Numbered from the whole stretch's first letter, positions 1-63,627 are shown. The stretch is 63,627 bases of DNA, filler included, from Perkinsus chesapeaki ATCC PRA-425 (GCA_013115145.1; 9 parts of 9 records of this genome joined end to end with filler, not necessarily neighbours in it); one strand, 5' to 3'. Numbers and translations are program-made. The notes: generated from the letters alone by a model not told the origin.

Positions 1-548
1 TTTGCCACTGCCGGGGTTTCCGATCTCCTTGGATCCTATCGTACTTCCTGTGGTGGCAATCGGGAATGGTCATTATAGCCTTGGTTATTATGATTTTATG
101 GCACGTATTGGATTGTGTAGGATTGTTACTTGGTATGTTGTTGTTATTGCTGCTGCTCATGCTATCGTCGTTGACCCTCCGTCATTAGCAGGATGGGTAT
201 ATCATATCTCGAGCTCTTGCAGTCATATGCAAGATCCGATTACTTCATGGTCAACTATATAGGTGGATAAATTAGCTTAAATGACCAATCACGTTTAAGT
301 CGTGGTAGGCGCATGAACGTCATAGTCAACCTCGGAGTTTGGTTCAGTGTGTAACATAACCGGCTCTTTGTTAAGTATCACCGTCATTTTCAGCTCTACT
401 CTCCGGTGTTATTCGACACCTTGTCATGAACCCCTTCGATACTCCACCTGCATTGACCGGCTTGTCTTTCGGTGATGAATGTATCAACTTGCCTGAATGC
501 TCCGCAGGTCGGAGTGAACCTCGCACGTAAAATCTTGGACTGACACGG

Positions 549-1428
549 ATGGCTTGTCGCTTCCGAAATATAGAGGTCTGTCTTGTCAGTCTACCAGAAC
601 TGAATCGATATGCCTCCCCGTTTGTACCCTCGGTTGCCAGGAAGCCAAGCGAGACAATTTCCGATGTACAGCTCATCACTGGCTCATTTGTTTGTACCGA
701 AGACTCTCAGATGGGAAGTATGTCAGCAGAGACACTCTACTACGAGCGCTGCGCTTCCCGATTCACAGACGTCGAAAGCAGTCGTTTAGTGGAAGGTGGA
801 GAAGCGGATATGATTGCTGTTTACCAGCCTACCAACCTCATATTACAGGTGCCACCCGAATCGAACGTATCTTTTGGCAGTTTTTCAGAGCTGTGTTGCC
901 GCTGAACGCTGCCGCATCCCATGGCATTCGAAGGAGCCCCATATTCATATGGTGCCCATGTTGTACAACACCGCTGCGTCATCATCTCAGAGTGTTACCC
1001 ATCATGCGGAGGGAATTGGTGAACGAAAGGTGAAGAGTTGGATGTGTCGTGCTGTGGATATTACTTACTTTCAGGCAAAGGCGGATATCGATGATGACGA
1101 TGTTAGTTCAGCGAAGAGTATGTTGCGGAAGATATCTGGTCGTTGGTACTGCCCTAGCGAACCTCGCCAGTTCGAGTATGAGATACGAGGATCGAGCGTG
1201 ACCAAGCATGAGAAAACTGATAAGAATACAGCGAAGTTCACTCAATTGTGGAAGAAGCGGTTTGCTATCAGCAAGGGGGATGTATACTGGAGCGTATCAC
1301 ATAACTATGTTTTGTCCAAGGCCAAGTTCAGTCGTAATGAAATTAACTGGGAGTCTACCAACGGGCGTCAAGGATGGACCTGGCTTCGTGTGCCCCACAC
1401 CAGCGATAGTGAAACCGAGGCCCCATAA
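549..1428 (+). CDS. Hypothetical spliced protein with a C-terminal Trp-rich domain (paralog A); 5' boundary uncertain
   Basis: ORF 814..1428 ends GRWYCPSEP...DVYWSVSHNYVL...INWESTNGRQGWTWLR, which aligns with the domain at 2519-2794. Confidence 0.5.
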
Positions 1429-1768
1429 TTCTTACATGATGTTCGATTCTGTTTGTTGCATGTTAAGAACGCGTAGCTCACTTTGTGGGCCTCATCGGAG
1501 AGTTGTCTAGTTAGGCATTTCTTCTGCTTCTTGGTCTAAGCTTGGTTGTCCTACTTGATAGGTTTTTGATTTACTTTTGTCCTCTGTCACCATGTGGCAT
1601 GTTGTTCGCAGGGGGCACCGAAACGCCGATAAAGGCCGTCATATCAACGAACACAGAGCTGCCCTTTCTCGTCTTCACACTCTGGAGGATATGAACAAAC
1701 AGCAGTAAGAAGTCTATTCCGATTTTCCTAGCCAGACGTCTTGCAGGACTGGCAAGCTTTGGTGTGAA

Positions 1769-2794
1769 ATGGGTAGCAGTGATGAAGAGGATGAGGATGA
1801 TCGCAGCACTGCCAACGTCTGGGATGCATCCTCGGTATCCAACGAGCTCACGCCAAGGAGGTCCCCATTCCACGAGGAGCTATTTCAGGATAGTCATGGT
1901 TTTAGTGTTACCGACGTCGATGATACGAAGGAGAATGGTGAGCAGAAGTCAGAGACGGCTGGCGGCGAACCAACAACTCCCAGCACCTCCGAGAGCTGGC
2001 AAGAGCAGCACCAAATAGACAAATTACTAGTAGGATAACTTCTGTTGTTGGTGCTACTTGATAGCTGGTTTTCAGCCTCATGCACCTTCGCTTGCTTCGG
2101 GTTCGGTCAGTACTGCGGAACCATCACCTGTTGCCGCTCCTTCATATCCTCCACCTGATGCTCACCAGAGTTCAGCTCAGCCGGATGCCGCTACTATAGC
2201 TGGGATGATACCGATCTTTCATCCAAGCGGACCCTTTCCTGAGGTATATCCTTCCGGTTCCTTCAAGTACCTCCACGTTGTTTCAGTGTGTCGTAAATGG
2301 TGGCATGTGCCCTATTCCTTGGCACCCTAAGGGACCCCACGTTCATGTCATGCATGTGCTGTTCAATTCCCCTACCGCTAACGCCGTGAATACTAATGAT
2401 GATGAAGAATTCGGAAGTGGTCGTCAGATCGAGGTGGCTTTAAAAGCCTACCAGTCATCAGCATAATGTAGTTCAGGCGCGTACTGGTCGAGAGGTACTC
2501 GAGGCTGTTGATGGGCGATGGTACTGCCCTACCGAGGAGCCCGGTCTCGCCTACGACATTAACGCGCAGAAAAAACGTGTGTCGAAGTTGTGGATTGATG
2601 ACGCTGGAAACGTTGCATCTAAAATTTGGGAGAAGAAACTCATTATTGACTCTAATGATGTCTACTGGGGTACTTCACGAACCTACATCTTAGCTAGGGA
2701 GCAGCTCTCGGACAGTCAGCTACAGTGGGTATCAATGTGCGGCAAGCGAGGCTGGTCCTGGAAGCGCGTCACGGGGCATCTTGGCTCGGCCTAG
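1769..2794 (+). CDS. Hypothetical spliced protein, acidic/Ser-Pro N-terminus and C-terminal Trp-rich domain (paralog B)
   Basis: Exon-like ORF pieces separated by short GT-AG segments. CPIPWHPKGPHVHV and GRWYCPTE...DVYWGTSRTYIL...LQWVSMCGKRGWSWKR are paralogous to 814..1428. Confidence 0.55.
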
Positions 2795-3024
2795 TAGGTG
2801 TATGTCATATTATTGGTCTGCCGTATCCCTAATCGTATACAGTTGACGGTTACTCATTACCAACATTCATCGGTATAGCATGTAGTTAAGATGTTACTTC
2901 ACCATGCGTGATGGCCACTAGTGCATGTGCTGAGGCCTCGTGTGACAGCCTCTCGTGAATATGCCTTTTCAAGTCGCGGCAAATCTTTTGTTACTTCTCG
3001 GGATCTGAAGTTTCAGAATGGGTC

Positions 3025-5541
3025 ATGTATAATTTGGTCCTTCTACTCATTTTCCTTCTCTGGGCGGTCCTGCTCTACATGGGATGGGGCCCATGGTACT
3101 CTGATGAGACAAAGAATCTGGTGCGTTGTTGGATAGCCCCAAATCTACCGTACTTATCTTCCTGGTCGTCTCAGGTGAGAACCGTAGCATATACAAACGA
3201 GATCGAAGAGCTTTCTCGGGACCAGTATCGAACTTACCAGCTGTCCTTCGGTAAATACCTTCATCCGTACACTGGTCGGAATCAAACTGCGATTCTATTT
3301 GTTCACGGTCACTTAGTAATGTCTCAACGACATTGACATCTTCGTGACGGAATTTGTTTCAGGGCAGTTTTCGGCAGGGGTTCAACCTGGCCGAATGGTG
3401 TACAACCAGCAGGGATGTCTGGTACACTATTGACTTCTCCCCAGCGTCAATTTCTGCTTATCGGGTTCAAGAGCTTCATGTGCAAGCCAGTTATGTCGCT
3501 CTAGTCCTACGTACTTTGAAACGATACCACCGGGATGTCGGCGTCGTTGCGCACTCTATGGGTGGGCTAATCAGCGAGCTAGCATTGTCAAAGATAGACT
3601 TTCGTGTAAAGAGTGTGCACATTAATGTTCCGTGGTCTGAGGAACATCCTGTGTATGTTCACCCTGCTATGTACTGGATAGTACGTTCTACCCGCCAATC
3701 CTCAAGGAACAATAGCAGGATCTCCCTCTCGAGTGGCGTGCGAGACAACGTGGTGCCTACAGCCTTTACTGAGCCGTCAACGCTTGTGCTGAGCCGAACG
3801 AAAGACGTCTATGAGGACTTCACTCATGTCAACTTGCTATTCTCCAGACCGGTCTTGAGCATGTTCCGGGAGCACATTTTGCCAATATTGGTCGGTGATG
3901 ATAGCCTGTTCTCCTCTTGGACTCAGGCCGTAGTGCAACAGCCTTCGGGTGGCATTGATAAACTGCCTCAGTATCCCCAGCATGGCAGCTTGGAATCTGA
4001 GTCGTATATCCCGATTCCGATGGAAATTGACAAACTCCATCAAGTCGAGCCTGCCCTCTACCACTCTCGAATGGAGGGCCTCGAAGGGCACTGGGAATTG
4101 ACTGCAGTTGCGCAGCTACCACATGTACCAATGAGCGCCTCACAAAGGGAACGAGGCAGTGCGGGTGATGACTTTAATACTGCAGATTTGGTGCCACCCA
4201 CACTCCACATCTCGATCAGCTCGGGAAACAGCGCATGGTTTCCGGTTCGTTGTGACTACCTAGCCCACCCCGCACGACTCGCTTACTGCATGGCCACGCG
4301 GGAAGAGCTAGAAGACTTTGCTGACTTTAATGACGATCTCGAGGTCCGTCTTAAAACGGACGCTCCTGCAATTATGTCGCTGAAAAATACATCGTTAGAA
4401 GGCACGAAATTACACGTGTTCGGTGGCGATATCAGTATGAAGACTGAAATCCTTCGTATCGTGGAGTATGGGCCCTTCCCACTGAAGCTCGCTCATGGTG
4501 CTGGTATCACAATCCTCCCTATCGGGGGGAACGATAAGGGCGTCGGCAAGCAGGATACTCTTCTACTGATTAGGAATGTCGGTGTTGGACTGCCAAGGGG
4601 CTCGTTCGATGTCTCCTTTACGGTTGACTGGCCACGGGTGATGATCGAAACGGTTCGGAAGGGAACTGGTGAGTCTACTTGTAATTGTGATCCGCTAAAA
4701 TGACTAAATGCTGTATATCTGTCAGGGCATGCGCTCGTCATATTCCTAATGGGGCTGCTCTCGTATGGAGCTTATCTGTCGCTTATCACGATTTTTCCGT
4801 TGTACATGCTCGTGAGTTACTTTAGAAGCAACGGTGGCATAGAGGTAACAGGCAGGATTGAAGGTGGGCTACATGCTCCCTTCGTTTAGGGCCTCCCTAT
4901 GCTGATATGGCTCAGCCTCTCGGCAGCAGCCGGGTGTATTGTAGCGCGCTCTCTACCAGATAAAAGACGTATCATCCCGACTAAATCTTTGATTATGCTA
5001 CTGGTCTGTACGCCAATAGCCCCCTCCTTGTCGATTCTCATCTCGGGCTTTACTGGTGTCTATGCTGGACGTGGCTCTTGGTCATTAGCAACAGGTAGGG
5101 GTATCTATGTACGTGTGCAATTTCACAGTCTTTTCCGTCACTGGAAACACGGAAACGTTCATTCTTTCATTGTCTTCTCGTGTAATGAGGAGCTCTATTT
5201 CTCTTCTGTCAGTAATCGTTAGCTACCAATCGATACTAGGCCTCGCCCTCTACGTCTGGTTCAACGGCAAGATACCTCCTGTGACAGAGACGGCTGAGCC
5301 CCAGTACGTGTTCGATACTGTTATGGCCCTGCTGTGCTTATTTTTGCTTTCCCGGGTGAGAGGATGCTCGCCAACTATTACTCAGTACCCCACTGCCTGC
5401 CAGGCTCCTCCCTCAGCACCTCAGAGAGCCTTGCTCATTCCTGCCATATTCTGCGGATTGAGTATGATTATATCCTGTACAAGAAGCGTGTGGTGGAGCG
5501 TTCTTGTGACTGGTTTGGTTACCGCTGTAGGATTATGTTGA
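3025..5541 (+). CDS. PGAP1/BST1-like GPI inositol-deacylase (alpha/beta hydrolase with TM segments), spliced
   Basis: N-terminal TM segment. Removing intron 3316-3362 (47 nt, GT-AG) joins LFVHGHL|GSFRQ. Nucleophile motif VAHSMGG. Several C-terminal hydrophobic segments at 4700-5541. Confidence 0.75.
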
Positions 5542-5893
5542 GCGGCCGGCTGAACAAATCATGCGGAACGAGGATTGAGATCTGCGCTGTGGAAGACTGT
5601 GTAGCAAAGCGCCTGCTGCCTTACCGATTGCAAGTTAGAGAAGCCTTGGCAATATTCGTGCTTACACNNNNNNNNNNNNNNNNNNNNNNNNNNNNNNNNN
5701 NNNNNNNNNNNTTAATTAATTAANNNNNNNNNNNNNNNNNNNNNNNNNNNNNNNNNNNNNNNNNNNNAAGTGGCGCCCCCGTTGGCATTGCTTGTCCGAT
5801 CCCGTGTTGCAATGTTTTCCCATCACGCGATGGTGTGAGTGATTCTGTGGATTGTTTACAGTTACTAAGTTACTAACGCAACTCATGAAGTTT

Positions 5894-6680
5894 TTAAGTA
5901 AACTCACATATACTATTTAAAGGGACAGTGAGCTCCCTTGAACCATTGATACTGGACGCGATAATCTTCGCTTCACCTTGGCGTGCATTTCGCGACTTCA
6001 GAGTGACGATAGCGCCCACAGGCAAGTTGCTCACTGCCGGTAGGACAACCTCGAGATTCCTGAACAAGATACTATTCCAGTGACCACTAGTAGAGACCCA
6101 CTTTCCGGGCGATTTCCCAACGACCGTCTCAAGATGGGTGCATTCCATTGAAGCGGATTCGCCAGATTCCATCAGCTTCCCGCGGCATCGTCCAGCATCA
6201 CACTCCTTTACGATCATCTTTTGTCGGAAAAACTTCGACGACTTGTCACGTATCCGAACAACTAGTCCCGGTTTAACCCATTCGGGCTTCGCCGTGAGAT
6301 CAACCACGGTCACGTCAAGCCTTTCTTCGCGAACGCCTTCCGAATGGTCTCGCGGCGTAGGGACAAAGCGGCTCTTCTTCCGACTAGGCGACTGCTCCCG
6401 AACCTCCCCCCGACCACGCATTTCGCGCGCTTTCCGGAAGAACGCAGTTTCCGCGGTGGCACGTCTGGAGTCTGAAAGTATCAAGATATTCTAGTTTAAC
6501 CGCTGACGGTTGTTTACCAGCGATTGCAGAAGTTATATGTTTCCTGCTCCTTGATGAGACACTCCGTTGAAGGAATTCAGTATTGACGCCGACACGCCCC
6601 TCCTGTTTGGACTCGTCTCGCCGTCTTTTCTCCGCCTCCTGTATCAACAGACCGGCGATCCATTTATCCTCATCAGTCAT
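5894..6680 (-). CDS. KIN17/GPKOW-type C-terminal KOW/SH3-like domain protein, spliced
   Basis: WVKPGLVVRIRDK...KMIV...C...HLETVVGK...TVPLNSICEF matches the tandem KOW C-terminus pattern of KIN17/GPKOW; recognised by eye. Confidence 0.62.
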
Positions 6681-6895
6681 TCTCTAATCGGGCACTCTTT
6701 ACTTGAAACGCAACCACCACAGTATCATTTTGTTTACAACAAGTCAAGTAATGAAGATGAACTAGTTGGATAAAGGCGATTCGATGACGACTAAGCAGGT
6801 GGAACAGCATGACATGGATGCTAGCAAATCCAGCATTAACATTTCCACAAGTTAACCTACCCAATCAGAGGTAGCTTACCCTCCAGACAGTCCGA

Positions 6896-9800
6896 TCACA
6901 AGCGCTCAGTGACATATGTGTCGCCGGGTTGATAGGGAGTGTTGGTCGGGTTTTTGGGACCTACTGCATCCTGGATGGCTTCATCGGCTCTTCTCAGTAA
7001 ATGCTCTATCCTTTTCGCCACGCATTTTAAGTTGAGCCAGGACGAATCGCACGTTGTGGCAAAGCGAGCGTGCAGGTCTCCAGATAGCAAGTCCAGCAAA
7101 TAAACAGCGCCCGACTTGTCAACGACCACGATGAGATCGCCACTTGAAGTCTGAGCGATGCACCGCAGCGGCAAGCATGCTCCCCTATCGGCAATGCACC
7201 AGGAGTACACCACAGGCACCCCACCGGTTCTCTCCTCGATGGAATAAGTACTTTCCAACGAGGCAAGCCTAGAACGCGGAAGAGGAGCCGTCGCGCCTTT
7301 GCGTGGGCGGCGCAGCTCTCCCACAGTTTGCTCGTACCTTTGGATATCTCTAGGTTTCACGGACACAACCGATACGATACCACTGAGCATTCCAACCATC
7401 ACAAAAGAATCTTCCACGTCCACATTGACAACCTCCTCACCAACGGTAACAGTCCGAGTTGGGCGGGAACAGTCCCTACAGGACAGCAACACCAGCTGCT
7501 GATCGCCAATGCTACCAGCTTCGCGATGGCATATGGGGTTCTGCTGCCAGTCAGGAGCGAGCGGTAGGGAGTCAAAGGAGAGCGAAAATTTCCCAGTGGT
7601 GAGCTTCCTCGGAGCGGTACTTCTACTTTTCGCGGCAGTGGTAGGGCGAATAGTGGCGCGCCACACAGTGACTCGATAGCCAGAGCCGTCCCCGTGAAGA
7701 GCGATGAACCGCACAGTGTGTGACACATAAGTAGTAGGTAGAACTGTGAGACCCGAAATAGGCTTCCGGCCACCAACATCCAGGATTTCGACACAGGAGA
7801 ACGGCTGCAGGGCGTACCTGTAGACTTTGCCGTCTTGGCAGCCGCAAAGCAGGGTGTCAGAGATGGGCACATGGGCAAGCGAGGTACATGTAACACGCAT
7901 TGCTGGGCATCCAGGGTGTGCCTTGGGACCGGGATGGAAGACACGGTGACACCTCGGTGGTCCCGAGCTCGGCGAGAGACTAAATAGCCACACCGGCCCG
8001 CCCAGTTGGGAGCCCACCCATGATGTGCTGATGGCTAGGGAGGGCCAGATCGAATTGAACGACGTAATCGCCACCACGGGTCCAGGCGCTGCCACGCACA
8101 GGTCGGTTCCACAGCAATCATCTCGAGGGTTCACGGTGACAGCAGTCGCCCTGAGCTTGCCAAGAGCGAGCAAGGACGGATACTGGCGCACCACACAGCC
8201 AGCGAACTGGTCAATCATGTCGATAGATCCGTCCGTCCGACATGTCACGAGGAGGTCTCGGGCACCACCGTCCAGGCCGAGGCTCCACGGGTACACAAGA
8301 TCAACCGGTGCAGAGTTTTGCAGGCCAACAAGAATCTTTCCGTGTCCATCTGGTGACCAGCAGTGCCTCCGGATTTCACTTGCGCTGTCCACTGTCATCA
8401 ACCTTCCCGAGAACTCGTTGAGAGCCGCCCATTTTATGCACACACCTTCGCTCTGTGATTCGGAGCTCGAACGTGCGGCAACCTTTCGGGCTTCTGTGTT
8501 TGGCCGGATGGTATAAAAGCGTTTACCGGCGACAACAAGCTTGCCTGGGAGCGAAACGAGCAGTCTCCCTACGACGCTTAATTGCCCTTTGCCACTCGGG
8601 ATCTCCGTGACGACCGAAAGCCTTGCGGCGTCCCAGATGATAACGTTCGAGCCTTCATCGATGCTCGCAACATATGCACCATCCAGGCAGACAGCTACGT
8701 CAGTTAGAGGTCTCTCATGGCCTTCCAAGCCCCGTCTAAACCCCCTATAGGATGCAGACTGCAGAGTGTACGTGGGAAGGATTGGGCTGGAAGTGGCCAC
8801 CACCAGAAGGGAGTGCCGAGCCGAGTAAGCCAGCCCTCGTACCACTCCCTCTGTCGGCGAATTCACATCTCGCGCTGGCGTCACCCTCGCCTCCACAGTG
8901 AGACGCTTCGTCTCGATAACACAGAATGTGCCATCGAGCGAGGCCGACAGGAGATACCTAGACCCTCCCTGCTCCTCAACTGGGCCACCAAGTCGAACTA
9001 GTCTCGAGACCGCTCCGCTATGTACCCCTTCAACGGACTTCACATGCGACAGTTTAAGCTTCGCTTTCGCATCAGTTTCTAGTGCAAAAAAATGTAGTCC
9101 ACCGCGGACGTCGCAGAGCAGCCAAGGTGAGCCATGGTGTTCGATGCACGTCATTTGGTTCAAGAGTACGCGGACTCTCTTCCGTCCGATCCGCAGCTTG
9201 TGGCAATTTCTATAACGAAAGTTTATTTCCGTTTTCCTGGGTTCCTCGGCGTCGCTGAATGACTTGTTCTCCTCGCTCGAGAAGACTCGTTCCCAAATAC
9301 TGACCCGACTGTCAGCGTAAAGCACGCAAATGATCTGGCAAAATAAATCAATACAAATCTGGAGCCCGAAGTGACCTTAGCTGCTTGATCAAGGCAAACC
9401 GCCATGGCACAGCTCTCAGTAGAGCAAGATCGAATCTGCGAGCGATTTTGGGGAAACCAAAATTTCGGCGGACGCCTTACAGGTGCTCGGAGCTCCTGTA
9501 CAAGCACAAACTTCCTGTTCTGCGGGGACCAGATGCTGACCACCGAGGAGCGATCATGAGTGGTGATGATCGACTCCAGCGCCTCGCTGTAACTGTTTCG
9601 CCAGTCGGACATTTTAGATATCACCATCTTACTGCAAGGTTAATATGGATTCTCCCGGATGCATTGCCGAGTCCACGAATTTGGAACATTTCATCCACGC
9701 CGGACAGACAGTGAGTCCGCCAGGCTCGTCGTCGATGGAGTGCGATGGCATGCTGCTTAGAGAGAAAACCCCATCTGAGGCTACTGCCACCAACACGTAC

Positions 9801-10400
9801 TACCTGCCACTGGGATGATGGTGCTGATCCGGTGAGAGCGCCACCCTTTCCACTAGGTAGTCGATGAGCTTGACCCAGGTAAGTCCTGTGAGCCGGCGGG
9901 AATCATCAATATCTGACAGAGCTTCGTAGAGCTCTACGACACCTGCTATATATGGTATTATGCTCTGTGGGCTGTAGCTGCCAGCTCTGAGAAAAGACAA
10001 AGTTAATACCTGTGCAACGTTGCGCCGAGCCGTCACAGTACGCTCGGTCAGGAATAACTGGGGCCCAGACGACGGTATCTCGCGCATTCTACAACTGACC
10101 GTATTAGCTGTGGCCGAGAGCCTCAAACGGTCCCACTCACAAATTGCTAAGCTTGGCTTACCAGAGAAAGGCGTACGGTGGCGACTTAGCCTACTTTAAG
10201 AATATCCCCACGAGTTGGTTCAGAGTAAGCAGTTGGCGATCCTCCTGGCGAAACGAGGCACTAGTCGAGGAGGAGTCTGGTGTATAAGTCGATTGCCTCC
10301 GACGCCGCCGCCCTGACCGATGCTGGGCTTCGAGGAGACGGCCTAGATCCATCTCATACCTGACCGGCTCGTCTGCCGTTTCAATGGAAGGCGCGGCAAG
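6896..10400 (-). CDS. WD40-repeat protein with a probable degenerate EF-hand-like N-terminus; 5' exons and start uncertain
   Basis: 809-aa ORF with WD motifs (LLSASLDGTFCV, LEGHERPLTDV...ASIDEGSNVIIWD, LCGCQDGKVY). Upstream exons include ELYEALSDIDDSRRLTGLTWVKLIDYL and LTLNQLVGIFLK. Confidence 0.7.
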
Positions 10401-11594
10401 CGGTGGTCTCCCTTATTGCGGCGAGGGGAGAGCTGCCGTGCTATCAATTCCTGACCAGTCGGATATCACACAGTGAGGTCCGAGACTTACATGAATGTCG
10501 ACGAGAGCGTCCTTGTCCAGATCTGAAAGTATCCTATCAACCTCGAGTGGGGGGCATTCCATTATTAACAACTGTAAATGTAAGCCTGTACTCCCTCTGG
10601 TGAAGTGGGTGTATTATCCGGAAATCCTTGAAACCGTGAATGCAATAATGGCGCGACTTCTAAAAACTTTTCCAGTGTAAAATTCGTTGAACAACCCTCG
10701 TGCAGTACTGGATGCTCAAACGAGCCGAGCACCAAATCTATTATAAAAAGACATCCCTCAACACGTAGAGGAGGTCTCAGCTAACTTACTCCGGGTTGCG
10801 GACCCTATTATCAAGATGAGAGCTTCTTGCCGGTGGCATCACATTGGGCCACGGATCCAGCAGCGCCTTGCTCACTAATACAGATAGCTCGAGTTCATTA
10901 CTGCTCTGTTGTATAATCGGGCAACTATTCTTTAATATTTTTTGGAAGTCCTATCAAGTGCCGTCGCCCGCGCTCGGCTTTGTTTGACGAGCAAATTCGT
11001 GGCGCGTGACGGAATCAATCGTCTCATGTTTATGCGTTCATATTCTATTGTTACGCCGCATTGGTGAGCTTTTAAAGAGCTAGAGCTGAAAGACATATCG
11101 AAGCGTCTGGTAGCTGGTTCCCTCAGGAGCTTCCCCCATGATACCTAGAGTCTTGTGGATTGCCAGACCTAACAATTATTTTCAACTACGACTCCTCCCC
11201 CCATCAGAGATAGACCTTGGCTCAACTACCCTGGTCTATAGGAATTATTAGGTCATATTTAGTCCCCTTCTACTCCAGAGTTTGAGCCTGTCTCTTCCCT
11301 AGTTGCACTTATAATGACCACAATTGTGCTGAACTAATGAGCCTTGTGAGAAATTCAACCTGGTAAATTAAATATAATTGATACTAATATGACTAGCCTT
11401 AGAGCAGAAGAACGTGAGTGTTGTATCATGCATTGCTCGTTATTAAGGACCGTTTCAATCCAGATATTAATATGAAATATTTATATGGATTGGGTGTCCA
11501 ATATCTTTCATCAATAATGAAATATCTGCTTTTCTGTTTTCATGTCTTTCTGTTTATCAATAATGAAATTTGCCCCTTTCAGTTTGTTATTACA

Positions 11595-13481
11595 ATGCCG
11601 GTTGCTGAACAACCCGGTGACATCAGTACCTCTACAGTGTCGGAGATGGCTCCCTGTGAGCACTGCCCTGGCGGCGTATGCTCTATTCGACCCAAGGCGT
11701 CCCAAGGGCCTTCCGAGGCTTCTACTGGCGACGCCCTCAGTCCCCACCGGACATTCGAACAGTCGGTTTCGCACGAAAGAGCAGTTCGAGCTCTGAAGAG
11801 AGAGAATCAACCCGGCAGTCTGTTTGTTCGCGGTCGGCAAACTTTGATAATCGATAAGAGAGATAGGAGCCGACATGGGCCAGAGAAACTTTTGAAGGAG
11901 TACGACCTTCAGAGGGTCATCGGCAACGGCTCGCAAGGTTCGGTGTGCGAAGCCGTCTGTCGGGCTACTGGGGATCGACGAGCGATTAAGATCATACCAA
12001 AATGCGATGCTGTTCTGACCGGCGGAACTTGTAGCTTGGAGGAGATATCCATCGTTAACCGACAGATGAAGCGGGAGGTAGGGGCGATGGGCCGCCTAGA
12101 TCATCCTAACATATGCCGACTCTTTGAGATCTATGAGGACAGTATGTCATTCTATCTTGTAATGGAACTATGTCGTGGTCCGGAGCTCACGGACTATCTA
12201 CTGAAGGAGCGGTATCTATCGGAGCCCGAAGCAGCCAGGATAATGCGGGGTCTTTTGTCAGCGGTCAACTACTGCCATAGTAAGGGCATCATTCACCGAG
12301 ACATCAAACCAGAAAATATATTGTTTTCGACGCCATGTGAGAAGTCACCGGTGAAGCTTATCGACTTCGGATTCAGCGCTAGGGTATTTCAGAACTCCTG
12401 CGCTTTGGGCTGCTGCGGAGAGGACCATGCGAAGGAGATAGACTTGGGAACACGGAAGGTGTCCCGTTTCGAGCTTCGGTACTGTGGGCTGCCGAAGACC
12501 GATGTTGTTCAGCGGCAGCGAGAATCCTTCAAGGACGAGCCGGCTGGTGGAATTTCTCTTGTTAACGACTTCGGCATCGGAGCTCAGAAATTGCACGGTT
12601 TGGTGGGCACGCCCTACTATGTGGCGCCCGAGATTATTGCGGGACATCAGCATCACACTGGCATGGACATGTGGAGTTTAGGAGTCCTGTTGTTCGTTCT
12701 TCTGGGTGGCTACGCTCCCTTTAGAGGAGCTACGACTGGTGAGGTGTTGGAGTCTATCACTAAGAGCCAGGGAGTGGAGTTCCCTGAGAAATGGTGGGGA
12801 GGGGTTTCGGAGGAGGCTAAGGACCTTATAAGACGGTTGATGGAGCGAGACTGCGGTAAGCGGCTCACTGCAGCGGAGGCCTGGGAGCATCCCTGGATGA
12901 AGCGCTATCGGCCGAGTAATGATGATGTGAGACTCTACCCGGAGTCTTTTGAGACCTTCGTCCATGCCAGCAAACTGCGACAGGTTGCGGTGAATGCTAT
13001 TGCTTATAACTTATCGGTGTGCAGTTGCGCGGAGTGGATACGAGAAATATACAGGACTTTCGAGGCACTCGATGAGACGGGATCTGGAACGATAAGTCTT
13101 ACTGAGTTCAGAGCGGCGATGAAGAAGGCTCGGCCCGATATGGATAACGATAAGATCGATGAGATATTCAAGGGCATCGACACTGATGCGAGTGATGCTA
13201 TCGATTACACTGAGTTCTTGGCTGCGGCTATCTCCCAGGTGACGTTCTCCCGAATAGACCTCTGCAAGAAGGCTTTCCGCATTCTTGATCGGAAGCAAGA
13301 TGGTGTGATATCGTCGGACGAGTTGCAGCAGATTATGGGAATAACTCAGCGGGATGATCTCGACAAGGAGTCCATAACCGAAGTCATTCGCGAGTTTGAC
13401 AGTAATGGTGACGGCTTCATCGACTTCCAAGAGTTCCTCGCAATGATGCAATCGTATGATGTTGGCTCTTCAACGCCATGA
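11595..13481 (+). CDS. CDPK: Calcium-dependent protein kinase (kinase domain plus 4 EF-hands), apparently intronless
   Basis: GNGSQG loop, AIK, HRDIKPEN, DFG, GTPYYVAPE, DMWSLG. Four EF loops: DETGSGTISLTE, DTDASDAIDYTE, DRKQDGVISSDE, DSNGDGFIDFQE. First good ATG at 11595. Confidence 0.93.
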   Translation: MPVAEQPGDISTSTVSEMAPCEHCPGGVCSIRPKASQGPSEASTGDALSPHRTFEQSVSHERAVRALKRENQPGSLFVRGRQTLIIDKRDRSRHGPEKLLKEYDLQRVIGNGSQGSVCEAVCRATGDRRAIKIIPKCDAVLTGGTCSLEEISIVNRQMKREVGAMGRLDHPNICRLFEIYEDSMSFYLVMELCRGPELTDYLLKERYLSEPEAARIMRGLLSAVNYCHSKGIIHRDIKPENILFSTPCEKSPVKLIDFGFSARVFQNSCALGCCGEDHAKEIDLGTRKVSRFELRYCGLPKTDVVQRQRESFKDEPAGGISLVNDFGIGAQKLHGLVGTPYYVAPEIIAGHQHHTGMDMWSLGVLLFVLLGGYAPFRGATTGEVLESITKSQGVEFPEKWWGGVSEEAKDLIRRLMERDCGKRLTAAEAWEHPWMKRYRPSNDDVRLYPESFETFVHASKLRQVAVNAIAYNLSVCSCAEWIREIYRTFEALDETGSGTISLTEFRAAMKKARPDMDNDKIDEIFKGIDTDASDAIDYTEFLAAAISQVTFSRIDLCKKAFRILDRKQDGVISSDELQQIMGITQRDDLDKESITEVIREFDSNGDGFIDFQEFLAMMQSYDVGSSTP

Positions 13482-15525
13482 GTGGTATCTTTTAGTCTAC
13501 ATTTCTAACCGGTCCCTTTTCATACAGGAAAGGACTCATCTGTTCATCATTGTGTACCAATTATAAACTCGACATTATTTCCCTTTCGATGGTTGTATGT
13601 GTTTTCCATAGTGTCCGAATACCAATAGAAAGCCACGCGACCGATGGAAGCCAAGGTGGAAGAATAACCGTAAATCCGCCTGCTAATTTGGATCCTCCAT
13701 TTTCCCGTGGATACGCACCAACTAGGGCGCAGAGACTCCATTGCCGACTCTACAAAACTTCACGATCGCTTTCAGAATAGCTTGCGATCGTTAAAGGGCA
13801 AGGCACCTTCGATCTTGGGACATGCCCTGTCCTCAGCAACAACAACAATTGGAGTCGATGCTCGCCTAGATACGTGGGCGATGAAATAGGAAATGCCAGG
13901 AAGTTCTGGCATGATGGGCTAAAGAGGTGTACCGATTTAAGAAGGAAGGCTTGAGGCTGTGAATGAGTGGGAGGCATGCAGCATCGGTTAACACATCATC
14001 CAACAATCAAGGTGTATCACATAGGTTTAATATGCAGAAAGTGACAGTGATGGACTTGAAGGAGACAGAAATTGTGTCACAGAATATGGTGACGCCAATT
14101 CTTTATCGAAGTTTTGGCGCAGGGGGCGGATTATTCCCAGACCGAGTGGGAAAGCATTGTTCATGACCCCGTAGCTCCTGAGTTTCAAGTACACCATTTC
14201 ATGTTCCCTTCTAGAATCCTTTGGGCATCAATTCTGGCCAGCATCACCATTCCCGTAGTGGTTGGTATAAAGATGTGTGGTTTCGATGTCATCAAAGGCT
14301 CGTATTTAGGGGCGCTTTCAAATCTTCACTTTGGCATTGATGTAACTGCGGTCACCAAAGGCGCCTTCCAAGCGAACATTCATGTTGTAAACGACTCCAG
14401 ACGGCTCCTTATGTGCATTGGTGTTGAATGGTTCAAGGTGCCTCCTGAGCGTACTTCGTCACGAGATGCTCACAGAGATGGAACTTATGAAGCTAGAAGT
14501 GAATGTCTCACCAAAGTGGGTGCCATCGTTGGATGGACCAACCGTAGTTGGCTTGCGTGGGTCTCCGAGAACCAAGACGATATGGATCTGAATCATGTGG
14601 TGAACTTGGAGCACACCAGAGTTGCTTGCCGGCAGCTACCTAAATCGGTACCCATGATACCTATTTGGTTAGCGACACCACTTAATGCGAGTCTGCCTCA
14701 GCCGCTCGATATGAATATTTAGTGTTCAGATCTAACGAGCGTATAATGGATTTTAGTTTATTTGTTGATCCTATCTGGTAGGGCCCCCTCAGTCACCATA
14801 TAGTTCTTGCTAAATCTATGCTGACAGCTGCCAAGGCATTGGAAGTATCGCCTTGATAATCGAGCTTTTAGCAGTTTCTCGGTTTACTATTGCCTCAGTT
14901 GATCATGCATGTAGACAACACACCAAGGGATATTCCGTCACCACCAGCTTTGTTGCAGTCATATTCAAACATATGAGTAAACAACGGCTTCCCAGGAGTA
15001 GAGTTATCTGCCTCCAACTTGAGATCACAGAGTTGTGTTGGTCATACACAGGACTGCTTCCGCGATTGAGTCAAGTGAAAAAGAAGGTCTCTTGCATTGA
15101 GCTTTCTCCAGTGAACCATGCGGTATCAGACACATCATTCGGATATTGGCTTTATGGCAGTTATTCCGTCTGAGTCTGATTTTGATCTAGAGAACGATCA
15201 GGTGTTACTTTGAAATACATTAGAGATATTAGGATTAGCTTGTCTCAGGTCCATTGCTCCCTTGAGTGTTGTCAGCCATATTATAAACGCAACAAACGCA
15301 AGGCAAGACGGCTACGGATCTATTCTAATCTTGCAGTCCAAGCCTCCTTGGTCCGTGTTTCAAGACGCGGGAGGCATGACCACAAAACGGTACATATCCG
15401 CAAGTGTACGCATGCACTGTACGTGAGCCAGTGAAGAGTACACTGCATGGTAAACTCAAGTATTAACTTCTACTAACACTTATGAAGGTAAATATGAAGT
15501 ACTAAACCACTGACAACTACTGCGA

Positions 15526-16611
15526 TCACCTTGCCATAGCAAAACCAATCTTATTGTTATCACGATCGAAATAGAAATAGTTCCCAAGAATAGCATTAAC
15601 CCCTAGAGTGACGTCATCGTCGCCATCAAACCGAACACGTACGAGACAAACATCACCTTGAGCCCTCAATACAAGATTGCTAGCGGGAATGACAAGGGCG
15701 ACCTTTTCCCCTTTCAATCCCTTCGCGAGAAAAGTCATGGACGGTAGATTGGGAGCATCAGAGCACGAGATGTACAAATTTTTTTTTGGCGTCTCTTTGA
15801 TTTGTACCTTTTTCTCGCCGGCGGTCTGCAAGCGAGTAATAACTTGACTTTTGAACTTTCGATTCATAAAAATGACCATGCTACCGGTATCAAGACAAGC
15901 AGGCTTCACCATAGCGATGGTATTTTTTGGGTCAGTTCCAATTGTCAATCCGAGGACTTGGAACGAAAAATCCTCCCTATCTACGATTTGGACGTAGCTC
16001 AAAGGGCCGGCATGCTTTGATGGGTCATCACCGCCGAGTATCAGCTCACCGGAAGGGTTGTCACCAGCAGTAAAATAGATAGAGAAAGAGGTGCCCGTAA
16101 TAATCTTCTTGTCGTAGAGTTGCTCAATAACGGACTTGCATAGAGCGGTAAGTGGATCAGACGCCGCCAAGCCGAGTGAGGCCCAGATCGTAGCCGCATC
16201 ATGATCGTAGGCGGCTACTAAACCGAAATCTAGGGATGTGGATACTCCACCGTTGAGATCGAGCTTCCCAGTGTGTTTGAAAATATCAACTTCGTGGCCA
16301 TCCGCGAAAACTATTTTCTTTGTTGGACCCTCTTTGCAAGGCGGGATGCACTCGTAGCATCCGAAAATGAGCTGGGCACAATCTTGATGGTTGTTCTCAT
16401 ACCATTTTCTCCAAACAAAAAACGTAGCATCAATTCCAGTATCAACTAATGCATATATACTTTGACCATCAGCCTTGAAGTTTACCATCGGATCAGGGTA
16501 CGCCTCGCTTGCACGAGTCATCTTAAATGACATGTCCATTCTAACCAGTTTGTCAGCTATGTCCACCTGTGCCAGTGTACAAACTAGAATCAGACCTAGA
16601 TGCCTGGACAT
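15526..16611 (-). CDS. Secreted pepsin-like (A1) aspartic protease
   Basis: Signal-peptide-like N-terminus, two DTG motifs (LVDTG, CLDTGS), GELILGG, LG.N.I.G.YF.FD....IGFA C-terminus. Confidence 0.92.
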   Translation of the reverse strand: MSRHLGLILVCTLAQVDIADKLVRMDMSFKMTRASEAYPDPMVNFKADGQSIYALVDTGIDATFFVWRKWYENNHQDCAQLIFGCYECIPPCKEGPTKKIVFADGHEVDIFKHTGKLDLNGGVSTSLDFGLVAAYDHDAATIWASLGLAASDPLTALCKSVIEQLYDKKIITGTSFSIYFTAGDNPSGELILGGDDPSKHAGPLSYVQIVDREDFSFQVLGLTIGTDPKNTIAMVKPACLDTGSMVIFMNRKFKSQVITRLQTAGEKKVQIKETPKKNLYISCSDAPNLPSMTFLAKGLKGEKVALVIPASNLVLRAQGDVCLVRVRFDGDDDVTLGVNAILGNYFYFDRDNNKIGFAMAR

Positions 16612-17670
16612 GTGAGAAGGGGTAAGTCCGGCTGGACAAGCTGGCTCTTGCGCTCCGCACTCTGCGCCTGCTGTCTACCCCTTCTCCTCCTGTTTGTTGA
16701 GGATCTCGAGATAGCGAGTTTGGCTTCAGGAATTCTAACGACCGCCTTGAGTTGATAGTGCCACTAACTTGGTGGTCCTTCTCTTGTTGTTATCTGTTTA
16801 TTGATGGCTCGTGCATTCTAGACCCCGTTCTCCGCGAGCAAGGCCCTTCGCCCTCAGGCGCGATGCGCCGTAACATTCCGATACATTGTTGGCGAGAAAC
16901 CCTTTTCTTATAGTGGCAAAAAGTGACTGAAATGTTGAATATCGTTGTTGTTATACACGAGAGGTATTTGAAAGTGAAATCCGGACTGTATAGTCCGCAT
17001 ATCGTTCAATAAGGCAGACAAACCGGATCCGTTGTCAGTGAAACCGGGAGACATAGTTCATGACACGTTTACGGTTCAGAATCTCATAGTGAGGGTTCGT
17101 GTCGGTGATCTAGGTGCCCTTCGCTCGTTTCTTCTCTGCTCGCCACATACCTGCCCAAATGGGTTGCTCTCAAGAGGGTTACTAAAGTGGAGAAGAGTCC
17201 GCTTGTCAGAAAATAATATCAAGTTTATATTCTCCGAACCATTTTTCGTTCTCTACGCTACAAGAGATACGGGCACACCTTCACGAGCTTTCTTGTACCC
17301 ATGTAGCAGTTAGTTATTGGACAAACAGTGAAGATTTCATAGCTGTTGCATTGCCGAGACGCGCATCGGAGTAGTCAGACGATGTTGCGGATCGCCAGAG
17401 CAGTCGATGCACTTCGAGCAATGTTAGCGATACTCTTGACCGAACCTTAGAACTTGTATAGAGACCTTCCCAGCTACGATTCACATTTTTCCGATGAGTC
17501 ATGCCTTTGTAACACACAAAGCCAGAGCTCGTCAAATAATACTCATCCTGCTTTGAGCTCGTGAGGGGCTTTGAGCTTAGTGATGAGAAAGCGTTCAAGT
17601 GTGGCGAGGAGGAATAGTAAACTTTGGTAATGCCCTTCTTACAGCATTTCGGGTTTATCGGTCTTGTAGA

Positions 17671-17692
17671 TACCCATCATGGGTAACTCATG
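17671..17692. other. Putative hairpin-excision scar, 1 mismatch (8-mer TACCCATG)
   Basis: tacccat-catgggta-actcatg; expected right arm is acccatg. Confidence 0.7.
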
Positions 17693-18565
17693 GTCTGCCG
17701 TTCGCAGGTTGTGCGACTTAGGTAACATTTCATTCCTAACTGTGTCGTCCAGTAAACGATATTTACTCAAATAGTTGATAATCACCTTGAAGACGGCTCT
17801 GAGCACTCGATTTACACTCACTCTCTTTTACACATAAATTTTGTATATTTAGCTGATACGATAGCTATCAAGCTCGCTATCGTTTCCGGGGAAGTTGTAA
17901 GATGATAGTGAATGTATTAAGCCCTTCAGCTGACAGCTGCCCAGAGGCTTTTGTTTCTTCCCGACCACCAATCTGCTGGCAGGCTTGGACTTTAACTTCG
18001 TTGCTCTGCGGCCTATAATATCCACCTTCTCTTGTAGGGGATTGATAGTTTCTGGAGGAATTCATGGAAAATGAGAGATTGGCGGTCGCTGTGGCCGAGT
18101 TGACCTATTGTCCATTATGTTCTTTGAGGGAGCCAATACTGGTAGCCTTCCCGTCTCAACTCGGGTCTATGTCATGAGCGATTGAAAATATACGTTGATA
18201 GAAAATCTTGTGTGTGTGTGCGAGTTAGTCCGACGCCAAAAAGTTTAGACGTCCATTTTAGTTAGAAGTTAAAAGTTTAGTTGGACCATCCATTTTATGT
18301 GCAACTGCCGGGAGAGTTTAATTCCTGTACTGTTCTGTCATTGTATGGTTCGCCCCGAAAGCCTTCATTGGTCATCGCGGTGAGCACCATATACTAAGAC
18401 AACTTATTATGTGACATTATGTGAGAGAGCGTTGCTGCGGCACGACTCCTTGCGGGTTTTGCTTCGCGACGGAGCTATGGTATGGGGCTCCAGGGCCGTT
18501 TAACTCAACACTGCCCGAGGCCTGATGGATAAAAGCCCCTCAAGTGAATGTAGTAATAATAATGA

Positions 18566-18587
18566 CCGAGTACTGCTCGGCGAGCAG
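18566..18587. other. Putative hairpin-excision scar, 1 mismatch (8-mer CCGAGCAG)
   Basis: ccgagta-ctgctcgg-cgagcag; expected left arm is ccgagca. Confidence 0.7.
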
Positions 18588-20954
18588 CCAGAACAATGAA
18601 AATTATAAGTACGAAGCACTAGAGCATCATAATTAGTGTCAAAAATCATCATCATACCCAATTTGTGTTACAGGAATCGATCACATACGTAAAACAAAGT
18701 TTGTGATGTTAATGTTCCTACACGGAACCACTATAAATGACCAGCAAGAAATCTGATGCTGATATTGAAGACAAGACGCCAACAGTCATATAAGCTGACT
18801 AGGCAATAGTCATAATAATAAGTAATAGAAAATTTGTTCTCACCCCATTCCGAAATGTCACTGTTGGAATGATAAGACAAGAGGCTGTATTACAGCCAAA
18901 ACACACGACTGAGGAGCCTCAGCACCACATAGTCCACAGCAAGCAGCATAGATGCATAAATGGACCACTGAGTAAGAAGCACGTATGCATGTTTCAGAAG
19001 TGGTGTTGCAAGAGTGGTATTGCGAGCGTGGCGCAAGTTTTATGCTACAACCCTGACCTTGAACCTATAGCCGAATGAACCAATCTTTGCGGAGTACATG
19101 CAGTAATGCTCACTCAAAGTCACGGTGTGCGTATCCAAGCCTGCCCTCTCAGCGCAACTGTCTGTGAATAAACAAACAACTTCCTGAACAAACGTTGCAC
19201 TGCCCCAAGAAGTATGGCACGGCACAGGCCCACAGGCCCACAAATTAGACCAATCTGCGTCTGGAAGCTCAAGTCTATGTAGTATGAAGAATCTGTCTCT
19301 ATCTCCTTAGGCACAACCATTCGTATAGATCCTTCACGATTCCTTACACTATATTCCCCTTCATACACCCCAGCACCCAGGTGACATAGTGAACACCCAA
19401 TAGTGCAAGATGTTAAAGCCCATATAGTCAACCATATCGCAAGTCTTGTGCAAGTTACTATGAAGCATACTTTTAGGGGGTACTTGATCTTCTCGTAGCC
19501 ATCGATATACTCGTTAGAAGAAGTAAGAGAATGAGTCATCAATGAAGATTATGAAGGCCTAACGAGATCATAGATCAAGCCGGTCTGCACATGAAGTGTC
19601 ACACAACTATTCATGAACAACGAAGGCAGATGGCAGATCATTAGCGCCTACACAGCTAGATAGCCTATGAGGTACCACCGAAGGCGACTCACCCCCTCGG
19701 CTGCGGGGCGATGTAATCCTTGCAAACTTATGTTGCACGCTTTAGTCCACGCTTTATTTTTCGGACTCCTTGGGGGCAACTCGAACTATCTGCTACCACA
19801 TCGCCCTCTTTTATTCCCATCCTATATATCGTCCGTCATCTTCCTCCTCAGCATTCCACTACAGCAAGTGCTTCGTTCTAAAAAAATGAGAAGTTCACAT
19901 GTCATGTCACGGTCACGTTGGCAGTGACGCTTACAACCTCGGGATGGCTACTTTGCTCCGAAACGAATTCCGCGGGATTTCCGCGTATATGATAATCACA
20001 TGTTTCTGTAGGTCTGAAGAGGGTCTGTAGAGGTAGAAGAGCTCCCTTCGGAAAGGACCTTATATCATTAGCGGTTCACAAGGGTTCGTAGTATCAAATA
20101 ATAAACATATCCACCCACTGCGGACATCCGAGGACATATCTTATCTTACTTCCTCACTTTGCGTCCGAAGTTGTGCTCCGCTTAGCTTTGGGTCTGATGT
20201 TGGGCTCGTCTTCCTTGTCCACATAGATAGGTCTCACGACACAAAGAGAGCACGATCGCCTTATACGTTTGAGTGCCAACTGATAGCCGCGATTGACCAA
20301 CAGGTAGTTGGCAAGATTTCCGCTGTTCCATGCCGGAGTTGCTACGTGCTTGACTTTATCATTTCGCAGTTGGATACAAGTTCCTCCACATTTCAACTGT
20401 TACGAATCTTGGTACGTAGCAAGTCTTCCCTCAAAGGAAGAAAGCAGGCGTTTTTCGCTCTCCACGAGATATAGTGTTGCTTGGAGAGCGGGTAGTCGTT
20501 AGCCGACACTTGTAAATTATCTCAAAGCAGAAGACTTTCCAACATTAGACTGCCATCGTGGGCGATACTACTTCTGGTTGCAATACTCTATCAGTAGCGT
20601 CCGTTGTCGACTACACTTCCGCTCATAGCACTTACTGTGATCCCTCATACGTTGGAACAAGAGGATGCCAGATTTCTGTATTGGCTCCACGCGCGTAAAC
20701 GGTATATAGCGGCAACTGTCCTCTTGTGACGGCTAACTGTCCAATTGACCTTCTTGTCCGTGCAATCTGCTCTGTAATATTACGAATCACAAACGCAACA
20801 AGCGCATTTTGAAGTGCGCGGACTTCGCGCTGAACTGCTTAGCTAAGCGAATCTTGTCGCGTTCTTCAGGTCTGCAAGTCCTCTCGCTTCACTCAGTAAC
20901 TCAATGACAGCTTTGGGAAGAAACGTTGTAAGATGACAGTGAACGTATTTGTCG

Positions 20955-23026
20955 TCACTTCAACTGGCGTAGGACAGGCTTCTGTTTCTCACCGACCTTC
21001 GGTCTGCTGCCAGGCTTCGAGTTTTTCGCTCTGTTGGTCTCCTTGCGCTTCTGGGCCTCGTCCATAATGTCCATCTTCTCCTGTCGGAGTTTGATGGCCT
21101 TCGGGAGATGCTTATGGCTGAGAAGGAAAAGGTCCCTGGTTCGATTCCCAGCAGCGACAACTCACTTAGCAATGCGCCTTATTTCAGGCATGTGCTTGTA
21201 CTTAGCCACGAGCTTCTTTCGATAGGCCTGAGCCTTCTTCTCGCGCTGGCTAACAACGCCCAACTTATCCGAAGCCTGTCATACAAAACCATCCATCACA
21301 GGTTCGATCCCCGACACCTCCATCTACCTCATTCTTCCAAACTCTAACATTACAGTCCTCCGATCCGCTGAAAACAAATCGGCCATCACCGCTGTACTGA
21401 CAGCAAAGCACCCGCTGCATCCGTTTGGTATGATACACCTAAATGGTTCCCCTTATATACGAGACCATCGCCTTCAACTATTTTTACTTCCCTCGACCGC
21501 TGCGTCTCGTAATTGAATATTCTGATGGTCTTATCGTAGCCAGCAGAGACAAGCTCTTCGCCAGTCGGACTGTAGTCGAGATCTAGAACGGCTCGGACAT
21601 GGCCCTTGTGGATAAACACGGCCGAGTCGAGTTTTCTGACACCTCTAGCTACACCACTAACACACAGTATGTAAGTAATACCTCATGTCGAAGGTGTACA
21701 GATTGCCGTCTTCGTTGGCAACTGTGAACCGCAACGGTTGGCGGGGATTCCAACAGAAAGCATTGCTCCTGTTGCGCAGAACCACCTAAGGACACAGCTT
21801 CTTCACAATCGGAAAATTTGGCAGGCCTCGGCAATCGAGCCTCGAGATTCCCTGACCGAATGGTTACAAAATATATTTCAGGAAACCATCCACAGGAGAG
21901 TCATGCCGGAGGGTGGCAATATCTTTTTGTGGTGGAAGGTGCGAGAATCGACGGGAATTGTGCGAAATTTCCGACTGTCGCCAACACATATGTCCCAGTC
22001 CTTTCCAAAGATGCAGCCTATCTCTGGCAGTACCTTCCTCAAGCCACTTTGCATTCTGACGTCGAATAGGCCAATGGAGTTGTCCATGGCGGTAGTGCCG
22101 AGCAGACACTCCTCGCAGGGGTTGAACTTAACACTTAATGTGGCCTCAGTGCCCCACTCATACGTGGACAGTGGAGTTGTCCTAAGAACAAGTTCCAACA
22201 GTCTCTCCCGAATTGTCGGTATACCTGTTGTAGTCCCAGATGTCAACGGTTTCGCCAGCAGTAGCCAGCATGGCGCTCTTGCCCCAGTGAGCATCCACCG
22301 ATGATAACATGGATGACTGACAGAGACCCGTTGGTGGGATGCTGGTCGCTTCTATTATTACTGAGTTCAATACGTGCACTGGAGCGACCTTGTCATTATG
22401 TAGCGATGCGGAGGCGCCAGACTGGAGGGCCCCAACAGTACTGAACTTCTCGTCGAGCATTTCTCCGACGGCCTCGTCGGGATCAAACCTGCTCTCGTGT
22501 CTCCTCTCGGCACACCCTTCCTTCGATACTACCTCCACAGTTTAATAGTTTTATCCTCGCCAGCGCTGACTATCAGGGAATCATCGCTTGTAGTGCAGAT
22601 GCCTCGCACGAAGCCCTCATGCGCCCGTACGGCCTTAAAGCAGCGACGCTGACCAACGTTCCAGAAACGTATCTGGGACAAGGACGGTTTAACCCCCGTC
22701 CGATGGATAACCGCTCACCTCGCCATCGCAGCTTCCCGTGAAGAGAGGGGCTATGACGGTTCTGCACCTGGTCATGCACTTTACTGCATCTGTGTGGCCT
22801 TCCAAGGCACATAGAAACGGCTTGGCAAACATCTTCTGTATCTTGGCGCCGTTGAGAGCTCGAGTATACCTATAAAACATGGGACCTGGAGGAAAATACG
22901 GTATTACTCGGTGGCTCTGTCGAACGGATGGAGAACAGGATCTGCATTCCGTTGGTATTTCTGGATGCCACCAGGCTTGGTAATCGTGTACTCGGTGGGA
23001 TCTCGATGGAGAACCTTCACTTTCAT
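20955..23026 (-). CDS. DCAF13: DDB1- and CUL4-associated factor 13 / SOF1 (U3 snoRNP WD40 protein), multi-exon
   Basis: MKVKVLHRDPTEY...DPVLHPFDRATE|YTRALNGAKIQKMFAKPFLCALEGHTDAV; HKGHVRAVLDLDYSPTGEELVSAGYDKTIRIF; C-terminal Sof1 domain HLPKAIK...KRKE, stop at 20955. Confidence 0.92.
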
Positions 23027-23373
23027 CTTGACAGGTCAAATAGTAAACTGTCAACAATAAATAAGATGGATGTACAGTTATATTCACGATCACTGTTTCG
23101 AGGTAATACACCATGGGGTGGAAATACGGCTCGTAAACTACTTCACCAGAACAACTTGTCCATGCAACCGAAAATTGGCGTCACGTGGGCCCGAAAGCGC
23201 CGGTACTTATTGCTACCCAGATTCCTCTTATGACTGAGTGTCCTAACGAAGAAAGCATTTATGGACTGGGGTTGGAGCAATGGTTCCCAATGGAGCCCTT
23301 CGGAAACTTACAGGAAGTTTCTGGCCTTGACAGAATAAAGGACTACGGAAGCTTTAGGACCCACGAAATGGCA

Positions 23374-23445
23374 GGGTGTGTAGCTCAGCGGTAGAGCGGC
23401 TGACTGCAGATCAGCAGGTCCTCGGTTCAAATCCGGGCGCGCCCT
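23374..23445 (+). tRNA. tRNA-Cys (GCA)
   Basis: 72-nt cloverleaf: GGGTGTG/CGCGCCC acceptor stem, U73 discriminator, D-arm GCTCAGCGGTAGAGC, anticodon GCA at 23406-23408, T-loop GGTTCAAATCC, T-rich tail. Confidence 0.96.
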
Positions 23446-23668
23446 TTCTTTGACGTCACGGTTATTTGTGTGCACCCACCTTGCGCACAGCAGTTGAGCC
23501 GATGCCTGTTTCAGAGCATATCCTGCTTGCTAACTAACCTGCACCTGTGCTTCATGTTACATCTGAAGCAACAACTAGCTTGAATCCTCGCCTTGGCAAC
23601 CAAATTCTCCGCCTCACGATTGGCGATTGACCTGCCTGGGACGGTTTCTTGAAGGGTTCCTTTGATTC

Positions 23669-26220
23669 ATGTTATCAACCCTCAATCCTCTCCTACGTGG
23701 ATTTTGTTCTTCTTCTACAGCAGCTGCAGCGGCACACACGCCACGGCCGCCGTCCAAGGCACCCATGAGGAAGCCACAGTGGCTTAAAATGACATACCCG
23801 TAGTAGCAGTGGCTCGACGCTAGCAATGTCGTGCAAAATCACAATGCTAGTCTCTGCGATCGATCAGGGGGCTAACCGACGAGGGTCTGTCACGCTACCA
23901 TGGCTTGAAGGCTAATATAAAGTCCACCGGCTTGGCCACGGTTTGCCAGGAGGCTAAGTGCCCCAATATAGGGGAATGCTGGAGTGGCGGCACAGCTACT
24001 ATTATGCTAATGGGAGACACTTGCACTAGGTAGGGAACCCGGTGGGGTGTTGCAATCGATATGAAGTATTCAGGGGATGCCGGTTTTGTGCAGTGAAAAC
24101 GAGCCGACGGCCGCCTGCTTTGGACGCCAGCGAACCCTCAACAGTTGCGGAGACCATATCCAAGTGGAAAGGTGAAGATGGTAAGCAACTGAATTACATT
24201 GTAATATTTTGGGGCTCCAATACAAAAGGCTTGACTGGGGTAACAGGTGCTCACCAGTGTTGATCGAGATGACGTGCTAGATCAAGGGTCAATGCATATA
24301 GCTGAAACGGTGCGGAAGTTGAAGGAGCGGATGCCAGACTTGCTGGTCGAGGCACTCGTCCCTGATTTCAAGGGTGACAGGTAGTGGGTCTGTTAGTAGG
24401 GGAAATATGTGGTTATTAGTTTCTGTGTGAAGGAGGTTGCTACTAGCGGCTTGGACGTATATGCCCATAATATCGAGACAGTCGAGCGTCTAACACCCTC
24501 AGTGAGAGACCGTCGAGCTGGATATAGGCAGAGTCTAAGTGAGCTACTTGGTATCTTATTACTTAATCATGAATCTTACTAGATACTTTGGAGCTTGCCA
24601 AGGAGTACTGCCCCTCATTGTTAACTAAATCGTCGATAATGCTGGGACTGGGTGAAGAGGATGATGAGGTAATACTTAGGAGAACAACGGTAGCAGATCT
24701 ACCGCTGCTATTGGGCTTATACCTCCGAAAATTGTGCCGGTGCCTGTACACTTGGCAGTGGTATCTATAATGATTGGTTGAGTTATTGAATGTTGTTACT
24801 AAACTATAGTACTAGTTGGCCTTGATGACTTTGATTATGACATAGAAGCCAGCCTAGATCGTTCATCAATACCGGTGCTCGTGTTGCTTGTTTATAGTGT
24901 GCCATTTTATAGGGCAGCAGCTGCTGCTGGCAGCACACCCGGCACATTCGTCTCTTACCTTTCATTATTACCCATTGTTATGATATGTAATATTGACGAT
25001 ATCTATATTTTCCTGCATACTTCCCTGATACTCCGGCATGGTACCCTTGCTGCAACTCGGCTAATGATTCAGTAAAAACCGAGAAATGACGTAACACCCG
25101 TGAAAGTTTTGCCGGAAATATGGACTATGTTCATTTATATGACCATCACCTGGGCCCAGGATACGTATTGGGCGAAATATGAGTCATCTCGAAAATGAAC
25201 TATGAATATATTTTTATAGATGGACTTCATATCTACTATAGGATAAAGGATAGTATCTAGGATTTAGTATATATTCGATAACCAACGGAAACATTTCGAG
25301 CGAATCTTTCTCAGGTAGAGCAAGCTATGACTGATCTCCGAAGCTCAGGCGTCGACGTCGTTACTTTTGGCCAGTAGGAATATAGATATTTCGTGGCGCG
25401 TGACGCTGTGGTTTAGGTATCTTCAGCCTACTAAGCACCATATGAAGGTAACTCGCTATGTAACGCCGGCGGAGTTCGAGAAGTGGAAAAGTGTGGCTGA
25501 GAAAATGGGATTTCTGTAGGCTTTGGTGGGGGGGGTCATACTACCATAGTGCTATCATCGATTTTTGTGGAGGATATCGAAAAGATGGTATGAAAGTCGC
25601 CGTGCTATGCAATTGGGTGTCTCGTACTACTTGCTGGGTTCCTACCCGTCTATCGCTGAGGCTCAATCGAACAAGGCGAGGTTTCTTCGCTAATGTCTCC
25701 AAACCTTCTTCGTTTTACATGCCTTCGAGTGTACAACTTTTCGACTTCGGTAACTGTTATAGTTATATAATATAATAACAGTATACGATACCTATATCTT
25801 AACATATATTATCGTATATGTTATACAGTATTATTTTCCTTCTCGGGCGGCAGCACTTGTTCTTTCATCAGGCAGCAGACAGTAGGCAGTATTGGAGTAT
25901 AGCTGCGGGCTCAGTCACTCGTAGGAGATTGGGCAGCAGCCCTATGAAGTGTAGCGGCACTATCATAGTATTAGTATTATACTCATTATATATCTCTCTT
26001 ATAGTTCCTCATATTACTCTATATAAGTGTGATGAATCTACCTTTTATAGCGTCTCATCAGAGTTCCTAGTCTGATCCGGTGTATCGAAGCTCCTCTTTA
26101 TCAATGTATTACAGATACTGTGCCAGTGGCCCTATGGTGCGGAGTAGCTATCGGGCTGGTGAGTTCTATATGGATGCTATGATAAGGCAAAGGCGCGGCG
26201 CCAACAGTAGCAAAGGTTGA
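23669..26220 (+). CDS. LIAS: Lipoyl synthase (radical SAM), multi-exon
   Basis: RKPQWLK; [14 protein letters not shown] (auxiliary cluster); GDTCTR|GCRFCAVKT (CxxxCxxC); [10 protein letters not shown]; [11 protein letters not shown]; FGQ|YLQPT; [16 protein letters not shown]. Introns include 24669-25314, 25374-25416 and 25516-26114. Confidence 0.93.
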
Positions 26221-26305
26221 TCACGTTTAGAAGTTTTTCGTGCAACTCATCTGGGAGCTGAGTTTTGTGGCGCAGTGACTTTTAGGTTTTATCTTTGTAT
26301 TTGAT

Positions 26306-27299
26306 ATGCCATTTGGATCGCTCCCATACTACTACGCCTCCGCTGGCTTCGGCGGTCCCTTCGCGACGGCATCAGCGAGTGACGATGAGGAAATTCAAAA
26401 AGGTTCCTTTGATAATGCCACGGTAAGAAATAGAAGCGATGGAGAATTACGTGGCGCGCGGTTTTTAGGTTGCAGTGTCGTTGAGGAATGGGGTGACGAA
26501 TATTCGTGAAGGGAAGTTGGAGTTTGATATGGCGAATCCACATTTTATTACTATTGATGGCAAAAGGCTTGCTATAGGTAAGGTTAGCTTCAGTGCGAAG
26601 GGACGGAGCTCGGACGGACGGATGCACAGTGCAATGTTATTTTGGCAATTATAACGATATGAATCTGGTTCACTTGTACGAATGTGGGGGGTGATATTTT
26701 CATCTAGGTATTGACAGCGATGAAGTCACTTTAGAGCACGGCCCGAAATGTGATGTAGTCGAGGAGCTGCCTAAGGTAGCTGTGGACTCTGCCGCAGCGG
26801 CAACTGCTCCTGCTGGTACTCTCGGACGTAAGGTTCGTATCAATGTAAGTTAGTCCACGATCGCACTGGGAAGATTTGAAGAATACGCGTATCTTAGGTT
26901 GAAGGTGGTAGTGATGCCATGTTCGCTGCACTTGAAAGATTTGTTGAGGATGCCAATCGTGGCGCTCAGCCCACATTCGAGGAGCAGATGGATCAGGCTC
27001 TGGACGACTTTGCCGATAAAGTCGACGATGCCTGCGACAGGTAGGCAGATAATTTCGTGGCGCGCGACATTACCATTGATGTTAGATTGCAAGCATGGCT
27101 TGACAGTTGGTCAGCAGATCCGGCCACCTCGCTCGAGGCCGCTGAAGCTGCGAAGGAGGCCGATGTTGCTGCTGCTGCTGCCGAGAAGCATATCACTTTG
27201 GGTGTCGAGAAGGAGGATCCGGCAAAGAGCGAAGGCACTCAGACTACACACGTGAAGACTAGCACTAAGGACGGCGGTGAAGACTGGGTGGTTGTTTGA
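26306..27299 (+). CDS. Hypothetical multi-exon protein
   Basis: Removing GT-AG introns 26423-26468 and 27041-27085 (and others) gives continuous frames, e.g. FDNAT|VAVSLRNG and DACDR|LQAWLDSW; stop at 27299. Confidence 0.6.
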
Positions 27300-27555
27300 G
27301 CAAACACTGTGGTGACTTCAGTACTCTATATCATCGTCATCATCATCGGACGTATGTTCGTTGACCATCTTTAAATACCAAACCTTCACTGAAGGTGGAT
27401 GACGTTTCTATGAGATGGCAGTTGAAGGAGCAGCGCTGCTGGTGACAGTTGCTGCATTCTTTATTGTTACCTCAAACTGTAGTTTATCGGTTTTGTAGGC
27501 GCCAGTTGGTTATGAGTCTTTGAGTTTTAGTGCCTCTAATTGTCTTTATATTATT

Positions 27556-27702
27556 TATTACCATACTTCATCTTATTCATTACTATACTTTTCCTTATTT
27601 ATTGACATACTTTACCTTATTCATTACCATACTTTACCTTATTCATTACCATACTTTACCTTATTCATTACCATACTTTACCTTATTCATTACCATACTT
27701 TA
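27556..27702. repeat. 22-bp AT-rich minisatellite (CATTACCATACTTTACCTTATT)n running into an N gap
   Basis: At least 4 near-exact units plus degenerate units are visible. Confidence 0.9.
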
Positions 27703-27937
27703 NNNNNNNNNNNNNNNNNNNNNNNNNNNNNNNNNNNNNNNNNNNNNNNNNNNNNNNNNNNNNNNNNNNNNNNNNNNNNNNNNNNNNNNNNNNNNNNNNT
27801 TACCTTCTAGATTAATATCATATCGCTATCGTATTATTGTTTCTCTATCATATCTAACCTAGGTATCCTCTATCCTTCAGCAGCACTATATCGTCATATC
27901 CCTCTCCTCGTAGTAGTTTCCGTTATAAATCACTTGG

Positions 27938-29244
27938 ATGTTCTCTGGTCCAATTTACTACAACCGTAGAGCGAGCTATCACTCCAGTCCTTCCCACCAA
28001 GGTGACCACCATGTTCACAGCCACCGCGGTGAGGACCCCCTGGCAGAGGAGCAAGACAGGCTGTCGTCTCGATATTCTATGAAATACGGTTGGAGCATTA
28101 TTGATGATGTTAAGGTGAAGAGGATGTAAGTGCATTTTTCATACCGTATTTTCGTTCTAGATATCAACATTCATTGGGCATACTCTGTCCGGGTCCCGAA
28201 GAGGGACCATCTGTGTTAACACTGCCGAGCCTCGAACAATGCTTTTCGAAGGTCGGCGTTTTGCAATAGGTAACTGTCTCTTAATTCACGTCAGAAGTGA
28301 AGTTTTTGATCAGGCCCAGAAGATTTCGTGAGAGTTGTGGTTGGAAGGTTTCACGACTCTGCTGCAGATTATCTACCAGCAGTTCTCTCACGGACAAGAT
28401 ACTCAGATAGAAGATCTACTATTATTAATGTAAGCTCATCAGAGGAAAATTCGGTATGAACCGCTGCCATAGTTGTATTTCTTCACTGATTCCAAAGTGC
28501 TTTATCGTCGTCAAGCTAGCAATTAGAGTGTCAGTCTTCAGCAGCAATAACGCCGCTCCTCAAAGCTCCAGCAAGCCGGGGTCAGGAGTTGCTGGTCGAA
28601 AGCATTACCATATTCGTGCGTACTTGGACGCAGGAAATCTCGATCGAGGATGCTTGCCGAATAACAGAGGGCGTAGTCTGCTATTTTATAATATATCTAA
28701 ACCTTTACTAATCTGACTACGCATTTACCTCTACAAACTATGATTGATCTATTACTTCCCTATGATTGACTTCTTTGTTGTTGTGATAGGTCCCGTCCAG
28801 CACTGAGACGGCGGACTTGTGTCGTATATACACCTGGGCTAAACTATCTATTGGTAATTGTTATCATCAAGAAGAAGAGGAAGAAAAGGAACGTGCAAGG
28901 AAGGAGGAGAGGAGAGATGTTTCTGAGGAGGCCGCTGAAGTGGCCGATGAGATTTTTGAAGCGTAAGTGTGTCGTGCGCATGCGTGCATACTGTACTTCT
29001 TCCAAATCTCAGTGCTAGCAAATGGCTAAGTTCGTGGTTCGAGCATCCGGAGGAGGAGCACCCATCATCGCCAGTGGCAGCCTCGTCGACTACTGCCTCT
29101 ACAGATGATGTCACTTCCTTCTCATCTGACAGCAAGCTTGATGGCAGCAGAAGTAGCAGAAGGACTGCATCTGGTGCGAGTAATGCCTCAACTGTCGCTA
29201 CTACAGCACTGACTGCTCCATTTGAGGGCTCTCATGCAGGGTAA
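27938..29244 (+). CDS. Hypothetical multi-exon protein (paralog of 31662-33998); boundaries uncertain
   Basis: SMKYGWSIIDD and SGSRRGTICVNTAEPRTMLFEG are shared with the second locus. Confidence 0.4.
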
Positions 29245-31661
29245 GAAGGTTTAAGGATTGCATTATATAATAAAAATGTAACTATTCATTACAGCATTAC
29301 ACTTTATCCATCCATATATCATTTAAACTACCCAAGTTATGCGCGCGGATCTGGTGGGCGTGGCTCGTAGAGTCCGTCCAGAGGACGAGTTGTCAGCAGC
29401 CGGTAACTGTTCATCATATTGCAACAACTTTGTAAGGAGCGCGCATTCTTGTTAGGCAAGCGGGTGAAATAGGCATTTTCGGTAAACTATAAAGAACTTC
29501 AAGGTGCTACTTGCAGAGTAGTTAGCACTAGTGACTGGTTTAACGTTAACACAAACCGAATCGATCGAATCACCCGTCATGTAGTTATAATGCGAGCAAG
29601 AACGTCATTACATTCTATTTTTCTTGCCATTTAATTTGTCCTGTACAAATGATATATGTATTTTGCACATTATTTATTAATACTTACTGTATTGTACCGG
29701 TACAACGACACATTGTATATCTTGCTTCAACAGTGGTTTTTTAGGTCTCCAGTTAGCAGTTCAGCGGTAGCTGTGCCTCCTATGGTTCCAAAAGGCCTCA
29801 CTAGGTCGGCGACTGGGGAGCTTAAGAATCTTATGGATACCCTCACTGGTAGGAACACTTGCAGTTGGGCTCTCAAGTTGACCTTATTTGTATCTTTTTA
29901 GATATTCCCATTCTAGATGCAACACCGCGTATGGAAGCAAGTGAGGGAGAAACTGCAGCTTTTCCAAGTAGGTTCCGTACGTTATCGTATTTGTGGTTGA
30001 TACTAATGATGGAATATAATCAGTATATCACTATTAGTCGGCAAAGCTTCGTATATTCCTGATGTACCATAGGACACTTTGTATTCTCTGCGTCACTTAA
30101 TTGAAGCTTTGTTCCTATGCTTATTTTTTCTTGTCCATCTGGAGCGGCCCATTCCCAACACAGCGTTCAGCTTAGATCGACGACATCTCATACTCAGGTT
30201 TGATGTTGGAAGACTGGTCTCCACGGAAATGCTTAGAAGATGCTCCGAGGAAGAAGGCTCCTGAACCCGAACGGTAAGTGTCTGCCATTACACTGCTCAT
30301 CGGACGTTCCTCCTCAGCGTCGCTGTTTCTGAAGACGTGAAGGTGGTGGCTGACGTGCGTCAGGAGGACGAAGGTGTTTTGCCTAATATTGTCAATAAAG
30401 ATGCATCTAACGCTTCACCTAAAATAAACGCCCAAGTCGCGGAAGAGGAGACCACTTCTATGCCTAGCGAATCTTTGACAAAGTCAACTTCCGTTGGTCA
30501 GTCGAAGAGCAGAGGAAGCCGTCCTCGAGAGGACATGGGTGTGTTGGCCTTGAGGACCGGCAAGACAACTCACATGGGCTTGTCGCTATTCCGATAGTTG
30601 TTGCACTACTCCTTTTCTTTCTTTGATTCATGGTCAGTATTGTTGTTGGTGCTGTCCCCCCTTCTGAGCGATCGTCTCGATCCAAATGTTATATCATAAC
30701 AACCAGTGTGATTCGCTGGTTTACTCATGTTCACTTACATTGTACTAGAATCGGTACCGTCATCGTCATTCATTATTCAAGACGCCTTTGCTGTTTAAGG
30801 TGTCTTGTTATATTTTTTGTTTGTGTGCATTCCTGTCCCCTTGGATCTTCCTCGGTGGGCATTCTTTGCTTGTGAAGGAGACTGTTCTTCTCCTGATGTT
30901 GTAAAGATACGTATTAGGTAGGAAACCGCGCGCCGGCGCCGGCGCCGCCAGCTGTTCTGTAGTCGTAGGGAAGATGCGTTTTAGGTTGACCCTAGGTCTA
31001 ATAGTTAGTCATCGTCAGCCAACTGATAGTTGGCAGTAGCGCTTTTGCCCCTTCGACTCTGACCAGCCACCGTTTCCTCAGTAGTGGTCCGTCAACTGTA
31101 GCTGCTCTAGTGTTGTTGTTGTTCTCCTATCTCCTCTGTAAGGTGTAAGTAGTAGTTACTGATGGTGTACTCTATAAACAGTAGTATTAGTTATCAATAG
31201 TTTAATACGAATGATGATGGTTATTATACTCGAAGAGAAGCGTTAGCTGCTTTTCACAGAATAATACTCAATAGTCTCATCACATTCCACTGGTCTCGTG
31301 TTCGATCGATTTCAATTGGGGTATTACGTAGCCTTTCGAGTGTTAGCACAATCCCGAACGACGACGACGCTGAGTGCAAAAAAGCCAACCGAAAGTTTGT
31401 GAAATTTCTATTTTCACTTTTTTCTGTGTGAAGTATTTGAAGTTGAACGTGATGGATTTTCTCGCCATATCAAAACAATAGGGAGTTGGGTACTATAGTA
31501 CTGAGATTTTTGACACTGGGAAGCTCGCAGGGGACCGGTGGCTTCCCTCAAGAGCCCCATGGTGGTGCTACAGCCTGCACTTTTTCTAAGTAGCCTCGTT
31601 TGTATCTGAGGTCGATGCGTGACTTTCAATGCGTATCTTTTAAGGTTCATTTCAACCTTGC

Positions 31662-33998
31662 ATGTATTATTACCATCTACCTTATAATATGGTTGATGAT
31701 CGGCAGAGTGGTGATACTGAATCTATGGAGTACGGCTGGAGCATTATTGCAGATGCCCAGGTACCACCAGACAGTGCTGAGATACTGTCATGCAAGTTGA
31801 GCTCAAAAATATCTTTGCCGCAATACTGCTCGCACATGTTATTGTATCCTTCTTTACCTTTGGTGCTTGCCGCACATCTTTCCACATCTGCCGTGTCTCG
31901 ACTGCATGCCCTATTCGGCAAGGATGCAGGGATATGCTGATTTTGAATGTAAATGGCACGTTGACATTATATACTGTCGTATATTATTATGTATTCATCA
32001 ATCTTCCTCGCATCGCGGAATTCAGATATCTATGATGTTCAGGTGTGTCTAGAGAAGGGCTCCTCCTCACTTTCTAGTGATAGCAGGAAGGGTATAGTCT
32101 GCGTTAGTACAGCTAAGCCAAGGGATATTGTTTTTGAAGGCATAGAGTACTCGATTGGTAGGTGGATTGGGCGCGACATTTTAGGCCACCACTTTGAGCA
32201 CTTGAACGGGCTCTTTGGAATTACGCCCGTGATTCATCTTGAGGCTGTATAATCTATCAAAGAGCCAAACGCTTCCCGTGCTCTCGTTCATTTCTCTCTG
32301 AACTCGTAGCAAGTTGTTGCTGACATTTCTCCCCCCTTGGTGCCCTGGACGTCTTGAGCTGCGTGGCTTGTAGAATTCGCATCGTACAGCATTTGTTTGT
32401 AAAATAGTACCTGAAGATAGATTCCCTGTCGGCAAACCTCAGTGGGAATGGGTACCTTAAGCTTTATCAGCGGTTCCTCTCTACATCCAAGCAGCTCCGC
32501 TGGCCTGCGTTATAACCTCCTGATTCAGGTGCTGAAGATGCTATTGTTGTTATTGTGGGAGATGGAGAGTATCACCCTGAAGCTGATGATCGTATGGTTG
32601 TCATTGTTAAAGTGAGATTGGAAGAGTGGGCCAGCCTAGTTAAATGTTACTGTAGGTGCCTGGTGATGTGAACAAGGATGAGCTGCAGCGACTGGAGACT
32701 TGGGCGCGCTTGTCGGTCGGAGATAGATTTCACTTGATTGTCTCGGGCGAGGTCGAACGGCCCGAGCACCATAGGTGACGTGCGATTCAGCTTCGGGGGT
32801 GGGAAGGTGTTCCTAGTCCCGATAGTGCGATAGGAAACCCGCTGCTAGTGGAATAGCAGAAACCGAATGCATTCTGCGTTCCTTTGATCCATGGCTAGCT
32901 AGGGAATGCCAGGGTACTCTGCGATATGTCAGTTAGAACTCTGCAAACTTTGACAGCACGTTTTAAAAAATGATGAATCATCTGTCTTTTCAGGTCTGTT
33001 GTTGTGCCTGTGCCTCCGAGTGACAACAGTGTCGATGAGAAAAAGGGTAGTTCGGCAAAGAGCAAGGAGGAGGCTTCGGATCACGCCACTAGCTCCGAGG
33101 AGGAGGAGGAGGAGTGGCCGAGTTCGGACGAGTAAGCTTTCGTAGTGATAAGTTGGACAGTTTTTTCCAGGATCGCCTCCCGCATACTTGAGAACAGCGA
33201 CTGGGCGGCGCAGTGCATCCAATCGGGTGCATTGGATGAAATTGCCTGAAATGGTGCCTGAAATTTTGCGTAGACACTCTCGTAATATAGTTCTATTGTT
33301 AAAATGCTTCACAGGCGGAATTATCTGAAAACACTTTTCCCTTGTATTTTCGACCCACGCGCGCACCACCAATTCATAATCCAAGCGATAAAATAAAGTT
33401 GTCCGCGAATCCGATTTTCTATTGAACCACCAACCCAAGGACGCTACCGTGCAAGTGAATAATCGACAATTCTTTACAAAATTTGCCAGTATGCAACGCG
33501 GATCTAACAACGCCGTGCCGCTCAGCCAAGAGTCTACGCAGTCCCACCAGACCTCGTTAAGCAGCAAGGATGCATCTAACGCTGAGGATGACCTTTCCAA
33601 GTATCACAAGAAGAATTCTGAGCCTAAACGTGGGCTAAGACGCCGCTCCGATAGGATCAAGCTCCAATCAGTAGAGAAGGACGAACCATCGGCCTCCCCT
33701 GTGTCTCACGGTCACCACACTAGGAGCCAACCTCTTACGGAGTGGCAGCTACGAAAGGCCTTAGGGAAGGTGAAGAAAAACCCAGCGGCTAAGAAAAAAA
33801 GCCCATGGAAGTCTGGTTTTCAGCCGCGAAAGCATTCGAAGAAGCCTAGCAAGAAGGTCCAGGATGAGCGGGAGGCTAGGTGCCAAAAGCGGATCGAGGA
33901 GGCTGACGGAATGTTGGCTCACCTCGAGGAGGATAATCCTCTTGATGATATATCATGGACTAGCAAGAAGCGGTTGGCATGTTACTGGGTGCTGAAAC
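31662..33998 (+). CDS. Hypothetical multi-exon protein with a basic C-terminal region; boundaries uncertain
   Basis: SMEYGWSIIAD and SSDSRKGIVCVSTAKPRDIVFEG; Lys/Arg-rich ORF 33422 onward, cut by the gap. Confidence 0.4.
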
Positions 33999-34099
33999 GN
34001 NNNNNNNNNNNNNNNNNNNNNNNNNNNNNNNNNNNNNNNNNNNTTAATTAATTAANNNNNNNNNNNNNNNNNNNNNNNNNNNNNNNNNNNNNNNNNNNN

Positions 34100-37000
34100 G
34101 GAGAGCTGCCTTTTTCAAGAAAAGATTAAGGAGATGTGTTTTGCCTGTACCCCCTGGAGCGTCTATATAAAAGAATCCACCGTTGTTATTGTCTAGAGAC
34201 GAAGTAATTGCACTGTAAACTGACTGTTGATCTTGAGTCAATGACGTTTCGAGTGCAGTTATAGATGCGGATAGCGCATAGGAAGGTTGTAGTATACCTT
34301 GTACGGTGTTGTGAGTATTTAATACATTAAACATAAGGTGAGTAGGAAATTGAGTAATCAAAGAAGTGTATGTGTCGGATAATGAGTAGTCAGACAGAGT
34401 TTTTGAATGTGCAGAGAGCCTGTAGGAAATGTCATGGAGAACACATAAAGTTAAAAAATCGTGCAGGTGCTCAGGGAAAGGTTGATCTGTACTGGGAATT
34501 TGAAGTAAGTTGTAAGATATATCTTCTGATAGTGAGTTCAAATGGTTAAGTAAGAGTTGTAAAGGGTTTGCAGGCTGGCAAAAAAGTAAAATGATAGTAA
34601 ACAAACATCTGAGTGAGGGAGAAGATGCAGTGAGAGAAGCGTCTTGCAAACATCTATCCCATTCGTTATCGTCCTCCAAGAGATTCAAGGCAAGGCAAGC
34701 TTCTTTGAATGTGTTATACGTTACTCCATTTATTGTTCGTAAATCTATGAAAGACACAGATCCACGTATATGAAGGAGGAGCAATCTGAGGTAGAACCTT
34801 TCTCCTTCCCCGGGATGGGCCATCCACATTCGTCCTATAGTGGTGGCAGAAGGTCTTCTCCTTGGAGACCATGTGTATCCTTCAGAAGACTTAATCCATG
34901 TGAAATATTTAGGAAAATCTGTATAATGTATAGATCGAGCTAGCTGATTGTGTTGATTTTGAGCAGAATTGGTTTGGAAATATGCTGTTAATTTAGTTGA
35001 GGGTGGACCCCTTAGCATTGCGTCAATGAATTGTCCATCATCAAATTGTATTTGTTGATGGTCGGGGAGATGTACAGGGAGGCGTACAACTGAATGAGAA
35101 CGGTCGTGGAGAGGAAACTTGTAAATTCGCCAGACAGCCTCTGTGCAGCCTACATACCGGGAGTCAGTGTACTCGACAATCTCGTCAATAGGGGAAGTTG
35201 GACAATTGGTGGAGGTTGTTGTTTGTTGTTGGTTAACTGTAGTGATGGGATTGTGTAATGACAAAAGAGCTCGGTCGTGACCTTTAAAAATATACTTGTA
35301 TAAATATTTCACAGCTTTGATACTTGCACAATACTCAACATTGATATGCGCGTCATAGCGACATGTCAACCAAGGACAGTAGGGGACTACCCACTGGTTG
35401 GTTATTATAATATTTGTACCATCACGTTTCCGCTTGGTAAAGGAATTTCCACCTCCAGATGGCGGGCGCCTTTTATATTGAGGATATGTGTTATCAGTTA
35501 TAGTAGTAACTGATGAGAAGTCTTTAGGAAAGCGTTTAGTACAGACCCCATCTTTCATACACCGCGCTGAAGGATTGTGTACTCCACATGGCTCGTGAAT
35601 CATACATCTTGTTACTATGGAGAACAAATTAGGGTTCAAGTTAGGGTCTGGTATTTCTGCGGAAATAAGAGAATCGATTTGGTCGATTGTGAATTGATCA
35701 TGACGTAATATAAGTAACATATGAAGATGGGGTAAACCACGCTTTTGGAATTCAATTGAATGAACAAACGCCAAGCAATGGCCAAAAATTCCTTGTTGGA
35801 TGTCTTTGATGAGATTTTTACATTTAAGATGGAATACTCGGCAGACGATGTCTGGGCGATCTACAGGGGTTTGCCCGGGTTGAAGAGCAGACGAAATTTC
35901 CGGCCAGTTGGGATTACACGTAAGTGTTATGAACAAATGAGGACGGCCGAAGGATCGCACTATACACATGGCATCATGATAAAGGCCTATAGTGTATCTC
36001 GGACTGCCTGTAAATGATGACGGAAGCACCACTCTTCTTCCGGCAAGAGGACCCTCGTTGTTGTGGATAGCATCAACCAAACCCGCATACGATTCAGATC
36101 GGATTTGTGTCTGATGAGTTCGTACCCAATGAAGCCGACTGCTCTCAATCTTGACATACATGTCGACTAAGTATTGCTGGAAAAGGCGCCGGCCGTAGAG
36201 AAGGGGATTAAAGGTGTCACGTTGATGTAAATGATAAGCGTAGAAGTCGCATGCCGATACGCGTTTACCATTGGGAAGACGAAGCTCATCATGCCATCCA
36301 TCAGTGCCATTAGCGAAAAATAAAACGTAATGAAGTGGATCGTAGCTTCGATGAAGTTCACTTATTATTGACAGTCTGTCTGATGTATCTTGAATTACAA
36401 TACTACGTGGATGGGGGGTGTCAGTTCCTGGAATGAGAATCGCTATCTCTGTGTTCTCCGATGAGGGAACATTGTATCGACCCGGGTGATTATGAGTAGA
36501 GGAATTTGGGTGAATAGTGAGCGACACATTAATGGGATTTATCAAGTTTGACGAAATTAGTTTATGTACAGAACGAAATGATCTAACGTATGGATTCACA
36601 TTTTGTAGTGTGTGTTGTAGACGTGTTAAAAGGCTGCGATTTAAACGCTCTGGAGCAGGTGAAGCGTTCAATCTGTGTTGAAGTTGTTCGAGATTATCAT
36701 ATAAATAAGTTTGTAAACCGCGCGGAATACGGGAATTAGATGTATATAGCGGTCCTATAAAGCGATATATACTGCCTTGTATACGGAAAGATTGCGGAGC
36801 AGAACCGGGGACAGAGAGAGAATCGCAAACCATAGAAGCCATGCTCAATGCTGAGTTATACACTCTTATAGACCCCAGAAATGTCCTACTTGCTGAATTA
36901 GTTCCTTCAAGAAGTTCTTTAATGAATGGGGGTGGTGGTGGTATAAGCGGTAGCTGAGAAACAGACATATCAATAGATAGTCGAAAGCTTTTACATGTAG

Positions 37001-37140
37001 TTGCCCATTATTGCAACATAAACTTCCATATAAGTATGTAGAATTCCTTGTTCTACTTATCCTTTCCGCTGGATACATCTGAGCGCCACAGTAGTGGCAG
37101 CGGTCGGTGATAGATCCCAGTGAAGCATAAGAGCTACTAT
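34100..37140 (-). mobile_element. Helitron Rep-helicase ORF (HUH Rep domain complete, Pif1 helicase truncated by the gap at Walker A)
   Basis: LFITLTCNPNW (motif I), EFQKRGLPHLH (HUH), YLYKYIFKGHD (motif III), HPGEGERFYLRLLL, DAPGGTGKT. The N-terminal CHYCGA...E...CCNNGQ motif joins via a 41-nt intron (36954-36994). Confidence 0.95.
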
Positions 37141-37299
37141 CATCTGTAATAGTAGAGGAATAATTAAATGCTGAATTGAGTAGTATGCTCGTTGTTGTAC
37201 GTTGTTGGCGAGTTATGTGGGTGGTAGGCCGCTAAAAGAGTAGGAAATACAACGAATACACGAAGAAGTATTACTTGTGGGGTTGAGAGAGAATCAGCT

Positions 37300-39600
37300 C
37301 CTGTGTCGTTTTCTTGTGTGATAGACGAAGATACGGCAGGGACAGAGGGGATAACAGCTTCTCCGAAGAGCTGAGAGAGATATATAGCCATACACAAATA
37401 TGTAAAGTAGTACGTCCGTTTCAGAAGTAGTTGGAGGCGTCTCGAAAAGGGAAGTGGAGGGCGTGAGAGTATGATGTACTACCTGCTATCGGAAAGAAAA
37501 GTGTAGCAAAAAAGGTTAACATGTGATTTACATCCTGAGGAAGAAGTTGTGCAACCGCTTGTTGTGTTGTAGAAGTAGTATGAGAGTCATCGTTAGAACG
37601 TTGTCGAGGCTGTATATGGCGAGGGGTTACAGGCGAATTCTGTACGGTACTTGTCTAAAATAAGTAAATAATAAAGTAAGACTTATGTGAACATAATGGC
37701 GTTAGACTCACATTTAGAGAGAGAAGTTGAGCAGCTACCTCTTGTATTGTGGAGAAAGCGATTTGAGGAATAGCAGTATGACGTTGTGCAGCGTTGTCGT
37801 CGTGAACCTGAAAATGAAAAGAACATCGAATAAGCTGGCAACACTGTTAACAGGTATTTGCGCTGAATATGCTTCTCACGTCTGCTGCATGGTATTGGGT
37901 TTGATGAGCAGGGTGTGATAATAGGATGCTTGTAGTACGTGGTATAGGACGGTGGGAAGAACGAACGTCAGTAATGAGTGAATGACGTTGATGGAGGGCC
38001 TAAGATGTCATCGCAAAGCTAATTATAAAGATGAAATAACGTCGTAGGCAGTATAATCGTTTTTGAGTAGTTACCGCGGTGTCATTAGAGCGGGTGTCGG
38101 TAGAGGAGTCTGTAAGAGAAGGTATCAGAGCTTCAGCGAGTATCTGCTAGAAAGTGTAGGTTTACATGTAAAAAGTGGAACGTCTTTTCGTACCATTGAA
38201 CGATCGTAAGGAGTACTACGTGTATGACGTGTAGTAACATGCTGATAACGTAAGGGAGTGTGCGTATTGTGTGGGATACTTGCCTGATGAAAGAATTTAG
38301 TAAGGCGTAAATGAGAGTAATATCATCAGACTTACAATAGGAGAAGAACGCTGAGCAACTCCTTGTTGTACTATAGAGAGAGCAGTGTGAAAATCGGAAA
38401 TATGATGTTGTGCAGGGTTCTCGTTTTGGATCTGAAAGTATATATTAAACGGAGAACATTGCTAAAAGGTATTTGCGGTGAGTTACCACATCTGCTGCCT
38501 GGTATTGGGTTTGGTGAAAAGGGTGTGGTAATAAGACGCTTGTAATAGGTGATGTGGCACGTTGGGAATTGTCGACATGAGTAATGAAGGAATCAGTTTG
38601 ATGAAAGGCCTAAAATGATTGTAAGCATGAAATTGCGTTACCCACAACATATTCATAAAAGAGTAGTTACCGGAGTGTCATCAGAGCGGATGTCAGTGGA
38701 GGGGTCCATTGGAGAAGGTATCGAAACTTGAGCGAGTATCTACCAAAAGACGAAGGTTTACGTATATTAAGCACAATAGAGAAGACATTTGAGAAGTGTG
38801 CGGATTTTTTCTTTCACTTGGCTAATAAAAAAATAAAGGGAGTCGTATGCGAAAATAATTCCGTGAGACTTGTAGTAGGAGAAGGAAACTGAGCAGCTAC
38901 TTCTTGTGTTGTAGAGGAAGTAGTGGCAGGAATGACTGTTTGACGTTGTGTAGGGTTGTCGTGGTGGACCTGTGTAAAGGAAGAACATATTATAGAATAA
39001 GCTGGGCACGTTGTTAACAGGTATTTTCGCTGAATATTGTGCTTACTACATCTTCTCGCTGCTGTTGGGTTTGATGAGCAAGGTGTGACAATAAGAGGCT
39101 TGTAGCAGGTGGTATCGGACGGTGGGAAGCGCGAGCGTCAGTGATGAGTGAATGACTTTGGTTAAGGGCCTAAAATGATTATAAGGCAAAAATAGCGTGA
39201 GACACATCATATTCATGAAAGAGTAATTACATAAGTGTCATTAGAGCGGGTGTCAGTGGAAACGTCCATAAGAGAAGGTATAAGAGCTTCAGCCAGTATC
39301 TGTGAAATGGCGACGGTTGACGTGTGTTAAGCGGAACGGCGATTCGTACCATTGGACGATCATAAGGAGCACTGCGTATATGGCGTGGGGTAACGTCTTC
39401 ATTACGGAATGGAGAAAGCATTTGAAAAGTGTTCGTGTTTTGCCTGGTGCGTTCCTGATGAGAGAATAAAAAAAGGCGTATGTAAGACGTAATAATATAA
39501 GACTTACATCAGGAGAAGGAATCTGAGCAACTCCCTGTTGTCTTGTAGATAGAGCAATGTGAGAGTTTGTAGTATGGGGTTCAGTAGACATTAGAAAAAT
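37300..39600 (-). repeat. Three to four degenerate ~560-620 bp tandem units upstream of the Helitron Rep exon, with exon/intron-like architecture
   Basis: Anchors TGGGTTTG.TGA..AGGGTGTG at about 37895, 38506 and 39067; GTGTCAT.AGAGCGG.TGTC at about 38080, 38675 and 39235. Confidence 0.75.
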
Positions 39601-39776
39601 GTAATAGCTGTAAGAATCAGAGCGGACAATGCTGGTGGAGCAATGTGTTCCGAACACAACAAAGTGAGCTGGGTGTAACAACATTCCACTTTAACAGCTT
39701 TACCGCCTGATGACCTGTATGTCGATCATGATACTTAATGAAAAAAGTAAAAGGCGTTGTTTGTTGTGGCGAAGCC

Positions 39777-40470
39777 TTATGCTGCGAATTTTCTTAAGCG
39801 ACGCCGTTTACGGCAGGTAGAGTCGTTGGTTGCAGAAGTAGTATTGTTGGGTTTATCAGACATCTGCTTGGTGTAAGTAGTGTCAGTGTCGCCGCGAGTA
39901 GTAGATACACATTCCTTAGTGACAATAGGAGTGTCAATAGTGGTTCCGTCGGAGATAAGCTTAGTGTCACTGCTGTGACTGTCGTGGAGAGAAGTAGATG
40001 AACAGTCGTTGGTGCCAGCAGAGGTGGTACTATTGGTTGCGTGAGACGTAAGTTTAGTGGCAGTATTGTCAGTCTCGTCGAGGTAGTACGCCTGAGTGAA
40101 GCATAATAAGCAAAGGAAAAGGGAGACTACTTTTTCCTCTGGGGACATAGAGTCGAGGAATTCATCAGAGCAGCTGTCACAGATTTTTAATATTTTATTG
40201 TCGTAATAAGCCTGAAAGGAAAACGATGAGGGAAGGTGAAAATCCTTTTCAAAAAAGGCCGGCTTTACCATCTCCTGGGGCGTGGTGAGGAAGGTATCAG
40301 TACACTCGTCACAGACACGTAGACTTTTGTTGTCGTCTTCTTCGTGCGGCATCATACAAACAGGGCAATGATCGCAGGGAGAAGTTGAGCGTAGACGACT
40401 GGTTGGAAGAGTAGTAGGATTGGCTGCAGTGTCTTCAATGTCAGCAGGAATAATGTTGCTGGTAGACATA
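39777..40470 (-). CDS. Hypothetical Cys-motif, Thr-rich protein ending in a basic NLS-like tail; a degenerate paralog lies at about 41288-41940
   Basis: CDHCPVCMMPH...LDSMSPEE...CRKRRRLRKFAA versus YCPSCMLPH...SMSPEE...RRNKRRRLLC, which is frameshifted. Confidence 0.45.
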
Positions 40471-40964
40471 CGGAAAATGTAATTGGCTGACAGGATGGCA
40501 GCGCGAGTGTAACACGAAGAGTACGAAACATAGTTAAAGAGTATTAGTNNNNNNNNNNNNNNNNNNNNNNNNNNNNNNNNNNNNNNNNNNNNNNNNNNNN
40601 NNNNNNNNNNNNNNNNNNNNNNNNNNNNNNNNNNNNNNNNNNNTGGAAAATGTAATTGGCTGACAGGATGGCAGCGCGAGTGTAACACGAAGAGTACGAA
40701 ACATAGTTAAAGAGTATTAGTAGTATAAAAACATTAAGAAGGCACACGACGGAAATCGTACACATTATGTGGGGTACTTACCTACTGAGGGAATCAGGGA
40801 AGGTGCAGATAAACGTGAAGAGGTGAGACTTACAGTAGGAGAAGGGAGCTGAGTAACTACCTGTTATGTTGTCCACCGTAGTTACCTGAATTAAAGGAAT
40901 GAAGTAAGGTGTGTGTTAAAATGATAGCGTGAGAGTTACATTATTAGGAGAAATGAGCTGAGTG

Positions 40965-40986
40965 ACTACCTCAGGTAGTCTACCTG
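40965..40986. other. Perfect hairpin-excision scar (8-mer ACTACCTG)
   Basis: actacct-caggtagt-ctacctg; a paralogous unscarred site gagctgagta-actacctg lies at 40846-40863. Confidence 0.9.
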
Positions 40987-41045
40987 GTGTGTAGTACAAA
41001 AAGTAGTGTAAGAATTGGCAGTACTGCGTTGTGTAGGGTTCTCAT

Positions 41046-41163
41046 GATGGACGTGGGTGTAAGAGAGGCATAGTGTATGATAAGCTAACATGAAACACGC
41101 GTAGGATGGACGTGGGTGTAAGAGAGGCATAGTGTATGATAAGCTACCATGAAACACGCGTAG
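41046..41163. repeat. 59-bp tandem duplication (2 copies)
   Basis: gatggacgtgggtgtaagagaggcatagtgtatgataagcta(a/c)catgaaacacgcgtag occurs twice. Confidence 0.9.
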
Positions 41164-42801
41164 TACGGAGTACGGTATGAAAAGTATAGTGAAAGTAAGA
41201 GTAAAGGATGACAGTGTTGGGCGAACACAGCGAAGTAAACTGAGTGTAACAGCATTCCATGGCATGTCGTGCACTCTTTGGACGTGATCAGCAGAGTAGC
41301 CGACGTCGTTTGTTGCGGCGAGGCTTCATGATAACACTGTCTTCGTCAGAGTCAGAGGGAGAGGACGCAGTGGCGAAAGGGCCCTTGGTAGAAAGTGTAG
41401 TGCCAGTAGAACCTGAAGTAAATAAAAGGCAGTAGAACTGGCAGAGAACCAAGAAGAGTTGCAGTAGGGTATGGAATAGGCTACTCATTACACGATAGAA
41501 TGCACAGCGCAAACCTGTCCTTGGATGAAGGAGTAGTATTGTTGGTTTTGTCAGACGCCTGCTCAGCGTTAGTAGGGTGACCCTCGTTGGGAGTAGGAGA
41601 TTTGCATTCCTTAGTGGGAGCATGAGTGGTGCTGGTGGTTGTAGTAGGACCGTCGTGGAAGTAGTAAGCCTAAGTATAAGACATAATAAGCGAAGCGAAG
41701 ACAGGGTTACCGCTTCCTCAGGGGACATAGAGTCGAGGGATGCAGTAGTGCAGTTGCGACAAAGGCGTAAAGTGTTGTTGTCGTGGTAATCCTGAAGGGC
41801 AAATGAGAAAGGAAAGGGAAGGGGGTGCAGGATACCCGGGAGTTACCTTGTCCTCGGCAGGAAGAGTAGTGAGAGTGTTGTTTCGTAAGCCCGAGAGGTT
41901 ATTCTTGTCGTGCGGAAGCATGCAAGAAGGGCAGTAGTCGTAGAGAGAAGTAGGAATTGAGGAGTGAGGTTTAAGTGGCTACAGAGGTCAATGCGATCAA
42001 CAGAGAGGGGTAAAAGAGGAGTTGTTAGTGCAAAGAGCAGGAAATGCAGAAAATGTGCAAGATGGAAGTTTGTGGGAGCGCGAAGAGGGAATGGGGGTGT
42101 TGGCAGTAGGAGAACGATTTGTGAAGGTAGGAATGGGGGAATACGGTGCGTAGTGGGTTGAGGTGGGAGAGTGGTGGGAGAGGAAGAGAGCGATGGGTGA
42201 GAATGTGGGCCGATGATGAGGAGTGTGGGTGGTAGGGAGGAAGAATATGGTAAGGAGATGGAGAGGAGAAAGTAAGGAAAGTGGGTCCCGAGCATTTGAT
42301 GCAAATTGCAGCAAGTGCGTGAGAAGTGCATGACATGATTGAAGAGGGCGGTTTAGGAAGGAGATGAATGACGTGAAGCAGGAAGTAGGGAAGCAATTGT
42401 TGTATTGGTGAGCAGACTCAGAAGGTGGAGTGCTTGCGAACGATAGGTACCATGCCGAAGGTACCGTCAATGAGGTGAAAGCAGTGGAGTGTAGAAGTTG
42501 GAGGATGTGACGTTTTTACCCATTTNNNNNNNNNNNNNNNNNNNNNNNNNNNNNNNNNNNNNNNNNNNNTTAATTAATTAANNNNNNNNNNNNNNNNNNN
42601 NNNNNNNNNNNNNNNNNNNNNNNNNACTCAGCCTCGCTGAGATCTAGCACCATGGGTTATGTTCTATCAAACCCTAAAGACCCTTCCAGGACAGACCTCC
42701 CAACTCTTCGCGCAACACTAATTCGACCAATCAGAAACACAAATTAGCCATCACTCTTCACTACCAAACATCCTACCACCGCCCAGCCGTAGAGTATCTC
42801 C

Positions 42802-43821
42802 TCAACCTAGTATCAGGCTGGCATGATCTCTAGCCTTTCGTCTCAACGCTCCCAGTGCATAACCCTGCCAGGCCGAACTTGTTTGACTCCAGCCCCCTGC
42901 AGCCTTAACCTCCGAAGGCTGGCAGCCCTCCTCCACCAAAAGAGAGGCACCCGTATGCCTCAGGGAATGCGCCGAGAGCTGGTCGATGTCCCACTCCTTG
43001 ATTTTCCCCGGGTACCACCTCCGCATGGTGCTCCTCATAACATTGCCGAACTTTTCCGTAGACCAGCCAGCCACACGCTTGAAAATAAACTCCTCACTAG
43101 ATCTTCTAAGTGCTACTCTCCTTAGCCAATGAGCAATACAGAAGTTCGCCGAACAACTGAACGGCTTCGTGCAACGCACTTCTCTCCTCTCACTCAAAGC
43201 CGTCTTTGATAACCCTAGATTTAAGGTTACTACTAATCCCGCAGGCTCTTCACAATACGATATGTCACCGCACTTGCGCGGCGCTAAAGAACCAAACCTC
43301 AACAGAAGGCCTGCCCCTACTAATACCGCATCCCTTATTTCCTCATCGAAGGTTCCCTCCTGCAAACGCATATTCGCCATTGCTCGTATGGCTTGCGCTG
43401 GGATCGGGCTGGCCTTCTTCGGCTCACTCTCTCTGTGCGCCAGTCGCAACTTCGCTGCCTTTACCGCCCGGTTTATCAGAGCATCCTCCTCCTGCCGGAA
43501 AACAACCGCTGTGCGGATAGTCGACACAGTCTTCACCGCCGAAATATAGCCCTGCAGAGTAGAGGGCTTCACCGACCCCGCCTTAGACAGCACATTCAGG
43601 TAATCCAGTATACCCTTCACTGAAGCGGGTCTGCCTACTTCAATCTTACCATTAATCAGCTCATACTGCCAAACTGCCGTCTCATAGGACTTGGCTGTCT
43701 TGTCCCGGATGGAATCCGCTAGCAGGGACATCCTCCCCTCCTGCCTCTGAGTCTCTTCCATCTGCTTGAAATCTTCGGCCTCCTTCTTAAAAGCCGTCTG
43801 GTCTACTTTACCCGACGGCAT
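42802..43821 (-). CDS. Tyrosine recombinase of the DIRS-like element, intact 339 aa
   Basis: LLLRF (R), LSKT (K), HSLRH (HxxR), GGW, WQGY (Tyr); N-terminal core-binding-like STLQGYISAV. Confidence 0.93.
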   Translation of the reverse strand: MPSGKVDQTAFKKEAEDFKQMEETQRQEGRMSLLADSIRDKTAKSYETAVWQYELINGKIEVGRPASVKGILDYLNVLSKAGSVKPSTLQGYISAVKTVSTIRTAVVFRQEEDALINRAVKAAKLRLAHRESEPKKASPIPAQAIRAMANMRLQEGTFDEEIRDAVLVGAGLLLRFGSLAPRKCGDISYCEEPAGLVVTLNLGLSKTALSERREVRCTKPFSCSANFCIAHWLRRVALRRSSEEFIFKRVAGWSTEKFGNVMRSTMRRWYPGKIKEWDIDQLSAHSLRHTGASLLVEEGCQPSEVKAAGGWSQTSSAWQGYALGALRRKARDHASLILG

Positions 43822-43995
43822 ACAAAACCACTGTCAACCCCGTACTAAAATGCATTCCCTTGCGTGATGTCGCCTTAACTCAACTCTTTCCTGCGAAACA
43901 GGGGAGACCTCTCCTTCGAGAAACCAACATAAAACAATAAGTCGATTAACACGAACGTGCCGTCAACGATGGAGCCTAGCGGTGCCCAAGCTGGC

Positions 43996-46308
43996 TTATC
44001 CCCCATACCCAGCGTTGATGCACGATCGTAGTTGATCCGATACCTCAACCTCAAACCAACCATGCGGCACCTCCCCCACAATATCCTTACGGTCACTCCT
44101 GCTCAGTTTATCTGCCACTGTGTTATACCGGCCAGGAATAAAGCAGCTAGATACTCTGCCCGCCCATGAGGACAACCAACCCAATACATTCCTCATCGCC
44201 TCTGTCTTCGAAGTCCATCTCCGTATCACGCTCGACACCGCCCGATTATCCGAAAAACACCTGACTCGTACCCTTGATGGGTCCCTCACTCCCAGTAGCC
44301 TCTCCACCGCTAATATGCCACATGCTGCCGCTATAGCCTCTATAAAGCAAATGTCTCCCGATACTGCCCGCTCAGCCACTTCCGATGGAGCATACTGGTC
44401 CAGACCGCTATGCTGGTGTTGGTACCCGCCCCATTTCCTCTTCAGCAGCAAGAGTTCCTTCTATAACTGCGGGTAGTCTGATCTAGATATCGAGAACCAG
44501 GCTTGCGTGCTCTCATCTGGTCCTACTACCAACCCTCCAATGCCATGCAGACAACCATCCGTCACTATTGACCATTGCGATTCTACCATCAAAGCTGGCT
44601 CCATTACCAACGGGCGTGACAATATATCGTAGAAATACATCATATCTTGCTCCAGCGCCCCTCCTATAGTTCTCTTCCTGAGCTCCAATTTATTCGTCAT
44701 CGCAAGCGCTGCATACAAACTCGCTAATCTAGGTTTATGCTCCACCACTAATTGGCAAGCAAAATTTAACCTGCCTAGCAGAACCTCCAGATCCGCCCGT
44801 GTAATGGATCCCCCTCTTCTAGCGTCCTGAATCATGGAGCGTATCATATCCCGCTTCTGCTTAGGTAAAGCTATTGACCCTTTCTGCGCTTCCCAATCTA
44901 AACCCAGGTCATACCCCAGGAACTCAACCAAGGATGCCGATATAGTAATCTTCGAGTACTCCAGATCCATCCCAAACGCCAAAGGCAAAAGCAGCAGGCT
45001 TATCACCTCTGCTACCGAACCTGCCCACCAGAGGCTGTCGTCGATATAGCAGAGGCCACCCCCTTTTCCACTTCTACTGCCTACCAAGTGATATTGAGCC
45101 CTGTGCACCCCCGAATTATACCTCGAGAAGATGAGGCATGATGAAGACAGCCCGAAGGGTAGAGAAATGTCCCATAAAACTTGGCCCAATGGTCTCGGGT
45201 CCGTCACCGCCGTGTTCTTTCGTTCACACTCCCGCAGGTCTATCAGCCTATAAGCTCCCTTAATATCATATTTAAGCATGAAACCCAACGGACTCTCCCC
45301 CCGTACCTCCTGACCAGTAGCTGTTGCGCAGTCTGTCACGAACTGTGCTACTTCTTTCAACCTCGGCAGTGCAACCGTAGTTCCCATACACACTTCTTTA
45401 TTTACTCCTCACCGTCTAAAGTCGCTTATCATACGGACTTTGGTCTTCTCTTTATTCTTCCAAATCGCCTTCAAACTCGTGATGACTTTGGCCCCCCTGT
45501 TTCGCGCCTCATCGAAAGATATAGCCTCCATCCGATGATGCTCAATCTCCTCTTGGATTTTTTCTTCCCCCAGAGTAGCCAGCTCTTCTTTCAACTGGTA
45601 GGATACTAGGGGCTCCCCATCCCACAAAACCATCTCATCCGGTTCACCGCGTCGTCTTGGCTTCTCTACAAAGGCCGGCCATACCTGAGGATTCTCCGCC
45701 ATGCACGGGATCGAGACCCCTGCCTGAGCTCCCCCCATCACATTGAGTGGGCCCGCCAGATCCTCCACTCCCTGTTCAGGGGCTGTACACCTCAAGACTG
45801 CTTCCAACAATCTACCTCTCAGCGGAGACCTCTCCGTTGCATTTTGCAACAGAGTCGCGGCTGAACCATATCCACGCTCCTGCAGAATCAATGCCAGTTC
45901 TCCCGAGAGTTTACTACCCGCCTCTTTGATGTCGTAACTATCCCATAAGTGAGCGGCGGCACCCTGATCTTTGCCATCCAACTTCACGAACGATTCCATG
46001 AAGGCCGTAGCCCCTGGCTGGCCCAACCAGTCCTGCGCAGCCCGCGTCACTGCCATCGACAGCCATTCCGTCGTTTCAGGGTCCGTCGCCTTTTCAAACG
46101 AATAACTCTCCTCGGCCCAGTGACCCATATGAGGAAGACCACTACCATCCATCAAAGTGACCTTTTCTTCAAGACATCCCTGTACTTGCTTCACATGTGC
46201 ATCCCAGGTCTCCGATGGGATGAATCTGTCCCAATAACTTTCTGCCCCGCCTTCTCTACTGGCGTTGCTCGTCGATGACGCTCCCTCCGTGGGAGATTCT
46301 CTTTCCAT
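43996..46308 (-). pseudogene. pol (RT plus RNase H) in one reading frame, interrupted by two in-frame stops (TGA 45409-11, TAG 44461-63)
   Basis: KVRMISDFRR*GVN, YDIKGAYR, LPFGLSSS, YIDD; RNase H VTDG, IEAIAA, SDN, NTVADKLSR. The three track ORFs are in the same frame. Confidence 0.9.
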
Positions 46309-46638
46309 GCACCTCGCCCTCTTAGAGGCCCTAAACGAGCTCTTCCCCTGCGTCTACCCGCCAAGGATCTGACTCTCTTCGGAATCGTGGAAGTCGCACG
46401 AGTTCTTCCACCGAAAACACGGAGGGAAGGGGGACAAATTAACTGAAAATGAGCCCCTGAGGTCGTGACTGACGCAGAACACTGCTAACCCAAGAACAAA
46501 GGCTCTACCTCTTGAAAAACATATCTTAAAAAAAGTAGGAAACGGTGGGCTCGCTATCACCCAACAGGTAGCCAAAACCCTTAGTAGGGGGCCCCTACTC
46601 CCTAAGCCCTACTTCCACATAGCCGACTTAGACCGACA

Positions 46639-47691
46639 CTACTTCTTCTCAGCGCGCTCTCGAGCGTGCTTACCCGAGTGGCGCGACGGCGGGAAAAAAA
46701 CAAATGCCTTTAGCCAGGTAAGGGCATTCGCTCTTATTGAATTTACATACCCCCTCCTTCTTAGGAAGCCAAGCCTTGCCGTTCTTGGGACCAAACCGCC
46801 CGCCTTGGGGGCCTTCGTTCCGAGACGGAGAAACCGGCCCCCCTCCCCCGCCACTTCTTAAAGCAGACAGCGCAACCAGGTCACCACTCGCCAGCGTCTC
46901 CACATTAGATAAACATATAATTACCGCCTCAGGATAGCTGCAGTTGTCATCTTGGGCTCTCTTGTGAGCCAGCACTGCCAACCTCTTGCGAGAGGCCACA
47001 TCAAAACTTAGGGCCGCCGCCTCTCCCAAGGACATAGTGATCTTAGCCAAGAAAACAACGTATTCCAAGGAAGACGCCCCGCGCCGGGCCGAGCACACCA
47101 CCTCCACAGCCGCCAACCACGGACCCAGCAACGTCAGGAGCTCCGACATGCTTCTCGGATCCCGAGTCTTCACTCTCCTTCTCAATAACATGTCGACGAC
47201 TCCGTCAGCTGACTCCTCCTCGCCCGTGGCCTCTTGACCAATCTCCTCTACCGGAAATTCCGGTCCGGAATCCTCAAGGGCCTGTACAAACCGGGGTCCT
47301 GCACCACTGCTGGTAACATAGACCCGTCCCCCACCAAGTTAGACGATATAGGGGCACCAGAACGCTCCTCAGCGCGTGAAAGATAATCAGCCCGCAGCTG
47401 CGGCGGGGGTAGTTTCTTTCCCATCAGAGCCTCCGACACATTCTTCAGCTCACTGCGGACCCGCTTGAGCGCCATAGCCCTTTCCACCGCCTCAGCGTCA
47501 CCCTGACCTTCCGGGAAGTATTTGCCGTTAAACGCCTTCATGAGGGTCTCATTGTCCAGCACATTCGAGACATCAGTGAGCTTCTCGGCACCTATCAGCA
47601 TCAAAGCATCCACCGCCCTTGAAGCCATAACCTCCGAGCAATCAGCAGATGCATACTCCCGGAAAGATTCGGGGGTCAGGTCGCCGGGCAT
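46639..47691 (-). pseudogene. gag-like ORF1 of copy 1 with a C-terminal CCCH-like motif; two frameshifts relative to copy 2
   Basis: A 14-nt insertion at 47250-47271 and a T7 versus T6 run near 46700 break the frame that is intact in 60953-61990. Confidence 0.88.
47250..47271. other. Perfect hairpin-excision scar (8-mer ACCGGAAT) frameshifting gag
   Basis: accggaa-attccggt-ccggaat; copy 2 has the single 8-mer (attccggt at 61373-61380). Confidence 0.93.
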
Positions 47692-49111
47692 CAATGGGGA
47701 AATAACTTTATAACAAGAGGCTAAGAACAACTAACCCTTTCAAGTAACTGCACCGCCCCTACGACGGCTCCAAGAGCGTAAACCCAAACGCGCTACATCC
47801 CAAGGACAACTGGCAAACATCGCCTAGCCACCGTAGCTGAACTACCGCACAAGACTCAGCTCGCACACAAACCTTGTCCCCCAGACACACTTCGCTACCG
47901 GAAAACTCACCCGAAGGCCCCCACGCCCTCAACACACTCTCCACTAAGCACACATCACAGGCAGGTAAGTAAAACCCGAGGTAACGAGATCAGCGCTCCA
48001 AGACGCGTTCCCAAGAGCCCAGGATAAGCTACCCCCAATGTATGCCATCTCTACTGGAGATCACACTGCGCGGCGCATATATTAACACGCCCCCGGCGGA
48101 GTAAACCCCCCACGCCCCCTCATAGAAGGTCTAGCATCGGCCCTGCCGGGATCAGCGCTCTAAGACGCGTTCCCTGGCTTGTCCTGGAACTAAGAGAAAC
48201 CCTCTCACCCTCCGCCCTAAGGCGAAAACAAATACTTGAACACAAATCCTTGGCCCCTACCGGGAAACCCACAAACCGCGACCCGCACAGAGATCAGCGC
48301 TCACATACGCGTTCTCATGTGGGGATGCCTGTCGCTGGACCCCTAGCCCACCTAACTCGCCCTGTTATGCATCTGTGCATCCACCGCCAGCCCTGAGTCA
48401 GCGCTCTAGACGCGTCTCGAAGACCAACAACAAACCCCCCAACCCTGCTGGGGTAACCAACCTGTTAGGCCCGGCCGGGCCTAACATGCACTCTCTGCTA
48501 AATAACGAATACACGGAGGGTGTCTGGCATTGAAGGGAAAACAATTACAAAGGCGCCTGACAAGAACCCCCCCCAAAAAAAATAAAATCTTGAAGTCATA
48601 TCCATATAATCTAACTCCATATCCGACAAATCCTGTCGTACTGATCCTACGGCCTCNNNNNNNNNNNNNNNNNNNNNNNNNNNNNNNNNNNNNNNNNNNN
48701 TTAATTAATTAANNNNNNNNNNNNNNNNNNNNNNNNNNNNNNNNNNNNNNNNNNNNTTATAGCTACAGCACCCACAGAAATATAGCTAATCGCTTTCCTG
48801 CAATGTGCACGAACCCTAATGAGGAAACAAAAGATTAATAATGCGCTGATATAAGCCTCTACATACTTAGTAATACTTAGTATCATCCGGATCATCATAT
48901 AAACTTAAAACTAATATGAAGTTGTGTTAGGGAGTGATATCATAATAGAGGGGTATTCCTCTACACTACTAGTAAGACTCCATGGAAATCGTTCACATGC
49001 CGTACTGAGGTAGACAATGGAGACGGAACTAAAGGTAGGATATCTTTCTAACCAACATCACTATCGATGTACCGGAAATCTCAGCCTGATAACGAGGTCG
49101 ACTCATAATTC

Positions 49112-50201
49112 TTAGCGAGACTTGTACTCGGCAATGCTAACAGTTTCCAACTCTAAATCGAAAGAAGAAAAATAAGTTGTGAAGAAAGGGCGACCAAGAA
49201 TAACTGCAGACCCACCGTATTCGCGGAATGCAAGCTTACACCATTGGCCATCACAAAAGAGTGCGTATTTATTAGGTGGGATACGTACGATGAAATGTTG
49301 CTTACTTCCGACAGTAAATGTTAAAGCTGGGAAGTTGCTATACCCCTTGTCCGTGATATTCCAGCCATGATTGTAGGCTTCAACGTGCACCCCAGGCCCT
49401 GCGAAATACGAGATCTTGTTCAGGAGACTCTCAGATATACTCTTCGGGGCAAAGATTGAGCCAGAACCCGTATCGTACATAACAGATCTTTTTCCGGCTT
49501 CAGGGTTGAACCTTCTCCCTGTAGGGCTCACAAGACCATAAGAGCGTAGATCTGAATCCAAGGAAATAGCTTTATGGGGTTGAGTCATCGGAATAACGGT
49601 AACCCCCGCCTTGATTGCACACAACCCATTCCAATCACCAAATATTAGAGTACCGGTAAACGACTCCACATCACTAGGCGAACATATCGACACTGCGTAC
49701 TTCTTGATCATCTTCTTAAGGTAAAGCTGCTTCGAGCAGTAGCGTTTGAGGGCTGGCAGTCGAACCGAAGGCGAGGCCAAGCATATTCATTACCGTGTCA
49801 CCCTTCACTTCTGAGCCAGGAGAGAAGCCTATAATCAGACGAAATTGCATATCCAGATTTTTCCCCGCAGGAGAAAGCGTTCCTTCGTGCAGGACTGACG
49901 TTACCGCGGAGCCATCGTCAAACCTTGTAACATGCTTCTCTTTAGCATAAGGATCGCAACCACTGGGGCAGGAGTAGCAGCCCATTTGAAATTGCTTGCA
50001 GGCATCCTTCCCGTAGGTTCTTTCATACCAATCCTTGTACACAACGTAAGTTCCACTAAGACCAGTATCAATTGCCAGTTGGAGCGGTTGTCCGTCGAAC
50101 ATGACATGACTGACAATACCGTCCTTAAAAGGCCAAGATATCTCGCCACGTGCCATAAGATACCAGGAGGTAAGAACGATCCCAATGAATAAGTAGATCA
50201 T
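49112..50201 (-). pseudogene. Secreted pepsin-like aspartic protease with one frameshift near 49735 (pseudogene or sequencing error)
   Basis: LAIDTG in ORF 49716..50201; MYDTGS and ILGRPFF..Y.S.FD in ORF 49112..49780. The junction PQTLL / QLYLKK aligns with VIEQLYDKK in the 15526 paralog. Confidence 0.85.
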
Positions 50202-50316
50202 GTTATTTAAACTACAAAGCTAAATCCCTTGATGCGTATATACCTATCAGTCGCACACGTGCACTTACTTGAGAATCAATTTGATTCAGTCAAACTCTGA
50301 ACCCGTGGCGCGGAGC

Positions 50317-50338
50317 AGCTCCAGTGGAGCCGCTCCAC
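50317..50338. other. Putative hairpin-excision scar, 1 mismatch, with an extra inverted half-unit upstream
   Basis: cggagc-a-gctcca-g-tggagc-c-gctcca-c. Confidence 0.65.
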
Positions 50339-50621
50339 CAATTCGGTGTGGTCATTAACATGTGTTAGCACTAGTGGACCACTAGGCTGTCCTTGGGGAG
50401 TTAACGAGTCATGTTCATATTGAACGCAGGTGTAAACTATGAACACAGTAACGACAAGGCAAAAAAGGAAACTAACACATCATACTTTAGGGAATAACCA
50501 GGCCACAGACCAACAAGAGGANNNNNNNNNNNNNNNNNNNNNNNNNNNNNNNNNNNNNNNNNNNNTTAATTAATTAANNNNNNNNNNNNNNNNNNNNNNN
50601 NNNNNNNNNNNNNNNNNNNNN

Positions 50622-51136
50622 GCATTCCCGTTCGCCTTCACGATAGCGGTAGCGCTCGGGTTAACCCCATCGGAAATACGACCAATCTCGGGAATTCTTG
50701 TGGAAACTGTCAAATTGGTTGGAAAATTGATCTCCCATCCACCTTTTACTGCACGACCCAGCTCCTCCGAGAAAGGAGGAATGTAGAGAATAACGGTACA
50801 TAAAATACCCCCGGTGAGCTTCAGGTCATAAGCAGTATATCCTTGAGCCCAGACACCAACTTGGACAGGACGTCCTCCTTTTAAAATAGCACTTATCTCC
50901 AACGAGGCGAAGTTTGGAAGGTTAGTGGCGTTCGCCAGCAACCTCATACCACCATTCACTTGATGGTTATTCCGCAAGATATACCAACAGTAAGGACCAT
51001 AAGTTTTTTTTGCATATAAGCAATTATGCGGTTGAGTTGCGACCACCGGAATATTGAGAGCCCTGCTACCGTCTCCAAAGCACACTTGAGCCATAAACAG
51101 CAGAAGACCGATACAGGGTGATAACAAGGATGACAT
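50622..51136 (-). CDS. Hypothetical secreted protein, 3' truncated by the gap
   Basis: MSSLLSPCIGLLLFMAQVCFG signal-peptide-like start; open frame up to the gap. Confidence 0.6.
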
Positions 51137-51599
51137 TGAAATGAATATATGTCGTTGGAAAGCTAAAAGCAGTGAAGAAAGCTACCCATGGAGGAGGTAT
51201 AAAGGCTATCGAATGTTGAAACCAGAGATTAACTCTTCCGTACCATCGCCTCGCAGAAGATGAGGCCCGAATGATATACTGCTGGGTATAGCGAAACAGC
51301 AATGGACTCCGAGCAGTGTGCACTCGGCCTAAGATCGGATGAAGACACGATATCCTTTTTAGGCCTCTGATTCGGAGGTGTCGCCAGCTAGCTATAACGA
51401 TATCGATCGAGGCGTGGCGCCATACCAACGAAAAGGCGCCATTGAGGATGCCTTCTTCTACAAGGAGCCATTGATGAGGTAGCCCCTAATCTTTCTCGAA
51501 AAGCTTCTGGTCGCTCGAAGGCTATGTAGCTTGCATTGCCGGCCATTCACGATGCATGACTAGGACCAAATAAGATTTATTAAACTAAAATGCACTGAC

Positions 51600-51621
51600 G
51601 CTGGAGGCTCCAGCCTGGAGC
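51600..51621. other. Perfect hairpin-excision scar (8-mer GCTGGAGC)
   Basis: gctggag-gctccagc-ctggagc. Confidence 0.88.
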
Positions 51622-53007
51622 CACCTGTGCGTCCGCATTCCATCTGTGGATGCTTGCATTCTGACAATGTTCGACTCTGTGCAATGCCCAGAATATGTAG
51701 TAAAGGATCCAAGATCAAGAAGTTAGTCCCACAAGCTTGAGTAGAGTATGTTACGCACTGAAGTGGTGCTTATCGCGTCCTGGTATCTTTAAATTGACTA
51801 TTGCAGTAATAATTGTGTGGAACGAGACAGCACTACTGTCGCTGGATCAGAACTTTGTGTTAAGGTTGTTCCAGTGTGCCCGCATACCCTGCGGAGCCAA
51901 CAGTATTAGCTTGTACAAAATGTAAAACTAAGAACCTTTGCCCGGAGTATTGACCAATGATGAGAGATTTAGCATTAGTACTTGAGATTCTCCAACTTGA
52001 GTGGTATTGAGGTGGCCTCTGAACATAATCGGCGCCACAAACCTCCGGTTACTAGCCTGCACTCAAACGGAGTTGATTAGGTGGCCCTCTGAACTGTGTC
52101 TGCGAGCGAAGTTCTAGTGAACATGCCAACCCACACCGGAAAAGAGGAGTAGGATAAGTAGCAGTACCCCTGAGGGACTCTCTCCGAACCGTCTAATAAG
52201 ATACACTCGAGGGGTCTCGAACACAATTAAATAGAGATCTTGTCATTANNNNNNNNNNNNNNNNNNNNNNNNNNNNNNNNNNNNNNNNNNNNTTAATTAA
52301 TTAANNNNNNNNNNNNNNNNNNNNNNNNNNNNNNNNNNNNNNNNNNNNTCGGGCCGTTTCTCCTAGAGGGGCGGAGCGATGTAAAATATACAGTGACATT
52401 ATCTTCATATGCCCTACACTTGTTTAGGGTTTCTTATTCTTACTATGGATTTATTCTGTGAACAAAGATAGCGCTCAAGTTGTGCAACTCAATTTATTTC
52501 CCCATTGAGTGCATAGCGACGCTGTGATACCGTGTTTACTCAATTATCAAGATCCCCACTCTAAACTGAGATTTGAGATTCGGGCGCTTCTCCCCGAGAA
52601 GTTGGGTGACTCTAAACATCCAAGTGGTTTTTTGCATTCGATTTGCATCCCTCCTTTGTTTATCAGACATTTCTTGATGACCCCAATGGAGCTCCCGGTG
52701 TTCCAACCTTTTAACTGTCCAGCACGGCAACAAGCTACTGGCCGACAACTGTTTTTCTTGCGAGTGGCTACAACAGGCCCCCACATAGGGCCGACGACGA
52801 GTTCAGAATGTAATACCATCAACTTGAAACGTTTATGAATCACAGCTGGCTCTTATGAATCCCAGCTTGACGCTTGCAAGATAAATGGAAGGTCCATACG
52901 CTGTGTATACCCTGGTAGGTGGTCATGCGAGTATTCACGCATTGTCCTCCGCGATCATGTATGTTTGTAGATCTTCGAGTTATATAACTTCTCTGCCATG
53001 AATGCTG

Positions 53008-53029
53008 GTTATTCTGAATAACTTATTCA
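53008..53029. other. Perfect hairpin-excision scar (8-mer GTTATTCA)
   Basis: gttattc-tgaataac-ttattca. Confidence 0.88.
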
Positions 53030-53237
53030 ATGATCACAGCTTTAATCTTTCAAGTTCGCAGTCTGTTGCCCTAGGTTTTGTTGTTCCTTAAGGTGCGGCG
53101 TCTCCAGCTTGTCGGACTGTCCCGCCCGGGCACAGTGATTTGTGTAATACGAATTGTGTTTGGTTGAGATTTGGAAGCTACCAAGCATTCTAATATGTCT
53201 AGCATACATTGAACTCCTAGCTTGTATTGTGACTGCG

Positions 53238-53259
53238 GTGGTGTCACACCACTGGTGTG
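53238..53259. other. Perfect hairpin-excision scar (8-mer GTGGTGTG)
   Basis: gtggtgt-cacaccac-tggtgtg. Confidence 0.85.
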
Positions 53260-53342
53260 CACATGCGGTGCTGACTCTGAGTTACATCGGCCACACACGC
53301 CCCTTTTCAGTTTTGCTTACGACCTACATGCGCCATTCTCAC

Positions 53343-53376
53343 ATGTTCACTGAACATGTCAATGAACATTGTTCAG
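53343..53376. other. Compound hairpin-excision scar (8-mer ATGTTCAG) with a 12-nt templated insert
   Basis: atgttca-ctgaacat-[gtcaatgaacat]-tgttcag. Confidence 0.7.
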
Positions 53377-54466
53377 GCTTCTATCAGTTTCTCGCTGCTT
53401 ACAAATGTCTGGCCGAAACTGGCGCTGTACGCACGGAGGATCGGGGAATCGTGTACAAGGTAACTACGCCATTTTTATTTCTGGGATGTTTTGAACATCC
53501 TATTCAGCGTTGTTAAAATGAAATGTTTCTCTTCAGATATCCTAGCACTGCATACATAGTGTGAAGCGTGGTCTTTCATGATGTGCTCAGACCATTGCTC
53601 ACCCGTGAAGATTATTCTCACCAGTCTGACCTGGGTCTGCTGACACGTGGCAGTGTTATGACTGGCTTTCAAAGAGACCGCTTGCAGAATTTCGACTGGC
53701 TAAAACTGCATCGCGATCTTCCCTCACTGGCTGAGGCTCAGGCTCACTCTTGCCATGGTTGACTTGTTCGACTTCCAACTTGCTCAACTATAGTGTACGC
53801 TTAGCACTTCAAGCTCAAACGGTTAATGTTCTTGTCGCATGATATTCATCACTTGAGCTATTGTGCTCCTAGCGACGGCGCGACAGCGTTTCGTGTAGCT
53901 CTAGCTCACTCACGTATTAATCTCACCGCGCTTAGCATTCTACACTGTGCGGTGTATTCTTGAGGGAGTTGTTTCGAGTTTTTCACAATATGTTGAGGAA
54001 GTTAGGTGTGGATGGCTGAACCTCAATTGTTTTGTGCATTACGCACCCTATGAATTTAACTTCGCTCGCCCGAGTATCTTTGTGCGTGTATACGTGCAAT
54101 AAGATTTGTGTTTGTTGATCGATTATGTTTGTGCTTGCGTACCCCCGTTTCAAGTTCAAATGTTCCAAAAAAGAATTTGGGCTGCGCTATGTGATCTCTT
54201 GTTGTTAGCTTTTATCCATTTAATGCCGATAGCCCCACATCAATCCTTGTAGTTCCCTATCGAAGCAGCGCTGCTTACGGTATTATGGTCTTTATCATCT
54301 GGGCATTTCTTCTCCTGGCGTTTGACGTTGGTGACGGGCTGTCGCCATCGTGGCGCTCTCATATCTCTGCTCGGTACTTCAACTATTACTCATGTGTAAG
54401 TACGCAATTCAGTTCATGCTTTTTGAAACAAATTAAATGCATGCTTGCAGGTTCCTATTCTCGCTC

Positions 54467-57330
54467 TTACATCATATCTCTCAAGATTACAAGCGACCTG
54501 AGGCGGTGTGGAGTGAGCCTTCTACGGCGATTCCTTGCTATGTTGGTTGCCACCGAGAAACAAGATTCTGAAGATATTGACGTCGTTGGCACCGAACCAA
54601 GTATTAGCGCAAGTCTTTGTACTTCGCCGAGGTCTGCTGCTGCCTGCCAGAATTGAGTGTATTTGCAAGGCTCTCTAAGAGGCCCTTTGTAAGTATCCTC
54701 TAAAGTGCGCGCTCTCGTCTCGTAGATGCCTAGTTGGGCTCTTAGTCTAGCGGTCTTGTCCTCATCGTCGCCGACTCTAGCAATAGGCTGTTTTCTACGG
54801 GCTCTGGTAGCAAAGCTGGCAAACACGTCGTCTTCTTCTTCGTCCGCATGCTCGATATCAGTATTTTCTTCCTCTTCAGGCATATCTTCGTCCCAATTCA
54901 TATCATTTATGCATTTTATCACTGCCTCCCGTCCTTCTTCGTCAGTGACCTTAGCATATTGGGGGTAGGTCACGTTTCTGGTTTCAGGGAGCAAATAGTT
55001 CCCTGCACGTACCCATTTGTTAGTCTTTGTGTATTGAAAATACTTCTCCACTTCAGGTACCAGCAGCTTTTGGAGGTTTTGATAGAAACAAGTTTCATTA
55101 TCACGGTTGATCGAGTCGTCTTGAAGGAAGGACTTGAGGAAGCCGACGACGGAGTACAGCCGTGGAAGGGTCGGATAATGAGTAGCAGCCAGGTATTTAC
55201 AAGCTTCCGAGAATGGTCTTAAGACCTTCACTATATCACGCATACTATAGTAGTCCTTAGGTTCGAACGCATACTCCAACACGGTGTCGAAGATTTGGCC
55301 ATTAATTTTGGAGTTTTTGATCTTGGACTGAAAAGCGTCGAAAGACAGTTCGTTCTTGAGAACATTCTCAACCATTGCCAAGGTACTGTTCCATCTTGTA
55401 GGTGTATCGATCATGTAGTTCATATTAGGTTTGCCAACTTCAGGCAGCTCGCCTCTGACATCCTCCATGAGTTTGGCCGCCTTGCCGGAGACTCTCAACA
55501 TTGTCAGCATCTTTCTGCATTTGGTCAAGACATTGTGAATCCTATGCTGATTACGAGAAGTCTTCTTCGCTTCTAAGCCGTCAAGCCAAGCTGCATCATC
55601 TTCGGGTGACCACTCGTCGTCCGGTTCACTGCCCTCCTGGTCACTGTAGACAGCATCATGGTGGTTAGCATTCTCGTCATCATCTCTGTCTTGGTTCTGG
55701 TTGTTGCCAGGGGTATCCTCTCGGTTGTTATTCTGGTCGACTTCGGGAGCATTCTCTTTGTGGACGGCACCAACGAATAGTTTCAGAGCATTCGAAACAG
55801 CCAGATGGAGTCGGTGCCCAGCGCAGGGTAACCAGCATACCATATTGTTGAGGCGATACCTTCGGTCAAGATCAGGCTCGGCGTCATTGAGGTCTGCTTT
55901 GTCCTTGTCTTCGGCTTTCCGGCTGCCAAGTAGAAGTTTCGTGGCAGCTCGACGTATGTCTGACCCTGAGTCTGTTACAACGAAGGCTACCTGAGAGGAA
56001 ACTAGTCCTGCCAGTAGTGGCAGTAGTGTCATCTTGCCTTATCAACTATCTCCATCTTCAACAGAGTTTTGTAAATGACGTCAGCCAGGTTAACCGCTGT
56101 GTGGTCCTCTGTGATTTCCTCAAGCCCGATTATCGTCGACTTCATTACCGTCTTGGTTGGTTGTTCTTGATCCTCTGGGCAATGGTGTACGACGACGCCC
56201 ATCACGCTTTGGTTGGATTTTCTTTGCCATGAATCGGCTGTGATGGAAACAACACTCTGCTTCTGTAAAATATTTTTGGCATTCTCTATGCGGTCTTGAA
56301 GTTGGTCATCAAGAAGTCTGAATGAGTGCAAATTCAGGTGGTTTACACCTGCTCGTATTCTACCTCCCAATTTGTCTCCGACTTGGTATTTTGTAGTCCT
56401 TTCCTCCTCTGCTTGCTGTCAAGTACTTCACCAGGGCCACGAATCCTTGGCGATCGACAGTGCATAGAGGAAGTCCGTCGAGTACAATCTATGCAAAGCT
56501 TAATTCAACCCTTATCATACAGAGTCTCTTACCATTTGAACTATCAAATCAGTTATTTTTTTGAAATCCCCGTCTGTTAGAAATTTCTGCATGAAAGTGG
56601 GCTTCTGTGCAGCTGCGGCTGGCTGGGTGGCCTTCTTGTAGCAAGGGTGGGTCTTCAGACTGCTATACCCTTTGTTGAGCGAGAGCCTCTTTTTGCATTT
56701 GAGGCATACGGCATTTTTGCCGTCATTTTCCTTCCGAAAATATGTGTTGAACTTGTCAAATCCATCACAGTGTTCACTGTTTCCCTCTGCATATCGGAAT
56801 GCTAGTGTACATCTATCTGTATCTTACTTTTTGGGTTTTTAGCCTTCGGGCTTGAGTTCACTGTGTCTGGCGATGTTGCGCCACCCGACTCTGGTTCTTC
56901 TCGGCAACGCTTTGTTATTGGTGTTCCTGCAACAGTCTCCTTCATCTTTTTCCTATTTTGAGTTCCGCCGAGTCCGGGGGGTAAACCAGGAGTCGAACCT
57001 GAACAAATCTTATAATGTTACAGTCCCAAACTCATCACGCGAGAGAAATCCAGTGCAACGACGAAGTAAGTGGAGTATATACCATATACTATCTCACGTT
57101 GGATTCCCGGAGTTGGTGAGAGATTCTCTAGTCTGATAATTGGCCACTTAGGGGATTTGTCGACACCTAAAGCAAATATTGTTCCCGGTGATATGCGTTT
57201 CCCCGAGTCATTCACGTGGTCAATGACCACTGACCGTTGGCGACCATATCTTCCTACTCAGCTCAGCGGGCCCTGATAATTCAGATGAGGACGCGGATGA
57301 GGACGAGGATGAGGACGAGGAGGAGAACAT
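54467..57330 (-). mobile_element. hAT-superfamily transposase gene with spliceosomal introns; start at 57330 inferred; TIRs not located
   Basis: BED-like CLKC...H.C finger (about 56640-56720); D.LP..V...GF and YKIPSR; ITADSW (D), VVTDSG (D), CAGH (CxxH), TRWNS, SSESCFS (E); C-terminal dimerisation-like segment. Confidence 0.93.
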
Positions 57331-57343
57331 TCAACGTTCGAAA

Positions 57344-57365
57344 CTAGGAATTTCCTAGTAGGAAA
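57344..57365. other. Perfect hairpin-excision scar (8-mer CTAGGAAA) just upstream of the inferred hAT start codon
   Basis: ctaggaa-tttcctag-taggaaa. Confidence 0.88.
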
Positions 57366-58174
57366 TGATTCAATCACCGTGATTGAAATGCATTCCAGTT
57401 TTCTCAATATGGGGATAGTCCGTGGAGTTTAAGAAGTGGCCTATATGTGACGCGCGAAATATGAAACGGTTGGAGTTAGTGCCTCCAACTTAGTGCTTTT
57501 AAAGTCGCGACCGGTAATCCCATTGCGATTATCCCAACTTCAGGCAGGGCAGGTGCCTTTAGTAAGGGGCCTTCACACAGAGTTGCACTGACCCAGAGAG
57601 TCAAGTTGGTTGCAAGCCGGGGCCGAGTCAAATGAAACGGCTGGTTGCAATAGCGCTCGTCCTGTCACGCGTTCTCTTAACACCGAGTGTTTTGATCTAC
57701 CCAGACAGAATAATGCTCCGTGGAGGAGTGATCGGGGCTTATAGGACGTAGTTTGCCGAAGGATGTGAGATAAGGTTCCTTGGCCATGGTATTTCCGATC
57801 CTTTTTCGCAAGTAGGCCAGAACACAAAATACCGCTGAGCCGATGGAGCCAGCCTACACATAAACCTCTCCCATAAAATTGGTGGATGCACTTGTCCCGA
57901 GACTGAGCGCATATCACATAAGAGTAACTGTATAATACAGTCCTTACTAGAAGGATTCCGAGTAGCAGCTACTTAGCGTAGCAGTAAATATGATTCCGCA
58001 TACACGGAGGCGTTTCTGAGACAAAAGTACTAACGAAATACTCGGCACAGGAGATAAAACGGTTTGGGAGAGAGTAATCGGACTTGGCAAAGGATGACCA
58101 TATTCGGATTACTCTTTCGATTGAGCAATTGTCCAGGTCTCAACAAGTGGGACTGTGACTCTTCCTAGGGAGGG

Positions 58175-60113
58175 GGCTTCGAGGGAGAACGCGTAGAATA
58201 TGATTTAATGTGTGCGCGGTGACATTGATCGCAAAGAGGTGTATCTTAACTTGTTCACCAGGAAAGACTAGCCCGACTTGAACACAACTCTGATAAGACT
58301 GTGCCTTGCATGAACTCGAATAGGCAGCCAGAGATGGAAAAGTAGCATATTACATGCTATAGTGCGTGCAGGAGGGACTTTGAGGGAAATAGCGCGATGC
58401 GGGCTCTAGTGTCTGCGTGGTGACACCGATCACAGAGATAACTTGTTCACCAGGCAAAACTGGAGTGACTTCAACGCAACTCTGATACGACTGTGCCTTG
58501 TGGACTCGAATTCGTGGCTAAACTTCCAGGGAAATAACGTAGGTAACTAGTGCGACACGTGCTCTTCTGCCTGAGCAGTGGCATCGATCGCAGAAAGGTG
58601 CACTCTAGTTTGTTCGCCAGTGAAGGCAAGAGCGACTTGAACACAATTATGATAAAACTGTGCCTTGTAGAAACTCGAATAGGTAGCCAAAGGTGGAAAA
58701 GTGGCATAGCACGTGCTCTGATGCATGCGCAAAAGGCTTCGAGGGAGAACGCGTAGAATATGATTTAATGTGTGCGCGGTGACATTGATCGCAAAGAGGT
58801 GTATCTTAACTTGTTCACCAGGAAAGACTAGCCCGACTTGAACACAACTCTGATAAGACTGTGCCTTGCATGAACTCGAATAGGCAGCCAGAGATGGAAA
58901 AGTAGCATATTACATGCTATAGTGCGTGCAGGAGGGACTTTGAGGGAAATAGCGCGATGCGTGCTCTAGTGTCTGCGTGGTGACACCGATCACAGAGATA
59001 ACTTGTTCACCAGGCAAAACTGGAGTGACTTCAACGCAACTCTGATACGACTGTGCCTTGTGGACTCGAATTTGTGGCTAAACTTCCAGGGAAATAACGT
59101 AGGTAACTAGTGCGACACGTGCTCTTCTGCCTGAGCAGTGGCACCGATCGCAGAAAGGTGCACTCTAGTTTGTTCGCCAGTGAAGGCAAGAGCGACTTGA
59201 ACACAATTATGATAAAACTGTGCCTTGTAGAAACTCGAATAGGTAGCCAAAGGTGGAAAAGTGGCATAGCACGTGCTCTGATGCATGCGCAAAAGGCTTC
59301 GAGGGAGAACGCGTAGAATATGATTTAATATGTGCGCGGTGACATTGATCGCAAAGAGGTGTATCTTAACTTGTTGACCAGGAAAGACTAGGCCTACTTG
59401 AACGCAACCCTGATAAGGCTGTGCCTTGCATGAACTCGAATAGACAGCCAAAGATGGAAAAGTAGCATAGTACATGCTATAATGCGTGCAGGAGGGACTT
59501 TCAGGGAAATAGCGCGGTGCGTGCTCTCATGTCTGCGCGGTGACACTGATCACAGAGATAACTTGTTCACCAGGCAAAACTGGAGTGACTTCAACGCAAC
59601 TCTGATACGACTGTGCCTTGTGGACTCGAATTCGTGGCTAAACTTCCAGGGAAATAACGTAGGGAACTAGTGCGACACGTGCTCTACTGCGTGCGCAGTG
59701 GCACCGATCGCAGAAAGGTGCACTCTAGTTTGTTCGCCAGTGAAGGCAAGAGCGACTTGAACACAATTATGACAAAACTGTGCCTTGTAGAAACTCGAAT
59801 AGGTAGCCAAAGGTGGAAAAGTGGCATAGCACGTGCTCTGATGCATGCGCAAAAGGCTTCGAGGGAGAACGCGTAGAATATGATCTAATATGTGCGTGGT
59901 GACATTGATCGCAAAGAGGTGTATCTTATCTTGTCGACCAGGAAAGACTAGGCCTACTTGAACACAACCCTGATAAGGTTGTGCCTTGCATGAGCTCGAA
60001 TAGACAGCCAAAGATGGAAAAGTAGCATAGCACATGCTACAATGCGTGCAGGAGGGACTTTCAGGGAAATAGCGCGGTGCGTGCTCTCATGTCTGCGCGG
60101 TGACACTGATCAC
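58175..60113. repeat. 560-bp higher-order tandem repeat (~3.5 copies, runs into gap) built from 201+158+201-bp diverged monomers
   Basis: The anchor ggcttcgagggagaacgcgtag recurs at 58175, 58735, 59295 and 59855. An internal monomer core (ttgttc.cca...gactt.aac.caa.t.tgata..actgtgccttg) occurs three times per unit. Confidence 0.95.
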
Positions 60114-60769
60114 NNNNNNNNNNNNNNNNNNNNNNNNNNNNNNNNNNNNNNNNNNNNTTAATTAATTAANNNNNNNNNNNNNNNNNNNNNNNNNNNNNNN
60201 NNNNNNNNNNNNNAGACGCGTCTAGAGCGCTGACTCAGGGCTGGCGGTGGATGCACAGATGCATAACAGGGCGAGTTAGGTGGGCTGGGGGTCCAGCGAC
60301 AGGCTTCCCCACATGAGAACGCGTATGTGAGCGCTGATCTCTGTGCGGGTCGCGGTTTGCGGGTTTCCCGATAGGGGCCAAGGATTTGTGTTCAAGTATT
60401 TGTTTTCGCCGTAGGGCGGAGGGTGAGAGGGTTTCTCTGAGTTCCAGGGCAAGCCAGGGAACGCGTCTTAGAGCGCTGATCCCGGCAGGGCCGATGCTGG
60501 ACTTTCTATGAGGGGGCGCTGGGGGATTTACTCCGCCAGGGGTGTGTTAATATGTGCGCCGCGCAGTGTGATCTCCAGTAGAGATGGCATACATTGGGGG
60601 TAGCTTATCCGGGGCTTTTGGGAACGCGTCTTGGAGCGCTGATCTCGTTACCTCGGGTTTTCACTTACCTGCCTGTGATGTGTGCTTAGTGGAGAGTGTG
60701 TTGAGGGCGTGGGGCCTTCGGGTGAGTTTTCCGGTAGCGAAGTGTGTCTGGGGGACAAGGTTTGTGTGC

Positions 60770-60791
60770 GAGCTGACTCAGCTCAGCTGAG
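60770..60791. other. Perfect hairpin-excision scar (8-mer GAGCTGAG)
   Basis: gagctga-ctcagctc-agctgag; copy 1 has the single 8-mer (ctcagctc at 47855-47862). Confidence 0.93.
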
Positions 60792-60952
60792 TCTTGTGCG
60801 GTAGTTCAGCTACGGTGGCTAGGCGATGTTTGCCAGTTGTCCTTGGGATGTAGCGCGTTTGGGTTTACACTCGCGGGGCCGCCGTAGGGCGGTGCAGTTA
60901 CTTGAAACGGTTAGTTGTTCTTAGCCTTTGTTATAAACTTATTTGCCTATTG

Positions 60953-61990
60953 ATGCCCGGCGACCTGACCCCCGAATCTTTCCGGGAGTATGCATCTGCT
61001 GATTGCTCGGAAGTCATGGCTTCAAGGGCGGTAGATGCTTTGATGCTGATAGGTGCCGAGAAGCTCACTGATGTCTCGAATGTGCTGGACAATGAGACCC
61101 TCATGAAGGCGTTTGACGGTGAATACTTCCCGGAAGATCAGGGTGACGCTGAGGCGGTGGAAAGGGCTATGGCGCTCATGCGGGTCCGCAGTGAGCTGAA
61201 GAATGTGTCGGAGGCTCTGATGGGAAAGAAACTACCCCCGCCGCAGCTGCGGGCTGATTATCTTTCACGCGCCGCGGAGCGCTTTGGTGCCCCTATATCG
61301 TCTAACTTGGTGGGGGACGGGTCTATGTTACCAGCAGTGGTGCAGGACCCCGGTTTGTACAGGCCCTTGAGGATTCCGGTAGAGGAGATTGGTCAAGAGG
61401 CCATGGGCAAGGAGGAGTCAGCTGACGGAGTCGTCGACATGTTATTGAGAAGAAGAGTGAAGACTCGGGATCCGAGAAGCATGTCGGAGCTCCTGACGTT
61501 GCTGGGCCCGTGGTTGGCGGCTGTGGAGGTGGTGTGCTCGGCCCGGCGCGGGGCGTCTTCCTTGGAATATGTTGTTTTCTTGGCTAAGATCACTATGTCC
61601 TGGGGAGAGGCGGCGGCCCTAAGTTTTGATGTGGCCTTTCGCAAGAGGTTGGCAGTGCTGGCTCGCAAGAGAGCCCAAGATGACAACTGCAGCTATCCTG
61701 AGGCAGTAATTATATGTTTATCTAATGTGGAGACGCTGGCGAGTGGTGACCTGGTTGCGCTGTCCGCTCTAAGAAGTGGCGGGCGAGGGGGGCCGGTTTC
61801 TCCGTCTCGGAACGAAGGCCTCCAAGGCGGGCGGTTTGGTCCCAAGAACGGCAAGGCTTGGCTTCCTAAGAAGGAGGGGGTAGGTAAATTCAATAAGAGC
61901 GAATGCTCTTACCTGGCTAAAGGCATTTGTTTTTTCCCGCCGTCGCGCCACTCGGGTAAGCGCGCTCGAGAGGGCGCTGAGAAGAAGTAG
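60953..61990 (+). CDS. gag-like ORF1 of DIRS-like copy 2, intact
   Basis: Open frame from MPGDLT to ...ICFFPPSRH...AEKK*; the first Cys of the copy-1 CCCH-like motif is Gly here. Confidence 0.88.
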   Translation: MPGDLTPESFREYASADCSEVMASRAVDALMLIGAEKLTDVSNVLDNETLMKAFDGEYFPEDQGDAEAVERAMALMRVRSELKNVSEALMGKKLPPPQLRADYLSRAAERFGAPISSNLVGDGSMLPAVVQDPGLYRPLRIPVEEIGQEAMGKEESADGVVDMLLRRRVKTRDPRSMSELLTLLGPWLAAVEVVCSARRGASSLEYVVFLAKITMSWGEAAALSFDVAFRKRLAVLARKRAQDDNCSYPEAVIICLSNVETLASGDLVALSALRSGGRGGPVSPSRNEGLQGGRFGPKNGKAWLPKKEGVGKFNKSECSYLAKGICFFPPSRHSGKRAREGAEKK

Positions 61991-63281
61991 TGTCGGCCTA
62001 AGTAGGCTATGTGAAAGTAGGGCTCAGGAAGTAGGGGCCCCCTACAAAGGGTTTTGGCTACCTGTTGGGTGATAGCGAGCCCACCGGTTCCTATTTTTTT
62101 TAAGATATGTTTTTCAAGAGGTAGAGCCTTTGTTCTTGCGTTAGCAGTGTTCCGAGTCAGTCACGACCTCAGGGGCTCATTTTTCAGTTAATTTGCCCCC
62201 CTTCCCTCCGTGTTTTCGGTGGAAGAACTCGTGCGACTTCCACGATGCCGAAGAGAGTGAGATCCTTGGCGGGTAGACGCAGGGGAAGAGCTCGTTTTAG
62301 GGCCTCTAAGAGGGCGAGGTGCATGGAAAGAGAATCTCCCACGGAGGGAGCGTCAGCGACGAGCAACGCCAGTAGAGAAGGCGGGGCAGAAAGTTATTGG
62401 GACGGATTCAGGGTAATTCATTTTTTCCAAGCACCCTGGTGTAGATTCAAGCATATTTCTCGCTCGCCATTTATTCATCTTAANNNNNNNNNNNNNNNNN
62501 NNNNNNNNNNNNNNNNNNNNNNNNNNNTTAATTAATTAANNNNNNNNNNNNNNNNNNNNNNNNNNNNNNNNNNNNNNNNNNNNGAGTACTCCAGGAGTAC
62601 TTGAAATGCGCAATTCAGTTTAAGTGGAATTGGTATCGGTGTAACTCTCGCAAATCTGAACGAGATGCTTCACAGTAGGTTCCCTCAGACCACAGACGAG
62701 TATACGGTTTAGTACGACTAATCAGCAGATTGATGGTTGGAAATGCGTACACAGCTTGCTGCCGGTCACAAAGGTCGCCCAAAAGGACTGCGGATCTAGA
62801 TGATTAAAGCGAGTTTCCACTTGACTGATTGATACGTTGTTGCTGTCTTAAGCATAAATGAACCTATCAGTCCCTCCCATGCCAGATTGTTTACAACACT
62901 GTTCGCGAAGTTCAGAAACCAATTCAAGCGCTTTCCATCGTGACATTTCCATTGTGTCTCAGCGAGAACGTGAACTCATGTTGGTAGCGGTTTGATCCTC
63001 TATACTCGAGTTGAGTAGCTTTGAGTTGCTGATCAACTTGCAAAAACATATAATGAATCCCAACATACAATGAAATCAAGGGTGAGCGAAGCCTCGCGCA
63101 AGCAGAATGACAATGGCAGTTGCTACTGTAACGCGTGACACTGCTAAGCTTAGCGCAACTACCTACATTTGGTCGTGTTCGTAGCTTTTCATCGTCTAGG
63201 CTTGAGCAGTTAAAGTTTACTTCGGCAAGTCTACCATGATGAGCCTTATGTAGCATTGATCTTCCTCTTCTTGTTCTAACC

Positions 63282-63627
63282 ATGCGTTTCTCCCTTCTTC
63301 CGTTACTCGGACTCGTGGCTGCTAATAACAGCTATAGTGGACCCTCAAAGACACCTGACAACGGTACTTGTGCGGCTCATTTGATATTGTTGATTTTTCT
63401 TGCCAGAATACTATGGTCAAGCATCTGGTGGTGTAGGTGGAGGGTGTCCGATGCAGCAGGAGTCATTTGCATTTGTAACATCATGAACATCATTGCCGGC
63501 CTCATAAACTCCATTATTTATACTGGTTTGGTATTTGACAGTGAATAATACTCGTTTGTTTTTAGTACGATGGTAGCACCGTCTGCGCCAAGCGCTGCTC
63601 TACTGTCTCCGATTGTCCTCCTGCGTC
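63282..63627 (+). CDS. Small secreted Cys-rich hypothetical protein, spliced, cut by the window end
   Basis: Signal peptide MRFSLLPLLGLVAA; spliced reading DN|EYYGQASGGVGGGCPMQQESFAF|YDGSTVCAKRCSTVSDCPPA. Confidence 0.55.

Follow-up and report, generated by a model that had tools for sequence, protein, structure and literature searches.

What kind of event leaves a DNA sequence written forward, then in mirror image, then forward again, always in a unit of eight bases? The question is raised by a window (the whole stretch analysed, 63,627 nt including filler) that joins nine records of Perkinsus chesapeaki ATCC PRA-425, which may not be neighbours in the genome. Each site, or scar, is 22 nt long and has the structure N1-7/revcomp(N1-8)/N2-8, and the 8-mers of different scars are unrelated to one another.

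A 22-nt pattern with a fixed 8-base unit

A sequence-only reading had reported seven perfect sites (40965, 47250, 51600, 53008, 53238, 57344 and 60770) and three one-mismatch sites (17671, 18566 and 50317); every one of these is present, and a fourth one-mismatch site, at 50273, is added. The scars, to which no strand is assigned, are as follows.

40965..40986: perfect 7+8+7 scar, in a degenerate tandem array adjoining a Helitron-like ORF
47250..47271: perfect scar, retroelement copy 1, frameshifting a gag-like ORF
51600..51621: perfect scar, pattern match
53008..53029: perfect scar, also in contigs from both samples
53238..53259: perfect scar, also in contigs from both samples
57344..57365: perfect scar, overlapping the two-substitution scar at 57364 by 2 bases
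60770..60791: perfect scar, retroelement copy 2
14064..14085: one-substitution scar, absent from the sequence-only list
17671..17692: one-substitution scar, pattern match
18566..18587: one-substitution scar, pattern match
50273..50294: one-substitution scar, absent from the sequence-only list
50317..50338: one-substitution scar, possibly compound, whose palindrome runs on for a further 5 nt to the left
57516..57537: one-substitution scar, absent from the sequence-only list
16754..16775: two-substitution scar, upstream of an aspartyl protease ORF
39637..39658: two-substitution scar; a paralogous unit near 41220 lacks the 14-nt block
40237..40258: two-substitution scar candidate, substitution scoring
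52512..52533: two-substitution scar candidate, substitution scoring
53139..53160: two-substitution scar candidate, substitution scoring
57364..57385: two-substitution scar, substitution scoring

The shuffled control proposed with the sequence-only reading bears the pattern out: the window holds seven perfect and four one-mismatch matches and the shuffles none, the cumulative counts at 0, ≤1 and ≤2 mismatches being 7, 11 and 18, as compared with 0, 0 and 0.4 on average when the sequence was dinucleotide-shuffled locally 30 times. Scoring each site by the fewest substitutions that separate it from an ideal scar yields 7, 6, 7 and 15 sites at 0, 1, 2 and 3 substitutions, vs. 0, 0, 0.75 and 5.1 in 12 shuffles, a decay series that corresponds to about 29 real sites in 62.7 kb (observed minus shuffle, 0-3 substitutions). 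Site 46577/62031 (2-3 substitutions) was excluded from the count of 19 scars because it is present in both paralogues, and the 15 three-substitution sites were excluded from tests of position because about 5 are expected by chance.

The comparison with other unit lengths, likewise proposed beforehand, singles out one class: across k=3-12, scanned at several trims, the only combination to stand out is k=8 with a loss of one base per side, with seven perfect matches for trim class (1,1) and none for each of (0,0), (1,0), (0,1) and (2,2). Three apparent exceptions were rejected, as eight of the nine matches in a k=4 excess are assembly gap linker, a (10,3,3) match is scar 57344 itself, and an (8,1,2) match is a CAG/CTG run at 24915. 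The palindromes end at the edge of the 8-mer, 19 of 26 ends having no extension, which is the chance rate. We conclude that the 22-nt pattern is confirmed as a real observation.

Direction of change and distribution of scars

Two copies of one retroelement segment provide the substrate that polarises the scars.

46221..48417, minus strand: copy 1 of the 5' segment of a DIRS-like retroelement
60214..62410, plus strand: same segment, copy 2, 95% identical to copy 1
61373..61380, minus strand: empty single 8-mer, paralogue of scar 47250 (copy comparison)
47855..47862, plus strand: empty single 8-mer, paralogue of scar 60770 (copy comparison)

"DIRS-like" and "gag-like" are labels given here from domain order; copy 1 has a tyrosine recombinase ORF at 42802-43833 and a weak reverse-transcriptase match at 44461-45408. 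The 2.2-kb, 95%-identical pair differs by 10 indels, just two of which exceed 1 nt, and both of these are 14 nt long and are scars, one in each copy. At scar 47250 the reading frame changes between 47266 and 47257 (tblastn), and the gag-like ORF, broken by the scar in copy 1, runs uninterrupted for 378 codons in copy 2. Within the window as a whole, the 14 bases are missing from a paralogous copy at 4 of 23 scar sites tested, two of the cases being clean and reciprocal and the other two coming from diverged paralogues with 61-65% identity; for scar 40965, a diverged array unit near 38900 lacks 9+5 = 14 nt. The other 19 of the 23 sites have no empty paralogue in the window (46577, and 18 that returned nothing above the score cut). 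Because two cases are clean and reciprocal, and one scar interrupts a reading frame left open in the other copy, the comparison indicates that the scar is the derived state and that the 22-base sites are 14-base insertions made from one pre-existing 8-base word. The net gain of 14 nt claimed in the sequence-only reading thus holds against empty paralogous sites, and its description of the scars as a frameshift mutagen is exemplified by scar 47250.

Contigs were compared from four runs (two samples, two studies), either sample of which may be the source of this DNA. Scars 53008, 53238 and 57344 are matched without differences in the contigs of all four runs, and across region 52349-58150 the aligned contigs, which lose rare variants, contain no empty or filled scar allele. 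When metagenome contigs were scanned with the gag-like ORF, 65 matches to the pattern came up, none of them a confirmed relative.

Scars occur at a density of about one per 2 kb. Long open ORFs make up 17.9 kb, and none of the 19 scars falls within them (P about 0.002), a distribution for which selection against scars in ORFs may be responsible. Ten of the 19 lie in the 5.2 kb, of 44.9 kb non-coding, near a hAT transposase gene (p=2e-5, the region having been picked post hoc). T occurs at position 2 of the 8-mer in 13 of 38 cases (p=0.17), so that the Hermes-type nTnnnnAn target motif is not evident; position 3 is a T in 16 of the 38 (p=0.02, position picked post hoc).

Candidate agent and proposed route of excision

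The gene near the cluster is the following.

54470..56996, minus strand: spliced gene for a hAT transposase of 780 aa (partial NCBI model)

The product matches Hermes (E 1e-6) and retains D211, D280, CxxH, W473 and an aligned E748, so that its catalytic motifs, with residue roles as in Hermes, are intact. It has relatives throughout Perkinsus: of the best 10 examined, nine are named proteins of that genus, five of the nine from P. chesapeaki. Neither TIRs nor a TSD were found for the gene, including in a relaxed search around it, which returned chance-level matches, and its interior contains no scar. It is present at background depth in all four runs and, having no recognisable ends, may be immobile. 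A search of the whole window for TIRs with a TSD (k=4-10, at most 2 mismatches in 14, a separation of up to 20 kb) returned only pairs from the inverted retroelement copies and chance pairs, and nowhere in the window was a scar's 8-mer seen as the TSD of a TIR-bearing, filled allele. Since no element-filled allele was seen, we infer the scar-making agent, and regard the window's hAT as a candidate for the family responsible. For the hAT origin inferred in the sequence-only reading, a hAT transposase family is present, and the search for a filled allele, bounded by TIRs and an 8-bp TSD, found none. A repeat of about 50 copies ending at 52418 was considered as the agent and put aside, since its flanks seem to have T as their second base, which most scars do not, although this reading is indirect.

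We propose, with a probability of roughly 0.8, that the scars are hAT-type excision footprints in which the ends were joined through the complementarity that the TSD gives to opened hairpins. hAT elements duplicate an 8-bp target on insertion, and insertion would here have duplicated N1-8. At excision the transposase would nick one base into each flank and then seal a hairpin, so that the left end would read N1-7 and then the base complementary to N8, and the right end would be its mirror image; the geometry is that of the scars, and the hairpin chemistry is suggested by analogy with Ac/Ds and Hermes. A host nuclease would then open the hairpins several bases off the tip, leaving a and b palindromic bases, and it would follow logically that at a+b≥8 the two overhangs either meet end to end or share a+b-8 bases of perfect complementarity. 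Annealing, fill-in and ligation would presumably yield 7+8+7 regardless of a and b, after which scars would decay through point mutation and be purged from working ORFs. Such a funnel would explain uniformity without a special enzyme, needing solely that hairpins be opened far from the tip or that unpaired ends be left unligated. The two openings of exactly 8 nt invoked in the sequence-only reading are not required, and, because any opening with a+b≥8 yields the same product, a scar tells little about where the nuclease cuts.

The table of (a,b) footprints for the window has a+b=8 as its sole clearly filled class. The Ac-type (1,1) class has 0 sites vs. 1.3 expected, and no other TSD-retaining class in the window is above background; small cells include (0,3), with 2 vs. 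0.4, and (4,0), with 1 vs. 0.05. Excesses of tandem duplications of 6 nt (50 vs. 17.6) and 8 nt (7 vs. 2.1) collapse to 18 non-simple loci and 2 loci, respectively, which is background. The heterogeneous spectrum with short P-nucleotide products seen in Ac/Ds hosts was thus not found. The footprint spectrum is a trait of the host and not a defining trait of the element. Uniformity holds among visible scars only, because precise restoration would leave no trace: the earlier claim of uniformity stands to that extent. Neither "one product" nor a dominance of microhomology annealing in repair can be read from one genome, as the same ends can anneal into a traceless single 8-mer.

A background of Ku/Lig4 loss is not supported on evidence from the congener P. 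marinus, which is scored 1/1/1 for Ku70/Ku80/Lig4 in Table S1 of PMC6635534 and is present in the Ku tree files of PMC11936186. A wider proposal is that Perkinsus heals hairpin breaks by a single route, long opening and TSD-guided annealing, despite having Ku and ligase IV, so that nearly every imperfect excision leaves the same +14-nt mark; we advance it tentatively, at a little under even odds.

It is unlikely, though the most probable of the other origins considered, that the agent was not a hAT but another flank-hairpin transposase with an 8-bp duplication (a MULE, or a relative such as Dada) or Merlin. No filled element is seen in the window, Muta1 gives flank hairpins and 8- or 9-bp TSDs (PMC5499845), and Dada families and Merlin-like ORFs are reported from P. 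marinus (PMC3706591 and PMC8101967). However, PMC5499845 puts the Muta1 hairpin at 43+43 nt and precise excision in yeast at >90%, and a hairpin of that form should leave even palindromes with no base lost; perfect matches number 0 in (8,0,0) and in every k=9 class, the 48 ORFs scanned contain no MULE domain match, and Dada has TSDs of 6-7 bp, in small-RNA genes. An artefact of sequencing, amplification or assembly is largely refuted: the assembly is fragmented, with 10 gaps, and the compared runs may be the source of this DNA, but the contigs of all four runs (two samples, two studies) contain the same three scars, the sites decay through up to 3 substitutions, and they avoid open ORFs.

Two further readings dispense with a resident element. 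A replication template switch, or a polymerase-theta-type templated inverted insertion, that copies eight bases backwards and returns would write the product as forward, switch, forward and would need no element, none having been found at the sites; 53343 and 50310/50317 appear to carry an extra turn. We consider this improbable, as a switch should give tracts of variable length and boundaries, yet the unit is a constant 8 bases, each side losing one, other k give no signal, the edges are hard, with end extension no greater than chance, the empty sites have no obvious priming inverted repeat (by eye), and the 8-mers are mutually unrelated. A failed insertion, in which an 8-bp staggered target cut made by the transposase is repaired by fold-back synthesis, would fit the fixed unit of 8 bases and the clustering of scars near the hAT gene (with its post hoc region), and would account for many scars without filled elements in the window. 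It is more improbable still: staggered target cuts are a product of strand transfer of element ends, and failed insertion alone does not predict the loss of exactly one base per side, whereas flank-hairpin chemistry does.

Significance and comparison with known systems

From one genome alone, excisions usually cannot be seen, their footprints being too diverse to pick out. With 14 constraints and an essentially zero chance background, the present signature makes past cut-and-paste events countable, datable by decay and mappable without the element, and makes the original 8-bp target site recoverable from each scar. It also makes testable, in a natural population, the standing question of what determines how transposase- or RAG-type hairpin ends are resolved, and how far TSD-derived microhomology sets the outcome. 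For annotators of Perkinsus, +14-nt frameshifts become recognisable, and scars can serve as homoplasy-poor presence/absence markers. If healing by a single route is true, datable scars would number in the tens of thousands across the genome and would preserve a direct, genome-wide fossil record of the cut-and-paste activity of long-gone elements and of the sites they targeted, besides being a major source of frameshifts. Among the matches listed in literature searches, judged by title and abstract opening, there was no report of this scar from Perkinsus or of 7+8+7 footprints surveyed across a genome; the product may nonetheless stand in figure tables or supplements.

Long inverted TSD duplications at empty donor sites have reportedly been described for Ascot-1 of Ascobolus (Colot et al. 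1998) and Tam3 of Antirrhinum (Yu et al. 2004). These resemble the scars, but their footprints are said to be diverse though non-random, and the exact 7+8+7 product may well be among them. Muta1, a MULE, is similar in its flank hairpins and 8- or 9-bp TSD, but differs in mostly precise excision and in a hairpin without base loss (PMC5499845), whereas the scars have no k=9 or even-palindrome class. Hermes and TcBuster, and V(D)J coding-joint P-nucleotides, parallel the proposed route in that the non-transferred strand is nicked first, a hairpin forms on the flank and the host opens it; the repair reported (PMC6900584 and PMC3499496) is NHEJ with insertions or deletions of a few bases, in contrast to the fixed +14 here. 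Hermes differs also in its nTnnnnAn target preference, which the scars do not evidently share.

A further comparison is with Ac/Ds in Arabidopsis, Saccharomyces cerevisiae and Candida albicans, which shares with the scars an 8-bp unit, palindromic P-nucleotides, microhomology joints and a host-dependent spectrum (PMC5873905 and PMC1978519). In the former paper, the palindromes that make up Ac/Ds footprints have at their centre the base complementary to the one adjoining the element, and joints show microhomology in 85-100% of cases in Arabidopsis and 88-89% in yeast. Published hAT footprints are heterogeneous and mostly short (PMC5873905 and PMC3499496). Ac/Ds gave 28 types in 128 Candida clones, with arms of ≤3 nt, and up to 20 nt in yeast (PMC5873905 and PMC1978519). 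Unlike Ac/Ds, the P. chesapeaki window has a single full-length a+b=8 product above background, present as an endogenous, decaying fossil series.

A 22-nt scar above the chance background

An exact scan of the N-free window for the 22-nt pattern N1-7 + revcomp(N1-8) + N2-8 (a 'scar', named by its start coordinate) recovers all seven perfect and three one-mismatch sites of the sequence-only reading and adds a one-mismatch site, 50273.

Scars in the N-free window
Perfect: 40965, 47250 (sequence ACCGGAAATTCCGGTCCGGAAT), 51600, 53008, 53238, 57344, 60770
One mismatch: 17671, 18566, 50273, 50317

Counts exceed those in shuffled sequence: in 30 local dinucleotide shuffles, perfect and one-mismatch scars both average 0, and at up to two mismatches the window scan finds 18 sites vs. 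a mean of 0.4. Across unit lengths k=3-12 and trims (bases lost per side) from (0,0) to (3,3) in the N-free window, real excess is confined to k=8 and a loss of one base per side, in agreement with the proposed 8-nt peak. The remaining non-zero cells are a gap linker, scar 57344 itself and a CAG/CTG run, and yield no further scar classes. Assembly gaps (e.g. 5712-5723) carry, in 8 of 10, a 12-base all-frame stop linker that mimics a k=4 scar, and a 22-bp minisatellite running into a gap (27544-27702) has the scars' period yet is unrelated. Scoring by fewest substitutions gives 7, 6, 7 and 15 sites at 0, 1, 2 and 3 substitutions vs. 0, 0, 0.75 and 5.1 in 12 shuffles, a decay series that comprises about 29 sites at a density of one per 2 kb. 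Palindrome ends stop at the 8-mer edge in 19 of 26 cases, matching chance expectation.

Scars are derived 14-nt insertions

A DIRS-like retroelement with a tyrosine recombinase, a weak RT match and a gag-like ORF (42802-48417) has an inverted partial second copy at 60214-62410; the RT-region ORFs of copy 1 are split by in-frame stops. The shared 2.2-kb segment is present in two inverted copies with 95% identity, separated by 10 indels, of which eight are single-base and two are exactly 14 nt. Both 14-nt indels coincide with scars: copy 1 carries 47250, copy 2 carries 60770, and each time the opposite copy holds a plain 8-mer. An ORF that runs open over 378 codons in copy 2 is thrown out of frame by scar 47250 in copy 1, which marks the scar as derived. 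We conclude that the scar is a derived +14-nt insertion into a single 8-mer, with the net gain and the frameshifting that had been proposed from sequence. Alignments to diverged array units show a 14-nt gap at scar 39637 and a 9+5 nt gap at scar 40965, weaker evidence given identities of 61-65%; for the remaining 19 of 23 sites tested, no empty paralogue was found in the window. Tandem arrays at 58175-60113 and 37666-39562 have ~560-bp units with internal 201/359-bp substructure; one is young (96-99.5% identical) and one old (about 70%), the old one adjoining a Helitron-like ORF (34044-37007).

The hAT transposase and scar placement

Genes in the window
11418-13481: host gene, kinase with EF hands (CDPK-like)
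15526-16674: host gene, first aspartyl protease gene
49112-50219: host gene, second aspartyl protease gene, in pieces
54470-56038, minus: long hAT ORF with hAT dimerisation domain
54470-56996, minus: hAT transposase gene

The hAT ORF is identical to an NCBI protein named as Perkinsus chesapeaki. The transposase matches Hermes (E 1e-6), retains D211, D280, C329xxH332 and W473, and has E748 aligned within the Hermes C-terminal motif; the residue roles are those known in Hermes. The best 10 relatives looked up include five from P. chesapeaki, two from P. marinus and two from P. olseni, and hAT-like transposases are therefore a genus-wide family. No TIRs or target-site duplication (TSD) of this gene copy were detectable in the window.

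Long open ORFs make up 17.9 kb and contain 0 of the 19 scars with up to two substitutions (P about 0.002; 46577, present in both paralogues, dropped), and 10 of the 19 fall in the non-coding sequence flanking the hAT gene, which totals 5.2 kb (p=2e-5, for a region picked after the fact). The hotspot, 50201-58150, surrounds the intact gene, with no scar inside it, and fits either local hopping or neutrality of the region. No firm target motif is evident among the scar 8-mers. Contigs of one sequencing run, X5, join 52816 to 54809 and 55046 to 56084, reflecting a deletion derivative or second haplotype of the hAT region, possibly a non-autonomous copy. A high-copy repeat end (52349-52418; contig depth ~3400 vs. 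69, roughly 50 copies) stops at 52418; in X5 a different, full-depth sequence precedes 52419, pointing to a polymorphic insertion. An apparent scar with a 12-nt extra fold inside (53343-53376) and three successive palindromes at 50310/50317 (50310-50338) are possible compound or extra-turn scars.

Probable excision footprints and competing explanations

Geometry, the +14 gain, polarity, decay and the avoidance of ORFs are observed, and we consider it probable (about 0.8) that the scars, which are real and well above chance, are hAT-type excision footprints channelled into a single product by the complementarity that the TSD provides. hATs are described as cutting the non-transferred strand first and leaving a hairpin on the flank (PMC6900584), and Ac/Ds footprints as host-dependent palindromes centred on the complement of the element-adjacent base, usually with microhomology (PMC5873905, PMC1978519). 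Excision from an 8-bp TSD would leave a left end reading N1-7 then the complement of N8 onward, mirrored on the right. Hairpins opened to leave a and b palindromic bases would give overhangs overlapping by a+b-8 complementary bases and, by arithmetic only, every case with a+b of at least 8 would fill in to the identical 7+8+7 product; the 8+8 opening originally proposed would be only one of many. Stem-to-stem pairing of the same ends would restore one 8-mer, leaving no visible trace. Since these openings would converge and stem pairing would be invisible, what sets this host apart would be that products of short openings are missing, suggesting either that hairpins are opened at a distance from the tip or that ends must pair before they are ligated.

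Tallying all products N1-7 + a left-hairpin bases + b right-hairpin bases + N2-8, we find a+b=8 to be the sole clearly occupied class (7 vs. 0 expected), and the short Ac-type product (1,1) is seen 0 times vs. 1.3 expected in the window. Tandem-duplication classes are at background after collapsing overlaps and simple repeats. The tally is blind to deletion footprints and precise restorations; the uniformity claimed by the sequence-only reading thus holds among visible footprints. Its Ku70/Ku80/LigIV check, made on records of the congener P. marinus, finds Ku70, Ku80 and Lig4 all scored present (Table S1, PMC6635534); P. marinus is also listed in Ku tree supplements (PMC11936186), and the text seen of a P. 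marinus CRISPR paper has nothing specific on its repair (PMC8062965). Classical NHEJ loss in Perkinsus is not supported.

Another element with flank hairpins and 8-bp TSDs (MULE, Dada), or Merlin, is an improbable source. MULEs likewise form flank hairpins and 8-9-bp TSDs, but the Muta1 hairpin is given as 43+43 nt with >90% of excisions precise (PMC5499845), and the window has no hits of the even-palindrome or k=9 type. Dada and Merlin-like ORFs are reported in P. marinus (PMC3706591, PMC8101967), but Dada, described with a 6-7-bp TSD and RNA-gene targets, fits worse. No element-filled allele with TIRs and 8-bp TSD was found within the window, and a metagenome contig scan with the gag-like ORF found no further copies. 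Template switching with no transposon would leave k=8 and the symmetric one-base loss unfixed, and is very improbable. Sequencing or assembly artefact is unlikely: independent libraries agree, three scars being covered without difference by contigs of 4 of 4 runs from two samples (either of which may be the assembly source), and the decay series is present.

Among the matches listed in a literature search (titles and abstract openings), none describes 7+8+7 as a genome's dominant, endogenous, dense scar, and none reports it for Perkinsus. The footprint class of these putative hAT excision scars is already known, and the exact 7+8+7 product may be among published Ac/Ds, Tam3 or Ascot-1 footprints.
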